From Chthonomonadaceae bacterium (GTDB lineage Bacteria > Armatimonadota > Chthonomonadetes > Chthonomonadales > Chthonomonadaceae): a DNA stretch of 64,000 nucleotides. Shown piece by piece: positions 1 to 64,000 of the stretch. The stretch spans positions 1-64,000 of the forward strand of contig DASRGZ010000040.1 in the NCBI GenBank assembly GCA_035650735.1, written 5' to 3'. Made by a program: the position numbers and the translations under genes. Numbering within the stretch: position 1 is the stretch's first letter; the number at the start of each line of letters is the position of its first letter. Below the pieces are notes generated by a model that was not told where the DNA came from, did not search any database, and worked only from the letters and a program-made list of their open reading frames with translations.

Positions 1-1
1 C

Positions 2-781
2 GTGACCATCTACGACCGCGAGAGCGAGAGCGTCTGGCTGCAAGTGGGGGGCCGGGCGGTAAAGGGGCCGCTGGTGGGTACAGTGCTCAAGACGGGGCCG
101 CTGCTGGACACGACCTGGGGCAACTGGAAGAAGCTGCATCCCGATACCCTCGTTATGTCGCCGGATACGCCCTATGCCCGCTACTATGCGCCGAAGGGCG
201 TCCACACGCCGCGCGGCATGGCCTACTTTCCGGCCCCTTACTTCAAGACGACGCTGACCCGCACGGATAAGCGGCTGCCGCCTGCGGAACTGGTGCTGGC
301 CGTCGCGCTGCCTCAGCCCTCTGCCAGCGGCAAGCCCGGCGAGATGGGCGAACCGCTCACCCGCGCCTATCCCGTTAAGGCGCTCAAGGAGTCGCCGGGC
401 GTCGTCAACGACACGCTGGGCAGCGCGCCGGTCGCCGTCTTCTTCGACCCCGACACGACGACCGCCGCCGCCGTCTCCCGCATCCTGGACGGCAAGACGC
501 TGACCTTTGAGGTGCGCAAGCAGGCCGACGGCAAGCCCGCCTTCTACGATAAGGAGACGGGGACGCGCTGGAACATCGAGGGCAAGGGCGAAGAGGGGCC
601 GCTGGCCGGCAAATCCCTGGAGCGCCTGGACAGCCACATGAGCGAGTGGTATGGCTGGGTTGCCTACTTCCCGACGACCACCATCTACGGGCGCACCGAC
701 CCGCCGCAGACGCTCGACCTCTTGATAGCGCCCGCGCCGGCAACACCGGGCACGCCTCCCGCCGAACCCAAAGGCAACTGA
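2..781 (+). CDS. DUF3179-family protein (5' truncated by window edge)
   Basis: YDRESESVWLQ..G.A..GPL.G..L, TTW..WK..HPDT and D.ETG..W...G....GPL.G..L motifs typical of DUF3179. Confidence 0.75.
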   Translation: MTIYDRESESVWLQVGGRAVKGPLVGTVLKTGPLLDTTWGNWKKLHPDTLVMSPDTPYARYYAPKGVHTPRGMAYFPAPYFKTTLTRTDKRLPPAELVLAVALPQPSASGKPGEMGEPLTRAYPVKALKESPGVVNDTLGSAPVAVFFDPDTTTAAAVSRILDGKTLTFEVRKQADGKPAFYDKETGTRWNIEGKGEEGPLAGKSLERLDSHMSEWYGWVAYFPTTTIYGRTDPPQTLDLLIAPAPATPGTPPAEPKGN

Positions 782-800
782 ATACAACCTATCAGATAGA

Positions 801-846
801 CAGGGCCGCCTCTATTCTCTAGAATAGGCGCGGCCCTGAATTATTT
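801..846 (+). terminator. Hairpin after the DUF3179 gene, probable terminator
   Basis: CAGGGCCGC...GCGGCCCTG stem with inner CTATTCT/AGAATAG pairing, followed by an AT-rich tail. Confidence 0.5.
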
Positions 847-869
847 CCGCCAGGCCCCGTAAAAATCGC

Positions 870-897
870 TGAAGTCCGCTTTCATTCCCGCCGATAA
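870..897 (+). promoter_or_regulatory. Sigma-28 (FliA/SigD)-type promoter of the flagellar operon
   Basis: TGAA-N16-GCCGATAA; perfect -10 box, upstream of flgB. Confidence 0.6.
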
Positions 898-1041
898 TTT
901 CCCTAGATGCTGCCGTTGCGTCCCGCTGTGGACGACGCACAAAGGCGTGCGTAACGGCAGAATCTTGCAGCAGCCGCCCAAGAACAGACACTAGCACGCC
1001 GCTGTTCCCTCTTCCCAGTTTCCTTAAACCAGGAGTTGTCC

Positions 1042-1431
1042 ATGATTGATAGACTCTTTGGCGGCGATGCCTTTATCGCCACAACCCGCGCGCTCGATGC
1101 CGCCTCCCTGCGCCACCAGGTCATCGCTAACAACCTGGCTAACGTCAACACGCCCGGCTACAAGCGGCAGGCGGTGCAGTTCGAGACGCAGTTAGCCCAG
1201 GCGCTTCAGGCCAACAACAACGCCTGCGCTCCCGCCAACTGCGTGCCCGTCGCCTCCGTCACGCCGCGCGTCGTGACCATCAACTCGACCAGCGAGCGCA
1301 CCGACGGCAACAACGTGGATATGGAGACGGAGATGGCGAACCTGGCCGCCAACACCCTCACCTTTGAGGTTCTGTCCCAATCGGTTTCGGGCTACTTCGC
1401 CGGCCTGAAGGCCGTGATCAATGGCCGCTAA
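1042..1431 (+). CDS. flgB: Flagellar basal-body rod protein FlgB
   Basis: IANNLANVNTPGYK and DGNNVDME motifs; AGGAG RBS before ATG 1042. Confidence 0.95.
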   Translation: MIDRLFGGDAFIATTRALDAASLRHQVIANNLANVNTPGYKRQAVQFETQLAQALQANNNACAPANCVPVASVTPRVVTINSTSERTDGNNVDMETEMANLAANTLTFEVLSQSVSGYFAGLKAVINGR

Positions 1432-1515
1432 CGCCGGGCGAACCCCTTTTCTCTTTCGTCACATGCGCCGGGACGCGACGGATTGCGTCCCAATCGAAAT
1501 CCCTGAGAGCCTGCC

Positions 1516-1980
1516 ATGAGCCTTTCCTCTTCTTTGCAGATCAGCGCCTCCGGCCTCACCGCCGAGCGCCTGCGCCTGGATGTCATCAGCAACAACATCG
1601 CCAACGTCAACACCACGCGCGGCGCGGACGGCCAGCCCTACCGCCGCCAGCAAGTGGTTTTCTCCGCCCGCAGCGAAGGCGGTGCGTTCGCCGCTATGCT
1701 GGCTGCTGCACGCGGCGGGATGCGCAACGGCCAGGCCCCCGGCGCCGGCGTTGAGGTGACCGCCGTCCAGCCAGATATGGCCCACGATTTCAAGGTGGTC
1801 CACGATCCCGGCCACCCGGACGCCGACGCCAACGGCAACGTCAAGCTGCCCAACGTCGAGCCTGTCGTCGAGATGGTGGATATGATCTCCGCTTCCCGCG
1901 CCTACGAGGCGGGCGTCACCGCCATCAACGCGGCCAAGCAGATGCAGCAGCGCGCTCTGGAAATCGGACGCGCCGGATAA
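1516..1980 (+). CDS. flgC: Flagellar basal-body rod protein FlgC
   Basis: SGLTAERLRLDVISNNIAN, DPGHPDAD, PNV..V.EMVDMISASRAYE. Confidence 0.95.
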   Translation: MSLSSSLQISASGLTAERLRLDVISNNIANVNTTRGADGQPYRRQQVVFSARSEGGAFAAMLAAARGGMRNGQAPGAGVEVTAVQPDMAHDFKVVHDPGHPDADANGNVKLPNVEPVVEMVDMISASRAYEAGVTAINAAKQMQQRALEIGRAG

Positions 1981-1996
1981 CCGTTTGCCCCGTCCT

Positions 1997-2039
1997 GCGG
2001 GACGCGAGAGGCGTGAGCATGCGGCCTCTCGCGTCCCGC
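1997..2039. repeat. Intercistronic 16-bp perfect hairpin (related shorter hairpin at 1470-1491)
   Basis: GCGGGACGCGAGAGGC / GCCTCTCGCGTCCCGC; both hairpins contain GGGACGCGA. Confidence 0.6.
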
Positions 2040-2050
2040 GAGGTCTAACA

Positions 2051-2407
2051 ATGCAGATAAACTCTCTCTCTTCCCTGCTCGACGTCAACCCGATCTCCCG
2101 CGAAGTTCGCAGCGGCGAGGGCGCCTCCCTTCCCATTCCCGGCGCCAACGCTAACGGCGTAGACGATGTAGGCGCAGCGCAGGGCGCCAAATCCTTCGGC
2201 CAGTATCTTCAGGATGCCATTGGCGAAGTGAACCAGGCACAGCTCCACGCCGGCGACATGGCGGCGCGCTTTGCCGCCGGAGAAGCGATGGATGTCCACC
2301 AGGTCATGATCGCCGCTCAGGAGGCCAGCACGGCGCTCTCCCTGGCCATCCAGGTACGCAACAAGCTGGTGGATGCCTATCAGGAAGTGATGCGCGTCAG
2401 CGTTTAA
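2051..2407 (+). CDS. fliE: Flagellar hook-basal body protein FliE
   Basis: DVHQVMIA.QEA..AL.LA.QVRNKLVDAYQEVMR; position after flgC. Confidence 0.92.
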   Translation: MQINSLSSLLDVNPISREVRSGEGASLPIPGANANGVDDVGAAQGAKSFGQYLQDAIGEVNQAQLHAGDMAARFAAGEAMDVHQVMIAAQEASTALSLAIQVRNKLVDAYQEVMRVSV

Positions 2408-2430
2408 TCTCGGAGTGTCTACGGAAACCC

Positions 2431-2600
2431 GGCTGTGCCCGGCCCTAAAGGACCGGGCTGTGGGCGGCAAGCCCCCTGAAGGGGGCTACTCTCCCTTCTT
2501 GTAACTCTTGAAGGGGACGGATCAACTTCTGGCAGCCCCATTTATGGGGCTTGCCGCCCACAGTCCACCCCTTTAGGGGTGGCTGCCGGCAATTACCGTA
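2431..2600. repeat. Repeat family A (REPIN/IS200-IS605-end-like palindromic element)
   Basis: CCCGGCCCTAAAGGACCGGG ... CCACCCCTTTAGGGGTGG hairpins; homologous copies at 17893-18102 and 53425-53574. Confidence 0.8.
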
Positions 2601-2638
2601 TATATCCTTCATCCTTTCCGAAGGAAGGACCGGCAGCA

Positions 2639-4321
2639 GTGATCCAACGTGCGCGTGAATTGTGGGAAGGTCTCGGTCGGCAAAATCAGATCGTCCTGGT
2701 CGTCTCGTCGCTGGGCGTGCTGATCGCCCTGATCGGCTTTATTGCCTGGGCCAGCACCCCGGAGTATGTGCCGCTGTTCTCGAATCTATCGGCACAGGAC
2801 GCCAACGCTATCAGCGACAAGCTCAAAGAAGGCAACATCCCCTTCCGTCTCCAGCAGGGTGGGACGGCAATTGAGGTGCCTGCTCAGTACCGCGACGAGA
2901 TGCGAATGAAGATCATGAGCCAGGGCTTGCCCGCGCAGTCTACGGCAACCCTGGGCTACGAGCTGCTCGACAAGGGCAGCACCTTCGGCCAGACCCAGCC
3001 GATGGAGGCGATGACGCTCCTGCGCGCCAAAGAAGGCGAGATCAGCAAGAGCATCATGAGCCTCCAGCAGGTCGCCAGCGCCACCGTCCACGTCGCCCCT
3101 GCCGACGACTCGCCCTTCGTTCCCGACAAGCACCCGGCCTCCGCCTCCGTCTTCGTCCAGCTCAAGCCCGGCCAGACCCTCTCCGACGAGAACGTGCGCG
3201 CCATCGTGCGGCTGGTCCAGATGTCCTATACCGGCCTGGCCGACAAGAACATTACGGTCGTGGATGGGCAGGGGGATCTGCTCTTTGACGGCACGCGCAC
3301 CGGCGCGGGCGACCTGACCGACGAGCGCATGAAGCAGCAGCATCAACTGGCGCAGGCCAAGCGCAGCGAACTGCAGACCGCCCTGGATAATACCATCGGG
3401 CCGAAAAAAGCGGTCGTCCTGGTGAACGTGGAACTCAACGCCGACCAACAGGAGATCAAAACCGACAGCGTCGAGCCGGGAGCGGTTACCAGCAAGACCA
3501 CGGACACCGAAGAGCTTAAAGGCGCGGGCAGCGTGCGCGGCGGCACCCCCGGCACCAACCAGAACGTAGCGCCCAACGCGCCCATTGCCGGCGGGGCCGC
3601 GCCTGGCGTCCCCAACTACGTGGCCACCAACAACAGCGACGGCAACTACAAGCACGAGCAGACCACGGCCACCTCGGAGCCGAGCCGCACGGTCAAGCAC
3701 ACTATCGTCGGGCCCGGTCGGATCGAGAAGCTGACCGTCAGCGCCCTGGTAGATACCAAGGTTCCTCCCGATCAGGTCGCCTCCATCAAGCAGATTCTGG
3801 AGACGGCTATCGGCGTGATACCGGGCGATGCCACGCGCCAGGTCTCCATCGCCCAGATCAGCTTCGACCGCAGCAGCGAAGCGGCGGAGGCCAAGGCCGA
3901 AGCGGCAGCCCGCTCTGCTGAGAACTGGTCGCGCCTGCTGGGCCTGGGCGTTCCGCTGGCGATCATGGCGTTGACCTTCCTGCTGCTGGCGCGCGCCCTC
4001 CGCAAGCCGGCGCCGCGCCTGGCCGGGGAGCAGCTGGCGCTGGCAGGCGCCGGAGCCGGCAGCCTGGGCGGCATAACCGTCGGCGCAGACAGCAGGGAAC
4101 TCGCCCTCGCACCCGATGGCACGCCGGTTCCGGGCCAGACGGTCGAGGCCGTGACTGCCGAGGGCATCCCCATTGGCTTGCCCGTCGGATCCGGGCCCAA
4201 GACCTACGACGTCATTGAGGAAGCCTTCGATGCCAGCATGGAAAGCATCCTCCATCTGACCCGGTCCAAGCCGGAGATGGTCGCCGTGCTCATTAAGAGC
4301 TGGATCGCTGAGGAGCAGTAG
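2639..4321 (+). CDS. fliF: Flagellar MS-ring protein FliF
   Basis: N-terminal TM, YVPLFSNLS.QDA..I, GYELLDK, A.EGEI..SI..L..V..A.VH, ASASV; C-terminal TM; GTG start inferred. Confidence 0.93.
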   Translation: MIQRARELWEGLGRQNQIVLVVSSLGVLIALIGFIAWASTPEYVPLFSNLSAQDANAISDKLKEGNIPFRLQQGGTAIEVPAQYRDEMRMKIMSQGLPAQSTATLGYELLDKGSTFGQTQPMEAMTLLRAKEGEISKSIMSLQQVASATVHVAPADDSPFVPDKHPASASVFVQLKPGQTLSDENVRAIVRLVQMSYTGLADKNITVVDGQGDLLFDGTRTGAGDLTDERMKQQHQLAQAKRSELQTALDNTIGPKKAVVLVNVELNADQQEIKTDSVEPGAVTSKTTDTEELKGAGSVRGGTPGTNQNVAPNAPIAGGAAPGVPNYVATNNSDGNYKHEQTTATSEPSRTVKHTIVGPGRIEKLTVSALVDTKVPPDQVASIKQILETAIGVIPGDATRQVSIAQISFDRSSEAAEAKAEAAARSAENWSRLLGLGVPLAIMALTFLLLARALRKPAPRLAGEQLALAGAGAGSLGGITVGADSRELALAPDGTPVPGQTVEAVTAEGIPIGLPVGSGPKTYDVIEEAFDASMESILHLTRSKPEMVAVLIKSWIAEEQ

Positions 4322-4333
4322 AAAGCATACGGG

Positions 4334-5350
4334 ATGAGAAGCCACAACCTTCACTTATCGAATCGCGAGAAAGCCGCCATTCTGCTGGTGGCGCTGGGCC
4401 CGGAGGCCACGGCCCGCATCTTCAAGCACCTGCGCGAGGAGGACATTGAGAGCCTGACCCTGGATGTGGCGCGGCTGGGCAAAATCACCCCGGAAGCGCG
4501 CCGGCAGGTCGTGTCCGAGTTCCATGAGATGTGTCTGGCGCAGGAAGTGATCTCCGAGGGGGGCCTGGAACAGGCCCGCAAGGCTCTGGAGGTCGCCTTC
4601 GGCCAGGACAAGGCCAGCGATATCGTCAACAGAGTCATCCAGGCGCTCCAGGTGCTGCCGTTCGACTTCATCAAGAAGACCGATCCCAGCCAGCTGCTCT
4701 CGTTCCTCCAGGATGAGCACCCACAGACCATTGCGCTGATTCTGGCCCATCTCCACCCCAACCAGGCCGCCACCGTGCTTTCCGGCCTGCCCCAGGAGCT
4801 GCGCGCGGAGGTCGCCCACCGCATTGCCATCATGGACCGGACGCCTCCGGAAGTCATCCGCGAGATTGAGCGGGTGCTGGAGCGCAAGCTTTCCAACGCG
4901 GTTGTCATGCAGGGCTTCACCGCCGCTGGCGGCGTCAAGAGCCTGGTGGAAGTGCTTAACTTCGTGGACCGCACCACCGAGAAGACGATCCTCGAGTCCC
5001 TGACCGAGACCAATCCTGAGTTGGCCGACGAGGTCAAGAAGCTGATGTTCGTCTTCGAGGATATCATCCTGCTCGACGACGCCTCCATCCAGAAGGTACT
5101 GCGCGAGGTGGATACGAAGGAGCTGGCTCTGGCGCTCAAGGGCGTGGGCGAAGAGGTTCAGAACCGCATCTTCAAGAACATGAGCGAGCGTGCGGCCACC
5201 ATGCTCAAGGAAGATATGGAGTTCATGGGGCCGGTCCGCCTGCGCAACGTCGAAGAGGCCCAGCAGCGCATCGTGGGCGTCATCCGGCGCCTGGAAGAGG
5301 CCGGCGAGATCGTGGTGGCGCGCGGCGACGCCGACGAGATCGTGGTTTAG
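4334..5350 (+). CDS. fliG: Flagellar motor switch protein FliG
   Basis: KAAILLV.LG, EHPQTIALIL, MFVFEDI, MGPVRL..VE.AQ. Confidence 0.97.
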   Translation: MRSHNLHLSNREKAAILLVALGPEATARIFKHLREEDIESLTLDVARLGKITPEARRQVVSEFHEMCLAQEVISEGGLEQARKALEVAFGQDKASDIVNRVIQALQVLPFDFIKKTDPSQLLSFLQDEHPQTIALILAHLHPNQAATVLSGLPQELRAEVAHRIAIMDRTPPEVIREIERVLERKLSNAVVMQGFTAAGGVKSLVEVLNFVDRTTEKTILESLTETNPELADEVKKLMFVFEDIILLDDASIQKVLREVDTKELALALKGVGEEVQNRIFKNMSERAATMLKEDMEFMGPVRLRNVEEAQQRIVGVIRRLEEAGEIVVARGDADEIVV

Positions 5351-5354
5351 CCAT

Positions 5355-5855
5355 CCTCACCCCAGCAGACCTCACCCCCGGCCCTTTGTGTAGGGTGTAG
5401 GGGATAGGGTGTAGGGGATAGGGTGTAGGGTCGCCCTCACCCCGGCCCCTCTCCTTGAGAAGGAGAGGGGAGAGGCCCCCACCCCCTGTCCCACTGCTAG
5501 GGTTGGCCCTACCATGGTTCGGGCCTCCGCCTTGCGACCCCCAAGAACAGGGGAGGGGAGAGGAGAAGCCAGTATTCTCTCTGCCCGCGTAGGTGTCGCC
5601 AGGCGGAGGGCTGTGGCAAGGCGGAGGCAGGGGCCCTAACCCTGCCGGCGGCCAGTATTCGCAACCCTTCCACCTTGATGTTGATGTCGCAAGGCGGAGG
5701 CAGAGGCCGTAACCCTGCCGACCCTTGCAGTCAGCGGGCCTGGCTAGGCGGAGATCGCCAGGCAGAGCCGCGAACCGTTGAGCGGCGTCCCTGGCAGTCG
5801 AGCGAGCGCAGCGCCGCCCCTGGCAGCGCCCCACAGCGGCAGGGTTTAGCCTGCC
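5355..5855. repeat. Composite intergenic repeat cluster (family C, heptamer tract, several 46-nt micro-elements, family D half)
   Basis: CCTCACCCCCGGCCC ends, (GTGTAGG/GGATAGG)6 at 5388-5429, micro-elements at 5493-5538, 5686-5731, nested 5740-5827. Confidence 0.85.
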
Positions 5856-5882
5856 GAGAGCATTGATGAAGGAAAACACCCG

Positions 5883-6761
5883 TTGTCCAGACCCAAGTTG
5901 CCCTTTGAGCCGCTGAATGCGCCGCGCGTGGCGCCGCAAAATCCCGGCCCGCCTACTCCCATCAATTGGTTTGAGCAGCTTGCGCCGCGCCTGCCGGAGC
6001 CGCCACCGCCGCCTGCGGCTTCCGTCTCGGAGGCCGGGCCGGCCGGCGTGCGCGCCGCTCTCTTTCGCGACGTGGAGGCGATTGCCGGCGAGGAGCGTCG
6101 GCGCCAGCGCATGAGCGAGCCGGAACCGGAAGACATCGCGCAGATGCGCGCCCAGGCGCAGGAGGAGGCGCAGGCACTGATCGCGCAGGCGCGCGCGCAG
6201 GTCCAGGACATTGAGGAGGAAGCGCGCCGGCAGGGCTATCAGGTGGGGTATGAGCAGGGCTATGTGGCAGGACAACAGGAGGCAACGCGCCTGGTCGTCC
6301 AGCGCGCCGATGACGAGCGCGCCGCCTACCGAGAAGATCTGGCCGCCTTTATCGCCCATATCGAGGCGGAGCGCCAGCGCGCCTGGGCCGAGATGGAGCC
6401 CCAGATCATCGGGCTGGTGTTCGATCTTGCCCGGCAGGTGATCAAGCAGGAGGTGGAGGCCAGCCGCACGGTGGCGCTTTCGGTGGTTGCCAACGCCCTG
6501 CGCCGCGCCGCCGATAGCACCACGCTGCGTATCCGCGTTCATGCCGACGATTTAGAGGCGGTGCGCGCCCATCGCGAAGACCTCCTGACGCTGGTGGACG
6601 GCATTCGCCATATCGAGATAATAGAAGACCGCCGGGTTGGGCCGGGCGGCGCGGTCGTGGAAACCGACGCGGGAACCATTGATGCCCGGATCGAGACGCA
6701 GCTAGACGAGGTTTCCGATGCGCTGGAGCGCATGATCGCGCACCGGGAAGGGCAGAGCTGA
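5883..6761 (+). CDS. fliH: Flagellar assembly protein FliH
   Basis: GxxxG repeats (GYQVGYEQGYVAG), IRVH.DD, GG.VVET..G.IDARIETQL. Confidence 0.9.
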   Translation: MSRPKLPFEPLNAPRVAPQNPGPPTPINWFEQLAPRLPEPPPPPAASVSEAGPAGVRAALFRDVEAIAGEERRRQRMSEPEPEDIAQMRAQAQEEAQALIAQARAQVQDIEEEARRQGYQVGYEQGYVAGQQEATRLVVQRADDERAAYREDLAAFIAHIEAERQRAWAEMEPQIIGLVFDLARQVIKQEVEASRTVALSVVANALRRAADSTTLRIRVHADDLEAVRAHREDLLTLVDGIRHIEIIEDRRVGPGGAVVETDAGTIDARIETQLDEVSDALERMIAHREGQS

Positions 6762-8140
6762 TGCAGGGCAAGATTCTGGAGCTGCCTGATATTCCGCCGC
6801 CGCCCCTGGATCTGGACTACTACCGCCAGAAGCTGCTGCGGCTGGACCCGGTTAAGCAGAATGGCAAGGTCACGCAGGTCATCGGGCTAGTCATCGAGTC
6901 GGTGGGGCCAAACGCAATGGTGGGCGAGGTCTGCAAGATCTTCTACGACCGCGCTAACTACTACGACCCGGAAAAGCCGCCGATCCTGGCCGAAGTGGTC
7001 GGATTTCGGGAGAATCGCGTCCTGCTGATGCCTTTAGGCGTGATGGAGGGCATCAAGCCGGGCAGCGAGGTGGTCGCCACCCGCCAGACGCAGCAGGTGA
7101 TGGTCGGCATGGAGCTACTAGGCCGGATGCTCGACGGGCTGGGGCAGCCGATGGACGGCGGGCCGCCGCTTGAGCTGGCTAAAACCTATCCGGTCAATGC
7201 GCCGCCGCCCAACGCCGTCACGCGCCCCCGCATCCATGAGCCTCTGCAGACCGGCGTGCGCGCCCTCGATGGCTGCCTGACCCTCGGCAAGGGGCAACGC
7301 ATGGGCATCTTCGCCGGCTCTGGCGTCGGCAAAAGCACGCTCATGGGCATGATCGCCCGCAACAGCAGCGCCGACGTCAACGTGATCGCGCTGGTAGGTG
7401 AGCGCGGGCGCGAGGTGCGGGACTTTGTGGAGGAGAGCCTCGGAATTGAGGGCGTGCAGCGTTCCATCGTGGTCGTGGCGACCTCCGATCAGCCTGCGCT
7501 CGTGCGCATCAAGGCGGCGTTGGTCGCCACCGCCATCGCCGAGTTCTTCCGCGATCTAGGCGCGGACGTGATGCTGATGATGGACTCGGTAACGCGCCTG
7601 GCGATGGCGCAGCGTGAGGTCGGCCTGGCGATCGGCGAGCCGCCCGCCACGCGCGGCTATACGCCCAGCGTTTTCGCCCTGCTGCCGCGTCTGCTGGAGC
7701 GCTCCGGCACCTCCGGCACGGGCCAGGGCACCATCACCGGCCTCTATACCGTTCTCGTCGAGGGCGACGATATGAACGAGCCAGTGGCAGACGCCGTGCG
7801 CGGTATTCTGGACGGCCATATCGTCCTCTCGCGCGATCTGGCGCACCGGGGCCACTATCCGGCCATTGACGTATTGCAGAGCGTCAGCCGCGTCATGCCC
7901 GCCATCACGCCGTCCGAACAGGGCGACGCCGCCAATAGCCTGCGCGAAATACTGGCCACCTATCGCGGCGCGGAAGACCTGATCAACATCGGCGCCTATG
8001 TGGAGGGCAGCAACCCACGCATTGACTATGCCCGCTCCAAGATCGAGGCGGCCAACGCCTTCCTGCGCCAGCGCGCCGACGATTCGAGCGCCTATGTAGA
8101 TACCCTCCGCCAGATGTTGACGACCTTCCCCAAACGGTAG
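6761..8140 (+). CDS. fliI: Flagellar export ATPase FliI
   Basis: GQRMGIFAGSGVGKST Walker A, GERGREV, MDSVTR, LDGHIVLSR. Confidence 0.96.
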   Translation: MQGKILELPDIPPPPLDLDYYRQKLLRLDPVKQNGKVTQVIGLVIESVGPNAMVGEVCKIFYDRANYYDPEKPPILAEVVGFRENRVLLMPLGVMEGIKPGSEVVATRQTQQVMVGMELLGRMLDGLGQPMDGGPPLELAKTYPVNAPPPNAVTRPRIHEPLQTGVRALDGCLTLGKGQRMGIFAGSGVGKSTLMGMIARNSSADVNVIALVGERGREVRDFVEESLGIEGVQRSIVVVATSDQPALVRIKAALVATAIAEFFRDLGADVMLMMDSVTRLAMAQREVGLAIGEPPATRGYTPSVFALLPRLLERSGTSGTGQGTITGLYTVLVEGDDMNEPVADAVRGILDGHIVLSRDLAHRGHYPAIDVLQSVSRVMPAITPSEQGDAANSLREILATYRGAEDLINIGAYVEGSNPRIDYARSKIEAANAFLRQRADDSSAYVDTLRQMLTTFPKR

Positions 8141-8147
8141 GAGCAAG

Positions 8148-8636
8148 ATGCGCCGATTTAAGTTTCGACTGGAAACCGTGCTGCGCCACCGCGAGACCAT
8201 CGAGAGCCTGCGAGAGCAGGAGTTTGCGACCGCGCAGGGGCATCTGGCCGCGATTGAGGCGCGCATCGCCGCGCTGCGCGAGGAGTTTAGCCGCACCGTG
8301 GCGGAGCGGCCCGGCAGCGCGCCGGGAGAGCGCTTCGAAGCGCAGGCCATCCTGGCGCGCGAGCGCTACCTGGAGACGCTGCTGGCGGCCATCGCCGCGC
8401 AGGAGCGCCGCGCCGACGCCCTGCGCGCGCAGGTTGAGGAGAAGCGGCAGGCGTTGGTGGCGGCGCGGCAGGCCCGCGAAGCCGTCTCGCGTCTGCGCGA
8501 TAAAGACCTGCTCGCCCATACGGCGCTCGGCCTGAAATTAGAGCAGGAAGCCCTGGATGAACTGGCGACCCTGCGCCATATCCGCGCTGCTCGCGCACAT
8601 TCCGATGCGCCCAATACGAAGGAGAAAGCCGCCTGA
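8148..8636 (+). CDS. fliJ: Flagellar export protein FliJ
   Basis: MRRFKFRLE.VL..R N-terminus, coiled coil, EQ..LDE; follows fliI. Confidence 0.85.
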   Translation: MRRFKFRLETVLRHRETIESLREQEFATAQGHLAAIEARIAALREEFSRTVAERPGSAPGERFEAQAILARERYLETLLAAIAAQERRADALRAQVEEKRQALVAARQAREAVSRLRDKDLLAHTALGLKLEQEALDELATLRHIRAARAHSDAPNTKEKAA

Positions 8637-9235
8637 TGGAAAGCCATCTGCAAATCGCCCTGGCCCGCATTCAAGAGATCGAAGCCCGGTTGGGCATCCT
8701 CGCCGCCCCGACGCCTCCGCCCGTTCCGCCACCGACAACCCAAACGCCTCCGCCTGGCAGCGCCGATGCCGGCAAGCGCCCGTTCGACGTGATGCTGGCC
8801 CAGGCAGGCGGCAACGTCGAGTTGCGCCCCATCGGGCCTTCCGCCGGGCCGTTCTCCCCGGAGATAGACGCGCTGGTGGTAAAGTATGCGGCGCAGAACC
8901 AACTGCCGCCGGATCTGGTGCGCGCCGTCATTCAGCAGGAGTCGGGCGGCAATCCGCGCTCGGTATCGGCAGTGGGCGCGAAGGGCCTGATGCAGCTCAT
9001 GCCGGAGACGGCGCAAGCCTTCGGCGTCCAGGACGCCTTTGACCCGGAGCAGAATATCGCCGCCGGGACGCGCTACCTGGCAGGCTTGCTGCGCGAGTTT
9101 CAGGGTGAGCTTCCAAAGGCGCTCGCCGCTTACAACGCCGGCTCCGCCGCCGTTCGCAAATATGGCGGCGTCCCGCCCTACGCCGAGACTCAGCAGTATG
9201 TTCAGCGGATATTGAAAATGCTGGGTGCACGGTAA
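8636..9235 (+). CDS. Lytic transglycosylase (SLT domain), flagellum-associated
   Basis: AVIQQES, GAKGLMQLMP, ALAAYNAG, ETQQYV motifs. Confidence 0.92.
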   Translation: MESHLQIALARIQEIEARLGILAAPTPPPVPPPTTQTPPPGSADAGKRPFDVMLAQAGGNVELRPIGPSAGPFSPEIDALVVKYAAQNQLPPDLVRAVIQQESGGNPRSVSAVGAKGLMQLMPETAQAFGVQDAFDPEQNIAAGTRYLAGLLREFQGELPKALAAYNAGSAAVRKYGGVPPYAETQQYVQRILKMLGAR

Positions 9236-9246
9236 CGCCCTCATGC

Positions 9247-9418
9247 CGGCAGGCTAAACCCTGCCGCTGTGGAGCTCTACTAGGGGCGGAACTGCGCACG
9301 CTCGTTCCTCCGCCTAGCGAGGCTAGCTGCCCGCCTACGCGGGCAAAATGCGCTTCTCGCCCACGCAGGTGGGCGACGGGCGCTTTGCGCCCCCCAGCGG
9401 CAGGGTTCAGCCTGCCGC
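9247..9418. repeat. Repeat family D (terminal inverted repeats GGCAGGCT.AACCCTGCCGCTG)
   Basis: Inverted ends; reverse-oriented expanded copy at 27021-27402, half copy at 5831-5855. Confidence 0.8.
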
Positions 9419-9458
9419 TTTAGAGCCGGGGGGTTAGGTAAAATACGGAGTGCAATCT

Positions 9459-10040
9459 ATGCCCAAAAGTATGAAAATCGCGGTGGCGGTGTTGATGCCG
9501 CTGGTGGTTATTGTGGGCGCCATGTACGGCCTGGCGAAGATCGGAGTTCTTCCCGTAGGCAGGTTTGCGGAGAAGAACAAGGCGCTGGGCACGGTGCTAA
9601 AGATGGCCGGGCTGTATCGGCCCAGGCCGAGGGCGGTACAGAGCGCCGCCCCTGCGCCCGATCCGCTGGCCGGGGAGAAGAAGGAGTTGGCAGCGCAGCG
9701 CGCCGCTCTGGAGCAGGAGCGTGCCGCCTTGCAAGCGCAGCGTGAGGCGCAACAGCGCCCGCAGCCCGTTGCGCAGACAGCGGAACGTCCGGCCCCACCC
9801 GATCCGAAGAACATCGCGCGGCTGGCTTCTGTGTATGAACAGATGCCGCCCGAAACCGTCACCCGTATCTTTGCCAAGCTCCCCAACGATCAGGTGATCG
9901 CGCTGCTGCACCGCATGGACGAGAAGCAGGTCGGGCAAATACTGGCTCTGTTAGCCCCGGACCGCGCCGCCCGCCTGACCGTGGCATTGGCCCAGCCCGC
10001 GCCCGATTCCACGCCGCGCACCGCCTCGAATACGCCCTGA
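9459..10040 (+). CDS. MotE/FlbB(YlxF)-like flagellar protein (MgtE N-terminal-like domain)
   Basis: N-terminal TM, coiled coil, LA.VYEQM.PE...IF..L...V..LL..M.....IL..L.P.RAA. Confidence 0.7.
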   Translation: MPKSMKIAVAVLMPLVVIVGAMYGLAKIGVLPVGRFAEKNKALGTVLKMAGLYRPRPRAVQSAAPAPDPLAGEKKELAAQRAALEQERAALQAQREAQQRPQPVAQTAERPAPPDPKNIARLASVYEQMPPETVTRIFAKLPNDQVIALLHRMDEKQVGQILALLAPDRAARLTVALAQPAPDSTPRTASNTP

Positions 10041-10049
10041 AAAAAACAG

Positions 10050-10110
10050 AACACGGATAGGACGGATGCCACGGATCCAACGGATTGGCTCTATCCGTGT
10101 CATCCGTGTT
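10050..10110. repeat. Repeat family F (tandem CGGAT units facing ATCCG units)
   Basis: AACACGGAT...ACGGAT...ATCCGTGTCATCCGTGTT; same architecture as the CAGGAT/ATCCTG element at 48283-48432. Confidence 0.65.
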
Positions 10111-10117
10111 AATCTTT

Positions 10118-12064
10118 CTATCTGGCTCTCAGGGCTTCCCCGAGGACGTGACCGCGCGCATCTTTCGGGGTAGGAATGCCCAGCAGATACGCCAGCGTCG
10201 GCGCGATATCGATCTGGCGGATACCTGCAAGGCGCGTCTCCGGCCTGACGCCCGCCCCGCCAAAGAAACAGATGGCCTGCATCTTCACGCCATACGGAAA
10301 ATAGCCGTGCTCGCCGCCGCCGATGGGGGACTCAAGCCAGCGGACGCCACTGGGGAGGAAGGCGCCGGTCGTCGTATAGCCGGGCGCCAGGTCGAAATAG
10401 AGGTCGCCGCCCGCCTCGCCTCCCATGCCTAATCCGACGCACTCCGCAGGGCGAAACACGCGCGTCACGATATGCTGGCCGGTTTCTGGGTCGGTGGCGG
10501 CCAACAGCGCCTCAGTGGCCGCGCGCAATATCCTCTCCCGATCCTCCGGGAGAACGATCCCGCCTTTCCAGTCCGTGCCGTTGACGGCCAGAAAGTAATC
10601 TCCCCAGGGAGGCGCGCAGATCTGCGTGCGCGCCAGGTCGAGGCTGCCGTCCGTGCCGCGCGCCGCCAGCCCCGCCTTTTCCAGCACGGCGTTGGGCGAG
10701 AACTCTTTGCCGGCGCCCCGCATCCCGTGATCGCTGACCAGGCAGACGACCGTATCCCTGCCCATCTGAGTCAGCACATCGCCGAGCCAGTCATCCGCCA
10801 GTTGGTAGACCTGCGCGTAGTAGGGCCACAGCTTCTCCGCCAGCGCCCTATCGTAGCGCGGACTCTGCGGGTCCAGAACGCCCATCCACAGATGCCCGGC
10901 GGCGTCCGTCATGGGAGAGTAGTCTATCAGCAGGTCGGGATTCCAGCGCTTGAGGGCGTAGCGCACGGCGCGCTTTAAGAAGGCGTAGTCCAGCCGGATG
11001 CACTCCAGCAGCCGCCGTTCCGCCGCGCCGTCGCCGCCCTGCCAGAAGGTCTTGCCGAGTTCCCCGCGCTCGTAGGGATCGAAGGGAGCGGAGTGGAAGC
11101 CGCCATAGGCCGCCAGGTACTTCTCAGTCTCCTCCCGCGAGGCCGCGCCGCGCAGCCCGTTGACGCCGCGCTGGTAGAGCGTCATGCCGCTGCCGTCCGG
11201 CGCGAGGGAGAACAGGCGGAAATAGGCGTAGCCAACGAGGGGGCCTTTGGTGACGCGGAACGGCGGGCTGAAGTGATCGGTGTTCTCCGCCGCCTCCGCC
11301 GGCTTGAGCGTGGCCGAGGCCAGAGCGTGATCCGGCTCCTTGCTGCCCTCGCGGATGAGCAGGGTATCCAGGCCGCCGACGGGATCGTTGGGGTCGTCGT
11401 AGGCCAGGACGTAGAAGGTCTGCTCTCCGATGGGAAGGGAAAGCTCCTTCATTGCGCCGTTGTGCGGCGGCGCGGCGGTCCAGCCCTCCGCAGGGCGCAG
11501 GCTCTTTGCATCCCAGACCGCTCCGTCGCCGTCCTCGGTAATCGGCGACTCGAAGCCACTGAAGGAGACGAGGCGATCTGTCGGGACGTTGGCCGCGCGC
11601 AACCCCGCCAGATAGGGGTCGGGCGGATAGGACTGCGTGGCCGACAGCACCGCCACTTTTTTGCCCGCTCTGGCCGCCGTGAAATAGATCGGCTCGGCGC
11701 GCAGCGAGGCCGAACTGAAGCCGGAGCGCCGCTCCAGCAGCGTGTGTTCCGCGCGCGGCAGCACAGGCACCGCGTTGCCGGTAATGCCGTTGACATCGCC
11801 ATACGCGCCCGTCCAGATCGCCGCATGGCCGCAGGCCGTGATGGAAGGATACATCGGGACGGCGTACTCGGCGCGCGCCCCCATCTGCGCCAGGCGGGCT
11901 ACGTTGGGCAGTTGGTTTGCGGCCAGCATTCTATCCACAACCCAGTCCGCCGCGCCGTCCCAGGAGAGGATGATCACGCGCCGGGCCGGGGCCGCGCCCG
12001 CGCTTCCGACCGCCACACACAACAACGCGACGGCCAGCAGCCGCCGCAGCAATCCCTTTAGCAC
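10118..12064 (-). CDS. Secreted alkaline phosphatase-superfamily nucleotide pyrophosphatase/phosphodiesterase
   Basis: Signal peptide; ILSWDG, P.IT..GH..I.TG, D.AGH, VSDHGM, G.HGY, DIAPTL. Confidence 0.85.
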   Translation of the reverse strand: MLKGLLRRLLAVALLCVAVGSAGAAPARRVIILSWDGAADWVVDRMLAANQLPNVARLAQMGARAEYAVPMYPSITACGHAAIWTGAYGDVNGITGNAVPVLPRAEHTLLERRSGFSSASLRAEPIYFTAARAGKKVAVLSATQSYPPDPYLAGLRAANVPTDRLVSFSGFESPITEDGDGAVWDAKSLRPAEGWTAAPPHNGAMKELSLPIGEQTFYVLAYDDPNDPVGGLDTLLIREGSKEPDHALASATLKPAEAAENTDHFSPPFRVTKGPLVGYAYFRLFSLAPDGSGMTLYQRGVNGLRGAASREETEKYLAAYGGFHSAPFDPYERGELGKTFWQGGDGAAERRLLECIRLDYAFLKRAVRYALKRWNPDLLIDYSPMTDAAGHLWMGVLDPQSPRYDRALAEKLWPYYAQVYQLADDWLGDVLTQMGRDTVVCLVSDHGMRGAGKEFSPNAVLEKAGLAARGTDGSLDLARTQICAPPWGDYFLAVNGTDWKGGIVLPEDRERILRAATEALLAATDPETGQHIVTRVFRPAECVGLGMGGEAGGDLYFDLAPGYTTTGAFLPSGVRWLESPIGGGEHGYFPYGVKMQAICFFGGAGVRPETRLAGIRQIDIAPTLAYLLGIPTPKDARGHVLGEALRAR

Positions 12065-12099
12065 ACGTCCGCTCCTTCCTTATAGAGAAACCAATCAGA

Positions 12100-12510
12100 C
12101 TTGGCGCCCATCCGCGTCCGTTAGGATGCCTGGCCGTAGGCCATTCAATGCGTTCCCTAGCCGGGTACGGAAAGAACCCGGCTAGAGGGCGGCTGCGCCG
12201 CCAACCGTCCTACCGGACGGAACCACCGGCCTATCGGCAGGTGGCTGCCTTCGTAGAGCAGGAAGAACCTGCCGCAACGGGGCGTCCGAAGGACGCTTGG
12301 CCGTTAGGCCCTAGAGCCGGGAGGTGAAAACCCCCGTCTAGAGGGCGGCTGCGCCGCCAGCCGACTGCAAGAGACAGCGCTACGCTTGTTCGCGCCTCTG
12401 CCTTGCGACTGCGGACGGAACAACCCGGCTTTGCAGGGTGTCCCTTGCAGTCGCTTGGCCGTTAGGCCCCCTAGCCGGGTACTTTCCGTGCCCGGCTAGG
12501 GAACGCACTG
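12100..12510. repeat. Repeat family E cluster (TTGGCCGTTAGGCC / CCCGGCTAGAGGGCGGCT) with a micro-element at 12364-12409
   Basis: Several tandem/inverted units; related copies at 19844-19945 and 29990-30465. Confidence 0.8.
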
Positions 12511-12570
12511 ACCTTGAATTGGCGTGTCTACCCTGGAAATATCGGGCCGATCAATAGCGAGTTGCGCAGA

Positions 12571-14109
12571 TCAGCCCGCCTGACCGATGATGCGCGCGAC
12601 CTCCGCGAAATCCTCTTTCAGATGGGCGTAGAGCGCCTGGTAGACCTTGTGGAAGCGGCCGTAGGCGGCGTGGTTGACCGTGCAGGGGTCGGTGGCGTCC
12701 TTGACCTGGATGGTGGCGCGGCAGGCTTCGGATACGGAAGAATAGACCCCGGTGCCCACGCCCGCCAGCAGCGCCACGCCCAGCGCCGGCCCCTCATCTA
12801 CGTTGATGGTCACGTGCGTGTGGCCGGTCACGTCCGCCTGTATCTGCCGCCAGACCTTGCTTCGCGCCCCACCGCCGGAGGCCCGCACCTGCCGGATGGG
12901 CAGTTGCATCGCTTTCATGATCTCAAACGAGTCGCGCAGGCCGTAGGCGACGCCCTCCAGGATGGCGCGGGCGACATAGGCGCGGTCGGAACGGCGCGTC
13001 AGGCCGAAGAGCACGCCGCGCGCATTGGGGTCGGGGTAGGGCGCGCGCTCGCCCGTCAGATACGGCAGGAAGATCAGCCCCTCGCTGCCGACCGGAGCCG
13101 TCTCGGCTTCTGCGCAGATAAGCTCATACGGATCGCGGCCCAATGCGCCCGCCACCACTTTCTCCGGCTGGCCGAAGGCGTCCCGATACCACTGTAAGGA
13201 GCCGCCCGCCGAGAGCATCACGCCCATCAAGTGCCACTTGCCTGGCACGGCATGGCAAAAGGTATGCAGGCGCAGTTGCGGGTCCACAATCGGCTCGTCG
13301 CTGAAAGCGAACACGACGCCCGACGTGCCCACCGTCGAAGAGACGATGCCCGTCTCCACGATGCCGTTGCCGACGGCCCCCGCCGCCTGATCGCCGCCCC
13401 CGCCCACGACCGGCGTGCCGGGAGCCAGCCCCGTCGCCGCCGCTGCCTCCTCCGTGATGCGCCCGGAGACCTCCGGCGATTCGTAGGCGGTCGGCATCCA
13501 GTCGCGGGGAACGCCGATGGCCTCCAGCATCTCATCGGCCCAATCTCGCTTGCGCACGTTGAACAGGGCCGTGCCGGAAGCGTCCGAGACCTCGGTGGCG
13601 TACTCCCCGGTCAGGCGCAGGCGGATATAGTCCTTGGGCAGCAGTACCTTACGCACCTGCGCGTAGATCTCCGGCTCGTGGTTGCGCAGCCAGATGATCT
13701 TGCCCGCCGTGAAGCCGGTCAGGACGGGATTGGAGATCAGTTCGACCACCTTCTCCCGCCCGACCGTCTCGGTAATCCAGTCACACTCGGCCTGGGTGCG
13801 CTGGTCGTTCCAGAGCAGGGCGCGGCGCAGCACCGCGTTGTTCTCGTCCAGGAAAACCGAGCCGTGCATCTGCCCGGACAGCCCCACGCCCCTGATCTCG
13901 CGCGGGTCTAGGCGCGACATCTCCAGCACCTTCTGTACCGTGCCGCAGGTCGCCGCCCACCAGTCCGCCGGGTCCTGCTCGCTCCACTGGGGTTTGGGGG
14001 TATAAAGCGGATACTCCTGGATGGCGCGGGCGCGCACGCGGCCTGTCTCGTCTATCAGGATCGTCTTGGTGCCGCTGGTGCCAATGTCAATGCCGATCAG
14101 GTAAGGCAT
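12571..14109 (-). CDS. xylB: Xylulokinase (FGGY carbohydrate kinase)
   Basis: IGIDIGTSG.K, SGQMHG, WND.RT, GGGDQAAGA.G, FLPYL.GER, GGGA.S. Confidence 0.9.
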   Translation of the reverse strand: MPYLIGIDIGTSGTKTILIDETGRVRARAIQEYPLYTPKPQWSEQDPADWWAATCGTVQKVLEMSRLDPREIRGVGLSGQMHGSVFLDENNAVLRRALLWNDQRTQAECDWITETVGREKVVELISNPVLTGFTAGKIIWLRNHEPEIYAQVRKVLLPKDYIRLRLTGEYATEVSDASGTALFNVRKRDWADEMLEAIGVPRDWMPTAYESPEVSGRITEEAAAATGLAPGTPVVGGGGDQAAGAVGNGIVETGIVSSTVGTSGVVFAFSDEPIVDPQLRLHTFCHAVPGKWHLMGVMLSAGGSLQWYRDAFGQPEKVVAGALGRDPYELICAEAETAPVGSEGLIFLPYLTGERAPYPDPNARGVLFGLTRRSDRAYVARAILEGVAYGLRDSFEIMKAMQLPIRQVRASGGGARSKVWRQIQADVTGHTHVTINVDEGPALGVALLAGVGTGVYSSVSEACRATIQVKDATDPCTVNHAAYGRFHKVYQALYAHLKEDFAEVARIIGQAG

Positions 14110-14155
14110 GATCCCTCTCTCCTCATGAAATAAAAATTTAGTTCTGGTGGGAGCC

Positions 14156-14184
14156 ATTATAGGGCGGGCGGGCGGGCCTGTCAA
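14156..14184 (-). promoter_or_regulatory. Consensus sigma-70 promoter for xylB
   Basis: TTGACA-N17-TATAAT on the minus strand. Confidence 0.8.
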
Positions 14185-14252
14185 GGCAGGCTGACCCGTC
14201 GATTTCACGGCGACAGCCTCCCACTATTTTTGCAAGATTTACTCTCTAGGGC

Positions 14253-14310
14253 TTGACAGGTACGAGCGCCAACGTCTATACTGGTTGGAAATCAGTCTAG
14301 ACTCCTAGAC
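14253..14310 (+). promoter_or_regulatory. Sigma-70 promoter of the GntR gene with overlapping GntR-type operator candidates
   Basis: TTGACA-N18-TATACT; GTCTATAC over the -10 box and the GTCTAGAC palindrome at 14295-14302. Confidence 0.6.
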
Positions 14311-14339
14311 AGCTAGGTTACTAAGTGCAGGAATTACCC

Positions 14340-15518
14340 ATGCTGCCAACGACGGCCCGTGTCAACAAAACCGATCCCTTGCCTCGCCACTATCAGGTGC
14401 GACAGATCCTTGTGGAGATGATCGCCTCTGGCCTCTGGCAGCCCGGCGATAAGATACCGGCAGAGACTGATATCGCCAAGTCCCTGGGCGTCAGCAAGAT
14501 GACCGTCAACAAGGCGATCCTGGCGCTGACGGCGGAGGGTGTTTTGTACCGCGAGGTCGGACGCGGGACCTTTATCGCGGAGGCTCCCCATAGGCAGCGC
14601 AACGGCAACTATCTCCCAGACCGGGATGCAGCAGAAGTGGAGCCAAGGCGCGGCAGTGCCTCGCATCTGTTCGAGGTTATCACCATCGCCCCGCCGGAAC
14701 TGGTCTCGGACAACGAGTACATGTGCGCCCTGCTGCTCTCCATGCGCTGCTGCGCCAGCCCGCTGGAAGTCCGGCTGGTGCTGCGACATGTGCGGGGCGC
14801 CGACTATCTGGCGCGTTATCGCGAGAGCAGAGCCGACGGCTGGCTGCTGATCGCGCCGCTGGAGGAGGATGTGCCGGGGCTGCGCGCTCTGGCGGCAGCG
14901 GGAGCGAAGGCCGTCGTCATCGGTGCGGCCTGGAAGGGCGTCGCGTTGCCCTGCGTGGACAGCGATAACATTGGCGGCGCGACCCTGGCCGTGGAGCACC
15001 TGGCGGAACTGGGGCACCGGGATATCGCCCTGCTCTATGCCACCCCGCATTCGATCAACACCCAGGACCGCATACGCGGCTTCCAGCAGGCGATGCAGGC
15101 GCGCGGCCTGCCTCTGCGCACAGACTGGATACTGGATGTGAAGTCCTCGACCCATATTCCGGAGCCGGTACAGCAGCGCCTCCGCGCCTGGCTGCGGAGT
15201 TCCGACCGTCCGACCGCCCTCTTTGCCGCCGGGCCGTTTGTTGCCCGCCACGTGCTCGATATCGCCCAGGAAGTCGGAATTCGCGTGCCCGACGAGCTTT
15301 CTATCGTCGCCTTTGATGATCCGACGGCGGTGGCCGAATCCTCGCCGGTGATGACAACCATTCGCCAGCCCCTCGAAGCGATGGGGCAGGAGGGGATCAC
15401 GTATCTACGCGAGATGCTGCGCGCGCCGGAGGCTGCCGCGCCTCGCCGCCTTATCTTGCCGTGCCGGCTTCTGGTGCGTGAGTCTACCGCGCCGCCTCCC
15501 CGGCAGCGTCGATCCTGA
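14340..15518 (+). CDS. GntR-HTH / LacI-type sugar-binding transcriptional regulator (AraR-like)
   Basis: P.E..IA..LGVS.MTV.KA...L...G.L.R..G.GTF; VDSDN..G...A..HL..LGH; VP.ELSIV.FDD; TTI.QP. Confidence 0.9.
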   Translation: MLPTTARVNKTDPLPRHYQVRQILVEMIASGLWQPGDKIPAETDIAKSLGVSKMTVNKAILALTAEGVLYREVGRGTFIAEAPHRQRNGNYLPDRDAAEVEPRRGSASHLFEVITIAPPELVSDNEYMCALLLSMRCCASPLEVRLVLRHVRGADYLARYRESRADGWLLIAPLEEDVPGLRALAAAGAKAVVIGAAWKGVALPCVDSDNIGGATLAVEHLAELGHRDIALLYATPHSINTQDRIRGFQQAMQARGLPLRTDWILDVKSSTHIPEPVQQRLRAWLRSSDRPTALFAAGPFVARHVLDIAQEVGIRVPDELSIVAFDDPTAVAESSPVMTTIRQPLEAMGQEGITYLREMLRAPEAAAPRRLILPCRLLVRESTAPPPRQRRS

Positions 15519-15576
15519 GTTGTCCATTCGCCTCTCTCCTTATGGGAGGAAGGCTTGATGCCTGGCAGCGCCGATC

Positions 15577-16881
15577 ATGAGTCGTTCGTCCAAACCATCG
15601 GGTTCGCGCGGGAATGGCGGGCCGGCTGCGGCGGCCCCGCATCCGTCTGCGGCGCGCGTGCATCAGCGTAAATCGGCTTCCGCCGTGAGACGTCTGCCCT
15701 CACGCTTGCTGCTGGCGCTGGCGGGGCTGCTGATTCTGGCTGCCATCGCGGTCGCCATCTGGGAAAGCGACTGGATGCTGGAGCGGCAGGCGGCCCACGC
15801 CAACCGCGAGCAGATCCGGGCCTTAGCCGCCCAGATGCCCGGCAGCGCCATTGTCCAGTACTACTACGCGCGCCGGCTGGCCGAGGAGGGACGCACCCAG
15901 GAGGCCATCGAGGTGCTCCAACGCGCCTATGCCGATGATCCCAACTCCGCCCGCGTCGCCGCGCTGCTGGGCGATCAACTGACGCGGCAGGCACGGTTTG
16001 AGGAGGCGGGCGCGCTGCTCCAGGACTTTGTGCGCCGCCACCCGCGCGAGGCCGAAGGCCATTACGCGCTGGGCATCTATGACTTTCGCGTATTCGCGCG
16101 CCCACAGGCGGCGGCGGAGTTGAAGGAGGCGCTGCGCCTGGCGCCCGACGATGTGCGGGCCTGGCGGGCGCTCGGCGAGGCGCAGGCGGCGCTGGGCCAG
16201 TACGCGGACGCGGCGAAAGCCTATGGCGAGGCGCTGGCGCGTGCCCCCGGCGATGCCGATACGCTGCTGCGGCGCGGCAACGCCTATCTGCTCGGCCACA
16301 ATTTGGACGCTGCCGAAGCCGATCTGCGCGCCGCATCGAAGGCGGCTCCGAGTCGGCTCGATATACGCTTTGCCCTGGCCGACCTGCTGGCCCGCTACCG
16401 CGCTACATCCCAGGCGCAGCAGGAAGCCGAACAGATTTTCCAGCAATTGCTGGCGGCGAACGCGCCCATTCCCGAGGCCCAGCGCGAGTTGGGACGGCTC
16501 TATAGCGCCCAGAAACGCTGGCGTGAGGCCGAAACGGAGCTGCGCGCCTATACCGACCGCAAGCCCGAGGATGCGGAAGGGCTGTATCTCTACGCGGCGG
16601 CCCTGCGCGCCCAGCACAAGCCGGACGGCGCGGCGCAGGCCCGGTTCCGAGCCGCCAAAGCGGCAGAAGAGACACGCCGCAACCTGCTGCTGCGCGTCCA
16701 GAGCGAGCCGCATAACCTACAGGCCCGGCTGGAGCAGGCCCGTTTTCTGGAAAAGCACGGCGAAGTTGCCTTCGCCATCCTGGCTTACGAGCGCGTGTTA
16801 CATCTGGACCCCGGTAACAAGGAAGCGCAGCAGGCGCTGGCCAGGTTGCGACCGCGTTTGCAAGGAGGTGGTTCACGCTAA
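15577..16881 (+). CDS. Membrane-anchored TPR protein
   Basis: N-terminal TM followed by multiple TPR-like repeats. Confidence 0.85.
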
Positions 16882-16978
16882 ACCCTGGGAGCAATCATTT
16901 CTCTCTGGATTCTCGTTACGCACGTTTTGTGGGTGGACTTCGTCAGAATTGATTAAGAAGCGCAAAAGGAGTGTGTTT

Positions 16979-17764
16979 ATGTATCGCAGCAAGAGTGGAT
17001 TTACCCTGATAGAGTTGCTCGTCGTGATCGCCATTATTGCGATCCTGGCGGCAATTCTGTTCCCAGTGTTCGCGCAGGCGCGCGAGCGCGCCCGCGCGGT
17101 AAGCTGCTTGTCCAACACCAAGCAGTTAGGCCTGGCGGAGATGATGTATGCCCAGGACTATGACGAGACCTACTGGAGCAATCCCTGGCCGGGTGGCGGC
17201 ATCTCGCCGGGCAACTGCGAGGCGCCCGCCTGCGCCGGAACCACGTTCTGGTCTGACCTGCTGATGCCCTACATCAAGAACACCGGCATCTTCGACTGTC
17301 CGAGCAACTCCGATACGCTCTTCGATACCGCCAACTATGTCCCGCCGGCCGTCCCGCAGGGCAGCAAGAACTACTACCGCGTGGAATACGGCTTTGGCGA
17401 GGTAGGGCCGCACGGCGATAAGTTCGTCGGGCCCTGGACGATGTCCAAGCTGCAAGAGCCGGCCAAGATCGCTCTGCTGGGCGACGCCATCTTCGCCTGG
17501 AACTTCCTCAACTGCCAGCCCGACCCCGATAAATCTAGTAATGCGCCCGACCAGCGCGGCAGCTACTACTTCACGCGCGGCATCCTGGATTGGGATTTTT
17601 ATGGCAAACCGCGCCACTTTGACGGCATCAACTTCGTCTATGCCGATGGGCATTCGAAGTACGGCAAAGCCTCGAAGGCGAGTGGAAGCGGCCTGCCGAA
17701 CTACCTGGCAGGTTACTATCCCACCGCACGCCTTGAGGATGATAACTGCCAGCCGCCTCAATAA
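16979..17764 (+). CDS. DUF1559 prepilin-type N-terminal cleavage/methylation protein with H-X9-DG motif
   Basis: [61 protein letters not shown]. Confidence 0.93.
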
Positions 17765-17892
17765 ACCGGTCTGGCTCAAAAATCAGGTAGACACTCCCAG
17801 CCGTGTGGATCAATCTCACGCAGCCTGCTGCTGAGGAGATACGTCAACACCGTTGGGAGCGATTACCCAAAATCAGGTCATCCCTCCCATTT

Positions 17893-18102
17893 GGCTGTGC
17901 CCGGCCCTAAAGGACCGGGCTGCGGACGGCAAGCCCGCTCAAGCGGGCTAAGAGAGGTGGATTAGTCCCCTTCAGGGGCTACCAGGAGGGAGAGCCCCCT
18001 TCAGGGGGCTTGCCCACTGCAAGGGTCGGCCCTGCAATGGTTCGGCCCTCCGCCTTGCGACACAGTCCACCCCTTTAGGGGTGGCTGCCACCAATTACCG
18101 TA
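17893..18102. repeat. Repeat family A copy carrying a 46-nt micro-element (18016-18061)
   Basis: Aligns end to end with 2431-2600 apart from the insertion. Confidence 0.8.
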
Positions 18103-18172
18103 GACACTCTCAGGGAGCGCACGCCTTTAGAGAGGGAGTCACATGGGCGAGGGTATATACCCAAACTACATC

Positions 18173-18238
18173 AAGCCTGAGTCCTCCCGCATCCTATGCT
18201 GGGGGGTTAAAACCTCCCATCTCGGAGGACTCAGGCTT
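18173..18238. repeat. Long hairpin
   Basis: AAGCCTGAGTCCTCC / GGAGGACTCAGGCTT 15-bp stem. Confidence 0.6.
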
Positions 18239-18252
18239 TAGGAGTAGAGAAA

Positions 18253-18516
18253 ATGGGAAGCGATAGGCAGATCAGTCCGGCAACGGCAGGCATTGTCATT
18301 GCCATCGTCTTGATCCTTGCGGTGCTGGTCGGCTTCTGGTATATGAACAGCAGGCCCAAAGATACCATCGCAGAACAGGTGTTGAAAGAGCGCGGCGGCA
18401 ATCCCAATGCCGTGAACGCGGCGAATGCGCCGCTGCAAGGGACGCCGCCTAAGCCGGGAGCCTCCGACTATGCCCGTCCTGCTGGAGCGCCTGCGCCCCC
18501 GCGGCCTACGCGCTAG
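18253..18516 (+). CDS. Small single-TM protein with Pro-rich tail
   Basis: AGGAG RBS; ISP...IVIAIVLILAVLVGFWY TM segment. Confidence 0.75.
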   Translation: MGSDRQISPATAGIVIAIVLILAVLVGFWYMNSRPKDTIAEQVLKERGGNPNAVNAANAPLQGTPPKPGASDYARPAGAPAPPRPTR

Positions 18517-18528
18517 CCGCGATACCCC

Positions 18529-19851
18529 ATGCATTCAAAAGCGAGGCGACCCGGTTTGCGCTGGCGCCTCCGCTGCGAGGCATCTGCGCCTTGCCGGGCC
18601 GGTGCTGTGCACGTTCTGAGGGCATTAGCGCACCACCGGACTTTCCGGGAGTATCGGCGTTGTGCCGTCGTGATGCTCTGTTTACTGTCAGGCTGTGGGC
18701 GTTCCCCGCAGCCGCCCACCACGACGCCGATCTCCTCTCCACCGGCCTCTCTTCCGGTCACCTCTACGCCCGCCGCCTCTGCCGCGGCTTCGGCCCTCCC
18801 GCATCCTCGCCCCACATCGCCTGCCGACGCATCCTATGCCCGCGCGCTGGAGGCCGCGCAGCAGGGACAACTGCCCCGCGCGCTCCAGCTTCTGGAGGAG
18901 AACACGCGCCGCTATCCGCGCCACGTCGCCTTCTGGCAGTTGCTCGCCGACGTCGCTCACGATACCGGTCAGAGTGATCGCGAACTGGAAACCTGCCGCC
19001 AGTTGAGCCGCTTACAGCCCCGTAACGTCGAAAACCTTATCCGGCTGGGCAACCTCTACCTTCAATTGGAATGGTATCAGCAAGCGGAGCCGCTGTTCCG
19101 CCGCGCCCTGCAACTGGCCCCCGACGATATCCAGGCGATCATCGGGCAGGTGAGCTACTGGTACGTGGTCAACACGCCGCGCAAATCGGTCGATCTGCTC
19201 CGACGAGCAATCACGCGCTACCCGACCAACGACCAGTTGTACCACGCGCTGGCCGAAAACTATCGCCGTCTGGGGGATTTTGCTCACGCGGAAGACGCCG
19301 CCCGGCAGGGACTGCGCATCAACCCCGGCAACGCGCGGCTCTACAAGGAGTTGGCGCAAGTCCTGATCTCCTCTCAGAATGTCAAGCGCCTGCCCGAAGC
19401 GGAACAGGCGCTGCGCCGTACCTTGCAGGTCCAGCCGGACGATTTTGACAGCCTCTATCTGCTGGCGACCGTCGTTGAAGACCAGGGGCGTGCCGCCGAG
19501 GCGCAGCAGCTCTACGAGTCGGTCGCGCGTGTTCCCTCGGAGACCAACCCTGCCCTCTACCGCCTGGGCCGCCTCTATCTGAAACAGGGGCGCCGGGCGG
19601 ACGGCCAGGCGCTCATCGCCCGTTATGAGCAGGCGACACATCGGCGGGATGCGGCAGATGACATTCGCAAGCGCCTCTGGAAAGGCGGCACTGCCGCCGA
19701 CCACCTAGCGATGGCCCGCTACTACCAGCAGCAGGGAGACCTGTCCCGCGCCCGCATCGAAGCGCAGCGCGCGCTGGAACTCGATCCCCGGGAGGCGGAG
19801 GCGCGACGACTGTTGCAGGCGTTGCGTACGCAACGCAAAACCGGGCACTGA
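18529..19851 (+). CDS. TPR-containing putative lipoprotein (true start probably downstream of 18529)
   Basis: LLSGC lipobox, Pro/Ser/Thr linker, TPR repeats. Confidence 0.75.
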   Translation: MHSKARRPGLRWRLRCEASAPCRAGAVHVLRALAHHRTFREYRRCAVVMLCLLSGCGRSPQPPTTTPISSPPASLPVTSTPAASAAASALPHPRPTSPADASYARALEAAQQGQLPRALQLLEENTRRYPRHVAFWQLLADVAHDTGQSDRELETCRQLSRLQPRNVENLIRLGNLYLQLEWYQQAEPLFRRALQLAPDDIQAIIGQVSYWYVVNTPRKSVDLLRRAITRYPTNDQLYHALAENYRRLGDFAHAEDAARQGLRINPGNARLYKELAQVLISSQNVKRLPEAEQALRRTLQVQPDDFDSLYLLATVVEDQGRAAEAQQLYESVARVPSETNPALYRLGRLYLKQGRRADGQALIARYEQATHRRDAADDIRKRLWKGGTAADHLAMARYYQQQGDLSRARIEAQRALELDPREAEARRLLQALRTQRKTGH

Positions 19852-19957
19852 AAGTACCCGACTGTAGGGCGGCTACGCCGCCAACCGTCCTTCGGACGCC
19901 CACTGCCTTTAAGCTTTGCCGTTCGGTAGGACGGTTGGCCGTCGGCTCAGACTGACG

Positions 19958-21559
19958 CTATTCCTCGGCAGCGCTGGCCCGCAACATCTGTTCGGGCACG
20001 TCCCCTGCTTTGCCCGCCGCAGGACGCAGCAGCACCTCAGGAGCCGTACCAGATACGTTGGAAGCCCGCAGCAGGGTCTGCCGCATCTGGCTCTGCTGGG
20101 CGCGGTCCTGCAGGTAGGGCAGGCACTCGATGGCGGCCTCCCGCACCCGCCGCTGCCGCGCTGAATGGGGGACGCTGTTGGCCAGCCGGGCGACGTAGGG
20201 CACGGCGGCGGCATCTCCTACTTGCTCCAGCGCCTTGAGAACGGCAAGGATAAAATCGGCCTGCGCGCGAGCGTAGGACATCTTAAGCATACGGTACAGG
20301 CAGGCCCGCTGCTCGGCGCTGAGCAGCGCGGCGTCGCTGGCCTTCAGGCGCGGCAACAGGCGGGTGAGCGCGTGCATCACGATCGCTCGGATCTCCCCAT
20401 CCGGCCACTCCAGCGCCGCAGCCAGCCGACCGATCCCCTGTACGTCGTCGAGCCTGGCCAGCCGACGCGCGATCTCGGTATGCTTGCGCGTCAGCGTCAG
20501 GCGATACAGTTGCGTCGCAGCGATCAGCAAGCCGGCCCAGATAAGCCCCTGAAGCCAATCGTGTTGCGCCAGGGCCAGGCCGGTTTTCGTGGCCGTGCAG
20601 GGCACAATCACGCCCCAGGCGGCGATCAGAAACCCGATCCGCATTCCCGGCTGCTGCCTGCGGATTTCCTGTTCCAATGCCCGCAGTTGCGCCTCCACAT
20701 GGGCCGACGCTCTCGCCACCTCCGGGGAAACTTCCGCCGCGCCCTGTGCCGCCTCTGCGTCGGAGGATTCGGCGCTCTGTTGCCCGGCAGCCGACGCGGC
20801 GGTCTCGGGCGCGGTTGGCAGGCCGATATCCCCCGCTTCCAGGCGCTCTTCCAGCAGTGCGAGGGACGCGCGGGCCGCAGCACGAACGCGCCGCATCGCA
20901 GCCGTGAAAGCCAACATCTCCGCCAGGCGCTGCATGGAGGGCGGGGCCTGCGCATCACCGATACGCGCCAGCGCCTCAAGGATCGTGGTCACGAACTCCG
21001 GGTTTCTGGCCGCCTGGAGCGGAGTCAACTGGCGATACAGGCAGGCGCGTTGATCCGCCTGCAGCCACCGGACATCCTCCTCCTGGAACTGGGGAAGCAG
21101 GCGATTCAAGAGCAAACGGGCGATGCTCTGCACGCGCTTGTGCGGCCACTCCAGGGCCTCCACGAGCGCCCCAACCCAGCGCTTGTCCATAACAGAGGAA
21201 GCCTGCAGCGCGGCCTGCGCCTGCTCCAGGCTAGTGGTTAGGCCGTGGATCCGCAGGGCCGTCAGGAGCAAAAATGTGCTGCCTGCGCTCCAGGCCCAGT
21301 CTGCGTGCACCAGGCTCAGGCAGGGTGCTACGACAAGCAGGGGCGTCAGAAGCTTCCATAGCCAGACAACCACTCCGCGCCGCATGCGCAGCCGGGAGTG
21401 CGCCAGGATGCGTGCGACAGACTCCACATCCGGGGCCAGGATGGTTTGCGCCGGAGGCCGCTCGCAATGGCCGGCCTCTGCCTGCCCCTGGATAAGCGGC
21501 TGCGCCTGGATCGGCATATCTTCGCGTTCCTCCCGCCCGCTTCGAGAGAAAAATGTCAT
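19958..21559 (-). CDS. Membrane protein with two-fold internal repeat of TM hairpin + HEAT-like domain
   Basis: Repeated G.L..ALEWP...L.RLLP......L...QRACLYR.L...IL.AL..VGD..A unit; triple LLR(A/P) tail. Confidence 0.75.
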   Translation of the reverse strand: MTFFSRSGREEREDMPIQAQPLIQGQAEAGHCERPPAQTILAPDVESVARILAHSRLRMRRGVVVWLWKLLTPLLVVAPCLSLVHADWAWSAGSTFLLLTALRIHGLTTSLEQAQAALQASSVMDKRWVGALVEALEWPHKRVQSIARLLLNRLLPQFQEEDVRWLQADQRACLYRQLTPLQAARNPEFVTTILEALARIGDAQAPPSMQRLAEMLAFTAAMRRVRAAARASLALLEERLEAGDIGLPTAPETAASAAGQQSAESSDAEAAQGAAEVSPEVARASAHVEAQLRALEQEIRRQQPGMRIGFLIAAWGVIVPCTATKTGLALAQHDWLQGLIWAGLLIAATQLYRLTLTRKHTEIARRLARLDDVQGIGRLAAALEWPDGEIRAIVMHALTRLLPRLKASDAALLSAEQRACLYRMLKMSYARAQADFILAVLKALEQVGDAAAVPYVARLANSVPHSARQRRVREAAIECLPYLQDRAQQSQMRQTLLRASNVSGTAPEVLLRPAAGKAGDVPEQMLRASAAEE

Positions 21560-21592
21560 GGCAGAGAGCTTCCTTCTCCTGGTGCCGCTGCC

Positions 21593-23137
21593 TTAATTAT
21601 TGATCCCGGCAACGATATCTCCCACGCTTTCGGCTAAGACCATGTGCCGTTGCGTCTCGCTCGTGGCTTTGGGGTTGTTAATGGGCACGCCGCCATCGTC
21701 CTTGCCGTCCGGGCCAATGCTGTAGAGGAGATAGGCGGCGCCCATGCGCTTATAGCGCAGCGCCGTGTACAGGGCAAAGGGATCCTCCGGCACCTGAGAA
21801 AGGTAGGCCGGCACCAGCGCAGACAGGGTTTGCGGATAGGCGCCGTGCTCAAGGCGATAGGCACGGAGGGCCAGCGCCGTGAGCAGCAGCGCGTTCAGCG
21901 TCTCGCTGTAGGCCGCATCCTGAAAGCGTGCCTGCGTGAACGTCGGGGCCAGCCACCTGTTGATGGGGTCTTCGGGCACTGCCGGGGCAGCGCAGGGGAC
22001 CGCATAGGGCAGCTTGGCGCAGGCAATGGCCTGATCCATATAGCGCATGTAGTTATCCAATATCTGGCGCTTGCTATGCCGCAGCAAGAGCAGATAGCCG
22101 CTGACCTCCTCCACAAGAGACGGATCCTCCTGCCCGGCCTTAGCCCACTGCCGCAACCAGTCAGGATGGCGGAACGCCTCTTGCAGGCCAGCCAGCGTGA
22201 ACCACTTCTCTTCTTTCAGGGTTTCTGCTATGGGGACGTGAAGCCCCCGAATCCTCTCCAGCCGCCGCGCGGTGGCCCGGGCCTGCCCGGCGTTCAGGTG
22301 GTCTATCGCCTTCCAGAGCGGCTTTCGCCCGATAGCCTCACAGGCGATCCCGACGAGCTTCCCGATCAGTATCCCGCCATGGGGGATCTGCTCTCCCATC
22401 TCTATCGCATCCAGATCGCTGCGGACTGCGCCGGCCCAATCCCCGCGCGCAGCTTTCGTCTGCGCCTCCAGCGCCAGCAAGCGCGCTAGAGATCGGTATT
22501 TTGCCAGATGGGGGAAGACGGCATTCAGCGAGCGCGCGGGCGGCTCCTGGTAGGGATAGGCCAGGCCCTGCCGCAGTACCAGAAGCGCGCTGGCGTTCTC
22601 GCGCACTAACGCTTCCTTTTCCGCCAGCGAGTAGATATGATCCTGCGGGCGTTCCGGGCCTTTGTGCGCGCTCTGCGGCTGCTCTACCGCTTTGTCTGCC
22701 TGGGGCCGGCGATTGGACAAGGCAACGCCGATCTGGTCGTCATCGCGCAGGTTCATTCCAGCGGTGCGATAGAAGTCAAAGGCGTTGGGCTTAGGCATGG
22801 TGGGCGTGGGCACCGGGATGTCCGGGTCCGCGTTGACGTACTGCCACCAGGCGTACCCGCCGATGCTGAGAGCGGCGGCAAGGAGGCCCGCAGACAGCGA
22901 CAGACGCCGGAAAGCCCTTCGCCGGACCGGCAGATATTGGCCTTGCGGCACTGAGTCAAGGCCTACTGCCGCCCGCGTGCGCGCGATCCCGTCGGCAGGA
23001 ATCGGCTCTAGCTGCATACGCTCGATGCCCGCGGCAATGGCGGCATCTACGGACTCCGCAGCGCGGCATTCCGGGCACCAGAGACGGTGCCAGGCACTAG
23101 CGGGCCGGGCTCCTGGATGCAAACGCCGACAGTTCAT
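21593..23137 (-). CDS. Putative anti-sigma factor: Zn-finger-like N-terminus, TM, large extracytoplasmic domain ending in a GspG-like module
   Basis: H...CPEC motif, TM, C-terminal ALRAY....G.YP..L..LVP.YL..VP.DPF...YSIGPDG.DDGG; AAGGAGG RBS; overlaps the sigma gene. Confidence 0.65.
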   Translation of the reverse strand: MNCRRLHPGARPASAWHRLWCPECRAAESVDAAIAAGIERMQLEPIPADGIARTRAAVGLDSVPQGQYLPVRRRAFRRLSLSAGLLAAALSIGGYAWWQYVNADPDIPVPTPTMPKPNAFDFYRTAGMNLRDDDQIGVALSNRRPQADKAVEQPQSAHKGPERPQDHIYSLAEKEALVRENASALLVLRQGLAYPYQEPPARSLNAVFPHLAKYRSLARLLALEAQTKAARGDWAGAVRSDLDAIEMGEQIPHGGILIGKLVGIACEAIGRKPLWKAIDHLNAGQARATARRLERIRGLHVPIAETLKEEKWFTLAGLQEAFRHPDWLRQWAKAGQEDPSLVEEVSGYLLLLRHSKRQILDNYMRYMDQAIACAKLPYAVPCAAPAVPEDPINRWLAPTFTQARFQDAAYSETLNALLLTALALRAYRLEHGAYPQTLSALVPAYLSQVPEDPFALYTALRYKRMGAAYLLYSIGPDGKDDGGVPINNPKATSETQRHMVLAESVGDIVAGINN

Positions 23138-23714
23138 GGGAAAGGCCCTCCTTGTTGGGCAGGCTCTGAGGCGTGGGATTGAGGCTCTGGATCGAATCGC
23201 CCTCGGGAGGCTCCTGAAGCAGTTCCCGCAGGCGCTGGCGAGCCGTGAACAGGCGCGATTTGACGGTGCCGGGAGGCAGATTGAGCACCAGGGCGACCTC
23301 CGGCACGGAGAGTTCCTGGACATAGTAGAGCAAGAACGTGTCGCGTAGCTCCGGAGAGAGTTGCCCCAGGGCGCGCGCGAGAAGGATGCCGTCTAACTCG
23401 TGCGCTAACCCCAGGTCGGCCAGCTCCGCGACGGCTTCCAATGGGGTATCCTCTCGCCGGGAGCGCAGCCAGTGCGTGTACTCGTGGTAGGCAATCCGAT
23501 GCAGCCACGTCGCCAGCCTGGCCTCGCCTTTGTAGGTTTCCAGGGCCAGCCACGCCTTAACAAAAGTTTGCTGAGTCAGATCCTGGGCGATCTCGACGTT
23601 GCCGGTGAGATAACGCAGCAGGCGATAGATCCGCGGATAGTGCTGCCGGATCAATCGCTCTCCTGCCCTCTGATCCCCCTGGAGGATCTGCTTGACCCAC
23701 ACGATTTCGTGCAA
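23097..23714 (-). CDS. ECF RNA polymerase sigma factor
   Basis: A.DLTQ.TF.KAW, TWL.RIA, L...EVA..L..P.GTVKSRL..AR. Confidence 0.92.
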   Translation of the reverse strand: MHEIVWVKQILQGDQRAGERLIRQHYPRIYRLLRYLTGNVEIAQDLTQQTFVKAWLALETYKGEARLATWLHRIAYHEYTHWLRSRREDTPLEAVAELADLGLAHELDGILLARALGQLSPELRDTFLLYYVQELSVPEVALVLNLPPGTVKSRLFTARQRLRELLQEPPEGDSIQSLNPTPQSLPNKEGLSHELSAFASRSPAR

Positions 23715-24127
23715 GGGTTTGCCTCCCTTCCGTAGCTTCTATGGATATAGAGCCGCCAGAGCGCCCGTTGGTTCATCCAGGCCCCAATTTACGGCGCTGA
23801 AGATTTGTATACCTTGCTGCCGGAATAGTATCCAGGGGCCTTCCGTAACCGAAATTCGCGGGAACCTAACCCTAGAGCCTATCGTCCTTCTAATGCACGT
23901 GCTAATCCCTGACGAGAAACACGAAGATCGCTAGGGAACCACATTCCGAGAGGACGGTGGTAGCGATGGTGACTCGTGGGTGCTAAACGTGCACCTGAGA
24001 TTAGCAGAGGGCGGTTTCCCTCTCTGCAAAGCCAAGACAAGCCCCGCTGGTGAGTGAGCCATTGCGGGGCTTGTTGCTTTGTCACCCTCCATAAATTTAC
24101 CTCAGTAGAATTCAATCTTGATACAAT

Positions 24128-24144
24128 TTGGTACAAATTATGCA
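24128..24144 (+). promoter_or_regulatory. Possible sigma-54 promoter upstream of the PEP-CTERM gene
   Basis: TTGGTACAAATTATGCA = GG-N10-GC in an AT-rich intergenic region. Confidence 0.35.
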
Positions 24145-24387
24145 ATACCTCCCCTAAACGGAAGCCAGAACTTGCTTTTGTCCTGTTTCTTCGATAGACT
24201 GCCCGGCCCACAAGGGAGAGCAAGGGGCGCCTCCCTGAACGGACAACTGTTCTGCGTCATTGTCTGAAATGAATGGGTGCCTGGCGCACTCCACCTAATT
24301 ACTCCATCCCTGATTACGGCCGCAAGATCACCATATTCTCTAAATATGGCTGCACCCCTGTGCTTTTCTTTAGAAAGGAGCACTGGA

Positions 24388-26097
24388 ATGGCCCGTCTTT
24401 CATGCTGGATCGTTTTGGTTCTGGCCCTCCTCATCGGGTTAGCGCCGGGCGCCGCACAGGCGAAAACCAACGGCAACCCCTTTTTCGTTATGAAAGGCAC
24501 CACGAACGGTGCGACTTTCGAGTACACCTTTGCATTCAAGGACTCGACTGGTAAGATGGAGGAGGTCTCGGGCATCGTTGCCGCCCCGCGTGGCATTACG
24601 GACGAGGGTCTGGCGGACACTATCAAGGACCAGCTCAACGCGAACGACAAAGTCAACAAGGAGTATCATTTCGGCCCAACCTTTAAATCTCCCACGACCG
24701 GCTGGTGGTACGTCTATGGGACCCCCCTACCCGGAAAGAAGCCGACAGCCATCAAAGAGATGATGCAAATCTCGCCGGATGTGATCAATTGCGCATTGGC
24801 CGTCGGGCCGGGGGTGGATCCTCTGCTCGGTACGGCGCAGTGGGATATCTTCAGCGCGAGCGGCCCTGCCGAACCAGGGGAGATCACCCTGGGAGTGGGG
24901 AATAAGCTCATTTCGACACTGACATTTGCCCCAGGCGGCGAGAAAAGCATCTTAACCATCAAGAGGGAACTGGTGAACGGCCTAAAAAGCGCGGGGTTTC
25001 TCGATTCCTATATTGATCCGCTGACAGGGTTCATCACTTCGCTGAATGTGACGACGGGGCAGCCCAATACCAGCGACATCGGCATCACCTTCATGACGAC
25101 GGATTGCGCTCTGGGCGGCTTCGCGCAGTTGACCGTGCCAGAACCCTCTCCTCTGTTGGCGCTCGGCCTCGGCGCTCTGGGCCTGGCCAGCCTTGCCTGG
25201 CGCTGCCGTTGGCGGAAAGCGATCCGGTTCGGCCCGCTGCTCCTGCTCGCGCTGTGCCTGCCTGCAGCGAGGAGCTCCGCAAACACCATCACCGTTGACC
25301 GGATCACCTATGATCGCATGGCGAACAAATACAGTATCAATATTTCGGGCGCGGGCGGGAGTCGAACCATCCACATTTTTCGGGAGGTGCCGCAGGGAGG
25401 GGATGTAGAGGTGACTCCTGCCGGAGCGATGACGACGGTAGACGGCAAGTACAGCCTGGACAATATTAACGGCGGCAAGAGCGGCTACTTCCGAATCGAG
25501 GTGGATCGGCCCGGCGGTGGGAAGGATACCTACAAGGGGATCGTGCGAGGCGACACCGGCAAAAAGATCGAGTCGCAGGAGCAGAAGGAGGCAAGGCGTA
25601 TGGGAATGGAAGAGGTGCGACTGAACGGCCTGCCGTTCGATTTCACCAACTCCGTTTTCGTGCCTGTCGGCACGGATCTGCACGATCAGTTCACGCTGAT
25701 CAACCTTTCGCCGGATACTCCCTACGCCTTCACGTCTCTGATTATCTACCAGGATCTCGATCTGGCTTTCTTCCATCCGGCTAGCTTCGACTCGCCCTCG
25801 GCTATCGCCTCCGGCGTCCTGGCCGAGGATCTGACTGGCGATCCGCTGGGCGTCGCACCCTCAGCGGGGCTGTCCGACCCTACGCTCACCTTCTCGATTG
25901 GTCCGGTGCGACCGGATCGGTACGACTTGCTGGTAGGAACGGCTGCTCCGATCCTACCCGATGGCAGCCTGGGTTCGCCGATTGGGTTCGCCGTCGGGCG
26001 TACGGCGGTCCCCGAGCCGGGCGCGCTTGGGTTGCTGGCAAGCTTAACAGTGCCCGGCGCTATCTTCCTGCTGCGCCGCCGAAATAGGACCTGCTAG
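24388..26097 (+). CDS. Secreted protein with two PEP-CTERM sorting signals (internal and C-terminal)
   Basis: AAGGAG RBS; signal peptide ..AAQA|K; VPEP-TM-basic at 25135; VPEP-TM-RRR at 26008. Confidence 0.85.
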   Translation: MARLSCWIVLVLALLIGLAPGAAQAKTNGNPFFVMKGTTNGATFEYTFAFKDSTGKMEEVSGIVAAPRGITDEGLADTIKDQLNANDKVNKEYHFGPTFKSPTTGWWYVYGTPLPGKKPTAIKEMMQISPDVINCALAVGPGVDPLLGTAQWDIFSASGPAEPGEITLGVGNKLISTLTFAPGGEKSILTIKRELVNGLKSAGFLDSYIDPLTGFITSLNVTTGQPNTSDIGITFMTTDCALGGFAQLTVPEPSPLLALGLGALGLASLAWRCRWRKAIRFGPLLLLALCLPAARSSANTITVDRITYDRMANKYSINISGAGGSRTIHIFREVPQGGDVEVTPAGAMTTVDGKYSLDNINGGKSGYFRIEVDRPGGGKDTYKGIVRGDTGKKIESQEQKEARRMGMEEVRLNGLPFDFTNSVFVPVGTDLHDQFTLINLSPDTPYAFTSLIIYQDLDLAFFHPASFDSPSAIASGVLAEDLTGDPLGVAPSAGLSDPTLTFSIGPVRPDRYDLLVGTAAPILPDGSLGSPIGFAVGRTAVPEPGALGLLASLTVPGAIFLLRRRNRTC

Positions 26098-26229
26098 ATA
26101 CCGTCAGAAGGGTGGCCTGAGAATGTATCCGCCGCATTAAGAGCCCCTAACACAACGTGGCTGTCAGGCTCTCCCCTCACCCCGGCCCTCTCCCTGCAAG
26201 GCAGAGGGAGAACGGGTTTGTTAGGCACT

Positions 26230-26949
26230 CTAAGGCCTGAATTCGCGGGCCAGAGCAAAAAAGTTCTCCAGGATGCGTTTGCCGTCGGAGAACCTCTTTG
26301 GTTCTAATAAATAGTCCTCAGGATGGAACTGCAAGCCATAGAGCGGGCGCTGGCGGTGGCGCATGGCCTGAATGCGGCACTCCGGCGTGGAGGCTAACAG
26401 TTCAAAGTCGGGCGGCAGCGTCTTGACCTCACAGTAGTGGGATTCGTAGCAGAGAGCGGTCGGGCCGAAGCCGGCAAAGAGCGGGTCGCGGCGGGCAGCC
26501 TCCGTAAGCTCCAGCGTGTAAAAGCCGCGCTCCATGAAGTAGTCGGGGTGGTAGTCTGGATTGGTGACAGGCTCACCGGGGCGCAGGCGGCGCATCGGCT
26601 CATCAAAGAGGCGCTCGACGCGGCAGAGGTCCTGATTAAAGACAAAGCCCAGCAGCTGGTGGCTGCCGCAGAGGGCCAGCGTGGGCGTGCGCGTGGACTG
26701 TACCCAATCGGCCACGCCCAGGAAGTTTCGCACCTCATACTGCTCGAAGGAGCGCGCAAAGCCGCTCATCACGACCGCCTCTGGCTCCAGATGGGCCAGC
26801 ATCTCCGGCGACGTGTGGTAGTAGGGCAGAACCAGGCACGGCACGCCGCCGCTCGCCGCCTCAAACCGCTGCGCGTGCCGCGCGTAGGTTCCCGCCCAAT
26901 TCTGCCACTCGTCTGGCTGGGCGAATCCGATATAGACAGTGATCCGCAT
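26230..26949 (-). CDS. Class I glutamine amidotransferase (GMP synthase GATase-like)
   Basis: LALCGSHQ nucleophile elbow, ESH..EV, QFHPE. Confidence 0.85.
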   Translation of the reverse strand: MRITVYIGFAQPDEWQNWAGTYARHAQRFEAASGGVPCLVLPYYHTSPEMLAHLEPEAVVMSGFARSFEQYEVRNFLGVADWVQSTRTPTLALCGSHQLLGFVFNQDLCRVERLFDEPMRRLRPGEPVTNPDYHPDYFMERGFYTLELTEAARRDPLFAGFGPTALCYESHYCEVKTLPPDFELLASTPECRIQAMRHRQRPLYGLQFHPEDYLLEPKRFSDGKRILENFFALAREFRP

Positions 26950-27020
26950 CGTTTCCTCCAGCAATCGCCAGGAGCCCTCCCGAAAAGGGATCAGTATGGC
27001 CCTCACTCCCGACCCTGACG

Positions 27021-27402
27021 CGGCAGGCTCAACCCTGCCGCTGTGGGGCGCAAAGCGCCCGTCGCCCACCTGCGTGGGCGAGACTCTCTGTCTGCGTAGG
27101 CAGGCCGCAGGCCTCGCCAGGCGGAGGGCTGTCGCTAGGTGTGGCTAGGTGGAGCCGGAGGCCGTAACTCCGGCGACCCCAGCAGTGGGCCGAACCGTTG
27201 TCGGCCCGACCCCGGCAGTCCATTACTGGGCTGACCCGAGCGATCAGCGGACGGCTTGATAAAAAATGTATTCTGTCCGCGCAGGTGTCGCAAGGCGGAG
27301 GGCCGAATTATTGCAGGCCCGACCCTGGCAGTCAGCATGACCTCTGCCCACCTACGTGGGCAGCGGGCCGCAGGCCCCACAGCGGCAGGGTTTAGCCTGC
27401 CG
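27021..27402. repeat. Family D element expanded by nested micro-elements
   Basis: D inverted ends enclosing a triple nest 27113-27245 and a single copy 27287-27332. Confidence 0.8.
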
Positions 27403-27431
27403 GGACAGGGGGTGTGGGCCTCTTCCTCTCT

Positions 27432-28289
27432 TTAGATTCCGGCCTGCCGGAAGATCTTATCCATCGCCTGGCCGACCAGTTGCAGGCGGTCTTCGTCCGT
27501 CGGCAGGTCGTTGAGCGAGCGCTTGAACGGCTCGGGCGTGACCGGGCCATCGTAGCCGATGGATTCCAGCGCCTGCAGGAAGCCTACAATATCGATCACG
27601 CCGGTCTCGCCGGGCAGAGCGCGCACGCTGTCAATCTGTTCGTCTACCGGGACGCCTGCCGGGGCGTCGTTGACGTGGACATAGACGACCTGCTCCGGGC
27701 GCAGCGCCCGCAGCTCCTCCAGCGTGCCGTGCGACGTGTACCAGTGCCAGCAGTCGAGCAGCAGGCCGACATTGGGGCCGATCTCCTGGCCCATCTCCAG
27801 CATCGCACCCATCGTATGGATGAAGGGGTATTTCTGGCTCTCGCGCAGGGTTTTCGGGCCGATAAACTCCAGGCCGAGATGACAGCCGTTGTCGGCCAGG
27901 ATGCGGGCGATGGGCTGGAAGCGCTCGATGTGAAAGCGGCGGTTCTCCTCCAGAGGCCGCTCATCGGAACTGGGCATGATCCAGGTCATCGTGCGCGTGC
28001 TGTCAATGGCCGCCGCCGCCTGCGCCAGACGCGGCAGCTCCCCCAGGCCTTTGCGCCAGTTCTCCTCCGTAGTGCGCCAATCCACCGGCAGCGCCCATCC
28101 CGCCGGCCGGATGCCCGCCTCCGCGAACAGAGACCTGACGTAGTCCGCTCCACGCTGCTCGACCAGGTTGGCCACTTCTTGCGCGCCAAACTCCACGCCC
28201 TCAAAGCCGCCCTTTTTGGCGGCGGCAATGGCCTCTTGCAGATTGTTTGTCCGTACCCCGATGGCACCGGGGCTAAGCGCCTTATACAT
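27432..28289 (-). CDS. Sugar phosphate isomerase/epimerase (xylose isomerase-like TIM barrel)
   Basis: GF.GVE, LGLEF, GLLLD.WH, VHVND, R.LPG.TG.ID, GY.GP...E. Confidence 0.88.
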   Translation of the reverse strand: MYKALSPGAIGVRTNNLQEAIAAAKKGGFEGVEFGAQEVANLVEQRGADYVRSLFAEAGIRPAGWALPVDWRTTEENWRKGLGELPRLAQAAAAIDSTRTMTWIMPSSDERPLEENRRFHIERFQPIARILADNGCHLGLEFIGPKTLRESQKYPFIHTMGAMLEMGQEIGPNVGLLLDCWHWYTSHGTLEELRALRPEQVVYVHVNDAPAGVPVDEQIDSVRALPGETGVIDIVGFLQALESIGYDGPVTPEPFKRSLNDLPTDEDRLQLVGQAMDKIFRQAGI

Positions 28290-28326
28290 GCCTCTCTCCT
28301 TCTAAAACCGCCCGGCCAGCCTGACC

Positions 28327-28355
28327 TTGACAAGGCCGGGTTCGGCGTCCATACT
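28327..28355 (+). promoter_or_regulatory. Sigma-70 promoter upstream of mnmE
   Basis: TTGACA-N17-CATACT. Confidence 0.55.
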
Positions 28356-28520
28356 GAATAATCAGAACTGCCCTTGCGATCTCGCCTAGTTCCAGTTCAA
28401 TATACTTTCCAGTAAGCGTAGCCGCGGAATCTACGAGACAGAACTGCGCTTGCGATCTTGGATATTGCAGGGGACAGTTCGGTTTTACGGAGCGGTTCTC
28501 CTGCCGAGGATTTAATTGGA

Positions 28521-29984
28521 ATGCCTCTATTCAAGCACGATACCATCGCCGCCGTCGCCACCCCTCCTGGCGAGGGCGGCATCGCCATCATCCGGGTTTC
28601 CGGGCCGCAGGCACGCCAGATCGCCGCGCGGGTGTTTCGTCCCCGGTCGGGCCAGGACCCGGCGGCGTTCCCCGGCTACTCCGTCCACTACGGCGCGTTT
28701 GTCGAACCGGAGACGGGCGAGGTGGCCGACGACGGCCTGCTGACCACCTTTCACGCCCCGCACTCCTATACCGGAGAAGATATGGTGGAAATGGCCTGTC
28801 ACGGCGGGCGGGCCAATACGCTGCGCGTGCTTCAGTTGGCGCTCAACGCGGGCGCGCGGCTGGCCGAGCCGGGCGAGTTCACGCAGCGCGCCTTCCTCAA
28901 CGGGCGGCTCGATCTGGCCCAGGCGGAGGCCGTCGCCGACATCATCCGGGCGCGCACGGAGGCCGCGCGCCGCCTGGCCCGCCGCCAGCTCGACGGCGCG
29001 CTCTCCCAGGCGGTCGCCGCCCTCAAAGACGAGCTGATCGGCATCCTCGCCGCCATCGAGGTGACCATAGACTTCAGCGACGAGGTCGGCGAACTGGAAT
29101 ACGCGCCGCTGGCGGCGCGGCTGGCGGCGGTGCGGGAAGGGATCGCGCGGCTGCTGGCGACCGCCGAACAGGGACGCATCCTGCGGGAGGGGCTGCGCGT
29201 CGCCATCGTGGGCCGACCCAACGTCGGCAAGTCCTCCCTGCTCAACGCCCTGCTGCGCGCCGAGCGCGCCATCGTCACCCCCATTGCCGGCACCACGCGC
29301 GACCTGGTGGAGGAGTCGGCCAACGTCTGCGGCCTGCCGCTGGTCTTGATCGATACGGCGGGCCTGCGCGAGACCGCCGATCTGGTGGAGCGGATCGGGG
29401 TGGAGCGGGCCGCGCAGGCCGCCGCCAGCAGCGACGCAATTCTCTTCGTCCTGGACGCGATCGCCGGCGTCACGCCCGAAGACGCCGACATCGCCCGCCA
29501 ACTGAAGGAGACGGCGGCCCCGCGCATCCTGGCCGTGATCAACAAATGCGATCTCGTTACGCCTGAGCGGGCGCAGGACGTCCGGGCGGAGGTGGAGCGG
29601 ATGTTGACATCCCTGGCCTGCGGCAGTGTTCTCCTCTCCGCCCAGACCGGCGCGGGCCTGGATCGGTTGGAGGAGGCGCTCGCCCGGGCAGCGACCGGAA
29701 AAAATTGCGTGCCAATGGGAATCCCGGAGGCAGTTCCTCCGTATGGAGAGGTGGCGGAAGCGGGCGAAGGCGTCCTTGTCGCCAGCGCGCGGCACCGGCA
29801 GGCGCTGGAGTCGGCGCTGGCGAGCGTGCGCGAAGCGGAGCAGACGACCCAACGGCACCTGCCCGGCGACTTCATCGCCATTGACGTGCGCGGCGCGCTG
29901 GACACGCTGGGCCTGATTACCGGAGAAACCGTCACGGAGGACATTATTCACCGCATCTTCCGGGATTTCTGCGTCGGGAAATGA
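28521..29984 (+). CDS. mnmE: tRNA modification GTPase MnmE
   Basis: DTIAAVATP.G.GGI.IIR.SG, GRPNVGKSS, GTTRD, DTAG, NKCD, FCVGK. Confidence 0.97.
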   Translation: MPLFKHDTIAAVATPPGEGGIAIIRVSGPQARQIAARVFRPRSGQDPAAFPGYSVHYGAFVEPETGEVADDGLLTTFHAPHSYTGEDMVEMACHGGRANTLRVLQLALNAGARLAEPGEFTQRAFLNGRLDLAQAEAVADIIRARTEAARRLARRQLDGALSQAVAALKDELIGILAAIEVTIDFSDEVGELEYAPLAARLAAVREGIARLLATAEQGRILREGLRVAIVGRPNVGKSSLLNALLRAERAIVTPIAGTTRDLVEESANVCGLPLVLIDTAGLRETADLVERIGVERAAQAAASSDAILFVLDAIAGVTPEDADIARQLKETAAPRILAVINKCDLVTPERAQDVRAEVERMLTSLACGSVLLSAQTGAGLDRLEEALARAATGKNCVPMGIPEAVPPYGEVAEAGEGVLVASARHRQALESALASVREAEQTTQRHLPGDFIAIDVRGALDTLGLITGETVTEDIIHRIFRDFCVGK

Positions 29985-29989
29985 AACGC

Positions 29990-30465
29990 CGGGCACTGAA
30001 AGTACCCGGCTCTAGGGCCTTCGGCCAAGCGACTGCAAGGGACGGCGCTACGCTTGCTCGCGCCTTTGCCTTGCGACTGGCGGACGCGCCTGTCCCGCAG
30101 GGTTTTCCATCCGAAGGACGGTCGGCGGGGCAGCCGCCCTCTAGACGGGTATTTTCCATGCCCGGCACGGATCGGAGGTTTTCAACCCCCGGCTCTAGGG
30201 CCTACGGCCAAGCGACTGCAAGGGACGGCGCTACGCTTGCTCGCGCCTCTGCCTTGCGACTAGCGGACGCCCTGCCAAGCCAGGTGTTCCGTCCGATAGT
30301 CGCAAGGCAGAGGCGCGAGTGTCGCCAGGCGGAGATCGCCAGGCAGAGCCGCGAACCGTTGAGCGGCGTCCCTGGCAGTCGAGCGTGCGTAGTTCCGACC
30401 CTTGCAGTCGTAGCGCCGTCCCTTGCAGTCGGTTGGCGGCGTAGCCGCCCTACAGACGGGTAATT
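29990..30465. repeat. Family E cluster with micro-elements (30032-30077, 30215-30260, triple nest 30299-30429)
   Basis: Direct and inverted units visible; shares sequence with 12100-12510 and 5740-5827. Confidence 0.85.
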
Positions 30466-30720
30466 TATTGCCTGGCACTCATGGGATTTTTACGTCAGAA
30501 AAGGAGACAAGGCCCATTTTGCCCTCCATTTTGCAGGACGAGATACCGACGATAACTGTAGGCGACCTTTTTCGCCTATCCCATTACCGTTCGTACGGCG
30601 CGTCTTTCCCGGATGAAACGCCCTCCTCCGTCGCCCTTGCGTTGGCGTCCTGCTGCGCCGCCCGCTTATACTATGATAACCTCCCCTAAAGACCGCTCCA
30701 CCGAAAAGGAACGACTCGGA

Positions 30721-33498
30721 ATGTCGGTTCCTCCATGGTCTGCTTTAAGCGCGCAACAGTGGCTTTCCGCGTTCGCCGATCCGCCGCCTGCGTTCGGCCC
30801 GCTGGCGCTCTGGCTCTGGAACGCGGCCATGGATCGTGAGCTTATTACCCGCCAGCTCCAGATGCTGCGCGAGCAAGGGCTCTACTCCGTCCTGCTACGC
30901 GCCGGGAAGGGGCTGCGCCTTCCGTTTGGCTCGGCGGAATGGCACCAGCGCGTCGCGTTTGCCATCTCCGAGGCCGCGCGGCTGGGGATGGCGGTCTGGC
31001 TGCATATGGACGGCCCCGGGAGCGCTGGCGCGACGCTGGCGGCCCCCGAAACGCAGGCAATGGAGTCTGACGAGGAGCGCCTGCAGGGGCAGGAATTGAT
31101 CCGGGCGGAGATGGCTGTATCACGGGCGGCGGATTGGGCCCAAACCTTCACCGAGGCGGCATGGCCTGCGGAGACGCCGGTCGCCCTGCTTCTGGCGCGT
31201 CCCGACGGCTCCGACGTCCGCGACCTGACCGCCTTCCTGCCCGCGCCGCAGAAGGCGCCGTCCCTGCCGGTCGAAGATACGGCGGAGGGATGGCGGCTGA
31301 TCGCCTTTTACCGGCGCCCACGCCCTGCCGAGGAGGCGGGCGCTTTGCCCCTGGATTTTCTCTCGCCGCAGGCAGCCGACGTCTATCTGCGCACGCGCTT
31401 TGCTCCTTACGCCTCGCTGCTTCAGACTCCCACAGGCGAGGCGCTGCGCGGCTTTGTCGTCGGAACGCCACACCTGTTTGTGCCCGTCGCCGTGCCTTCC
31501 CCTGCCGACACCGGGGCTGTCACGGCAGCGGGCGCGATCCCCTGGACGGCGGATTTCCCGCAGCAATTCGCCCGACGCAAAGGCTACGACCTGCACACGC
31601 GCCTGCCGGCTCTATGGGAGGATATGCGGGACGCGCCGCAGGTACGCGGCGACTACTATGAGGCGCTCTCCGAGCTGATGGCGGAACGCTTCTACGCGCC
31701 GCTGCGGCGGTGGTGCGCGGATCAGGGCCGGCCTCTAGCCACATTGGCACCCCTGCCGGATACGCTCGCCGGCCAGACATTGCTCTGCGGCCATCCGCTC
31801 ACGTTCCTGCGGGCGCTGGATGTCTCCGGCTATGCTGGCGCTCCCAACGCACAGACGGCAAGCGCCTCGGCGTTTCCTCTTCCTCCTTCCTGCACTCCCA
31901 GCACGCAGGCTGCAAGCGCTTCTGTACCTCTGCCTGGCGGAACGGAAATGACGGCGGCACTGGCCGTTGCCGCTGCCGGCAGCCGCCCCAGCCTCGAGCG
32001 GGGAGCTTTTAGCCTGGTTGGCGTCGAAGCGGGCTGGGGACAGGCCCTGCGTGACCTGAAGGCGCAGGCGGAGCATTGCCTGGTCTCCGGCGCCAACCGC
32101 GTGATCCTGCCTATTTGCCATGCCGCCGCAGAGGGGGAAAGGCGGCGGGGGGAGTCCTCCTTTCCCCTTTTCCAGAACCCCTGCTGGCCGCTATTCGCCG
32201 CCTTTGCCGGGCAGCAGCGCCGCCTGGCCTATGCGCTGGCGCAGGGAACGCGGCGGGCGGAGATCGGCCTGTACTATCCCCTGCGCGCTGCCTGGGCGGC
32301 GCTGCCGCCCGGACAGCTTGCCTCCCTAGCTCCGGATCGGCTCGCCAGGCAAGGCGAGGCGCTATCTCGCACGCAAGATATTTTCCAGCAGGCGTACATG
32401 CTGCTGCGCGCCAATCAGTGGGAAGTGGCGCTGCTCGACGATCACGCGCTTCTGGAGGCCGAGGTCACCGAGGGCGCGCTGCGCCTGGATGGGCAGACGC
32501 TGCGCGTGATCGTGCTGCCCGATGTGCGATCCCTATCGCTGGCGGTGGCGCGGCGACTGCGCGCCTTTGTCGAATCGGGCGGGCTGGTAGCCACCGTCGG
32601 CTCCGTGCCGATGCGTGGCACGGTCGGTGGCGATGTGGTGGCCCAATCGCTGCTCGCCTCTCTGTTTGCCGACGGCGTGCCCGATCTCTACGGCAACCGG
32701 CTGCGATCCCAGGGGTCCGGCTGGGTAGCGCGCATTCCGGCGGGGATGGGGCCGCTGCGCGCCCTCCTGGCCGAGCGCGTTCCGGCGCGAGTGCGTCTGA
32801 CGCATCGCGATCCGGGCATCCGCCACACGCATCGGGCCGGCCCGGATTTCGACCTGTTCTTTCTAGCCTGCCTTCCCGGCGAGCGGCGCGGCACCGTTCA
32901 GGCCACCTTCCTCGCCAACGGCGTTCCGCTCCGGCTTGACCCTGAGACCGGCCTGGCGACACGCCTGATCCCCCTCGAAAGCGCGCCCGAGCGGCGCACG
33001 CTGCCGATAGACCTCTCCTCCGGCTCGGCCCTGATCGCCTTCGTGGGAGAGGGATTGACCGGCGGCGCGACCCTGGCGGAACAGAGCGTCCCGCTGGGCG
33101 CCTGGACCATCGGGCACGGGTGGGCGGTGACGCTGGCGGGCACGCTGCTGCAAACGGACCTGCGTCCCTGGGCCGAATTAGGCCAGCCCTTCTTTACGGG
33201 CCGGGCGGAGTACAACGTGCGCCTCTATGTGCCCAGCCGCCAGGAAGTCCCCTATGACCTCCTGCTACTGGACCTGGGCGACGTGCGCGAGTGGGCGCAG
33301 GTCTGGATCAACGGCGTGCGCGTCGGAGAACGCCTCTGGCCGCCCTACGTCCTGGACATCACCCGCTACGTCGGCGCCGGCGTCAACGAGCTGCAAGTCA
33401 TCGTGGGCAACACCCCGGCCAACGCACTTCTGCACGAGGAGCGCGTCTCCGGCCTGCTCGGGCCGGTAACCCTGCGCGCCCTGCAAATACCGCGTTAA
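30721..33498 (+). CDS. Glycoside hydrolase GH106/GH2-like protein (catalytic residues look degenerate)
   Basis: F.DPP..F.P...W.WN, PWT.DF...F..RKGYDL...LP.L, LDLG.V...A.V.ING..VG....PY..DIT. Confidence 0.7.
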   Translation: MSVPPWSALSAQQWLSAFADPPPAFGPLALWLWNAAMDRELITRQLQMLREQGLYSVLLRAGKGLRLPFGSAEWHQRVAFAISEAARLGMAVWLHMDGPGSAGATLAAPETQAMESDEERLQGQELIRAEMAVSRAADWAQTFTEAAWPAETPVALLLARPDGSDVRDLTAFLPAPQKAPSLPVEDTAEGWRLIAFYRRPRPAEEAGALPLDFLSPQAADVYLRTRFAPYASLLQTPTGEALRGFVVGTPHLFVPVAVPSPADTGAVTAAGAIPWTADFPQQFARRKGYDLHTRLPALWEDMRDAPQVRGDYYEALSELMAERFYAPLRRWCADQGRPLATLAPLPDTLAGQTLLCGHPLTFLRALDVSGYAGAPNAQTASASAFPLPPSCTPSTQAASASVPLPGGTEMTAALAVAAAGSRPSLERGAFSLVGVEAGWGQALRDLKAQAEHCLVSGANRVILPICHAAAEGERRRGESSFPLFQNPCWPLFAAFAGQQRRLAYALAQGTRRAEIGLYYPLRAAWAALPPGQLASLAPDRLARQGEALSRTQDIFQQAYMLLRANQWEVALLDDHALLEAEVTEGALRLDGQTLRVIVLPDVRSLSLAVARRLRAFVESGGLVATVGSVPMRGTVGGDVVAQSLLASLFADGVPDLYGNRLRSQGSGWVARIPAGMGPLRALLAERVPARVRLTHRDPGIRHTHRAGPDFDLFFLACLPGERRGTVQATFLANGVPLRLDPETGLATRLIPLESAPERRTLPIDLSSGSALIAFVGEGLTGGATLAEQSVPLGAWTIGHGWAVTLAGTLLQTDLRPWAELGQPFFTGRAEYNVRLYVPSRQEVPYDLLLLDLGDVREWAQVWINGVRVGERLWPPYVLDITRYVGAGVNELQVIVGNTPANALLHEERVSGLLGPVTLRALQIPR

Positions 33499-33547
33499 CC
33501 GCCTGCTGCCCAGCGAAAAAATTCCTGAAAAATTTTTTGCGGCCCTA

Positions 33548-33576
33548 TTGTCAAATTTGGCTAACACTGTTATAAT
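33548..33576 (+). promoter_or_regulatory. Near-consensus sigma-70 promoter with A/T-tract UP region
   Basis: TTGTCA-N17-TATAAT preceded by AAAAA/TTTTTT tracts. Confidence 0.7.
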
Positions 33577-33582
33577 GTGCTC

Positions 33583-33888
33583 ACGAGATTGAGTTAGCCT
33601 GGTCGCGCCGCAGGCGTTTTTTTTACGAACGGCGAGTCTAGTAAAAATTTACAAGTCTAGCGCGAACATACACGGCTTTCACAACGTCTAAACCAATGAG
33701 CCGTGCAAAACGGCAGAACGAACGGCATCCTTGATTGTTTTCACCGACGTGCTACTCCGACGCGGGGGGCGTCCGGCGTAGCCGTGACCCTTCCGGCTAT
33801 GTATGCAGAACAGGGAGACTGCATGCGTCCGGCAAGGAACAATGGGCGAGGCGACTCCGGGGGGAATGTCGCCTCGCCCTTCACTTTG
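33583..33888 (+). ncRNA. Candidate ~300-nt small RNA or long leader
   Basis: Bounded by the promoter above and a strong hairpin; no convincing protein-coding signal; family not recognised. Confidence 0.35.
33844..33888 (+). terminator. Intrinsic terminator-like hairpin
   Basis: GGGCGAGGCGAC...GTCGCCTCGCCC followed by TTCACTTT. Confidence 0.6.
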
Positions 33889-33966
33889 GGTGCGGCAAGG
33901 GGCTGGGGGAAGAGCGACGCTTCTCTTTCCCCGTTCCCTTTTCCTTCGGGTATAATAACCCCTACT

Positions 33967-35268
33967 ATGCGACTGGAAGGCACGGGGATCACGGCAGGAT
34001 ACGGCGCGCAGAACGTCCTGGAAACGGTGGATGTGGCCGTGGAGACCGGCGAGTTCGTCGGCCTCATCGGGCCCAACGGCTCCGGGAAATCCACGCTGCT
34101 GCGCGTTCTTTCCCAGGCGCTGCGGCCCCGGCGCGGCCAGGTGCGGCTGGAGGGCAGGGAGATCGGAAGCTGGTCCTCCCGCGAGCTTGCGCGGCGGCTG
34201 GCGTTCGTGCCGCAGGAGGAGCCGGCTGTTTTTGATTTCACGGTGCGCGACGTGGTCCTGATGGGCCGCCATCCGCATCATCGCCGCTTCCAGGGAGATA
34301 CCGCCGAGGATTACGCCTGCGTCGCCCGCGCCCTCGCCGACGCCGATATCCTGCATCTGGCGGATCGACCCATTACCCAGCTCTCCGGCGGCGAGCACCG
34401 GCGCGTGCTGCTGGCCCGCGCCCTGGCCCAGCAGACGCCGTTTCTGCTCCTCGACGAGCCGACGGCCCATCTGGATGTGACCCACCAGATCGAGATTCTG
34501 GCGCTGGTGCATCGGCTCACCCGCGAGCGCGGCGTCGGCGCGCTGGCTGCCCTCCATGACCTCAACCACGCCGCCGAGTTCTGCGACCGCCTGACGCTGC
34601 TCTGCGCGGGCCGTCGGATCGCAGAGGGCCTGCCGGAAGCCGTCCTGACGCCCGTCAACCTCCGCGCCGCCTACGATGCCCATGTCCAGGTAGGCCGTAA
34701 CCCCGCCACCGGCAAGCCCATGCTGCTCTCTCTCTATCCTGCCCGCGCAGAGGCGGCCCTGCCCGATGCGCCCCGGATCCATGTCGTCTGCGGGGGCGGG
34801 TCGGGGGTCGGGGTGATGGGCGCGCTCGTCCGCAACGGGTTTCGCGTCACGGCGGGCGTTCTCAACCGGCTGGATAGCGACCAGGAGGCGGCGGAAGCTC
34901 TGGGGATTGAGATCGCGCTGGAAGCGCCGTTCTCCCCGATTGGCCCTGCGGCGCGCGCCGCCTGCCGCGCGCTGATGGCCCGCGCCCAGACGATCCTCGT
35001 GGCGCCGGTCGCCTTTGGCCGGGGCAACCTCGCCAACCTGGAGCTTGCCGTGGAAGCGCAGGCTGCGGGGAAGCCGATCCTCCTGCTCGGCGAGGCGCCT
35101 TTCGCCGCACGCGACTACACCGGAGGCACAGCCACACATCTGCTGGAGCAACTGGCGGCTAACGGCGCGCTCCGCTACGAGCGCCTGGAGGATTGGCCGG
35201 CCCTGACCCACCTGCCTTCCCCCGATGCCGGACAGCCAGCCGAGCCCTCCCCCACCTGCGCCGGCTGA
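33967..35268 (+). CDS. Iron-siderophore/heme/cobalamin ABC transporter ATPase with C-terminal extra domain
   Basis: GPNGSGKST, LSGGE, LLLDEPT.HLD, HDLN.A; C-terminal HVVCGGGSG domain. Confidence 0.88.
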   Translation: MRLEGTGITAGYGAQNVLETVDVAVETGEFVGLIGPNGSGKSTLLRVLSQALRPRRGQVRLEGREIGSWSSRELARRLAFVPQEEPAVFDFTVRDVVLMGRHPHHRRFQGDTAEDYACVARALADADILHLADRPITQLSGGEHRRVLLARALAQQTPFLLLDEPTAHLDVTHQIEILALVHRLTRERGVGALAALHDLNHAAEFCDRLTLLCAGRRIAEGLPEAVLTPVNLRAAYDAHVQVGRNPATGKPMLLSLYPARAEAALPDAPRIHVVCGGGSGVGVMGALVRNGFRVTAGVLNRLDSDQEAAEALGIEIALEAPFSPIGPAARAACRALMARAQTILVAPVAFGRGNLANLELAVEAQAAGKPILLLGEAPFAARDYTGGTATHLLEQLAANGALRYERLEDWPALTHLPSPDAGQPAEPSPTCAG

Positions 35269-35298
35269 AACCTCACTGGAAAGAGGAGGATTCAACGC

Positions 35299-35919
35299 GT
35301 GCCGATTGATGTGCTTGTCTCCGACTTAGGAAAAGTGATCCTTCCTTTTGACTTCACGCCCCGCCAGCAGTTCCTCCGGCAGCGATGCCGCTTGCCCCAT
35401 ACCGAGGGGAACGCGGAGGCGCTGGCCCACGCGCTCCATGCCCTGCACGAGGAACTAGACTTCGGGAAGGGCGCCTGCTCCGCCGAGGCGTTTTACTGTA
35501 AGGTCGTGGAGCGCCTGAACCTGGAGGTCTCCTACGAGGAGTTCTGCGTGGGCTATTCCGATTACTTCTGGGAAGATTGGGCGGTTGCAGAGCTCATCCG
35601 CCAGGCGCGGGTCCAGAAGCGCGTTCTGCTCTCCAACACCGACGCCATTCACTGGCAGTGGATCCGGAAGCGATACGGCGCGTTGCTGAGCGTGTTTGAC
35701 CATCTGCTGGCCTCGCAGGAGTTGCAGGCCCTCAAGCCCCACCCCGAGATCTACCGCAAGGTCGAAGCCCTCACAGGGCACCCTCCCGAGGCGCACCTGC
35801 TCATTGACGACCTGGCCGAAAACGTGGAGGGCGCCATCGCCTGCGGTTGGGATGGCATCGTCTATGCCAACGTGGAGGCCCTGGAAGCGCAGTTGCGCAC
35901 CCGCAACCTTCTGCCCTGA
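35299..35919 (+). CDS. HAD-family phosphatase (YihX-like)
   Basis: DLGKV, LSNT, KP.P.IY, IDD...NV.GA...G. Confidence 0.85.
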   Translation: MPIDVLVSDLGKVILPFDFTPRQQFLRQRCRLPHTEGNAEALAHALHALHEELDFGKGACSAEAFYCKVVERLNLEVSYEEFCVGYSDYFWEDWAVAELIRQARVQKRVLLSNTDAIHWQWIRKRYGALLSVFDHLLASQELQALKPHPEIYRKVEALTGHPPEAHLLIDDLAENVEGAIACGWDGIVYANVEALEAQLRTRNLLP

Positions 35920-35940
35920 CGCCCCATTCAGGCCGCGCCG

Positions 35941-36816
35941 CTAGCGCGCCGACCCGACGGCGTGGCGTAGGGTCTGGGAGGCAACGGAGTAGCCCCAGCG
36001 CTTCTCTATCCTCTCAATCTCCACCTTCGTCCGCCACAAACCCTCCAACGTCTCTGCCGACTCGTAGGTCGTCGTGCCGTCCCGCACGACAACGCAGAGA
36101 TATCCGAGGTCCTGCATGTTCGCCATGCCGTAGGGCGTGAACTGTAGGCACTCGTCCGTCTCAAATCCCATATAGAAGAGGACACGGATGCGCCGCTCGG
36201 TGAGCAGACGGTGGAACTGCTCCCGGGAGTAGACCAGCAGATCGCCGCCTCGGGGCTTGACCGGCGCCGGAATATCTATCTGCGGATAGACCTCCTTCGC
36301 CTGCTTTTGCGACCACTCCCAGTTAAATACCAGGTCACGATGCCGCTCACGCCAGGCGCGCACCCATTCCGGTGGGGGCCAGGCCGCCGTTGTCTCCTTC
36401 TTGCCTTCCGGCGCAGGCGCAGGCGTTTGCGGCTTTGCCTTCCGGGCCTCCCGCTCAGCTTCCGTGGTAGAGGCGATCCACTGCGGGTAGCGCTCCAGGA
36501 ACTCGGCGTGGTTGCCGTGGAATATCGGCACGCCCAGGCTGCGAAGCTCCGTCACGGTCGGCGCGATGACCGCCTCGATGATCTGGCGCTTACGTCGGGC
36601 ATGAGAGATCCCACGCTCCGTGCTCAGCTCAGGGCCAAGCGTTGGTCCTACCGGGCCGCCTTCCCTGCCGACGTTCCAGAGGTCTACCAGCACCACGCCG
36701 ATCTCTGCCGTGTCGAGCGTAAAGCGGGCGCCCTTGCGCCGAAAACTGCTTTCCGTAAAGGGCACGCCGGGCTGCGGGCCTCTTGGCGTATAGTCCAACT
36801 CCAGGGAGAATTGCAT
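35941..36816 (-). CDS. Isochorismatase-like cysteine hydrolase
   Basis: VVLVD.W, LFYMGF.TD.C, VVRD.TT. Confidence 0.65.
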   Translation of the reverse strand: MQFSLELDYTPRGPQPGVPFTESSFRRKGARFTLDTAEIGVVLVDLWNVGREGGPVGPTLGPELSTERGISHARRKRQIIEAVIAPTVTELRSLGVPIFHGNHAEFLERYPQWIASTTEAEREARKAKPQTPAPAPEGKKETTAAWPPPEWVRAWRERHRDLVFNWEWSQKQAKEVYPQIDIPAPVKPRGGDLLVYSREQFHRLLTERRIRVLFYMGFETDECLQFTPYGMANMQDLGYLCVVVRDGTTTYESAETLEGLWRTKVEIERIEKRWGYSVASQTLRHAVGSAR

Positions 36817-36996
36817 CTGTCGGTGCGCCTTTCTGCCAAACAGAAATCGGGCCGAGCTCAATTCAGGAGCGCAAGCGGCAGGGCGAGGCTAGAATCAATG
36901 CGGCCTGCGCTCCCCGGGCTCTCCCTCACGCGAGGGCGAGATGCGCCTTTGGGGAGCGCGGGCCGCAGACAGGCGTGGATGGCGATGCTGTGACGG

Positions 36997-37347
36997 CTAG
37001 GCAGCCATTGGCTCCATCTGCACAATGGTCTTGGTCCCATCCTCCGCGTCAATTTCGAGCGCTTCGTGAGCTCTGTCGCCGTCCGATTTGAGTACAAGGC
37101 GCCTGGGATGGTCGATCAGGTGCTCGATGTGATCCTGGGTCTCCGTGCCCAGCATAACGATGATAGAATTCGGCTCGCTGCCCTTCTCATCAGCGGAGAT
37201 GCCGACAAAGGGCAGCACACCCGTCTCCGGGCGGGCGCCCACTTCGCCGCCACGAACCTCCACCCTGGCTGCCAAACCCTGATGCTGCTTGCTAAAGTTG
37301 TCGCAGAAATCAACCCAATCCTGCTTTGAAACCTCTCGTGTTTCCAT
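36997..37347 (-). CDS. DUF5335-family protein
   Basis: W..F.D.FS..H.G....VEV.....GA.......P..GI..D.K, H.I..P..L. Confidence 0.7.
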   Translation of the reverse strand: METREVSKQDWVDFCDNFSKQHQGLAARVEVRGGEVGARPETGVLPFVGISADEKGSEPNSIIVMLGTETQDHIEHLIDHPRRLVLKSDGDRAHEALEIDAEDGTKTIVQMEPMAA

Positions 37348-37686
37348 ACGCACTATACCCCTTTCTTCCCTGCGCTGGCTAGAGGAGGGTAACGTGCCTT
37401 GATGAGAGAGTGCCACAAAAGAGCGCGTGCGCTTTGCCACAACCTCGTACCAGGCAGGGGATAACGTGTCTCAGCGAGAGACTCCCCGCAAAATAGAGGG
37501 GATCAGATAATAGATCGCATAGAGGATGGCGAGACGCCTATACTCAGGTTTGTATTTCTGATCCTCAATTTGTTGGAAAAGCAGGCTATTTAACCGCAGG
37601 CTCCAGGAGGAAATGCGTACCTCCAGAGCCGATATTCCCTCCGAATATCTCTCGTACCATTCTTCCTATCTTGCCCTACAAACGCG

Positions 37687-37796
37687 GTAGGAGCAGAAGG
37701 ACAGAACAATGAGTTACATTACGGGTTAAAGCGGGTGTGGATGCGCAAATCCCCAACACGTAGGAGCAGAAGGACAGAACAATGAGTTCCATTACG
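37687..37796. repeat. 37-bp direct repeat pair separated by a 36-bp unique spacer (CRISPR-like single unit)
   Basis: GTAGGAGCAGAAGGACAGAACAATGAGTT(A/C)CATTACG at 37687-37723 and 37760-37796. Confidence 0.8.
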
Positions 37797-37931
37797 CCCC
37801 ATCGGCCATGCCACCTTACCGGCCTGTTCTTGTCTGGCCTCGCAAACGCTAGGGCCTTTCGATGCATGGACACGTTCCACCGCCCGGGTCCTTCCACGGC
37901 CCATAGTTCCAGCGGCAGGGCCTTCCGATGC

Positions 37932-38654
37932 ATGAGAGCATTTAGCCCTCTCTTGTTCCTTGTGACGCTTCTCGTCGCGCTGGCCGCGCCTCCTGCCCAC
38001 AGCCAGACCGATTGGGCCCACAGCGTCGCCCTGCCGAAAGGAGAGAAGCGCGTGCTGCTCTTCAACGGTCGCAACCTGTCCGGCTGGGAAGGCCAGATCG
38101 GGAAGTACTGGTCTGTGGAGAACGGGGCCATTCGGGCGGCAAATGAGACAGAAGTCCCCGCCAGCACCTACCTGTTCACCAAAAAGAAATACCGGAACTT
38201 CCGCCTGCTGTTGGAGGTGCGCCAGACGCGCGGCGAGAAATACTCGACGATGCATTCGGCGGTGGCTGTGCTGGGCGAGAAGCTTACCGACAAGGGCGAT
38301 CCGTTCAGCTTTAAAGGGCCGCTGCTGATGTTCTGTAACGACTGGGGCATCTGGGACGCGAACCGGCGCAATCGGATCTATCCGGTGGGCTACAACGGGG
38401 CGTGGCCTAACCCGGCGGAGAAGGTTGGAGATTGGAACCAGATCGAAGTGCTGGTCATCGGCAACCGGATCCGCATGGCCGCCAATGGCCGACAGGTGAT
38501 CGACTTCACGGACAGTCCTAGTATGCTGAAAGCATCGCCGATTGGATTGCAATTGCACGCCAACGACCGTCCGGAGGAGTATCGTTTTCGTGGGCTGGTG
38601 CTTGCCGAGCACCCGACGGATCGGCTCCTGACGCTCAAGGAAGAAGGCAAGTAA
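37932..38654 (+). CDS. DUF1080 (3-keto-disaccharide hydrolase) secreted protein; start could be 37782
   Basis: Signal peptide; LFNG.NL.GW, W.VENG.I, Y.NF.L.LE, WN..EV...G..I....NG, IGLQLH, FR. Confidence 0.85.
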   Translation: MRAFSPLLFLVTLLVALAAPPAHSQTDWAHSVALPKGEKRVLLFNGRNLSGWEGQIGKYWSVENGAIRAANETEVPASTYLFTKKKYRNFRLLLEVRQTRGEKYSTMHSAVAVLGEKLTDKGDPFSFKGPLLMFCNDWGIWDANRRNRIYPVGYNGAWPNPAEKVGDWNQIEVLVIGNRIRMAANGRQVIDFTDSPSMLKASPIGLQLHANDRPEEYRFRGLVLAEHPTDRLLTLKEEGK

Positions 38655-38895
38655 ATTATGGAACCACCCGCTGCGCTAGAGACACAGAGGAAAAACAAAG
38701 ACAAGAGAAAAGCACAAGAGCAGCCGGAAGATCGGCACTTCCACCCGCTCGACGACCTTGAGGAAAACAAAAACGGAGAAAAGCAAAAGAGCAGTACCAG
38801 CCAGTCCCACGCGGGGATGAAACGGTAAGGACAGGGAAGCGCCAGGGGCACATCAAAATAAAACAGTATTCCTGGGAGGAAGGAGGGTTGGGTGG

Positions 38896-39647
38896 ATGGA
38901 GCGGCACCAGCTACACGGAACTATATGCCCTGATTTTCCAAGACCCGACGCGCAACTGATTCGGCGATTCGCACGGGCCACCGGCCCCAACGCCCTCTCC
39001 TTCACGACGCCCCCGACGCGCAACTGATTCGGCGATTCGCACTGCACGATACCGCCAAAGTAGCCGATGCGATGGCAGGCTACGGCGTAGCCCACCACGA
39101 AATTAAGCCTTTGCGGCCCGAGATGCGGGTCTGCGGCCCGGCGCTCACGGTGCTCACGCGGCCCGGCGATGCCTTATGGGTGCAGGTGGCTATTGAATAT
39201 ATTCGACCGGGCGATGTGGTGGTGATTGACGCGGCAGGTTATCCCGACGTCGCCGTCATTGGGGAACGCCTGACCCACTTTATGAAACTTGCGGGGGGTG
39301 CGGGCCTGGTCGTGGATGGCGCCGTGCGTGATGCGATGGATATCGTGGCCGAAGGCGTGCCCACCTTTTGCCGCAGCGCCTGCATCCGCATTTTTGGCTC
39401 GACCGGCCCGGGAGCCATCGGCGTGCCGGTGACCTGCGGCGGGGTCACCGTCCACCCAGGAGATATTATCCTGGGCGATGCGGATGGAATCGTGGTTATT
39501 CCACAGGAAGATGCCGCCCGCGTGGCCGATCTGGCGGCGGAGCACCTCGCAGGAGAACTGGAGCGTATGCGGCAGGTTGAGTCAGGCAAGAGCGTCAGGG
39601 AAGTCTTTCACCTCGACGCCAAGCTCAAAGTATGGCAGGGAAAATGA
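38896..39647 (+). pseudogene. RraA/HMG-aldolase-family gene frameshifted by a 68-nt insertion (may be translated from ATG 39072)
   Basis: The N-terminus MERHQ...PDFPRPDAQLIRRFA joins DTAKVADAM...GPALTV...DGAVRD...PGD.ILGDADG only if 68 nt are removed. Confidence 0.75.
38944..39042. repeat. 31-bp perfect direct repeat flanking a 37-bp unique insert
   Basis: CCCGACGCGCAACTGATTCGGCGATTCGCAC at 38944-38974 and 39012-39042. Confidence 0.9.
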
Positions 39648-39650
39648 ACG

Positions 39651-40832
39651 ATGGCCACCCCGCTTACGGAGATGAAGCGTCTGATCGTGCAGGCTGTAGA
39701 CCGGCACGCGGTTCTCTGGAAGGAGCTGGCTCTCAAGATCCATGCGCATCCGGAGATAGGGCTTGCAGAAGAAAAGGCCAGCCAGTGGCTCTGCGAGGCG
39801 TTGGCGAAGGCAGGGTTTGCCGTGGAGCGCGGTGTGGCCGATCTGCCCACAGCGTTTGTCGCTTCCCATGGAGAAATAGAGGCCAGACCTGCCGTTGCCT
39901 TTCTGGCCGAGTACGATGCCTTGCCGGAGCTAGGCCATGCCTGCAGCCATAACCTGATTTGCACGGCGGCCTGCCTGGCGGCAACGGCGCTCGCCGAGAC
40001 TATCGGCCCCGAGCAGGCGCGTGTCTGCGTGATTGGCTGCCCGGCGGAAGAGAGCTATGGAGGCAAGGCCCAACTGGTGGCTCACGGGATCTTTAAGGGG
40101 ATAGATATTGCCTTAATGGCGCACGGTTACCGCATGCATCTTCCGGCCAGACCGGCCAGTGGCAGAAAATCCCTCATCTTCGAGTTTTACGGCAAAAGCG
40201 CGCACGCGGCAGCGGCTCCCCACAAGGGAATTAATGCGCTGGATGCGATGATCCAGACCTTTGTCGGCATCAGCCTGCTGCGTCAGCAATTGCGAGGCGA
40301 TGACCGAGTCCACGGCATTATTACGCACGGCGGCAAGGCGCCCAACATCATCCCCGACTATACGCGGGCCGAATTTATGGTGCGCGCTATGGACATCGGC
40401 AGGTTGAACGAGCTGGAACAGCGCGTGCTGGCGTGCGCGCGTGGGGCTGCTGAGGCCACAGGCGCGCAGCTTAAAGTGTCCTCAGGCGGATTAGATATGC
40501 TGCCCATCCGGCACAATCGCACCCTGGAAGGGCTCTATGCTGACAACCTGCGTTTCCTGGGCGAGGAATTAGGAACCGTCCCTGCGGATCAGGGGGCCGG
40601 GAGCACCGATTTTGGCAATGTGTCTCAGGTGGTCCCCGCAGCGCATGGCTATTTCCAGATTACCACCACCGCCCAGGCGCACACCCCGGAATTTGCGGAG
40701 GTCGCCAGGAGCGAGGCGGGGCTTGCGGGCATGGTCACCGCAGCCAAAGCGCTGGCGCTCACGGCGCTGGATAGTATTGAAGATCCCGCGCTGTTAGAAA
40801 AGGCGCGCAGCGAATTTCAGGCTGTAGGCTAG
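39651..40832 (+). CDS. M20 family amidohydrolase (ACY1L2/AbgB-like)
   Basis: IH..PE, EYDALP..GHAC.HN, PAEE..GGK, G.SAHAA..P..G.NALD, GSTD.GNVS. Confidence 0.9.
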   Translation: MATPLTEMKRLIVQAVDRHAVLWKELALKIHAHPEIGLAEEKASQWLCEALAKAGFAVERGVADLPTAFVASHGEIEARPAVAFLAEYDALPELGHACSHNLICTAACLAATALAETIGPEQARVCVIGCPAEESYGGKAQLVAHGIFKGIDIALMAHGYRMHLPARPASGRKSLIFEFYGKSAHAAAAPHKGINALDAMIQTFVGISLLRQQLRGDDRVHGIITHGGKAPNIIPDYTRAEFMVRAMDIGRLNELEQRVLACARGAAEATGAQLKVSSGGLDMLPIRHNRTLEGLYADNLRFLGEELGTVPADQGAGSTDFGNVSQVVPAAHGYFQITTTAQAHTPEFAEVARSEAGLAGMVTAAKALALTALDSIEDPALLEKARSEFQAVG

Positions 40833-40856
40833 GAGCGGGCATAGCATGCAGCCGGT

Positions 40857-41048
40857 TCAGTCCAGCGCGTTACGGTGCAAGGCAGCCAGTTCCGAAAGAT
40901 ACTGGGGAAAACGAAGCTGGGCAGTGTCGAGGTCGGGATAGCGGCGCGTGAAGGTTTTGCCGTCGAACTCAACGTGGATGACGATGGGGCCTTCTCCCTC
41001 GTCTTCGGGCTTGTCGTCTTCCCATCCGAACAGGCGTTTGAGGCGCAT
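40857..41048 (-). CDS. Small hypothetical protein (63 aa)
   Basis: GAGGAG RBS with good spacing; lies downstream of the kinase on the same strand. Confidence 0.5.
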   Translation of the reverse strand: MRLKRLFGWEDDKPEDEGEGPIVIHVEFDGKTFTRRYPDLDTAQLRFPQYLSELAALHRNALD

Positions 41049-41093
41049 AGGTCTCCTCGTTGCGTGTCAGGCCAGTTTACACTGTCTCCCCTC

Positions 41094-42629
41094 CTAATGC
41101 GTTGTGATTGGGAAGATGACGGTGATCTGGGCGCCTCCCTCCGAGCGGTTGGCATAGGCGATCTGGCCGCGCAGATCCCACTGGACGATATTCTCCACCA
41201 GCTCCAGTCCCGTTTTCGCGGCGGTGCTGGCATCAAAGCCTGCGGGGAAGCCGGGTCCGTCATCATAGACTGCTAAGGTGGCCTTGTTCGCGTTGTTGGT
41301 CTTAAAGTAGATTTCGATTTGTCCCTTGCCATGTTTGAGGGCATTCGAGACGAGTTCGTTGGTCACCAGGGTGAGCGTGGTAATCTGCCTTCCGGCAAGC
41401 CGCGCATCGTCAATCGCAGACACCAGCGTGCGGCCTCCGGCTGCCTGTTCTAGTACCTGAAGGAGACGCTCCAATACCGATTTGATCGAGAGGGTTTCCT
41501 GGCCGCTGCCCGCTTTGGCTTCTTGGGTGAGAATATCGTGGATGACGGAAAGCGCACGCACGTTGGCGCTCAGGCGTCTAAATTCCGAAATCGGAACCAT
41601 TTCCTCGCTGGTGTTGCCTTGCAGATCGATCAACGCCGAAATCAGTTGTAGGTTGTTCTTGACACGGTGATGCGTCTCGGTCATGGCCCGCTGCAAGCGG
41701 TTATTGAGCGTTTCGATCTCGGCAAGATGTTTCTCGCGTTCCTCCTCCGCCCGCTTGCGCTCGGTGATGTCCACGCAGACGCCCACGGCGTACCAGCGGT
41801 TGGGGCCGATTGGCTCGATCTGGACGTCTTCGGCCAGCCACCGGATGTTCCCGTCCACGTCGCGGACTCGAAACTCCTGGTGGTAGCTGCGTCCGGCGCG
41901 CACCTGCGCGTCGCCCCATGCCATCCGGGCCCGATCTTCGGGCAGGCGGGCCTCGGAGAGCGCTCGCCCATACGAGTGACCGAAGGGTATCTTGATAGGA
42001 AGGAAGCGTCGGGCCGCTTCCTCGTCGGCCACCTGCAGCGTCCAGTGAAGGGCGCGTTCCCCGTGGTCCTCCACCTCCGCGTACCAGAGGAGGCAGCGCG
42101 CTCGGGCAGCGATGGCGCGCAGCCCCTCCGCGGTGCGGCGGCGCTGTTGCTCGGACTCGGCAATCGCCGTCCGCGCCAGCACCTGGGCGGAGATGTCCCG
42201 GAAGTAGCAGACTACCCCATCGCGCCCCTCGGGAAGCGGGACACGGTGGATCTTCCACTCGTAATACTCGGTGACCCTGCGGTCACGCCGCTCCTCGATA
42301 TGCTCCAACGCAATGTAGGGCTCTCCGGTTTCTAGCGTGTGGCGGAATAATCGGACGATCTCGTCGGCGTAGGCTTGCTCCCAGAGGATATGGATCACCT
42401 CATCGAAGTCCCGACCGATCAGGTCCGGAATATCTCCGAAGGCCGAGCGCGCGGTAGGATTGACCGCGCGAATGCGGAAGTCGGCATCCATCAGATAGAT
42501 GCCAAGTGGCGCTTCGTCAAAGAGGATTTGCGCCCAGTCGAGCGCGCGCAACTCGCCGCCTCCGATACGACAGTTATCCGTCTTATCGGCCATGTGTTCA
42601 GCCGTGCGCTTCTTCATTGTGCGCTTCAT
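41094..42629 (-). CDS. PAS-domain sensor histidine kinase (HisKA_2 type)
   Basis: PAS/PAC (DITERKRAE), E.HHRVKNNLQ.I, NELVSNALKH, D.GPG. Confidence 0.88.
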   Translation of the reverse strand: MKRTMKKRTAEHMADKTDNCRIGGGELRALDWAQILFDEAPLGIYLMDADFRIRAVNPTARSAFGDIPDLIGRDFDEVIHILWEQAYADEIVRLFRHTLETGEPYIALEHIEERRDRRVTEYYEWKIHRVPLPEGRDGVVCYFRDISAQVLARTAIAESEQQRRRTAEGLRAIAARARCLLWYAEVEDHGERALHWTLQVADEEAARRFLPIKIPFGHSYGRALSEARLPEDRARMAWGDAQVRAGRSYHQEFRVRDVDGNIRWLAEDVQIEPIGPNRWYAVGVCVDITERKRAEEEREKHLAEIETLNNRLQRAMTETHHRVKNNLQLISALIDLQGNTSEEMVPISEFRRLSANVRALSVIHDILTQEAKAGSGQETLSIKSVLERLLQVLEQAAGGRTLVSAIDDARLAGRQITTLTLVTNELVSNALKHGKGQIEIYFKTNNANKATLAVYDDGPGFPAGFDASTAAKTGLELVENIVQWDLRGQIAYANRSEGGAQITVIFPITTH

Positions 42630-42782
42630 AGCATCAGAAACCCGCCGAGGAAAAGTGGACGAGGCTGGCGCGCAAACTTTAGAGCTCCTATGAACCGCCG
42701 TTCATCCGGTCGCATGAAAATGCCTCTCCCCTCTCCTCAAATTGGGGGAGGGGCCGGGGGTGGGGGCCTATTTTCACTAGCA

Positions 42783-44258
42783 TTACAGGATGGCGCGCAC
42801 GAATTTTTGGGACTCTTTATCGTACGTATGGAACGGGTTCTTGAGGTCTAGCTGGCGATTGCGCTCGATGTAGACGGCGTCCCAATCGATCACGTAGCGC
42901 GTGCCCGGCCTGGCGATCAGTTGGGAAACGATCTGGCCGCGTCCCCAGGCGCGCGTGTTCTCCGGCGGGGTCGTGATCGCCTCCTCAACCTTCTCATCCG
43001 TGACCAGACGGCGCATGGCTCCGGCCTGCTCCAACCCGGAATGCAGCCCGACTTCCGGGTTGACATTGTGGTATTCCAGGTCCAGGCTCTGCAAAATGTC
43101 GTCCTGCCAGGAGACGCCGTTCTCGTCAATATACTGCTGGTAGAGAACGCGCTTGGCCGCCCAGTCCAGGCGGTCGGCGGTGGAGAGCGGGTCGCGCTCC
43201 AGGTCGTCGAGGATGCTCTCCCACTCCGTCAGCACCATGTCCGTCTGCGCGTCACGGCGGTGCAGATAGCGTTTGGCGGCGTCCAGGTAGCGGCGCTGTA
43301 GTTCCACCGCGGGAATAACCTTGCCGTTGCGCATCCGCACCGGCCATTTTAAGGTCGGGTCGCGGGAAACCGAGCGCAGCGTCTCCAGCGGGTCGGCCAG
43401 CTCCACATCCGGGGGAACGACGCCCTCCTCGATCAGGTCCAGCACCAGGCTCGTCGTGCCGACCTTGAGCATACAGGCGTACTCGCTCATGTTGCTCTCA
43501 CCAAAGAGGATATGCAGGCGGTGGAGGTTACTGTAGGAGTAGTAGGAGTCCCACTTCGGGTTGATGATGGCCCGGTTGAAGCGCACGCGCGAGGAGATGG
43601 TCTTGACGATGTGATCGGCGCGCTGGGAGAGCTGAAAGTCTACCGTTGGATCGATCTCGACGCCGTAGAAGTTGGACACCCAGACATAGTCCACCTCGTG
43701 CTCGCCCAGCGTCATGATATTGTTCTTGCTGCTGGGCCGGGTCAGGCGGTGGCCGCCTACGCGCCCGATGCCGACGAATATCTGGCGAGTGACCAGGAAG
43801 GGCAGCAGGTAGGAGAGCGCGTCGGTGAAGAAGCGGTCCTCGATCTGGACGAGATAATTTTCATGGCAGCCGAAGGTGTGCCCGCCGAAGTGATCAATGC
43901 TGTTATTATGGAAGCTGACGGCATCATCCAGTTGCAGCTCGGACAGGAGGTAGGCCAGCAGGGCCCGGCCCGCCTTATCATGGCGCACCAGGTCCAGCAG
44001 GTCGCAGCACTCGGCGGTGGCGTACTCCTCGTGGCTGCCGACGGCATCAATATAGAGCCGCCCGCCGTTGCGCAGGAAGCCGCCGGCGCGGGCTGGCTCG
44101 AAGGCGTAATCGCGGGCGTGCAGGTCAATCACGCCCAGCTTCTTATCGTAAAAGGCATAATCCTTGACCTGCTCGACAATCTCCTCCGGCGTCCCGACTG
44201 CGGGATCACGCACCATGCAGCCAAACTCTGTCTCGATGCCAAAGATGCGTCTGTCCAT
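42783..44258 (-). CDS. pafA: Pup/UBact-protein ligase PafA
   Basis: RIFGIETEFG, FL.NGGRLY.D..GSH.EYAT.EC, FGCHENY, SQRAD, RLH...GE.NMSE. Confidence 0.9.
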   Translation of the reverse strand: MDRRIFGIETEFGCMVRDPAVGTPEEIVEQVKDYAFYDKKLGVIDLHARDYAFEPARAGGFLRNGGRLYIDAVGSHEEYATAECCDLLDLVRHDKAGRALLAYLLSELQLDDAVSFHNNSIDHFGGHTFGCHENYLVQIEDRFFTDALSYLLPFLVTRQIFVGIGRVGGHRLTRPSSKNNIMTLGEHEVDYVWVSNFYGVEIDPTVDFQLSQRADHIVKTISSRVRFNRAIINPKWDSYYSYSNLHRLHILFGESNMSEYACMLKVGTTSLVLDLIEEGVVPPDVELADPLETLRSVSRDPTLKWPVRMRNGKVIPAVELQRRYLDAAKRYLHRRDAQTDMVLTEWESILDDLERDPLSTADRLDWAAKRVLYQQYIDENGVSWQDDILQSLDLEYHNVNPEVGLHSGLEQAGAMRRLVTDEKVEEAITTPPENTRAWGRGQIVSQLIARPGTRYVIDWDAVYIERNRQLDLKNPFHTYDKESQKFVRAIL

Positions 44259-44287
44259 ACTTGCTATGCCTTTGTTTCCTGGTCGGA

Positions 44288-44458
44288 CCTAATCCCCAGC
44301 CCCTCATGTAGGGTGTAGGGTGTAGGGTGTAGGGTGTAGGGGCGCCCTCACCCCCTACCCCCTCTCCCGGCGCTGCGGCAGAGGGGGAACGGAGAAGCCG
44401 GGTCCCCCCTTCCCTGCCGCGTTAGCGGCGGATTAGGGAAGGGGGACGGGAGGTTAGG
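44288..44458. repeat. Family C repeat with a five-unit (GTGTAGG)n heptamer tract
   Basis: CCCTCACCCC ends, CCCTCTCC..GAGGGG hairpins; heptamer tract 44306-44340. Confidence 0.75.
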
Positions 44459-44465
44459 TAACATT

Positions 44466-45260
44466 CTAGCGGTAGTCGCGGATGAGCGGCTCCAGGTCGG
44501 CGGGCGAGAGCAGCCGGAAGCGGCTCTCCCGGTTAGCGCGCCGCTCCAGCAAGCCGACCTCCACCGTGCCCGTCTTGAGCTCGTCGCGCAGGAACACGGC
44601 ATCGGCCTCCGCCTCGTCAATATCGCGGAAGGGATTTAATTCCTCTTCCTCCTCCCGCTGGCCGCTGATCTGGCGCCGCAGGGCCTCACGCGCGCCCACC
44701 GACCACGCTGATAGCGCCTTCTGAATGGCTTCCTGGCGTGTCCAGGTCGGACTCGGCTCGCCAATGCGCTCCAGCATCCGGTCCTCCGCGGCCTGCGTCC
44801 CGGCGATCGCCGCCGCGCCGCTATACTCGCGGAACTCGCCATCGTAGTTGAGCGTGAAGAACGTATCCATGCCCGGCGTGCGGCCCAGTTCCGCAAACAG
44901 CGCCCGAATGACGAACGGCACGGTAAATTGATCCCCAAACGCCTTCTTGAGCGCCGGACTGATGGCGAAGCCTACCAATCGGTGCACGGAGACGTCATCC
45001 GGGCTGCGCTCGAACCCCTCCTGGTGGGCGATCTGGATGGAACTCAGCCGCACGGTCTCGATATCCGACTGGTTGCCGATGGCTGAGAACATCTGGCGGT
45101 CGTATATCTCGTAGACCTTGCGCTGGCTGCGGCGCACCGTCAGGAGCAGCAGGCCGCTGTCATAGGTCAGCCCGACGACGGGGCTGCCCTCGCGCAGGTG
45201 CTCTTCGATATACTCCTTACGCTGCGCGATAGCCTCATTAAAATCAAAGGGTGTGTACAT
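44466..45260 (-). CDS. prcA: 20S proteasome alpha subunit
   Basis: KVYEIYDR..FSAIG...D.E..R; position between prcB and pafA. Confidence 0.85.
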   Translation of the reverse strand: MYTPFDFNEAIAQRKEYIEEHLREGSPVVGLTYDSGLLLLTVRRSQRKVYEIYDRQMFSAIGNQSDIETVRLSSIQIAHQEGFERSPDDVSVHRLVGFAISPALKKAFGDQFTVPFVIRALFAELGRTPGMDTFFTLNYDGEFREYSGAAAIAGTQAAEDRMLERIGEPSPTWTRQEAIQKALSAWSVGAREALRRQISGQREEEEELNPFRDIDEAEADAVFLRDELKTGTVEVGLLERRANRESRFRLLSPADLEPLIRDYR

Positions 45261-45275
45261 GCAGTGTGCTCACTT

Positions 45276-46109
45276 CTAGCGCGGACGCGGCGCGATGCGC
45301 TCTCCGGCCGATCGATCTATCTCGGCGACCATTGCGTGCAGTTCCTCTTCCGGCACGTCCTCGATGCCCTCTGCCGTGATCGTCTTGGCAAGCGGCAGGA
45401 CTTTAGCCCAGCCACCTGTTGCTGCGTCGAGGTCGGCGGCGATGTCGAGCAGATAGAGGGCTTCCTTGAGCGCCTCCTCGCGGGTCATCTCATGGAACGG
45501 CTTCTTGGTCTTGACGATGTAATCGAAGACGCCGCGTATCTGCAAAGAGCCGCTGCCCGCTGCGCCGAACTCGGTGCTCTCGAACCGGGCGCCCATGCCG
45601 TCGTAGAAGAAGATGCGCCCCTCGTTGCTCTCGCGGTCGAAGGTCGTCATAATGGGAATAAACCCGCCGATGCCCTGCAGCGCCTCCGGGATGCCCGCGC
45701 GGACGACTTTCGCCAGTTCCGCCAGCTTCCCATCCAGGCTCATCGGCTGCAAGTAAGTGCGCTCGAAAAACTTGAAGGTCGTCCGCAGGTAGCGCACCAC
45801 CTCCATCGCCCGCGCAAACGAGCCGGAGATCGCCAGCAGCGTATAGTCATCAATCGGCAGGACCTTCTCCGCCTTGTCGTACATTACGGCGAAGTTGGCG
45901 GTCGCGCGCCGGTCGCCCACGTTGAGGACGCCCTGATTGAATTTGACGGCGATGACCGTCGTGCCATGTGTATCCACCACGCCCGCCCCCGCGCCGACGC
46001 CCGGCCCGATATGACTATCGTTCGGGCGTGCAGGCGAGGCGGCGACAGGATGTGTGATCGGATGCCCGCTCTTTTCGAGCAGGCTCCAGAAATCGCCCGC
46101 TAATTCCAT
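45276..46109 (-). CDS. prcB: 20S proteasome beta subunit with propeptide
   Basis: THG|TTVIA Ntn cleavage site, GDRRAT, GSGS, D.D..TGG. Confidence 0.92.
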   Translation of the reverse strand: MELAGDFWSLLEKSGHPITHPVAASPARPNDSHIGPGVGAGAGVVDTHGTTVIAVKFNQGVLNVGDRRATANFAVMYDKAEKVLPIDDYTLLAISGSFARAMEVVRYLRTTFKFFERTYLQPMSLDGKLAELAKVVRAGIPEALQGIGGFIPIMTTFDRESNEGRIFFYDGMGARFESTEFGAAGSGSLQIRGVFDYIVKTKKPFHEMTREEALKEALYLLDIAADLDAATGGWAKVLPLAKTITAEGIEDVPEEELHAMVAEIDRSAGERIAPRPR

Positions 46110-46115
46110 GAGTTA

Positions 46116-46427
46116 CCTAACCCCCCGGCCCCCTTCCCTGAGAGGGAAGGGGGTGACCCGGCCTTGACAGTTGTATGTGTTGGTTGCAGTCCACTCCCAA
46201 TCCGTAGAATGGGAGGAACAAGCATAGATACCGGCTCGCCTGTTTCCCTAACCCCCATTGCGATGGGAACGCCTCTCCCAGCAGAAACGCACGACTTACC
46301 GTCACCCCCTTCCCTCCCAGGGTCGCCAGGCGGAGGGCTGTGGCAAGGCGGAGGCAGGGGCCCTAACCCTGCCGACCCTGGCAGTCCATTGCAGCCCCGA
46401 CCCTGGCAGTGGGGGCCGGGGGGTTAG
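46116..46427. repeat. Family C inverted-repeat element containing a double-nested micro-element (46322-46410)
   Basis: CCTAACCCCCCGGCCCC ... GGGGCCGGGGGGTTAGG inverted ends. Confidence 0.8.
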
Positions 46428-46439
46428 GTGCAACAGCGC

Positions 46440-46634
46440 TTACTGACCGCTGCGCTGGCGATAGCGGCGAGCGGCATCCGGATCCACGCGCTTCATGCGC
46501 TTGAGCAAGTCGCTGGTATCGGGACGCTTCACATCCGGCTTGTTCGGGCCGCCATCATCGCCGCCTTTGCGCAGCGGATCGGTCGGCAAGGTCGGCATCT
46601 GGCGTCGCTCTTCGCCACGGAATATCCTCGTCAT
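46440..46634 (-). CDS. ubact: Ubiquitin-like protein UBact (Pup analogue)
   Basis: 64 aa; LLKRMKRVDP..A.RYRQRSGQ C-terminus; between dop and prcB; AAGGAG RBS. Confidence 0.9.
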   Translation of the reverse strand: MTRIFRGEERRQMPTLPTDPLRKGGDDGGPNKPDVKRPDTSDLLKRMKRVDPDAARRYRQRSGQ

Positions 46635-46747
46635 GGGTGGTTATCTCCTTGTCTTAGCGCTCAGTCGCGCGGATGCAAGTGCAGTGCTCTACGAAATCAG
46701 CTTGGATCATCTATACGCAAGATTGCCATCCGTTCGTGCTATATCGG

Positions 46748-48253
46748 CTAGACCACTTCGTCAGAATGGCGAATCACGGCAACGAAATCCTCCAGGGTTT
46801 CGGCGGCGGCGAGTTCCTCGTTCAAAACGCTGACGTTCTCCTCGACGAGCGGGTTCATATCGAAGAGCAGGTCTTCGCCGTTGTGCTGAAAGGCGATCCC
46901 GTTCCAGCCGATACTGCGCACCGCCTGGCCGAACCGCTCCACGAACAGCCCCCGGATGAAGGCGCGGGTATCGGCGGGCGGACAGGACATGGCCGCCTGA
47001 ATGCGCGCATCCGTCACCAGACGCCGCATCTCTCCCGCCTGTTCCAGCCCATAGTAGAGCCCCTGTTCGGGATCAATGTTATGATAGGCCAGGTCAAGGC
47101 TCTGCATGTAGGGATCGTTCCAGCTCAGGCCCTCTTCGGCGCGGAAGGCATCCAGCAGCTTGAACTTGGCGACCCAGTCTAGCCGGTCGGCCAGGCTGAG
47201 CGGATCGGTCTCCAGCGCCTCCAGCGTAGAGGCCCATTCCGCCAGCGTCCAGTCCGTCTCTTCGTCCCTGCCGCACAGGCGTTTTTCCGCCTCCTGTAGA
47301 TAGAGACGTTGGATCTCCAGCGCGGTGACGGGGCTTCCACCCTGCCGCTCCACCCTCTGTTTCAGCGTGATGTCCCGGGAAACCTGCTTGACGGCGCGCA
47401 CCGGGTCCAGCAATTTGATGGGCGACGACCACCCTTCTTCCAGCAGCGATAGCACCAGGCTGGTCGTGCCGACTTTGAGGGCGGTAGCGTACTCGCTCAT
47501 GTTGGCATCGCCGCAGATGACGTGCAGACGGCGATAGTGGCGCGGCGTGGCGTGGGGCTCATCCCGTGTGTTGACCAGCGGGCGGTTATGCAGCGTGTCC
47601 ACGCTGGCCTCGACCGAGAAGAAGTCGGCGCGCTGGGAAAGCTGAAAGACAGGAACGGCGCTGTCGTTTTCGACGTCCGACTTGCCCGCCCCGGCGTAGA
47701 TCTGGCGCGTGGCGAAGAAGGGCAGCAGCGCCTGAATGAGGACGTCCGTGGGCACATCGCGGCGCACCAGGTAGCCTTCGTGCGTGCCGTAGCTGGCGCC
47801 GTGAAAATCGGTGTTGTTTTTGTAGATGGTGACGGCCTGGCCGCGCTGCTGGGCCCGGCGCTGGGCCGCCGCGAAGACGATACGCTCTCCGGCTTTGTCG
47901 TGGGCAACCAGGTCGCGTAGGCTGCGGCATTCCGGCGTGGCGTATTCGGGATGGCCGTGATCGTTATAGAGCCTGGCCCCGTTCGCCAGAACCCGGTCGC
48001 TGCGCTCCTCCTCGCGACTCATGGGAGGCGTGCCGGGCGCATCGAACTGCGCATCATCGGGGTTGGTGGAGAGATGCTCCACCGTGAACCCGCGCATGTC
48101 ACGCCGAGGATCTTCGCCCCGGTAGTTCCAGCCGCTGACCGCCGGCCCGGCATGGCTGCGGACGACCGCGATGCTCTCGTTAATCCAGTCGCCGGCGCTC
48201 AGCCCCTCAACCACGATGCCATATTCCGTCTCGATCCCGAATAGCCTGTGCAT
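46748..48253 (-). CDS. dop: Deamidase/depupylase Dop (PafA2 family)
   Basis: GIETEYG, VL.NGARLY.DH.HPEY.TPEC, YKNNTD..G.SYG.HE.Y, RDEPHA, RRLHVI.GDAN. Confidence 0.9.
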   Translation of the reverse strand: MHRLFGIETEYGIVVEGLSAGDWINESIAVVRSHAGPAVSGWNYRGEDPRRDMRGFTVEHLSTNPDDAQFDAPGTPPMSREEERSDRVLANGARLYNDHGHPEYATPECRSLRDLVAHDKAGERIVFAAAQRRAQQRGQAVTIYKNNTDFHGASYGTHEGYLVRRDVPTDVLIQALLPFFATRQIYAGAGKSDVENDSAVPVFQLSQRADFFSVEASVDTLHNRPLVNTRDEPHATPRHYRRLHVICGDANMSEYATALKVGTTSLVLSLLEEGWSSPIKLLDPVRAVKQVSRDITLKQRVERQGGSPVTALEIQRLYLQEAEKRLCGRDEETDWTLAEWASTLEALETDPLSLADRLDWVAKFKLLDAFRAEEGLSWNDPYMQSLDLAYHNIDPEQGLYYGLEQAGEMRRLVTDARIQAAMSCPPADTRAFIRGLFVERFGQAVRSIGWNGIAFQHNGEDLLFDMNPLVEENVSVLNEELAAAETLEDFVAVIRHSDEVV

Positions 48254-48282
48254 TGTCGCTGCTGCTCATCTCCTTATTTTTC

Positions 48283-48432
48283 AACAGGATGAACAGGATT
48301 TCTCAGGATTTGCAGGATTAAGACCAAAGACTAAAGCCTTCCCGTCCACTAAGTTAAGAGATATAGGAACTTGGTTGGGTAGGTAGGTTTTAGAAATCCT
48401 GTTTAATCCTGCATAATCCTGTTCATCCTGTT
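48283..48432. repeat. Family F element (CAGGAT units / ATCCTG units)
   Basis: AACAGGATGAACAGGATT...AATCCTGTTCATCCTGTT inverted ends. Confidence 0.75.
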
Positions 48433-48439
48433 GAGGTCT

Positions 48440-50266
48440 TTAAATGATATTGCGGCGGGTGGCGTTTAGCTGCTTCTTGGCGCGAATAGGCTTGATGGTC
48501 GCCACGTTCTCCGGGTCGTAATCGAGCAGCTTCAGCCAATCTTCCTGCGAGTCGCCCTTCGGGAAGATCTCGTTCTCCTTGAACTCGACCCGGACCGCCT
48601 TTTGGAGATCGTCCAGCGAGATGCCTTCGTGCTCCGACTGCTTGAGAATGCTGCGCTTGATGGCAAAGTCCTTTGCACGCTCGGTCACCGACTTGATCAG
48701 GGCGCCGCTGATGAGGTCCTTCCAGTAGAGCGTCTCGGTGCTGCCGTTGCGCAGGAAGACCTCCAGGAACTCGGTTTCCTCGTCGCGTCGGAACGTGAAC
48801 TCGGTTATCAGATCGAGCAGCTCATCCATCGCGGCGGTACAGTCACCCTTATGCTCCCGGATCAGGTCCGGGTCAATCGGCACGTCGCTCAGATAGATTT
48901 TATAGATGTCGCGCGAGGCGCGGCGGTCGGGCCGTCCGACCTTCACCTTGCGGTCAATGCGCTCCGGGCGCAGGATGGCTGGGTCAATGTAATCGGGCCG
49001 ATTGGAGGTCAGCATCACGACCACGTTCTCTAGGTTGACCAGGCCGTCCATCTCCGCGCAGAACTGCGGCACAAGGGTATTAGAGATATTCAGCCAGCGC
49101 CCAGACGAGCGCGTGCGCAGGAGCGACTCGGCCTCATCAATGAAGATAAAGACCAGATGCCCTTCCTTTGACTTCTCCCGCGCCTGCGTGAAGATTTCGC
49201 GCACCATGCGCTCGCTCTCGCCCAGCCACATATTGAGGATTTTCGGGCCGTTGATGTACATGAAGTACTCTTTAACGTCCCGCCCGGTCTGGCTCCGGTA
49301 TTCTTGCGTGAGGTTGTAGGCGGTCGCCTTGCCGATGAGAGTCTTGCCGCAGCCGGGAGGGCCGAACAGCAGGATGCCTTTGAGCGGGCGCTTGCCAAAC
49401 CGTTCAAAGAGCTCGGGATAGAGCAGCGGCAGCTCAATGGCGTCCTTGATGACGCTGATGGCCTCCTCCTGCCCGCCGATCTTGCTCCAGGGCAGAACAG
49501 GAACCTCTTCCAGGTAGTAGTCGCGGGTCTCTTTCTCCGCGAAGTACTCCAGGGCCACCTTGAAATTGGGCTCCATGCGCACTTCCGCGCCGGTCTTGAG
49601 CGGCAAGTCCAGAAGAGGCTCGCCCCGGTAGACCACGCGCGACTGCATCCCCTGCGCGTCCATCGCCACGCGCAGCCGCCCATCTTCCAGTACCTCGCTT
49701 ATCTTAACGATGGGGCCGCCCTGCGCGAAGCCCAGGTCGCCGATGACCGCGAACGCCTCGTTCACCTTGACCTGCGTGCCGATCTTGAAATCGGGGTTCT
49801 CCAGCTTGGGGTCCACGTTGGCGATGTATTCCTGGTCGCCCAGGGCAATGCGCACGACCAGGCCGGGCTTTTCTTCGGATTCCGGCTCGGCGGGCTGACC
49901 GAGGCGGCGGCGCGGCTTGGGCTTTTCCTCGGTGGGCTCCAACATCCCCAGGAAGACGCCAATGCGGTTGGCGGGCGAGGTCAGCTTATTATAGGCCTCC
50001 TCAAACTCGGCGATGACTTTCTTGGCCTCTTCCATCATGGCCTCATCGGCCTGGACCTGCTCGCGCAAGGCCATCAGGTAGCTGAGGCGCACGTCGTTGC
50101 GCGGGGTCATGCGGATGATCTCATCCAGCAGCCAGAGGGCGCGCAGCTGCATGTCGGAGGAGGAAGCGGCCTGGTTATCGTCACCGAAGGCGCTGTCGTT
50201 ATAATCGTCGCGGTTGCCGCCGAAGTCCATGTCGTCGCGGCGGTCACGGTCACGGTCTCGTCGCAT
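48440..50266 (-). CDS. arc: Proteasome AAA+ ATPase ARC/Mpa
   Basis: Coiled coil + OB domains, GPPGCGKTLI.KA, FIDEAES, SNRPD.IDPAILRP.RID. Confidence 0.92.
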   Translation of the reverse strand: MRRDRDRDRRDDMDFGGNRDDYNDSAFGDDNQAASSSDMQLRALWLLDEIIRMTPRNDVRLSYLMALREQVQADEAMMEEAKKVIAEFEEAYNKLTSPANRIGVFLGMLEPTEEKPKPRRRLGQPAEPESEEKPGLVVRIALGDQEYIANVDPKLENPDFKIGTQVKVNEAFAVIGDLGFAQGGPIVKISEVLEDGRLRVAMDAQGMQSRVVYRGEPLLDLPLKTGAEVRMEPNFKVALEYFAEKETRDYYLEEVPVLPWSKIGGQEEAISVIKDAIELPLLYPELFERFGKRPLKGILLFGPPGCGKTLIGKATAYNLTQEYRSQTGRDVKEYFMYINGPKILNMWLGESERMVREIFTQAREKSKEGHLVFIFIDEAESLLRTRSSGRWLNISNTLVPQFCAEMDGLVNLENVVVMLTSNRPDYIDPAILRPERIDRKVKVGRPDRRASRDIYKIYLSDVPIDPDLIREHKGDCTAAMDELLDLITEFTFRRDEETEFLEVFLRNGSTETLYWKDLISGALIKSVTERAKDFAIKRSILKQSEHEGISLDDLQKAVRVEFKENEIFPKGDSQEDWLKLLDYDPENVATIKPIRAKKQLNATRRNII

Positions 50267-50614
50267 TCGCCTCTCCTTGTTATGTCCGGGAGCCCGAGGA
50301 CTTCCTGTAGACAAAGACATACTGGGCGCGCTTCGATGCGCACCCGGTCTCAGTATACCAAACTTTACGCGTGTTGGGAAGCGTAAGTTTCGCGCCTCCC
50401 AGTACGAATGTATACCTGTTCTGACGACAAGCGGCGGTATTTTTACACTTTCCTGGGTTGACCGCCCTTTCGCCCTGTGCTAAGATGAACCCAGGCTGGC
50501 AGAAAGAGCGGGCCTCAGACTGGCAGAAAGAATGGGTACGAGTAGGCTGCCCAGGCCAGCATAGGCGCAGCAATTGGGCTAGGATGTGCCCAGACTGGAA
50601 GCAAGAACCGGCTG

Positions 50615-51598
50615 ATGACGCGGCTGAGGCAGCAACAGGAACCGAAAAGCGTGAATCGCAAAACGGCTCAACTTATCCAAAATCTGACGACAGGCGATGT
50701 CGTCGCGCGCCGCGAGGCGGCAACCAAGTTGGGCAAGCGTGGCGGCCGGGAAGCCGTCGAAGCGCTCTGCCAGGCGCTACAGGATGGTAGCTGGCATGTA
50801 CGCCGGAATGCAGCCCAAGCGCTGGGTCGGCTGGGAGATACCGCCGTTCTTGAGCCGCTCTGTCAGGCGCTGCAAGATAAGAGCCAGGGCGTCCGGCGCG
50901 CGGCGGCGACGGCGCTGGGCGCGCTGCAAGATGCCCGCGCGGTCGAACCGCTTCTCTCTGCTCTACGGGATAAGAAGGCGCTCGTTCGCAACAGCGCCTG
51001 TGAAGCCCTTATCCGGATCGGCTTGCCCGCCGTGGCCCCACTTTGCCAGGCGCTCGCGGAAGATCGGGAGCCTGTTCGCAAACATGCGCGCACGGCCTTA
51101 CAGCAGATATTGGAGCAGAATCATAAGCAGACGCTCTCCGCCCTGCTGGGAGACGCCCGACTGACGCCCCAGCAGCGCTGGATCGGGCTGGATGCGCTCT
51201 GTGGCTATCGCGGCGGACGGTTTCTCGGCCCTTACTTTGCCGACACGCGCCGCTTCTGCGAGCGTGTCGCACGATCAGAGGATTTTGCGGAGCCTGCCCG
51301 CACTGGCGCGCACGAAGTTCTCAATTACCTGACGCTGGCCCGCCCCAGCCAGCGCGACCTGTCGGCGGAAAAGGATTCCCTGCTGCGCGCCGCGCACGGT
51401 ACGGAAGCGACGGGCGGCGCGGATATTCTCCTGCGGGCCTCCAATTCAGAGCCTGAGGAACTTACAGAGGAGCGCGCGTTGCGGAGCGGCGCGTTGACAG
51501 TGTTTGCCTACCCAATCACGAAATCGGCGCACACCTTGCGCCGATTTGTGCTCCTCTGCCTGGATAGATTCCGAAATCTCTTTAAGCCGGACGACTAA
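50615..51598 (+). CDS. HEAT/PBS-lyase repeat protein
   Basis: Repeated VRR.AA.ALG.L.D..AVEPL..AL.D units; triple L(L/A)R(A/P) tail. Confidence 0.85.
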   Translation: MTRLRQQQEPKSVNRKTAQLIQNLTTGDVVARREAATKLGKRGGREAVEALCQALQDGSWHVRRNAAQALGRLGDTAVLEPLCQALQDKSQGVRRAAATALGALQDARAVEPLLSALRDKKALVRNSACEALIRIGLPAVAPLCQALAEDREPVRKHARTALQQILEQNHKQTLSALLGDARLTPQQRWIGLDALCGYRGGRFLGPYFADTRRFCERVARSEDFAEPARTGAHEVLNYLTLARPSQRDLSAEKDSLLRAAHGTEATGGADILLRASNSEPEELTEERALRSGALTVFAYPITKSAHTLRRFVLLCLDRFRNLFKPDD

Positions 51599-51691
51599 CG
51601 CCATCAGCAAAATAGGAACCTGACTCCACGCCGGTGGTGCATTGGACGAAGTATGCCGTCACCGTCGAGCCCTTAGCTGCCAGGGAAACAA

Positions 51692-53437
51692 ATGACGAAG
51701 CCACCGAACCCTCTCACCGAACGCGGCCTGAATAACCTGGTCGCCTTTACCCGGCTGCTCGGCTACGTCCGCCATTTCCATCCGAGCGACGAGGCGGCAG
51801 CCATCACGGACGGCTGGCACCGGTTTGCGGTCGAAGGCGTACAGAGCGTGGAAGGCGCGACAGACTCCTGTGACCTGGCGCATAGGCTGTCAGCCCACTT
51901 CCGCACGGTTGCGCCCACGCTGCGCGTCTTTCTGACGGGACAGCGCCTGCCGCTACCCGTTGAGTTGTTCCCGCCTGCGAACCGGCAGGGCCTGGGTGTC
52001 ATGATGTGGCGGCATGAGGGCTACGGCGCTCCGCGCTTTGCCCGTCCCTACCGCAGCGTGCGCGTCCGTAAGTCCACGCCGCAGGGATGCATTCCCAAAC
52101 GGCTGCCCGATCCCCGCCAGCCCTATCGCGCCGACCTGGGTGGGGGCGTTTCCTGCTGCGTTCCCCTCGCGCTCTGGACGGACGCCAGAGGCACGCTGCC
52201 GCATCGGGCGCAGCAGAAACGGGCCTCTACTTCCGAACCGAGGGAGTATTTGGGTGACGACCGGGCGGTTCGCCTTGCGGCGGTGGCGCTGGCCTGGAAC
52301 GTATGGCAGCACTTCTATCCCTATTTCGATGTGGTCAAGACCGACTGGCGCGGCGTCCTGCGGGAGACCCTGTGCGCCGCCGCGACCGACTACGACGCGA
52401 CCGAGTTCCTGAGCACGCTGCGGCGCATGAATGCGCAGTTGCAGGATGGGCATGGGTACGTCCAGAGGCACGCCGATTGGCGGCGCTATGCGCCCCCGTT
52501 TCACATGGACTGGATCGAGGAGCGGCTGGTGATAACCTCAGTCACGCCGGAAGGCGCGGGCGGGCTGAGACCGGGGGATGTGGTTCTCCGCGTGGATGGT
52601 CAGCCTGCCACAGGGGCGTTGGAGTCGCAGGAACGTCTGGTTTCGGCGGCGACGCCGGGCCGCAGGCGCTTCCGCGCCATCCAGGAACTGCTGGCGGACA
52701 CCGACGAATCCGAAATGGTCCTGGAGATAGCGACGGCCACGGGGCAGCCGCAGGCGGTAACGGTGCGCCGCTCTGTCCTTTGTCCCTCTTACTGGGACCT
52801 GGGCTTTCTGCAGAGAGAATCGCGCCCGCCCAAGATAGTCGAGATGCAGCCGGGCCTCTGGTACGTGGACTTTTGCCGGACGGAGGACAGCGAGTTTTAC
52901 GCCGTGCTCTCGCATCTGGCGCAGGCGCGGGGCGTCCTCTTCGATGTGCGCGGCTATCCGAGCGCCATTTCGTACCATACCCTCGCACACCTGATTGACG
53001 CGCCGATCACCTCGCCGAAGCACTGTCTTCCGACGCGGCTGTACCCGGATCGGCAGCGCGTTGAGTGGGACGTTCGCCAATGGGATCCTATCTTCCCGGT
53101 CGCCCCACGGATCGCAGGCAAGATCGCCTTTTTGACCGATGAGCGGGCCGTCAGTTGGGCCGAGACCTATCTAGCGTTCGTCGAGCATTATCATCTGGGC
53201 GAGATCGTCGGCGCGCCTACGGCAGGAACAAATGGGGCGCTCAACGAAATCGAAGAGATCATCGGGGGCTATCGTCTCTACTGGACGTGCTATCGCGTTC
53301 TCAAACACGACGGCTCACCGCATCATGGCATAGGCCTCCTGCCCACGATCCCTGTTACGCGCACCCTTCGCGGCGTCGCAGCAGGACGGGATGAGGTAAT
53401 GGAACGTGCACTGGAAGTTGTCTCTGCCCGGCCCTAA
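51692..53437 (+). CDS. S41 family peptidase with PDZ domain
   Basis: L.DGH, GL.PGD.V..VDG, FD.RGYP, S.AE, G.PTAG.NG, G.G..P. Confidence 0.85.
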   Translation: MTKPPNPLTERGLNNLVAFTRLLGYVRHFHPSDEAAAITDGWHRFAVEGVQSVEGATDSCDLAHRLSAHFRTVAPTLRVFLTGQRLPLPVELFPPANRQGLGVMMWRHEGYGAPRFARPYRSVRVRKSTPQGCIPKRLPDPRQPYRADLGGGVSCCVPLALWTDARGTLPHRAQQKRASTSEPREYLGDDRAVRLAAVALAWNVWQHFYPYFDVVKTDWRGVLRETLCAAATDYDATEFLSTLRRMNAQLQDGHGYVQRHADWRRYAPPFHMDWIEERLVITSVTPEGAGGLRPGDVVLRVDGQPATGALESQERLVSAATPGRRRFRAIQELLADTDESEMVLEIATATGQPQAVTVRRSVLCPSYWDLGFLQRESRPPKIVEMQPGLWYVDFCRTEDSEFYAVLSHLAQARGVLFDVRGYPSAISYHTLAHLIDAPITSPKHCLPTRLYPDRQRVEWDVRQWDPIFPVAPRIAGKIAFLTDERAVSWAETYLAFVEHYHLGEIVGAPTAGTNGALNEIEEIIGGYRLYWTCYRVLKHDGSPHHGIGLLPTIPVTRTLRGVAAGRDEVMERALEVVSARP

Positions 53438-53574
53438 AGGACTGGGCTGTGGGCGGCAAGCCCCCGGAAGGGGGCTCTCCCTTCTGGTAGCCCCTGAAAG
53501 AGGCAAACCCACCTATGAGAGCCCGCTTGAGCGGGCTTGCCATCGGCAGCCCACCCCTAAAGGACTGGGCTGCC
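53425..53574. repeat. Family A copy; supplies the stop codon of the S41 gene
   Basis: GCCCGGCCCTAAAGGACTGGGCTGTGGGCGGCAAGCCCC as at 2437-2477. Confidence 0.75.
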
Positions 53575-53584
53575 ATGTGATGAT

Positions 53585-56548
53585 TTACCGGCCTGGCGAT
53601 GGCGGCGGGCTGCCGCTCTTCGAAGAACTGGGCGCTTCGGATTTCTCCGGCCCTGGCTGCTTCTGGTCGGTCTCCGCGGGCTTGAGGTTGCGCTTTGGAT
53701 CCAGGTTGGGCTGCTGCTTGGGCAGGTCGGGCAACTGCTTGATGATGCTGGCCCCCTGCTTGCGGGTCATCTCGCGCGCCTCCGCGGCGCTATTAATGAC
53801 ATGGGGCGTGATAAAGATCATCAGCTCCGTTTTGTTGCGCACCTTCTGGCGGGAGCGGAAGAACTGGCCGATCAACGGTATCTCCGACAGGATCGGGATT
53901 TTGGTGACGTTGAGCGAGTCGCTGTCGCGAATCAGGCCGCCGATGACGATGGTGTCGCCATCCTGGACCGTGACCGCCGTATCGGTGTAGCGGTCATCAA
54001 CCACCGGGGCGCGGATCGCGCTGACGCCCGTGCCCAGAATGTCGAAGCGGAGCAGATCGCTGGCCTCCTGCTGCACCTCAATCGTCACCAGGCCCTCTCG
54101 GGTGATGCGGGGAATGACGTTGAGGATGATGCCGACGTTCAGGAAGTCAAGTTCGTTGCTGACCGTCGTATTGATGAAGCCGTTGGCATTCTGGCCCTGC
54201 ACGTAGGGAATATTGGTCGTGATGTCAATTTCGGCTTCCTGGTTATTGCCGGTAAAGATGCGCGGCGTGGAGAGGACTTTAACCTTGCTATCCGAGGTGA
54301 GCGCCTGGATCAGCGCGTCATAGTTGGCGCCATGCAGGACGAACTGCCCGCCGGTCGCCAGCGGATCGAAGGTCGGGCTGAATCCCTGCGCCGGCAGATT
54401 GATAGCTCCCTGGGCGTTATTGTTGCCGCTGAAGAGCCGGAAGAACTTGCCGCTCAGCGCCAGCCCGGTTCTCTGGTCCGAATCCAGGGTCACTTCGGCG
54501 ATAATGGCCTCGATCATGACCTGGCGCGGCACCACGTCCAGCGCCTCGATGATCTCTTTGACGGCCTGATAGTTGTCCGGGGTTGTGGTGACGATGAGGC
54601 TGTCGCCGCCGGGAGACGCGGTGACGAAGACGTTGTTCTGTAACTGCAACAGGTTGGAGTAGGTGCCGGTGCGTCCCCGTCCATACTGCGGCCCGCCGCC
54701 CTGCCCGATGCCGCGCCGCCGCCCGAAGCCGTAATCGTAGTATTGGCGCGTGCGCTCCTTCTCCTGGCCATCGCGCGGATCGTCCCCCTCGCTATCGGGC
54801 GGAGAGACATCTCCGGGCGGCACTCCTCCGGACGCCTGGGCTGCGCTCGGGGGCGGCGCGGCCCTCCCATCGGGTCGCGTCGCGGATCGGAAGGGATTGT
54901 TGTTGTTCTGGCTGCCCAGACGCCGCTGGATGCGCTGGCGGCGGCCTCCCCGGTTCCCCTGGCCGCCACCTCCAAAGAAGAAGAAGCCACCGAAGGGATT
55001 GAAGTTATTTTGCGCCGTGTTGAACGCCTGGCTTAGCGCATAGGCCACGTCGTCGGCCTGGGCGTTCTTGAGCGGAATGACGAAGGTGGTCGGTTCCACC
55101 GGCACATCCACGTCCAACTGGTCAATCAACTGCTCGATTTCGGGCATCCGCTCTGCCGAGGCCGTGAGCAGCAGAGTGTTGGTGCGCGGGTCGGCGACGA
55201 CCTTGCCGAAGGGATCGGCACTGGTTACCGTCTGCGTCTGGGGCTGCTCCCCGCCGAAGCCGCCGAAGGCGCGCGCCTGAAACGAGGCGCCGGCCGGGTT
55301 CGGATTGGCCGACCCACCGACATGCATATTGGTCAGCACGCTATTGATGAGGTTGGCCACGGTCACGGCATCGGCATACTTAATCTTGCGGGTTTTGGTC
55401 TGGAGCGTGTTGGCCTCGTCGCCATCGAGCGCCTGGATGATCTTGCGGGAGATCTCGTCCTGGTTATCCGGCGAGGCGACGACGATGACGGAGTTGGTGC
55501 GGGCATCCGCTACGGCCACCACGGCAGGCCGTCCGCTGCCCATCGGCGCGGGCTGGCCCGGCTGCGGCGGAGGGGGCTGGGGCTGGCCGGGCTGCGGCGG
55601 GGCGCCACGGCCGCGCGTGGTGGTCTGCTTGTAGATGTTGGTGATGATGTCGGCGACGACGGTGGCCTCGGCGTGTCGGAGCGGATAGATGCGCATCTCC
55701 GTCCGGTTGGAGGTTTTGTCCAGGGCATCCACCAGCTTGATAAAACGCTGGACGTTGCTGGCCGTGTCGGTGACGATCAGGGCGTTGGAGCCGGCGCTGC
55801 CGATTAGGCTGGCACCCTTGTTGATGAGCGGCATCAGCTCTTTGGACAGCGCCTCAGCGTCCACGTTCTCCAGGGGGATCACCTGGGTCATCACCTGATC
55901 GCGCGCATCAATCGTGCCCGGCTTGACATCCGGATTGACCAACGGCGTACTGCCCACAGCCCGGTCCAGCGGCACGATACGCAGCACCATCCCGTCCTGA
56001 ATGGCGGTAAAGCCGCGCACGAATAGCACCGACTGCAAAATCTTGAACGCCTCGTCCAGCGTCACCTGCTTGGGATTGATGATGGTGACCTGGCCGGTCA
56101 GGGCCGGATCTTTGGTGACCGTCAGGTTGGAGACGCGCGCATAGAACTGCAAGACGTTGTCAATATCGGAGCCATGAAAGTCAAAGGAGAAGATCGCGCC
56201 CGCCGCCATCGGGGCGACGCCGCCTCCGCCGGCGGGGTTCGGCGCGGCGGCGACCGGCTGCGCGCCGGCAGGCATGGGCGGCAGCGCCGGTTTTCCACCG
56301 GGCGGCGCGGCCTGCTGCCGGGACATGGGCACGACGCGCAGTGTCGGCCCATTCCGCTTTTTGGATGTTTTCTTGCCTTTGCTCTGCGCGGCGCGCGTCC
56401 CCTTGCGCGGCGCGCGCGACGGCTGTGCCTCCTGCGCGGCCGTGCCCGTAAGCGGAAGGATCAGGCTGGCCGTCAAGGCAGCAAGCCCGGCCCTGGTCCA
56501 GAAGTCCCGTCTCCAGGACGGCGCGGCATATTTGAATCGTTTCCCCAT
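53585..56548 (-). CDS. gspD: Type II secretion system secretin GspD
   Basis: N0-N3 repeats (V.AD.RTNS.IV), QVMIEA.IAEV, KIP.L..IPLIG.FF, TELMIFITPHV. Confidence 0.93.
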   Translation of the reverse strand: MGKRFKYAAPSWRRDFWTRAGLAALTASLILPLTGTAAQEAQPSRAPRKGTRAAQSKGKKTSKKRNGPTLRVVPMSRQQAAPPGGKPALPPMPAGAQPVAAAPNPAGGGGVAPMAAGAIFSFDFHGSDIDNVLQFYARVSNLTVTKDPALTGQVTIINPKQVTLDEAFKILQSVLFVRGFTAIQDGMVLRIVPLDRAVGSTPLVNPDVKPGTIDARDQVMTQVIPLENVDAEALSKELMPLINKGASLIGSAGSNALIVTDTASNVQRFIKLVDALDKTSNRTEMRIYPLRHAEATVVADIITNIYKQTTTRGRGAPPQPGQPQPPPPQPGQPAPMGSGRPAVVAVADARTNSVIVVASPDNQDEISRKIIQALDGDEANTLQTKTRKIKYADAVTVANLINSVLTNMHVGGSANPNPAGASFQARAFGGFGGEQPQTQTVTSADPFGKVVADPRTNTLLLTASAERMPEIEQLIDQLDVDVPVEPTTFVIPLKNAQADDVAYALSQAFNTAQNNFNPFGGFFFFGGGGQGNRGGRRQRIQRRLGSQNNNNPFRSATRPDGRAAPPPSAAQASGGVPPGDVSPPDSEGDDPRDGQEKERTRQYYDYGFGRRRGIGQGGGPQYGRGRTGTYSNLLQLQNNVFVTASPGGDSLIVTTTPDNYQAVKEIIEALDVVPRQVMIEAIIAEVTLDSDQRTGLALSGKFFRLFSGNNNAQGAINLPAQGFSPTFDPLATGGQFVLHGANYDALIQALTSDSKVKVLSTPRIFTGNNQEAEIDITTNIPYVQGQNANGFINTTVSNELDFLNVGIILNVIPRITREGLVTIEVQQEASDLLRFDILGTGVSAIRAPVVDDRYTDTAVTVQDGDTIVIGGLIRDSDSLNVTKIPILSEIPLIGQFFRSRQKVRNKTELMIFITPHVINSAAEAREMTRKQGASIIKQLPDLPKQQPNLDPKRNLKPAETDQKQPGPEKSEAPSSSKSGSPPPSPGR

Positions 56549-56588
56549 GCTTTCCTTCCTATTTCCCCTAAGGCCCACACCCCTCGTG

Positions 56589-57428
56589 CTAACGGTTAAA
56601 AGTCCTATCCAGGATGCGCTCCCGGCGCTGGGCCTGTCTGGCGTTGAGCACGCGGCCGTTGGAGAGCGTTACCGGTCCATTGGGTGCCGGCGCATTGGCG
56701 GGTGGAGGACCCCCTGGCGGGGGCGGCGTTCCGGGCTGGCCTCCGGGTTGTCCTCCCGGCTGCCCCGGCTGGCCGGGCTGGCCGCCGCTATTCAGAAAGT
56801 CCGCGCTCTTATCCAGGGGCGTGACGGTAATCCGGTCGGATTTGGCCAGACGGGTCGTGTTGCCGCCGGCCATCAGAGTCACCTCCTGATCGGTGATGTT
56901 GGACACCTGCGCGCCGAGGAAGCTCTCGCCGACCTGAACGTAGTGGCCCTCTTTGGTCTTGGGGTTCTCCAGCAGCGCCATCAGGGTATCGCCGATATGG
57001 ACCGTTCCCGTATAGGCCCAGTCCGCGAACGGATTGATCGGCGCGACGGGAACCATAGGGGCGGGCGGCGGAGGCGGCGGGGCCGGGCGCTTCCTGATGT
57101 GAACCGGCTTCGGTTTGGGCGGCGGAGGCGGCTGCGGCGCGCTGAACAGGCTGCTGCGTACCTCGCCGGTATAGAAGGAGAGAGGCCGCCGGGAGGGCGG
57201 CGCGGGGGAAGGCTCTACAGTTAGCCCGGCGCTGCTTTCCGCGTTCTGCGCCGTGGCGCCCTTGTTGGCTGGGGCCGCGGACGCCGGGCGGTTCTGCGCG
57301 CCGTTGGGCCGTGCCACGCCGACCAGGATGAGCGCCGTGACGCCAACGACCAGCGCCGCGCCTCCTACCGGGAAGGTTTTGCCTGGGCGCAGTGCCCTCT
57401 GCGCTTTAATCCACTGTATTTGCAGCAC
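56589..57428 (-). CDS. GspC/PilP-like T2SS assembly protein
   Basis: TM, Pro-rich linker, YTGTV......ALL.........VGE...GA.V..I...V.L; upstream of gspD. Confidence 0.6.
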   Translation of the reverse strand: MLQIQWIKAQRALRPGKTFPVGGAALVVGVTALILVGVARPNGAQNRPASAAPANKGATAQNAESSAGLTVEPSPAPPSRRPLSFYTGEVRSSLFSAPQPPPPPKPKPVHIRKRPAPPPPPPAPMVPVAPINPFADWAYTGTVHIGDTLMALLENPKTKEGHYVQVGESFLGAQVSNITDQEVTLMAGGNTTRLAKSDRITVTPLDKSADFLNSGGQPGQPGQPGGQPGGQPGTPPPPGGPPPANAPAPNGPVTLSNGRVLNARQAQRRERILDRTFNR

Positions 57429-57999
57429 TCTTCTGCCCTCCTTCTGCGCCGGCAGCCGCTCCTGCGGTCCAGGTTGTGAACGCCGCGATCTCGGCGGAGA
57501 CATCCACCGTCTTCAATTTCTGATCCGTCGAGGTCAGGGCGAGCTTGTCCACGGTCATCTTGCCGGCCGGGTCTTCGACAAAGTAGAGGAACTTCATGAC
57601 GTTGGGCTGGAACGGCGCGGTAAAGCGCACCTCCAGCGGCACCTGGGTGCCGGAGGCTGTCGCAAGATCATGCGGGCGCAGGGGCTTGATCTCGCGCAGG
57701 TGAACGCCCGCCCGGTCGGCCAGGCGGTTCAGGTCGCGGATAAGACGCGGCACCAGCGAATCCGGCGGCAGGTCGTAGGCCTGGCGCGCGATTCGAGGCT
57801 CCAGGGCAGCCTGGTCGTCGCTTAGCTGCGCGATCTGGCGCAGCGCGGCCCGATACGCCTGCTCGGCCCGGGCGGGCGGCAACAGCGCGCTCTGCCCGGC
57901 GGGCGTCGGGGGCGGATGGAGCTGCAGCCAGACCGCCGCGCCCACCACCACCGAACACAAAACGATCAAGACCTGCTCTCGCTTATGGAGACGGCGCAT
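57406..57999 (-). CDS. GspM/PilO-like protein
   Basis: L..RE..LI TM, coiled coil, LA...GV.L..I.P, FL..VE. Confidence 0.7.
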   Translation of the reverse strand: MRRLHKREQVLIVLCSVVVGAAVWLQLHPPPTPAGQSALLPPARAEQAYRAALRQIAQLSDDQAALEPRIARQAYDLPPDSLVPRLIRDLNRLADRAGVHLREIKPLRPHDLATASGTQVPLEVRFTAPFQPNVMKFLYFVEDPAGKMTVDKLALTSTDQKLKTVDVSAEIAAFTTWTAGAAAGAEGGQKSAANTVD

Positions 58000-60001
58000 G
58001 GTTTGCTCCCGGAACGGCTGCTGTGCGCTTGCCCGTCTGCGCCAGCGCGCTCTCTGTCGGTTTTTCGCCTGTGGGCGCGGGCGCTCCGGTCAGGAGGCTG
58101 GGCGCGCCGGGGTTGAGGCGGCAGGTGATAACAAAGCTGGTCAGGGGAGGCCGCGCCGGGACCGTTCCCTTCTTGGGCGCCGGAGCGGACTTCTTGACGT
58201 GCGGCGCCGGAGGCTTGCCACCTAGCGTGGGGCCGCGCGTTTCTGGCGCCGAATGCCCTCTGGCCTGAAGAGCCGGGCCTCCGGGTGCCGGACCTGGCGA
58301 CCCCGGCCCTGCCGGAGCGGCGTTGGGCAGCGTTCCCGGCGGCGGGCTGGCAGGCGCCGCATTGGGAGGTGGGCTGCCGGGCACAGGCGTCCCCGCAGGC
58401 GTTCCCGCGGGCGTCCCCGGATGGATGCCGGGCGGCGCGGGAGCGCCAGGCATGCCGGGCAGCGTCGTTGTAGCCGCGGAGGCAGGCGACCCCGTCGCGC
58501 TCTCACCGGGCGCTTTCGTCGTCGGACGGCTGGCTGGCGTTTTCTCTTCCTGCGCGTCGCCCAGATATCCGATCCGTACCTCCGAGAAGGCGCCGGACTG
58601 CTGGAGGCGAATCACGAGGTCGGTGGCTGCCAGGGCGGAGCGGGTGTTGCCGCGCAGGGTGAGCAGCCCGCCGCGATCAAACTCAAACTGCGTCAGCCAG
58701 ATGTCGGTGGATTTGGGCAGCGCCATGTTGACCGCCGCCAGCACATCCACCGTCGGGTGGTTGCGATCCAGGGCGGAGGCCAGCGCCGCCTCCTGCGCCT
58801 GCAAGCGGTTGTAGGATCTCTGTCGCGCGTCCAGCCGCGCCTGGACATCGCTCAGCTTCGCGTTGGCCGTCTGTGTTCTTTCCTTAAGCTCTCTCTGCGC
58901 CGCCAGGGAGCGCGAGAACATAATGCCAAAGACGGCAAGCAGCCCTACAGCCGCGAGGCCCACGGCAATCCGCGCTTTGCGCCGCCGCTCCAGCGCCCGG
59001 CGCTCGGCACGCTCGTCCGGCACCAGGTTGATCGGCGCCAGGCCGACCCCGGCGCCCTGCAGGGCCATGCCGATGGCCGTGGCGTAGGCCGGCGCATCAG
59101 GATCGCCGGGCGGCAGGAGGCGACTCTGGAACCGCGCCACCGGCATCTCCAGCATCTCGCTCAGGGCGCGCTGCAGGGCCTCCGCCTCCGGCCCTACCGC
59201 GCTCACGCCGCTCAGATAGACATGCACCAGCGGGTGGTGCCGGAACTCGTTCTGGTAGGCGGTGAAAGAGCGCACGACCTCTTCGGCCATGCGCACGCGC
59301 ACGGACTCCGCATCTCTGCCGGCCAGCGCAAACGCGGCGGCGCGGGTGAACAGCAGCCGCCCATTCGCCACGACGACGGCATCCATCTCGCCGGGCTTGA
59401 GGTCAATGAGCGCGGTCGGCTCCAGGGCATCGCGGATATTTTCCGCCAGTGCCAGGGCCGAGACCGATAGGCGGCACAGTTCCAGCCCGGCCCGGTCGAA
59501 GATGGCCAGGACTTCCGTGATCAGCGTGCGCCGCGCCGCCGCGATCAGCACCGTCTCCAGGTTATCGCCTTCGGCCGCGGCCAGGCCCGCCGCCGGCTCG
59601 GCCAGGACGTGATAATCCAGCACAACCTCATCGCGGGGAAAGGGAATGTACTGCTGGGCCTCAAAATCCACCATGCCCCGCATCTGCTCGGGGGTTCCGG
59701 CGGGCAACTGCGCGAATCGCAGCGTCACCAGGCGGCGCGGCAGGCAGGCCACGACCGTCTTGCTCGCGATTCCGGCGCCGGAGAGCGCGACGCGCAGGGC
59801 CTCAGCAAAGGCATCATGGTGGGCGGCGAGATTACTCCAGGCGTGGGGCGGCAGGGGCGCCGTCCCGCGCCGCAGGACGCGCATGCCTTCCTTTCCCCCT
59901 AAGCCTTCCAGTTCGACCACGCGCACGGCAGCCGCGCCCAGGTCTATGGCGGTGGTATGTGCCGTCGTGCCCGCGCGGCGCGCGGGCGGTCTTAGCCCCA
60001 A
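57983..60001 (-). CDS. PilM-PilN fusion (GspL-like)
   Basis: IDLG...VRVVE, EA.QYIPF...EVVLDY, A.A.GMAL, INL.P, TM, L.L.G; Pro-rich tail. Confidence 0.8.
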   Translation of the reverse strand: MGLRPPARRAGTTAHTTAIDLGAAAVRVVELEGLGGKEGMRVLRRGTAPLPPHAWSNLAAHHDAFAEALRVALSGAGIASKTVVACLPRRLVTLRFAQLPAGTPEQMRGMVDFEAQQYIPFPRDEVVLDYHVLAEPAAGLAAAEGDNLETVLIAAARRTLITEVLAIFDRAGLELCRLSVSALALAENIRDALEPTALIDLKPGEMDAVVVANGRLLFTRAAAFALAGRDAESVRVRMAEEVVRSFTAYQNEFRHHPLVHVYLSGVSAVGPEAEALQRALSEMLEMPVARFQSRLLPPGDPDAPAYATAIGMALQGAGVGLAPINLVPDERAERRALERRRKARIAVGLAAVGLLAVFGIMFSRSLAAQRELKERTQTANAKLSDVQARLDARQRSYNRLQAQEAALASALDRNHPTVDVLAAVNMALPKSTDIWLTQFEFDRGGLLTLRGNTRSALAATDLVIRLQQSGAFSEVRIGYLGDAQEEKTPASRPTTKAPGESATGSPASAATTTLPGMPGAPAPPGIHPGTPAGTPAGTPVPGSPPPNAAPASPPPGTLPNAAPAGPGSPGPAPGGPALQARGHSAPETRGPTLGGKPPAPHVKKSAPAPKKGTVPARPPLTSFVITCRLNPGAPSLLTGAPAPTGEKPTESALAQTGKRTAAVPGANHAPSP

Positions 60002-60013
60002 ACTGTCCTCCTG

Positions 60014-62176
60014 TTATGGCCCCGTATCATCGCTATCGGGGGCCGCTTCGGTGCTGCCGCCCGAGGTCGGAGTCGGTAGCTGCGGTGGGGAGGTCCAGGA
60101 TGACCATCCCGGATAGCGCGGGACTTCCCGCCATTGCAGCACGCGCGGCCCGTTCTCCGTCAGCTCCGCCAGCGCCGAGACCGCATATACGCCTGGCTGA
60201 CCCGGCACGCGCACCTTGATATGCACCCTATAGACGGAAGATTTCGTGCAGAGATGCCCGATCACGGCTTCATACTGCTCGCGCGTGATGTTTTGCAACT
60301 GAAAGAGATCGCCCAGCGACTGAAACGCCTGCCCGCCCTGTCGGTAGCTCAGGATGGCGTCCAGCAGCGCGCGGTCCATGCCCGGCACCGTCGCCAGCAC
60401 TTCGGGCGGGGCGGTGTTGATGTTGACGACGTTTTCCCGGTAGGTTGTGTCCTCGGTGGTGATGCGGTCGGCGATATCGGCCATCACCGTCCGGGTAAAG
60501 CCCCGTACCTCCAGCAGGTCGGCGATGGTGCGGAACGCCTGGCTCTGCCCACCGCCGCTACTGCTGCTGCCCGGGCTATTGCCGCCGGGAGCGCCGCCGT
60601 TCCCGCCGGGGGTATTGCCGCCCGATCCCGGCCCACCGCTGCCCGCATTGTTGCCCGCCGGCGGGCTATTTCCGCCAGAATTGGGACCGCCGCCCAATCC
60701 TAGCTGCCGGGTGACGCCCCGGCGCGGTCGGCCCAGCAAGCCCCCGGACTCCATCTGTAGCCCCGGCCTGTTGCCGTTCCCGCCCAATCCCGGCCTACCG
60801 TTGCCCGGGACGTTACCAGGCGGCGGGCCGCTGGGCGCTCCATTGCCCTGGCTGGGAGGCGGCCCTCCACCGGGCTGGGGTTGGCCTCCGAAGCCGCCCG
60901 TACCGCCGTTGCGGTAGTCTATCAGGCGGCGGGCCAGCTGCGCGGGTAGCCCGAGCTTCTGCTGAAGATCCTGGGCGCTGGCGGTATTGATGTTGACGCG
61001 CGGCGAGCCGTCGGAGGCGACGTTGCGCTCGCGGGCGTAGGTCGTCAGCAACTCGGCCAGCGGGAACGTGCTGTTGGCGAAGATGTCGTCAAAATCGCTG
61101 TTTCCGCCCGACGGCGGCGGATTGTTAGGGTTCGGCGGGCCGTTCCCCGGCGGATTGGGCGGGGAGCCGGGTAGGCCGGGCTGATGAGGGCCGTTCGGCT
61201 GTGGGGCCTGCCGCGTGGTTCCATCCTCATAACCGCCCGGCATCGCGCCCCCGTTCGCCTGCGCCGCCTGGCCCGGCGCTGCCGATGTCGGGTTGCCGGA
61301 GGGAGCGTTATAGAGCAGCGCGGGCGTCATGCCCCGCACAAGCAGCAGTTCCTCCACCGTATCGAACGGCGCCCCTTTGGCGCTGTAGGGCGTGGGCAGC
61401 GATTGATAGTAATCCGACGCGCCGCCGCTGGCGGAGGATTGATCACTCGAATGGCGCCAATCCAGGATGGCGGTTATCAGGTCCTCCTGGTCACTCAGGG
61501 TCGGCAGACGCCTGAGCGTCGCCTCGTCCGCCGTATTCAGGTTGATCAGCCCGGCGGTATCTACGGCCTCGATCTTGACCCAGGCATCCCCGACCGGCAT
61601 CCAGCCGTTGGCGTCGGTATCCGCCACCGGGGGGATGACACCGTAGGTGGCGCCGTTGTTGCTGGTCTGCGCCAGGGCGCTCAGGGCGTAGTTGAGCGCG
61701 CCGCGCGCGGCATAGAAGCGCTCTACCTGCGCGCTCTCGCGGGCCGCCGCCCGTACCTCGCGCCGCGCCGAGGTCGCAAAAGTCACGGCCACCGCAGTCA
61801 AAATCAGCACGACGAAGACCACTGGCACGAGCGCCTGCCCTCGCCGTATCCCACCAGTGGCCCTGTTGTCACCATACTGCCGTGAAAACAGGCCCCCATC
61901 CCGTCCTGCGGCCACCCACTGCCAGGGTCGGCGCTCAACGGACTGCCAGGGGCGGGCCTGCAATGGACTGCCAGGGTCGGCAGGGTTACGGCCCCTGCCT
62001 CCGCCTTGCGACACCTTGCGACACGGCTCTGCCTTGCGACAGCCCGCCGCCTGGCTATCCCCAAGGACAGGGGAGGGGAGAGACCTCACCCCCGGCCCCT
62101 CTCCTTTAGAAGGAGAGGGGAGAGGCGTTCTCATGCGAGTGGATGAATACCTGTTTATGGAGCCTCTTGCGTGCAT
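60014..62176 (-). CDS. gspK: Minor pseudopilin GspK with HhH motifs (start uncertain; repeats lie in the N-terminal region)
   Basis: RRG|QALV.V hydrophobic helix, INLNTA, I.DWR, F.TVEELLLVRGM, VNINTA. Confidence 0.85.
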   Translation of the reverse strand: MHARGSINRYSSTRMRTPLPSPSKGEGPGVRSLPSPVLGDSQAAGCRKAEPCRKVSQGGGRGRNPADPGSPLQARPWQSVERRPWQWVAAGRDGGLFSRQYGDNRATGGIRRGQALVPVVFVVLILTAVAVTFATSARREVRAAARESAQVERFYAARGALNYALSALAQTSNNGATYGVIPPVADTDANGWMPVGDAWVKIEAVDTAGLINLNTADEATLRRLPTLSDQEDLITAILDWRHSSDQSSASGGASDYYQSLPTPYSAKGAPFDTVEELLLVRGMTPALLYNAPSGNPTSAAPGQAAQANGGAMPGGYEDGTTRQAPQPNGPHQPGLPGSPPNPPGNGPPNPNNPPPSGGNSDFDDIFANSTFPLAELLTTYARERNVASDGSPRVNINTASAQDLQQKLGLPAQLARRLIDYRNGGTGGFGGQPQPGGGPPPSQGNGAPSGPPPGNVPGNGRPGLGGNGNRPGLQMESGGLLGRPRRGVTRQLGLGGGPNSGGNSPPAGNNAGSGGPGSGGNTPGGNGGAPGGNSPGSSSSGGGQSQAFRTIADLLEVRGFTRTVMADIADRITTEDTTYRENVVNINTAPPEVLATVPGMDRALLDAILSYRQGGQAFQSLGDLFQLQNITREQYEAVIGHLCTKSSVYRVHIKVRVPGQPGVYAVSALAELTENGPRVLQWREVPRYPGWSSWTSPPQLPTPTSGGSTEAAPDSDDTGP
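61918..62122. repeat. Triple-nested micro-element within a family C repeat
   Basis: ACTGCCAGGG at 61918, 61942, 61967; CCTTGCGAC ending at 62012, 62022, 62040. Confidence 0.85.
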
Positions 62177-62184
62177 CGTCTTGT

Positions 62185-63060
62185 TTAGCCGCCGGGAGGG
62201 GCCGTCGTGTTGGGATTGGCCGGTGCGCCGGTATTGGCGGCTGGTGCCGTGATGTGCGGCATGGGCTGCGGCGCGGCAATCGGTATCAGGGTTGTATAGG
62301 TTGCGGGCGTGCCGTCCGTCCGGCGCAGCGCCAGCGACACCTCCACCGCGCCGGGCAGGGCGCTGTCGCCCGTGCCGCTGTCAGCCTGCCCTGTCCCGCC
62401 GGAGGGCGCGGTGCCGTTCGCATCCTCCTGTCCGCTCGGTGCGCTGCCCTGCGTTGTCGGCTGGCCTGCCGCCTGATTCGGCTGTTCAAAATCCCAGTCG
62501 CTGCGCCAGGCGCGGGCGTTGGCATCCCAGAAGCGCAGGTTCAGCGCCAGCACCCGCCGCGATAGGATATTGGTCGGAGAGGGAGTCGCTTGCATCACAA
62601 CCTGCGGATTGGGCACAGCGTTCTCCACGCGCAGCAGCGTGCCCGTGTTGGCATCCAGGTCGTAGCGTACCAGCGCGCAATCGGATTGCGGCAGCGCCGC
62701 CGATTCGTCCTGCGCGCCGCCTGCCGGATTCGCCTCGGCCTCAATGCGGTGCGAAAGTGTCGTTAGCAGGAGCAGGCTGCCTCCGGCGGCGCGCGGCCCC
62801 TGCCCTCCGCCCGCGATAAACACGGAGTCCGGGTCGTTCAGGGAGCCGTAAGCGGCGGTCAGGTCGCGGCTCAGCGTGGCAAAGAGGGCGCTCGCTTCCT
62901 CCTGATCCTCCTGGCGCTGCGTGGAGGCAGTATGCGCCCGCAGGGCCACCGAGAGCGCCAGGCCGGTGGCAAAGCTGATAACGCCGAAGATGACCAGCGC
63001 GACGATCACCTCCAGCAGAGTAAAGCCAGGCCGCTCTTTCCCCCTCCGGCGTATCCTCAT
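62185..63060 (-). CDS. gspJ: Minor pseudopilin GspJ
   Basis: G|FTLLEVIVAL, L.RDL, LP.AVEV.L. Confidence 0.8.
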   Translation of the reverse strand: MRIRRRGKERPGFTLLEVIVALVIFGVISFATGLALSVALRAHTASTQRQEDQEEASALFATLSRDLTAAYGSLNDPDSVFIAGGGQGPRAAGGSLLLLTTLSHRIEAEANPAGGAQDESAALPQSDCALVRYDLDANTGTLLRVENAVPNPQVVMQATPSPTNILSRRVLALNLRFWDANARAWRSDWDFEQPNQAAGQPTTQGSAPSGQEDANGTAPSGGTGQADSGTGDSALPGAVEVSLALRRTDGTPATYTTLIPIAAPQPMPHITAPAANTGAPANPNTTAPPGG

Positions 63061-63440
63061 GGTTGCTGCTCCTGTGGCTTACGCAGGAACGTGGTGTAGA
63101 CGCGCTCGTAGGGATGGCCCACCGGCCCCCAGCGGAGGGTGAGCGTCACCTTGAACAGGTCGGGATATCCGGTAGTCTCCACGCTTTGCCGCCAGAGGTA
63201 GCCGGGATACTCCGCGCCGAAGTTGCCCTGCTGCTCCCCGCCAACCAGCGCCTCCGGCTGCAACTCCACCTCGGTCAGCCTGCGCCGGGCCAGGAGCGCC
63301 GCCGTCTGGATCTGCTCGGCCATGCCGGAGGCGCGCGTTGCCGTGGAAATAGCGGTTAGCGCGCCGACCACCCCGATAGCCAGCAGCAGCGTGGCGACGA
63401 TCATCTCGATGAGCGTGAAACCGCGCTTTGATCTCCTCAT
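63057..63440 (-). CDS. gspI: Minor pseudopilin GspI
   Basis: G|FTLIEMIVA, A.LLA...L.E, Y.W...V, L.KV.L...W. Confidence 0.8.
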   Translation of the reverse strand: MRRSKRGFTLIEMIVATLLLAIGVVGALTAISTATRASGMAEQIQTAALLARRRLTEVELQPEALVGGEQQGNFGAEYPGYLWRQSVETTGYPDLFKVTLTLRWGPVGHPYERVYTTFLRKPQEQQP

Positions 63441-63985
63441 GGCGCTTCTCCGGCGGCGCTGTCATCCACCGTAACGCGCCCCGTGCTGGGTGCCACGACG
63501 ACGTTCGCCATGTAGCCTGACTGGCTGACAACCGTCACCACCGCGCCCTCGTTGCTGCCGTCGCCGTGAAAGTGCAGGGCCATGCCATTCGTGCCTTCCC
63601 CCGTCACAAGGCGCGCAATGGCAAGCTCTTCTCGCAGCGCCAGGCCGCGCGGCGCAGGAGCGGAGGGAGCCGCCGCGACCGCATCTAGCGCGCCTGCCCC
63701 GCCCAGGGCGACCGGCTGATCGGTCGGCGGCGGAGGCGGCGCTACCGTGACCGCCAGCGCTCCCTGCTGCGGGTCGAAGGTCACGGTGGCCGTCGTGTCG
63801 TTGGCAATGGCCTGCTCGCGGGCGTAGGTCAGCAGGTCGCGCACGGCGGCGACCCCGCCCTCAAAGCGCGTCCGATCCCAGAACCGGCCATAGGCGGGCA
63901 CAAGAAGGCTGCTCATGACGGCGATGATGATGATGACCATGAGCAGCTCGATCAGCGTGAAGCCGCGCGGCAGAGGACGGGACAT
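63437..63985 (-). CDS. gspH: Minor pseudopilin GspH/FimT-like
   Basis: [24 protein letters not shown]....G.V. Confidence 0.8.
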   Translation of the reverse strand: MSRPLPRGFTLIELLMVIIIIAVMSSLLVPAYGRFWDRTRFEGGVAAVRDLLTYAREQAIANDTTATVTFDPQQGALAVTVAPPPPPTDQPVALGGAGALDAVAAAPSAPAPRGLALREELAIARLVTGEGTNGMALHFHGDGSNEGAVVTVVSQSGYMANVVVAPSTGRVTVDDSAAGEAP

Positions 63986-64000
63986 GGCAGGGGCCTACTT

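Follow-up and report, generated by a model that had tools for sequence, protein, structure and literature searches.

A folded 45/46-nt element of a soil bacterium that replaces a short stretch of target, without duplication, inside other repeats

Results

Copies and stacks in the window

The window, that is the whole 64,000-nt stretch of DNA that was analysed, carries copies of a non-coding unit of 45 or 46 nt, which reads ACT-GCNAGG-G(T/A)C, then a 5-bp stem with a loop of 10-11 nt, then TCCG-CCTNGC-GAC. The nine intact copies listed in a preliminary description of this DNA were all recovered at their positions with the ends it had given, two of them with end variants, since the copy at 12364 begins with ACTGCAAGAG and that at 46340 ends in GCCAC. 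The covariance-model check that it had proposed was run and gave 13 full copies in the window, including an intact, slightly diverged copy at 9276-9321 (+) that had been missed. Single intact copies of 46 nt lie at 5493-5538 (+), in a C-rich hairpin repeat such as flanks DUF559 genes in relatives; at 5686-5731 (-), in a Y1-type terminal repeat of the family that flanks the Y1 gene of locus L175; at 12364-12409 (+), also in a Y1-type repeat; at 18016-18061 (+), in the repeat family flanking the L002 Y1 gene; at 27287-27332 (-); and at 30032-30077 and 30215-30260 (both +), in the repeat family flanking the L001 Y1 gene. At 5613-5685 (-) a truncated copy is joined to approximately 35 nt of unrelated DNA, a composite that is present 14 times in the genome.

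The remaining copies are stacked within one another. Iterative parsing bore out both two-deep nests, at 5740-5827 (-), where a 45-nt copy (5754-5798) sits at site 29 of the outer copy, and at 46322-46410 (-), where the copy 46340-46385 sits at site 25. Three further structures had been described as three-deep nests. The first, at 30299-30429 (-), was recovered as such by the parse, with 30335-30379 at site 29 of 30321-30408, which is itself at site 21 of the outer copy. For the second, at 27113-27245 (-), the parse gives two levels, with the inner copy 27141-27186 at site 33 of 27131-27219, and the third level is a degenerate outer copy read by eye. The third, placed at 61918-62040, does consist of stacked copies but is not a regular nest; it is an unbalanced stack (61918-62058, +) of two left halves, an intact copy at 61967-62012 and three right remainders that are out of order relative to the left halves.

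Census and fold

In the genome of this soil bacterium (G000, an assembly 97.6% complete), iterative parsing gave approximately 730 copies. End pairs delimiting 44-47 nt were matched 522 times in the genome and 9 times in the reversed genome, and the copies are therefore not chance occurrences. The intact copies comprise 292 distinct sequences, of which 240 occur as a single copy, and the lengths are fixed, without a truncation series. No Rfam family was matched in the window.

Compensatory changes had been proposed for two stems, and the proposal stands for the inner one only. The inner 5-bp stem covaries, with 45 double-change cells against 10.4 ± 2.6, a value reached in 0 of 500 shuffles, and its pairs 14-32 to 17-29 are paired at frequencies of 0.88-0.93 against 0.34-0.74 expected. 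In the outer stem compensation is weak: the variable pair 6-41 is paired in 46% of the sequences against 28% expected, and the stem is unfolded in several copies. Its two halves, GCNAGG and CCTNGC, both lie 3 nt inside the ends and vary almost freely at the middle base. They behave less as a compensating stem than as a subterminal inverted motif of 6 bp in which the middle base is free.

The target replacement footprint

Filled contexts (514) were compared with empty alleles, the gap length being left free; the empty alleles are paralogous copies of the host repeat rather than orthologous sites of sister strains, and 287 of the 514 contexts had none. The replacement of 4 nt without duplication, first proposed from the window, holds genome-wide, with 47 nt replacing 4 nt in 183 of the 227 contexts that have a matching empty allele. 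Each such insertion gains a net 43 nt and loses a net 3 nt of target. Target bases 1 and 2 are always lost (n = 114) and their place is occupied by the AC of the element, base 1 differing in 112 of 114 comparisons of filled with empty sites. Base 3, usually C, is mostly retained. Base 4 is retained when it is C or T, and when it is G it is replaced by A (58 of 61), so that the additional base, earlier given as any A or T, comes from the target when this has C or T and is an A when it has G. The exceptions to the change from G to A are 4 of 393 in G000 and three copies in the related genome G001 that are followed by G. Passive decay of CpG was rejected as its cause, since other CG positions of the element are stable and the junction words are not depleted.

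The targets themselves vary (TTCG, TCCG, TCCT, TTCC, CTCC, ACGG and others). Precise sites were found in at least 15 repeat-site classes, counted by eye, and the insertion is always one way round relative to the pyrimidine-rich strand of the target. In a second genus (G010) TTCG is likewise exchanged for 47 nt, as judged from 5 empty and 7 filled alleles. Among the alleles between host anchors there was no recurring one that would represent an excision footprint. No rule linking a guide to its target was found, the mutual information between element and flank being at most 0.14 outside the junction pair. A self-guide was also considered, as the loop of one subtype complements the flank, but over 341 pairs the effect was at most 0.1 nt, barely above that of shuffles, and the idea was rejected.

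Nesting and host repeats

Nested copies account for 245 of the approximately 730, and all 245 have the same orientation. They enter the host copy at four discrete sites (21, 25, 29 and 33), and the deepest nests in the genome have four levels. Unbalanced stacks make up 168 of 485 genome-wide; the site near 62013, where a larger loss of target had been noted, is one of them, and that loss probably did not occur at insertion. In most of the unbalanced stacks that can be classified the left and right host families still match, and end shuffling or slippage explains these stacks better than insertion itself.

As had been proposed, copies sit almost exclusively in other repeats or in the element itself, with repeated flanks on both sides of 334 of 458 stacks compared with 194 of 2000 intergenic controls. 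The host families are the inverted repeats around the Y1 genes L001, L002, L168, L170 and L175, the largest host class being the C-rich DUF559-type repeat and not a Y1 repeat. In relatives, host repeats flank Y1 (HUH) or DUF559 genes.

Search for the mover

Among the enzyme classes searched in G000 no mover was found, and none of the classes initially suggested (HUH, tyrosine and IS110-like) could be tied to the element by genome, flank or co-distribution searches, so that the mover can be approached only by inference. Of the three Y1 matches in G000, all of which look dead, one has a changed HUH motif, another is divided between two frames and the third is a fragment. Relatives of Y1 occur in 28 of 42 genomes of the family, mostly without the element. 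No copies were found beside a Y1 gene, and a search of 100 enzyme loci gave one match, which has the same ends but falls within the coding sequence of the IS110 locus L211 and was taken as chance. Judged by eye over their first 110 residues, none of the G000 genes flanked on both sides is transposase-like. Among the matches listed, no gene was recognised that is bounded by orphan ends, left or right, and the genes adjoining copies in other genomes (40 neighbour frames, scanned along with 9 recombinase-locus frames) share no common enzyme. The search of DUF559 genes revealed no link to the element, and that for Y2/IS91 gave no match, as was also the case for its controls.

Three other candidates were set aside. 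The only GIY-YIG match in G000 is a 618-aa frame, a size common to nearly all genomes of the family, and is presumably UvrC-like. Topoisomerase IB is present in G000, in G001 and in the non-carrier G016, and was not found in G010. An IS630-like gene beside a copy in locus L052 was seen by eye to have inserted into the CTAG of the element and is hence not its mover.

Discussion

The insertion of bacterial elements is known to be either clean or accompanied by duplication of the target. The steady target loss seen here, combined with a base-specific rewrite at one of the junctions, is a chemical fingerprint matching no standard reaction that we checked, and approximately 730 copies, at least 15 site classes and four-deep nests make a rich record of one such reaction. 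We have little doubt that this is a genuine, precisely inserting element. It had first been described as a tiny non-autonomous mobile unit, recognised by its structure and moved in trans; the fixed-length, non-autonomous unit and its conserved inner stem survive from that description, and none of the enzymes that it named could be linked to the element.

The element resembles micro-elements of the SDR and REP type. The literature search found no element with this rule of fixed target loss, and lying outside that search was the SDR paper of Elhai et al. 2008 (Genome Res 18:1484). The Nostocaceae elements SDR1-8 of that paper are reportedly 21-27 nt in length, conserve fold over sequence and do not duplicate their target; they are said to insert cleanly, without target loss, by a mover that is not known. 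Such SDRs would share with the present element a tiny non-coding form, a fold more conserved than the sequence, the lack of duplication and insertion into repeats, and differ in length (21-27 against 45/46 nt), in phylum and in the fixed loss and rewriting seen here. SDR5 is reported to insert into HIP1 (PMC5861425).

With REP/REPIN-RAYT and TIRYT (subclass 1.2) sequences, as portrayed in PMC8266576, PMC3116915, PMC3733652 and PMC6006769, the element has in common an imperfect short hairpin, hundreds of extragenic copies and strand asymmetry, and its hosts are themselves repeats of the REP/TIRYT type. It differs from these in lacking inverted doublets and, at the foot of the stem, the tetranucleotide GTAG or CGTC (its reverse strand starts with CGTC in only 4 of 393 contexts and usually with TGTC), in never having been found beside a Y1 gene, in self-nesting and in the removal of target bases. 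Miniature IS200/IS605 elements are set apart by the varied targets, lost bases and lack of covariation between element and flank found here; classical DDE-type MITEs by loss in place of duplication and by the 6-bp subterminal motif that is all the element has; and integron attC sites by the position of the copies inside repeats and not at cassette ends. The GIY-YIG enzyme Ssn with its SRM/NTS repeats is comparable as a trans-acting enzyme that reads a hairpin repeat on single-stranded DNA, although in the account of PMC11893778 it is shown to cut and not to insert.

We propose that the element would be non-autonomous, and that an enzyme supplied in trans would read both its hairpin and a nearby hairpin of the target and move it in the form of a folded single strand. 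The target would be cut twice, 2-4 nt apart, and the short piece exchanged for the element, which would make the reaction a cassette exchange and not an insertion at staggered cuts. A 2-nt donor overlap would be accepted at the right end only with a standard or a purine-pyrimidine wobble pair. Such a wobble-tolerant overlap would convert CG to CA and CT to CC and leave CC and GG unchanged, and if the left and right ends were independently usable, composites would move too. We put the chances of a single-strand cut and swap by a trans-acting hairpin reader at about even.

The likeliest mover would be an HUH transposase (Y1, IS200-like, with the Y---Q--HH motif) of the type whose terminal repeats are the main hosts, and it would now be dead or unassembled in G000. 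TnpA-REP is described as binding a hairpin in single-stranded form and cutting on its 5' or its 3' side, mostly at a short distance (PMC8266576), and the descriptions of Y1 enzymes that we consulted give guide-chosen cuts and joining at a shared dinucleotide and do not mention target loss. Against the proposal stand that no copy was found beside a Y1 gene, that no guide-target rule was found, that the 28 family genomes with Y1 relatives are mostly without the element, that the largest host class is not a Y1 repeat and that the outer stem is poorly paired. Y1 in particular is less likely than not. Also possible, though we would not favour it, is an undescribed replacement transposition in which an enzyme family not yet tied to mobility would read one hairpin as both ends, cut the target 2-4 nt apart and discard the piece, a wobble-tolerant 2-nt overlap rewriting G to A.

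Only a few dozen old insertions may lie behind all of this. The majority of the 730 copies, together with the chimeric ends and unbalanced stacks, would then be later products of spreading host repeats, of gene conversion and of slippage at tandem homologous ends. Many copies do lie in one common composite context, deletion between direct repeats could explain the 168 unbalanced stacks, the pair 6-41 is shuffled and the host Y1 genes look dead. This history would nevertheless leave unexplained why 15 or more unrelated classes of site, and a second genus as well, show one and the same precise replacement, and the 292 distinct intact sequences, 240 of them single-copy, speak against it. We consider it a minority possibility, and one that modifies the enzymatic model without replacing it. 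If the events were indeed old and few, what is left is a well-documented new family of micro-elements with an odd footprint.

It is unlikely that the element is a miniature derivative of the IS110 (bridge RNA) family, which a recombinase encoded elsewhere would move in the form of a small circle, with an odd donor-target register that loses bases. IS110-family elements and their MITE (ISPpu9/MITEPpu9, ISPpu10, IS621) do offer parallels, for members enter REPs in a single orientation, do not duplicate the target and have modular left and right boxes (PMC12288879), ISPpu10 also requires a target stem-loop (bioRxiv 10.64898/2026.03.19.712850) and IS621 is able to release a circle of single-stranded DNA and to insert where only half a match is present (10.64898/2026.08.31.748434), as these sources report. 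Furthermore, the IS110 genes L205, L209 and L211 of the family adjoin the same host repeats. However, IS110 recombination is presented as scarless and as centring on a core that both ends carry (PMC11208160), whereas the element shares no core with its target, loses bases and is far smaller, and no recombinase or bridge RNA was linked to it in the draft assemblies searched. Its targets are too varied for a single guide, the IS110 loci of the family have unlike ends, and IS110 was found in 10 of 42 family genomes, all counts being from draft assemblies, with 0 in G000 and none in G001.

In coupling-sequence transposons, for instance Tn916 and CTnDOT, the overlaps need not match. The present element could be pictured as one moved in double-stranded form, the GCNAGG/CCTNGC motifs binding a tyrosine, serine or DDE-type enzyme and the 3-nt ends acting as a mismatched coupling sequence or overlap, or else a reversed stagger losing 2-4 target bases. 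The free middle base of the motifs, as in a protein-binding site, and their position inside the ends would suit this, and G000 has 9 tyrosine and 4 serine recombinase matches. Yet conservative recombination entails no net loss and a single target-derived overlap, which is not seen here, and covariation within the inner stem suggests a single strand that folds. Serine recombinases are present in 5 of 5 genomes; the stand-alone tyrosine recombinase that was tested (13 of 42 genomes, not found in G001) does not track the element, and 0 of the 7 tyrosine recombinases scanned, of the 9, pass the integron-integrase cut-off (TIGR02249). We regard this reading as improbable.

Target-site loss, strict orientation and a structured core are known for target-primed retroelements, but it is very improbable that the element is a unit of RNA written into nicked hairpins through target-primed reverse transcription, with the loss and the change from G to A arising from primer trimming and template overlap, given 0 reverse transcriptase candidates in G000, the lack of an Rfam match in the window and the fixed, untruncated lengths.

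The mover, if found, would bear on what moves very small repeats such as SDRs and CGTC-type REPs, and the undescribed replacement machinery, if true, may serve many other tiny self-nesting elements without a linked enzyme. The enzyme might also offer a compact tool by which a few bases are replaced by cargo without a double-strand break.

The element was found in 4 of the 42 genomes of the family, which was inferred as Chthonomonadaceae. It was not found in viral contigs or phages, plasmids gave only short chance matches, and it was not found in 400 other genomes of the phylum, a sample to which G001, G010 and G019 do not belong. The single copy in G019 shares 98.6% identity over 145 nt with a G000 composite at a contig end, and it may be contamination. 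Most of the metagenome loci are 100% identical to G000, and the contigs of four runs break at the repeats.

Copies and nesting

The nine copies listed earlier from the sequence alone were all present at their coordinates, and a covariance model made from 26 copies recovered 13 full copies and two fragments in the window, one of the copies being new (9276-9321). A scan of the window with Rfam gave no matching family. A fuzzy search of the whole genome found 522 end pairs lying 44-47 nt apart, compared with 9 in the reversed genome. With an iterative parse in which inner copies are collapsed, 730 copies were counted (545 of 46 nt and 185 of 45 nt), of which 485 had no inner copy, 196 were two deep, 46 three deep and 3 four deep. 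Since this parse presupposes a 3-nt placeholder, it is no independent proof of the length rule, which rests instead on free-gap comparisons. Nested copies had the orientation of their host copy in 245/245 cases, entering 46-mer hosts at positions 21, 25, 29 and 33 (21, 64, 41 and 55 cases) and 45-mer hosts at positions 20, 24, 25 and 32 (2, 32, 4 and 26 cases).

Structure of the element

Alignment gave the layout ACT-GCNAGG-G(T/A)C-stem-loop-TCCG-CCTNGC-GAC. Among 26 diverse copies picked by hand (11 in the window and 15 elsewhere), two-sided changes occupied 45 cells, compared with 10.4 ± 2.6 in shuffles (0/500 reached the observed value) and 13 at most when partners were slid; the shuffle control favours the fold because the structure came from the same 26 sequences. 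Double changes were seen in 4/5 inner pairs and 1/6 outer pairs of these copies. Over all 292 distinct intact sequences of the genome, inner pairs 14-32 to 17-29 were paired at frequencies of 0.92, 0.93, 0.88 and 0.93 (expected 0.74, 0.54, 0.34 and 0.51), and the variable outer pair 6-41 at 0.46 (expected 0.28). In 12 folds (z from -4.0 to +0.4) the two strands behaved alike, and the outer stem was often lost where positions 6 and 41 were mismatched. From the pairing frequencies and the folds, the inner stem is therefore a retained structure whose sequence is free, and the outer motif a retained sequence with a free middle base, the pattern that a binding site or end shuffling would give. Thus the compensatory pairing that had been claimed for both stems holds for the inner stem but is weak in the outer.

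Insertion rule

The element is a real, precisely inserting unit of 45/46 nt with an unusual junction rule. There were 514 distinct flank contexts, 287 without an empty allele (the host repeat lacking the element) in the genome and 227 with one. With the gap left free, exactly 4 nt in the empty site corresponded to 47 nt in the filled site in 183/227 contexts, the remainder having 0-3 nt (13) or 5-7 nt (31); the empty alleles are paralogous repeat copies and the contexts are not independent events, falling into about 15 site classes counted by eye. With anchors placed further out the expected gap was found in 114/155 contexts, and in these the flanks L-3 to L-1 and R+2 to R+4 matched in 96-101/114, which is the background level for paralogous hosts.

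Target bases 1 and 2 give way to the AC of the element, base 1 being changed in 112/114 and base 2 always being C in the filled site. Base 3 was the same in 96/114 (C in 90). At base 4, G became A in 58/61, C stayed C in 30/31, and T stayed T in 14/21 and became C in 7. The junction dinucleotides ran CG to CA (61), TG to CA (7), GG to GG (8), CC to TC (33) or CC (18), and CT to CT (27) or CC (11). The preliminary description, in which the 46-nt element plus one base replaces 4 nt, is therefore right in length, but the final one or two bases are partly those of the target. G was retained in 4/393 contexts of this genome and in three copies of a relative, G001. Passive CpG decay was considered as the source of the G-to-A change and does not explain it. 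The swap recurs in a second genus (G010): five empty TTCG alleles lie beside its genes for Y1 (HUH, IS200-like) transposases, and seven filled alleles, which may be descendants of one event, are each 47 nt long and end in CA.

Hosts and irregular stacks

The copies do sit in other repeats, as had been noted: of 458 stacks with full flanks, 334 had repeated DNA on both sides, 107 on one and 17 on neither, compared with 194/2000 control intergenic points in repeated DNA, and most of the 17 resemble diverged repeat copies. Several host families are inverted repeats around IS200-like Y1 genes (loci L001 and L002 in this genome; L168, L170 and L175 in relatives) with a Y---Q--HH motif, described in PMC6006769 as a mark of subclass 1.2. 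Both the L001 and the L002 gene (C166:80092-80433 and C166:12640-12873), which have abundant host repeats on their flanks, seem to be inactive (altered HUH motif; split reading frame), while the repeat families around them are still present in dozens of copies.

Of the host classes, the largest is a C-rich hairpin repeat that also occurs at 12/30 DUF559 loci of the family, a count without a background control. Across the 30 loci (L272-L301) small DUF559 genes often have the repeats alongside, some as inverted pairs; in this genome DUF559 occurs only as a domain of a 1561-aa frame. By analogy with REPs/RAYT or SRMs/Ssn, gene and repeat may possibly form a further nuclease-repeat system. IS110 elements of other family members (L205, L209, L211) directly abut these Y1-type and C-rich repeats.

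In 168/485 stacks there were left halves or right remainders in excess, with left and right host families mostly matching. The site near 62013, to which a larger loss had been attributed, is indeed irregular but is one of these 168. Independent use of left and right ends can produce such surplus ends, and so can slippage between tandem ends.

Distribution

The covariance model found the element in 4/42 family genomes: this one (148/148 candidates scored), G001 (9 copies), G010 (7) and G019 (1, doubtful). At least three named genome-collection records carry it, all Chthonomonadaceae and one a G001 locus. A sample of 400 further genomes of the phylum gave no match, and the element was not found in viral, phage and plasmid collections. 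Of 129 metagenome loci, 17 were not sequence of this genome, most of them showing additional variants of the stem between unchanged ends; the others were 100% or nearly identical to it, which speaks against an assembly artefact, although they may go back to the same reads. In another organism (L052:1-1340) an IS630-like element has, as judged by eye, inserted into a nested copy, at the CTAG of its left end.

Candidate enzymes and proposed mechanism

An HUH, tyrosine or IS110-like enzyme had been proposed to move the element, and none could be linked to it among the classes searched (IS110, reverse transcriptase, Y1 and tyrosine recombinases). The genome, 97.6% complete, gave no match to IS110 or reverse transcriptase, three to Y1, all of which look inactive from their sequences, and nine to tyrosine recombinases, of which 0/7 scanned passed the integron-integrase cut-off. 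Y1 relatives occur in 28/42 family genomes and IS110 in 10/42, and neither distribution tracks the element. The covariance model gave one match, taken as chance, in 100 enzyme loci, and no guide-like pairing of the element centre with the target was found. No insertion polymorphism and no intermediate came to light.

The element's fixed length and orientation, its hosts, the covariation of its inner stem and the rule at its junctions are matters of observation. We infer that the element would be exchanged, as a folded single strand, for a 2-4-nt piece of target, that a trans-acting enzyme would cut the target twice, and that the right end would join via a wobble-tolerant 2-nt overlap. We tentatively favour an HUH/Y1 enzyme, given that the host repeats belong to it and that TnpA-REP, in passages of PMC8266576, cleaves single strands close to the hairpin it has bound; those passages do not describe target loss for TnpA-REP. 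A miniature of IS110 is unlikely: REP targeting and modular ends would fit (excerpts of PMC12288879), but the core, as given in part of PMC11208160, is missing from the element. Rather improbable is a double-strand recombinase recognising GCNAGG, with which the free middle base of the motif agrees but the net loss of target bases does not. Whatever the model, later amplification and conversion probably inflate copy number.

The element works like SDR and REP-type micro-elements and belongs with the very small enzyme-less mobile repeats; membership tests placed it in none of REP/RAYT, IS200/IS605, IS110, DDE MITEs and attC. SDRs, compared by their general description and a citing passage of PMC5861425, could show a similar loss. 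No element with fixed target replacement was found in the literature searched, outside which most subscription papers lay; further comparison drew on portions of PMC3733652, PMC3116915, PMC3184786, PMC11893778 and two bioRxiv preprints.

Other features of the genome

A composite at 5613-5685 of the window links an intact to a truncated copy through about 35 nt of unrelated DNA; it has spread to 14 places and is also present in G019 (L014). Stretches of unique DNA of 31-40 nt, mostly between 30-35-nt duplications of element sequence, lie within stacks at C28:62651-62747, C59:66548-66648, C120:27850-27959, C38 near 32120-32230, C171:5679-5866 and C142:4415-4531. Repair by template switching fits these, as the duplication length varies. 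Ectopic Cas1-Cas2 integration is possible, because the stretch sizes resemble those in the CRISPR array on C93, which has a repeat of about 29-30 nt and spacers of mostly 36-38 nt. Two further CRISPR-like arrays, short and isolated (C109:6231-6353 and C224:43546-43680), have repeats unlike that of C93.

The genome has several more families of abundant non-coding repeats, 67-109 nt in length and in some cases bounded by terminal inverted repeats, whose commonest 22-mers are present in 18-102 copies. Strong avoidance of the hexamer GTCGAC (observed/expected 0.14) suggests a restriction system. Window 42786-50320 carries a Pup-proteasome set (PafA-like, 20S alpha and beta, Dop-like and ARC-type ATPase; most matches under curated cut-offs) in what is a flagellated bacterium with PEP-CTERM proteins.

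Follow-up and report, generated by a model that had tools for sequence, protein, structure and literature searches.

PEP-CTERM sorting tags are defined as single and C-terminal, and their discoverers took tags with long tails as probably dead. The gene at 24388–26097 (+) of the window, the whole 64,000-nucleotide stretch of DNA that we analysed, carries two such tags, one of them in the middle of the chain. Does this frame encode two surface proteins, and can a sorting tag serve as the joint between them? We think that it probably encodes two unrelated PEP-CTERM proteins in one secretory polyprotein, which would have arisen by fusion of neighbouring genes and would be cut by signal peptidase I into two tagged proteins.

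The reading frame and its two tags

The frame translates without a stop into 569 amino acids, and its signals follow one another in the order signal peptide 1, module 1, tag 1, nine-residue basic loop, signal peptide 2, module 2, tag 2 (Table 1). The preliminary description of this DNA had reported neither a stop codon nor a methionine between the two halves. Indeed, after M236 there is no methionine up to the start of module 2, and codons 258 to 298 contain no in-frame ATG, GTG or TTG. Contigs of six runs from three studies (X1, X2, X3, X6, X4 and X5) cross the junction with 0 differing letters and 0 gaps, and a check of junction accuracy against them revealed no stop or frameshift. Each of the six is marked as a possible source of the DNA, and contigs drop rare variants; being identical, they exclude a sequencing error and provide evidence for one strain only. 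A further run, X7, gave two short identical pieces that lie outside the junction, and a locus search found a metagenome locus (L064) encoding the identical protein. GC3 is 0.73–0.78 in all parts of the gene, compared with a median of 0.73 for the host's other PEP-CTERM genes. The gene is real, and the observation of a two-protein frame is confirmed.

Table 1. Positions of the features of the two-module gene in the window.
Feature	Position	Strand	Basis or remark
Shine-Dalgarno-like site AAAGGAG	24374..24380	+	From sequence; 7 nt ahead of ATG
Signal peptide 1, residues 1-25	24388..24462	+	Predicted cut after AQA; mature starts of stand-alone relatives align here
Module 1, residues 26-249 (224 aa), alpha/beta	24463..25134	+	No family model; 24 stand-alone relatives
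Internal PEP-CTERM tag 1, V250-K277: VPEP, hydrophobic helix, basic cluster	25135..25218	+	TIGR02595 and PF07589 above cut-off
Nine-residue loop, 5 basic; tail of tag 1 and likely n-region of signal peptide 2	25201..25227	+	Sequence
Internal signal peptide 2, A278-A298; h-region F281-L291	25219..25281	+	Predicted cut between SSA and NT
Module 2, residues 299-540 (242 aa), possibly two Ig-like beta-sandwiches (modelled)	25282..26007	+	55 stand-alone relatives
Terminal PEP-CTERM tag 2, residues 541-569 (from V541), in the style of the host genome's own tags	26008..26094	+	TIGR02595
Stop codon TAG	26095..26097	+	Sequence

No sigma-70 promoter was found at the gene, terminator-like sites were no more frequent than expected by chance, and the region past the stop codon folded no better than shuffled sequences (z −0.17). 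A dispersed repeat of ~100 nt, for which blastn gives about 97 matches across the genome, lies in that region at 26129–26235, between convergent genes. On the other side, at 21593–23714 (−), an ECF sigma factor is followed by an unannotated membrane protein; a low-GC gap of 670 nt separates this divergent pair from the gene.

Each tag displays the PEP motif, the hydrophobic helix and the basic cluster. When the tags were scanned apart, TIGR02595 scored 18.9 bits for tag 1 and 18.3 bits for tag 2 (cut-off 16), and in the genome scan the scores were 23.3 and 23.0 bits, respectively, which bears out the earlier claim of two complete PEP-CTERM signals. The double hit proposed as a check was obtained with TIGR02595 and failed with Pfam PF07589, which matches tag 1 only and not tag 2. 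Named PEP-CTERM families (NF038129, PepA NF033554 and others) scored the whole protein far below their cut-offs, with matches at or just before the tag. At the N-terminus, residues 1–25 are predicted from sequence to form a signal peptide in register with those of the relatives. In the excerpts of Haft et al. 2006 (PMC1569441), tags lie at the extreme C-terminus with a median of 3 residues after the tag. Tag 2 has this position, but 320 residues separate tag 1 from the end, which makes the chain a variant and not a canonical PEP-CTERM member. In the genome as a whole, 29 of 34 TIGR02595 matches are above the cut-off; there is one exosortase (PF09721/TIGR02602), and signal peptidase I genes occur at three places. 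Of five named genomes compared, the two from Armatimonadetes gave the best scores with the MnmE encoded in the window, and the host is probably a member of the Armatimonadota.

The tags also differ in style, as scored against a reference set drawn from a single domain family. Tag 1 has a log-odds of −10.2, like planctomycete and verrucomicrobial tags, and only 1 of 69 host-group tags is equally low; tag 2, at +16.7, resembles host tags and is equalled by 0 of the 74 tags of the other group. This sequence pattern suggests that the gene may be a mosaic of imported and native parts. No donor was found, and module 2 was absent from the five planctomycete genomes searched.

Module families and the predicted internal signal peptide

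The full HMMER scan returned 92 hits, one of which is the query protein. Stand-alone proteins make up most of the rest, 24 related to module 1 and 55 to module 2; the others are one fragment, two long proteins with these modules, and nine long proteins that match at tags or junctions only. The preliminary description had called for homologues of each half as separate genes, and both sets are thus at hand; the two modules occur together in none of the 91 other hits. Most stand-alone relatives are 270–350 residues long; they have a signal peptide and often a terminal tag as well, and both families consist of ~280-aa proteins that are predicted to be secreted. Among the module-1 relatives, P0006, P0007, P0041, P0048 and P0078 have an ~80-residue beta-rich end domain in place of the PEP-CTERM tag. 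The profiles of the two families overlap in the tag only (17 columns); an internal duplication was ruled out because the modules have nothing else in common. Word-index homologue searches recovered only the protein itself with the whole sequence, nothing with module 1 and one relative with module 2.

We modelled each module with AlphaFold from its predicted mature start, which gave a pLDDT of 92.7 and a pTM of 0.88 for module 1 and 93.4 and 0.77 for module 2. The best fold match of module 1 (Z 7.7, rmsd 2.8, 103 aligned) is to phage tail and flagellar subdomains; at this best Z the model appears to have no clear solved structural relative. One subdomain of module 2 matched a SiiE Ig repeat at Z 8.6 (rmsd 2.0 over 78 aligned residues) and the other matched ApaG at Z 8.2 (rmsd 3.2 over 102), both little above common arrangements. 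Foldseek gave no useful match, its TM-scores staying under 0.3 for both modules. Among the atlas look-alikes, those of module 2 were weak, and those of module 1 were unnamed or phage proteins with recognition below the stated threshold, a lead only. Additionally, the two halves of the module-1 model (2–120 and 121–223) each weakly match similar phage tail or flagellar subdomains, and the model allows that module 1 is possibly an old internal repeat. The products are likely to be non-enzymatic surface or matrix proteins.

The stretch that follows tag 1 has a basic n-region, an uncharged h-region and small residues at −3 and −1. The −1 column of the predicted cleavage site is alanine in 40 of 43 stand-alone module-2 relatives aligned to residues 272–569, a count that the presence of the query junction in the alignment can favour by pulling Ala onto Ala. 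All 55 relatives were aligned, and 12 were left out as incomplete at the N-terminus (at least 9 residues before the site were required). Pairwise alignment with the relative P0003 gives the identical register. The second signal peptide claimed earlier therefore lies in register with those of the stand-alone relatives, and its prediction at residues 278–298 is well supported.

To recognize such stretches elsewhere we used a simple rule as detector and not SignalP. Tried on 1380 random positions within mature domains, it gave 93 hits. When terminal tags were read through artificially, 7 of 86 passed, against 5 of the 7 internal tags that occur naturally in the same set of loci.

Recurrence of the junction and origin of the pair

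The layout of tag, short basic loop and signal peptide recurs, including in planctomycete genes, and is not unique to this gene. The search for other proteins with an internal PEP-CTERM tag and signal peptide yielded 11 among the HMMER hits, besides those in planctomycete genomes. These 11 carry 20 internal tags, every one followed by a signal-like stretch under the simple rule, and methionine is absent from the loop in 14 of the 20 (in one of the 14 it is the first h-region residue). P0087 carries at least six tags and, like P0086, is named Planctomycetales. P0005 is a tandem of two module-1 relatives and P0070 is a module-2 relative followed by another domain; thus both families have joined such chains with other partners.

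Two further sets were collected. The 79 loci fetched with P0066 contain 97 tags by rule, comprising 86 terminal, 4 long-tailed and 7 internal ones. A hit in the gene's own genome (C197) was rejected as a false positive of the tag rule. A junction profile run on five planctomycete genomes gave 30 loci, several of which repeat loci of the P0066 set, with 17 internal tags; 16 have the signal, and 11 of those are Met-free. Loop length over 37 junctions, this one included, has its median at 9 residues, and its distribution trails off into long, Met-containing linkers of 26–39; 26 of the 37 loops lack methionine. Because all sets were found with junction-bearing queries, the frequency of the layout is overstated. 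Each of the five other genomes tested has an exosortase, and four of them carry such junctions. In one planctomycete genome (G415; loci L151, L146, L156 and L172) a near-fixed junction with a six-residue basic loop occurs at 7 places, three of them in one 1243-codon frame.

No orthologue of the pair was found in 60 related genomes beyond matches in the tag region, and neither module was found in 400 genomes of the phylum (6 candidates scored per genome). Among the 36 matches of junction profile A3 in 40–41 genomes of the family, there was no other stop-free full-length match. A locus search for a close relative of module 2 found none in genome contigs and only the identical copy in metagenomes. 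With no orthologue of the pair, selection on this junction cannot be shown.

Three other loci resemble the junction in part. In the same family, L048 (G023:C18) has an internal tag and a Met-free signal peptide; its frame starts at a contig edge with a sequence that we take to be oxidoreductase-like, and it is possibly misassembled. A second internal PEP-CTERM tag in the gene's own genome, at L023:972-2516 (G000:C210:2971-4515), has an eroded basic tail and a long open linker with a second VPEP remnant. In the downstream half of this frame a ribosome site, an ATG and a signal peptide are all retained, and the first half is stand-alone in relatives; an untidy read-through of this kind implies that such fusions also arise by accident. 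At L114, a terminal tag and one TGA are followed nine codons on by an in-frame gene with a signal peptide. Read in a presumed order, L114, the C210 read-through and the tight Met-free joints would fit as stages of fusion by stop loss.

Proposed processing, alternatives and known systems

By the positive-inside rule, Sec would export module 1 until the helix of tag 1 stops transfer, the loop, five of whose nine residues are basic, would be held inside, and export would resume at the second hydrophobic stretch as a helical hairpin. Signal peptidase I, judging by homology, would then cut after residue 298 and free module 2, itself held by tag 2, and under the family model exosortase would remove or replace both tags. 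Both modules would end up on the outer side of the inner membrane, each with a sorting tag of its own. For the modules to come apart, a single signal-peptidase cut is sufficient; the only step that calls for exosortase is the release of module 1 from the hairpin tail. The presumed origin is a fusion of two neighbouring PEP-CTERM genes, tolerated because the basic tail of a tag can serve as the n-region of the next signal. The polyprotein interpretation given in the preliminary description is supported; cleavage, anchoring and a 1:1 ratio are what we infer from it. More broadly, we hold as an evenly balanced proposition that PEP-CTERM tags act as self-processing joints with which exosortase bacteria build 2 to 6 or more interchangeable surface proteins per gene, cut by the housekeeping signal peptidase as viral envelope polyproteins are, this gene being a fresh mosaic with an internal tag of planctomycete style and a last tag of host style in an Armatimonadota-like genome.

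It is unlikely, in our judgement, that the gene is instead a recent accidental fusion, a strain-specific dead end whose chain is made but whose second module stays unexported or whose product is broken down. Such a history would agree with the lack of an orthologue in the genomes searched, with runs that all represent one strain, with the second read-through in the genome and with a terminal tag at L114 that is only one stop codon from an in-frame signal peptide. In the excerpts of Haft et al. 2006 (PMC1569441), moreover, the few long-tailed tags are regarded as possibly non-functional. The junction, however, is tight, without intergenic remnant or methionine, and its loop equals the median of the 37 junctions. 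Both modules, signals and tags are also intact with a GC3 like that of host PEP-CTERM genes, and even a recent fusion could still be processed.

Cleavage at the second signal peptide is the step that a further alternative, also improbable and ranked just behind, would remove: the product would be one membrane protein whose two outside domains are held by a helical hairpin and by tag 2, or processing would be confined to tag 2. The topology would permit this, and the c-region has an arginine at −4. Small residues at −3 and −1, a preceding proline and a short h-region are nevertheless features of a signal peptide, in register with the cleavage sites of the relatives. Other junctions likewise keep A-x-A-like sites, which an uncleaved anchor would not need.

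There is a slim chance that module 2 is also, or mainly, made alone from a weak internal start, the ATC at 25222, with the long frame incidental. From codon 279 the translation would begin with a complete 20-residue signal peptide, and a weak purine-rich stretch, GGAAAG, lies just upstream. The upstream match is short, though, ATC is a very poor start codon, and the loop is Met-free in 26 of the 37 junctions. As no stop follows tag 1, the fused chain would be made anyway. Finally, a sequencing or assembly error hiding a stop codon or frameshift is very improbable: although every supporting run may itself be a source of this DNA and was compared as contigs, the six agree letter for letter over the junction across the three studies, and L064 encodes the identical protein.

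If the chains are cut as we propose for the two-module polyprotein, they would represent a general bacterial route to polyproteins without a dedicated protease, and annotation would be merging or mis-starting many planctomycete and related surface proteins. The ~50-residue junction would also be a tool for exporting several proteins in a fixed ratio from one frame. Lacking an orthologue, the locus is a weak witness for selection, yet it is a small two-module test substrate and a clean way of finding out whether exosortase requires its tag to end the chain.

We found no description of PEP-CTERM polyproteins in the openly readable literature searched, and database curators may know such proteins; the layout seems to be undescribed for PEP-CTERM. 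The words 'internal' and 'fusion' are absent from the excerpts of Haft 2023 (10.1101/2023.06.07.544157). In the excerpted CrtB paper (PMC12188702) tag peptides were not detected, so the evidence for PEP-CTERM exosortase cleavage there is indirect. Like the exosortase substrates described by TIGR02595 and PF07589, this protein has an N-terminal signal peptide, a domain without known family and a tripartite tag, in a genome with many tagged genes and an exosortase. It differs in that tag 1 is followed, in the same chain, by another signal peptide and another tagged protein. A mid-chain sorting tag has also been read as a two-gene fusion in MXAN_5598, whose internal MYXO-CTERM was attributed by Guo, Haft and Wall 2025 (PMC11980579) to a probable gene fusion and proposed to be processed. 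That case involves another tag and protease, and the excerpts of that paper speak neither of a second signal peptide or tag nor of a recurring class of such proteins.

Viral envelope polyproteins (bunyavirus, flavivirus and alphavirus) also alternate stop-transfer helices with internal signal peptides and are cut by host signal peptidase, so that a single chain yields several membrane-bound proteins. Those are products of eukaryotic viruses in the ER, whereas here the gene is a cellular bacterial one and the route is Sec. Among bacteria, the cytochrome b-c1 precursor FbcH of Bradyrhizobium japonicum gives two proteins from one gene by means of an internal signal sequence. FbcH serves a single respiratory complex, with no sorting tag and no interchangeable modules, whereas the gene described here joins two tagged modules.

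What the first reader, a model, noticed from the sequence alone, without database searches (positions are those of the whole stretch)
38896..39072. Spacer-acquisition-like scar inside a gene: 31-bp target duplication + 37-bp insert frameshifts an RraA-family gene
Seen: coding sequence 38944-38974 is perfectly duplicated at 39012-39042 around a unique 37-mer (GGGCCACCGGCCCCAACGCCCTCTCCTTCACGACGCC). Removing 68 nt restores one ORF (…PDFPRPDAQLIRRFALHDTAKVADAM…); as it stands the frame stops at 39025-39027. Established: Cas1-Cas2 integration duplicates a repeat-length target around a spacer-length insert, and off-target events have been shown experimentally. Inference: a natural, recent ectopic spacer integration acting as a mutagen. 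The duplication is much longer than typical IS target duplications, and simple slippage would not add unique sequence.
Basis: partly seen in the sequence, partly recalled or inferred. Interest (0 to 1): 0.75.

Follow-up and report, generated by a model that had tools for sequence, protein, structure and literature searches.

The report
Misplaced CRISPR spacer breaks aldolase gene
A 37-base insert flanked by a duplicated 31-base piece of the gene breaks an aldolase-family gene, and it is one of about a hundred such scars in this wild bacterial genome, likely left by CRISPR memory-writing enzymes pasting spacers at wrong addresses.

Summary
A perfect 31-nt duplication around a 37-nt insert frameshifts an RraA/HMG-aldolase gene: 227 aa without it, homologs mostly 226-229 aa. 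It is in assemblies from three studies, at flank depth in three runs. It is one of 106 unrelated repeat-insert-repeat units in the 6.5-Mb genome, in three CRISPR-like size classes. Target sites of the ~30-nt class carry the type I-B repeat's AAC anchor at position 11-12 and the lineage's leader-end [A/T]GG at -4 (p 1e-7 and 5e-11). Nine inserts copy other host sites, and six of seven of this class follow CCG/CTG. Units avoid coding DNA (12 of 105 versus 72%). Best reading: natural off-target Cas1-Cas2 integration (0.88), probably the resident I-B module. Against: this insert's source was not found, no empty allele was seen, PAM side and motif polarity agree in only 3 of 7, and integrases for two classes are missing. 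Relatives show 1 unit in about 2 Mb. The scan already reported this on other pieces of this genome and in archaeal genomes.

The parts
38896..39647 (+). RraA-like / HMG aldolase family gene, broken by the 68-nt insertion
   Evidence: Pfam PF03737; homologs up to 78% identical, mostly 226-229 aa; 227 aa after in-script removal
38944..38974 (+). First copy of the duplicated target (31 nt of the gene's own coding sequence; true duplication may be 30 nt plus one chance base)
   Evidence: class length distribution
38954..38956 (+). AAC at target position 11-13, the place of the AACC anchor in the type I-B repeat
   Evidence: sequence; positional enrichment across 53 units; PMC4872114 abstract
38975..39011 (.). 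Spacer-sized insert, 37 nt, source not found
   Evidence: no self match; none in viral or genome contigs; only the same locus in metagenome contigs
39012..39042 (+). Second copy of the target, identical to the first
39025..39027 (+). Premature stop in the shifted frame (43-aa product)
39072..39647 (+). Remaining 191-aa ORF that gene callers report; lacks the first 36 residues, including about 16 positions of the Pfam model
   Evidence: (P0001)
39651..40832 (+). Downstream M20-family amidohydrolase gene, 3 nt after the stop; possible polar effect (untested)
37687..37796 (.). Second scar in the window: 37-nt repeat (1 mismatch), 36-nt insert, 37-nt repeat (36-37-nt class)

Best explanation
The unit is a 31-nt duplication of the gene's own sequence around a 37-nt insert that frameshifts the gene, and it was likely made by a type I-B Cas1-Cas2(-Cas4) integrase inserting a prespacer at a repeat-like site outside the CRISPR array. 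Steps: (1) the integrase would capture a 35-39-nt fragment, trimmed next to a CCG/CTG PAM (inferred from 7 other units; not shown for this insert). (2) It would bind a chromosomal site that mimics the leader-repeat junction, with [A/T]GG at -4 and AAC/ACC at +11-12 (enrichment shown for the class; this site has the AAC but not the exact -4 motif). (3) Two staggered strand transfers about 30 nt apart and gap filling would duplicate the target (established Cas1-Cas2 chemistry; geometry shown). (4) Selection would remove most hits in genes; this one survived, probably because four paralogs exist (depletion and paralogs shown, cause inferred). Two further size classes (28-29+32-33 and 36-37+34-38) probably record other integrases, I-E and a 36-37-nt-repeat system, that are not in the assembly.
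For: 106 unique units at lag 55-85 against background of 3-9 per equal window. Coupled repeat and insert sizes match CRISPR arrays of this genome and its relatives. Class B (53 units, both orientations pooled): AAC at +11, 11 seen vs 1.3 expected (p 1e-7); ACC at +12, 11 vs 1.4; AGG at -4, 17 vs 2.1 (p 5e-11); identity to the host leader-side 30-mer 11.9 vs 9.5 in neighbouring sites (p 1e-13). Class C (25 units): GCAA at +4, 10 vs 0.23. Real leader ends of three relatives read AGGG, TGGC and TAGG before the repeat. The AACCC anchor about 10 bp from the junction is known for Haloarcula I-B (PMC4872114 abstract). Self matches 8 of 106 against 0 of 79 array spacers (p 0.011). A three-repeat, two-insert neo-array at C224:43547. 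Empty paralogous sites for 4 of the units tested. Resident Cas1b, Cas2, Cas4. One like unit in another genus.
Against: No source or PAM for this insert. No empty allele seen in 4 runs (weak test). This site alone scores only at the 87th percentile of control sites, and only 36% of class-B sites pass the control 95th percentile. PAM side agrees with repeat-motif polarity in 3 of 7 units; the two-feature score gives 2 agree, 2 disagree, 3 ties. The resident array duplicates 29 nt, the ectopic mode is 30. Only one cas1 and no I-E Cas7 were found, so two classes have no enzyme in the assembly. Relatives with the same loop-bearing Cas1b are nearly clean, so the high load is unexplained.
Confidence: 0.88

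Rival explanations
1. The scars were made by a Cas1-family integrase other than the resident one: a lost chromosomal system, a phage- or plasmid-borne adaptation module, or a casposon-like enzyme. Same chemistry, different agent.
For: Ectopic mode 30 nt vs resident array 29 nt; the resident leader end lacks the [A/T]GG motif that relatives and ectopic sites share. Classes A and C already require absent enzymes; orphan I-E mini-arrays remain.
Against: Class-B targets resemble the resident repeat. Class B is the youngest by repeat identity (41 of 53 perfect, 0.009 mismatches per nt, vs 0.020 and 0.032), as expected for the system still present. This rival is contained in the 0.88: of that, about two thirds resident Cas1b, one third another Cas1.
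Confidence: 0.3
2. A non-Cas repair process (patching of staggered double-strand breaks with captured DNA, or template switching during replication) made the duplications and inserts.
For: Inserts can be host-derived; no orientation rule was found.
Against: Repair would not give three narrow, coupled size classes, repeat-like motifs at fixed positions, a PAM-like trinucleotide, or a second insertion at the same target.
Confidence: 0.06
3. Footprints of a small transposon or MITE with a long target duplication.
For: The genome is rich in small multi-copy elements, and a few units sit in them in 3-14 copies.
Against: The 106 inserts share no sequence or ends; those that map are internal pieces of unrelated host loci; 30-37-nt duplications exceed usual IS duplications (general knowledge).
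Confidence: 0.03
4. Assembly artefact.
For: Metagenome assembly; the runs laid may include the source sample.
Against: Same insert in four runs of three studies (2017 and 2024), at flank depth in three; 38 of 106 units have mismatched repeat copies or motif structure that an assembler would not create (mismatch counts).
Confidence: 0.02

Closest known systems
Non-canonical (off-target) spacer integration and 'neo-CRISPR' arrays, E. coli type I-E (Nivala, Shipman and Church 2018; paper not held; seen only through passages in 10.1101/148544, PMC7054753 and PMC6698737)
   Same: Spacer-sized DNA inserted outside the array; the target becomes a two-repeat unit.
   Different: There: laboratory over-production of Cas1-Cas2, rare events, and only circumstantial natural cases in two species. 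Here: about 100 events fixed in a wild genome, three size classes, gene-breaking hits, and a signature of selection.
Type I-B repeat duplication rules, Haloarcula hispanica (PMC4872114, abstract)
   Same: 30-bp duplication with an AACCC motif about 10 bp from the leader-repeat junction.
   Different: Studied on mutated repeats within an array; here the same anchor position emerges from natural off-target sites in a bacterium.
In vitro off-target full-site integration by Pyrococcus furiosus Cas1-Cas2 (PMC6698737, passages)
   Same: Full-site integration 30 bp apart at a non-CRISPR site only 43% identical to the repeat, with no orientation preference; here mean identity is about 40% and no polarity was found.
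   Different: In vitro on plasmid DNA; not heritable chromosomal scars.
Isolated/orphan CRISPR arrays (passages in PMC13142298)
   Same: Repeat-spacer-repeat units far from cas genes; off-target acquisition is one proposed origin.
   Different: Those keep canonical repeats and leaders and can give immunity. Here each repeat is private host sequence with no leader.
HU/IHF as fidelity factors of spacer integration (PMC13769266, abstract and first part of Discussion)
   Same: Without a DNABII protein, Cas1-Cas2 integrates off target in vitro; this genome has no PF00216 match.
   Different: 40 of 41 genomes of the order lack the match too, and sampled relatives are nearly scar-free, so the lack is at most permissive.

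Membership tests
Cas1-Cas2 off-target integration product (type I-B) | Direct duplication of repeat length around a spacer-length insert | tested here: met
   31+37 nt; array 29 + 36-38; relatives' I-B repeats 30 nt
Cas1-Cas2 off-target integration product (type I-B) | Duplicated sequence was single-copy host DNA before the event | tested here: met
   Homologs carry one copy and no insert; empty paralogous sites for 4 other units. Same-species empty allele not seen.
Cas1-Cas2 off-target integration product (type I-B) | Target resembles the leader-repeat junction | tested here: met
   Met for the class; this site alone has AAC at +11 but scores at the 87th control percentile
Cas1-Cas2 off-target integration product (type I-B) | Insert has a protospacer with a PAM | tested here: inconclusive
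   Not found for this insert; 6 of 7 class-B sources have CCG/CTG; no independent PAM from array spacers (no match)
Cas1-Cas2 off-target integration product (type I-B) | Spacer orientation fixed relative to the repeat | tested here: not met
   3 of 7 agree; 2 agree, 2 disagree, 3 ties. Orientation was also unbiased in vitro without extra factors (PMC6698737 passages), so this is a feature of arrays, not of off-target events.
Cas1-Cas2 off-target integration product (type I-B) | cas1, cas2 (cas4) present | tested here: met
   C93; not for the other two size classes
Cas1-Cas2 off-target integration product (type I-B) | Dependence on Cas1 catalysis | not testable with these tools
   Needs reconstitution or genetics
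Functional CRISPR (mini-)array | Canonical repeat shared with the cas locus, plus leader | tested here: not met
   The repeat is private coding sequence, unique to this unit in the genome
Functional CRISPR (mini-)array | Transcribed and processed to crRNA | not testable with these tools
   No RNA holder listed
IS/MITE footprint | Shared element ends or a multi-copy donor | tested here: not met
   No second copy of the insert; inserts unrelated to each other

The most novel reading that the evidence does not exclude
CRISPR adaptation is a standing, heritable mutagen in this lineage. At least three different Cas1-Cas2 integrases left about 100 fixed scars in one wild chromosome that has no HU/IHF. 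They knocked out genes (reversibly, since each scar has ~30-nt direct repeats), seeded a new two-spacer array from host DNA, and left an archive of spacer sampling unfiltered by autoimmunity, including a 43-kb source hotspot. Such scars would let Cas1 target rules, PAMs and lost CRISPR systems be read from genome sequence alone.
Probability: 0.55. Interest if true: 0.85.

Novelty: new variant of a known kind. Interest (0 to 1): 0.7.

Why it matters
Off-target spacer integration is known from over-expression and test-tube work, and whether it matters in nature is described as unclear (10.1101/148544 passage). A genome with about 100 fixed events makes three open questions testable: how costly adaptation is to the host (coding depletion 11% vs 72%), whether new arrays arise from host DNA (a two-spacer neo-array is present), and what sequence Cas1-Cas2 reads in vivo (motifs at fixed positions). 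It also names a mutation class that gene callers miss: this gene is annotated as an intact shorter ORF. Five literature searches on the topic and one on the guessed phylum listed no report of a natural genome-wide load; the library lacks most subscription papers, including Nivala 2018.

Tried and rejected
Source of this insert: no self match, none in viral contigs or species genomes, only the identical locus in metagenome contigs; all were exact-match scans. DNA search of the locus in 40 relatives found no ortholog, only a small multi-copy element, so no same-genus empty allele. No RNA holder listed. Polymorphism of scars between samples remains untested beyond. Array spacers against 50,697 phage records: no match, so no independent PAM. 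PAM side versus motif polarity: no agreement; the EM orientation agreed in 5 of 6 but is noisy and I do not rely on it. EM information content did not separate class C from controls (11.1 vs 10.0-10.6); only the positional k-mer test did. The ~65-aa acidic loop in Cas1b as the cause: rejected, since at least ten relatives show the same split match and those sampled are nearly scar-free. Lack of HU/IHF as the cause: rejected as sufficient (40 of 41 lack it). C15 as plasmid or replication terminus: it carries housekeeping-like ORFs (read by eye, not family-scanned) and shows no GC-skew switch (rank 60 of 83). Clustering of scars by contig: none (chi2 211, df 223). Two of three flagged units in G012 were dropped as a multi-copy element and a Gly-rich protein repeat.

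Full report
1. Observation. The window has identical 31-mers at 38944-38974 and 39012-39042 around a 37-nt insert. From the ATG at 38896 the frame stops after 43 codons at 39025-39027. Removing 68 nt in a script gives 227 aa. The best homologs are 72-78% identical, and 104 of 119 listed are 226-229 aa; the 14 N-termini printed align through the site without the insert. The family is PF03737, RraA-like/HMG aldolase; the genome has four other members. The remaining 191-aa ORF starts at about model position 17, so it lacks the N-terminal segment; loss of function is inferred, not tested. Contigs from four public runs of three studies carry the insert, in three runs as a 97-nt unitig at about flank depth, with no joint that skips it. 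These may include the source sample, and a 31-nt repeat hides an empty allele in such contigs, so 'fixed' rests on depth only.

2. It is one of many. A scan of the 6.52-Mb assembly (224 contigs, 97.6% complete) for direct repeats at lags 40-200 gave 582 hits, 268 single pairs, and 173 whose repeat is unique to the unit; 129 of these lie at lag 55-85. With repeat 26-41 nt and insert 28-45 nt, 106 remain. A handful are not scars (in-frame protein repeats, two true I-E repeat remnants), so about 95-100 are credible. Background for repeats of 26-41 nt: 114 at lag 55-85 against 3, 8 and 9 in the next three windows. Three classes appear: A, 28-29 + 32-33 nt (7 units at lag 60-62, one a true I-E remnant); B, about 30 + 35-39 nt (54, the finding among them); C, 35-40 + 33-41 nt (25, including a second unit in this window at 37687-37796). 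The 29 perfect-copy units of 30, 31 and 32 nt or more fit a true length of 30 with chance extension (30: 19, 31: 10, 32: 6). One site has three repeats and two different inserts (C224:43547), and several are nested. Only 12 of 105 sites score as coding after removal, against 72% of 3000 random sites. That test misses gene ends, this gene included, and may reflect selection, target preference, or both. Four units have empty paralogous sites elsewhere in the genome.

3. CRISPR context. Contig C93 has one cas1 (type I-B Cas1b), cas2, cas4, cas3, cas5, cas7 and a III-A module next to an array of 80 repeats of 29 nt with 79 spacers, 72 of them 36-38 nt. No second cas1, no second PF09827 cas2 and no I-E Cas7 were found. 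Short orphan I-E-like arrays remain (type assigned from recalled repeat shape and the 61-nt period). Relatives carry 30-nt I-B, 29-nt and 36-37-nt repeats, the three sizes seen in the scars.

4. Target sites look like leader-repeat junctions. With both orientations pooled and neighbouring sites as control, 53 class-B targets (one I-E remnant dropped) show AAC at +11 (11 vs 1.3 expected, p 1e-7) and +12 (9), ACC at +12 (11 vs 1.4), AGG at -4 (17 vs 2.1, p 5e-11) and TGG at -4 (9 vs 1.9). Identity to the host leader-side 30-mer is 11.9 vs 9.5 (p 1e-13). Class C shows GCAA at +4 (10 of 25 vs 0.23). These p-values are uncorrected for about 50 positions times 5-7 motifs; the top ones survive that. 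The host repeat has AACC at +11 of its 30-mer, and three relatives' leaders end in AGGG, TGGC and TAGG. The Haloarcula I-B study places an essential AACCC about 10 bp from the junction (PMC4872114, abstract), and Pyrococcus Cas1-Cas2 integrates 30 bp apart at a site 43% like the repeat, without orientation bias (PMC6698737, passages). The finding's own target has AAC at +11 and GG at +20-21 but AAG rather than AGG at -4, and scores at the 87th percentile of controls. It is assigned by class, not on its own.

5. Inserts look like spacers. Of 203 candidate inserts tested, nine non-repetitive ones match unrelated host loci at 97-100% over nearly their whole length (a tenth is a spacer of an orphan I-E mini-array). 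Of the seven in class B, four follow CCG, two CTG, and one begins with the G of CCG. Self matches are 8 of 106 in scars against 0 of 79 in the array (p 0.011), as expected if scars escape autoimmunity. Four of nine come from one 43.5-kb contig (p 2e-7), unexplained. Against my reading: PAM side and motif polarity agree in only 3 of 7 (equally mixed), and this finding's insert has no known source.

6. Relatives. The same scan on samples of nine cas1-bearing relatives (about 1.48 Mb) gave one credible unit, and on three without a cas1 match (0.55 Mb) none; the own-genome rate would predict 24 and 9. The one unit (G012, L051:16694, 31 + 36 nt, one mismatch) frameshifts a uvrA-like gene (named from recalled motifs, not scanned) and has TGG at -4; its insert occurs once in that genome. 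The process is therefore not unique to this genome, but the load is. Two tempting causes fail as sufficient: the Cas1b loop insertion is shared by relatives, and HU/IHF, which improves fidelity in vitro (PMC13769266, abstract and Discussion part 1), has no match in 40 of 41 genomes of the order. The resident array is odd: its leader end lacks the [A/T]GG motif and it duplicates 29 nt, not 30. A weakened native target could divert the integrase (inference), but this cannot explain classes A and C.

7. Mechanism and status. Shown: geometry, frameshift, class structure, positional motifs, self-derived inserts, coding depletion, cas genes. Inferred: Cas1-Cas2 catalysis, the PAM, the resident enzyme as agent, selection, recency (class B has 41 of 53 perfect copies). 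It works like E. coli neo-CRISPR formation (Nivala 2018, not held, seen via passages). It is not a functional array: no canonical repeat, no leader. My searches listed no published natural genome-wide case; no supplements were read. Earlier agents of this scan reached the same reading on other pieces of this genome and on archaeal genomes; I consulted them after forming and testing my reading, and they are not independent support. The phylum is not given by any search; Armatimonadota is my guess from gene content.

8. Verdict. Observation confirmed, interpretation supported, confidence 0.88. New variant of a known kind; interest 0.7, carried by the genome-wide record rather than by this one gene.

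Noticed in passing
G000 and 40 relatives: No HU/IHF (PF00216) match in 40 of 41 genomes of this order, including near-complete ones, although the family is near-universal in bacteria (general knowledge).
   Followed up: partly
G000:C224:43547-43709 (L148): Three copies of a private 29-30-nt repeat with two different inserts: a neo-array that took a second spacer.
   Followed up: no
window 5616-5720 and 14 other copies; also C65:114/C106:32250/C208:1910 and C55/C101/C132: Repeat-insert-repeat units inside small multi-copy elements with the same insert in 3-15 copies; may be scars that spread with a mobile element.
   Followed up: no
G000:C15 (L078, L079): 43.5-kb contig supplies 4 of 9 self-derived inserts; carries restriction-modification-like and dnaE-like ORFs (read by eye); no skew switch.
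   Followed up: partly
L003:8250-9428: Cas1b has a ~65-aa acidic, low-complexity insertion after about residue 129; the same split match occurs in at least ten relatives.
   Followed up: partly
G000:C93:2502-7721 and leader: Array repeat is 29 nt where relatives have 30; the leader end lacks the [A/T]GG motif; several spacers are near-variants of one another.
   Followed up: partly
L003:12660-14258: Cas10/Csm1 matches only model positions 231-753, so it appears to lack the N-terminal part.
   Followed up: no
L051:16694-16791 (G012): 31+36+31 scar frameshifting a uvrA-like gene in a near-complete genome of another genus.
   Followed up: partly
window 37851-37868 and 37917-37934: 18-nt repeat at lag 66, in frame, in the 5' part of the 3-keto-disaccharide hydrolase ORF; possibly an old decayed scar.
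   Followed up: no
window 38655-38800: Small multi-copy intergenic element just upstream of the gene, also in several relatives; causes the depth spike.
   Followed up: no
window 42783-44258 (-): Pup ligase (PafA) gene, PF03136.
   Followed up: no
G000:C167, near 35 kb: Strongest GC-skew switch among 83 long contigs; candidate origin or terminus.
   Followed up: no
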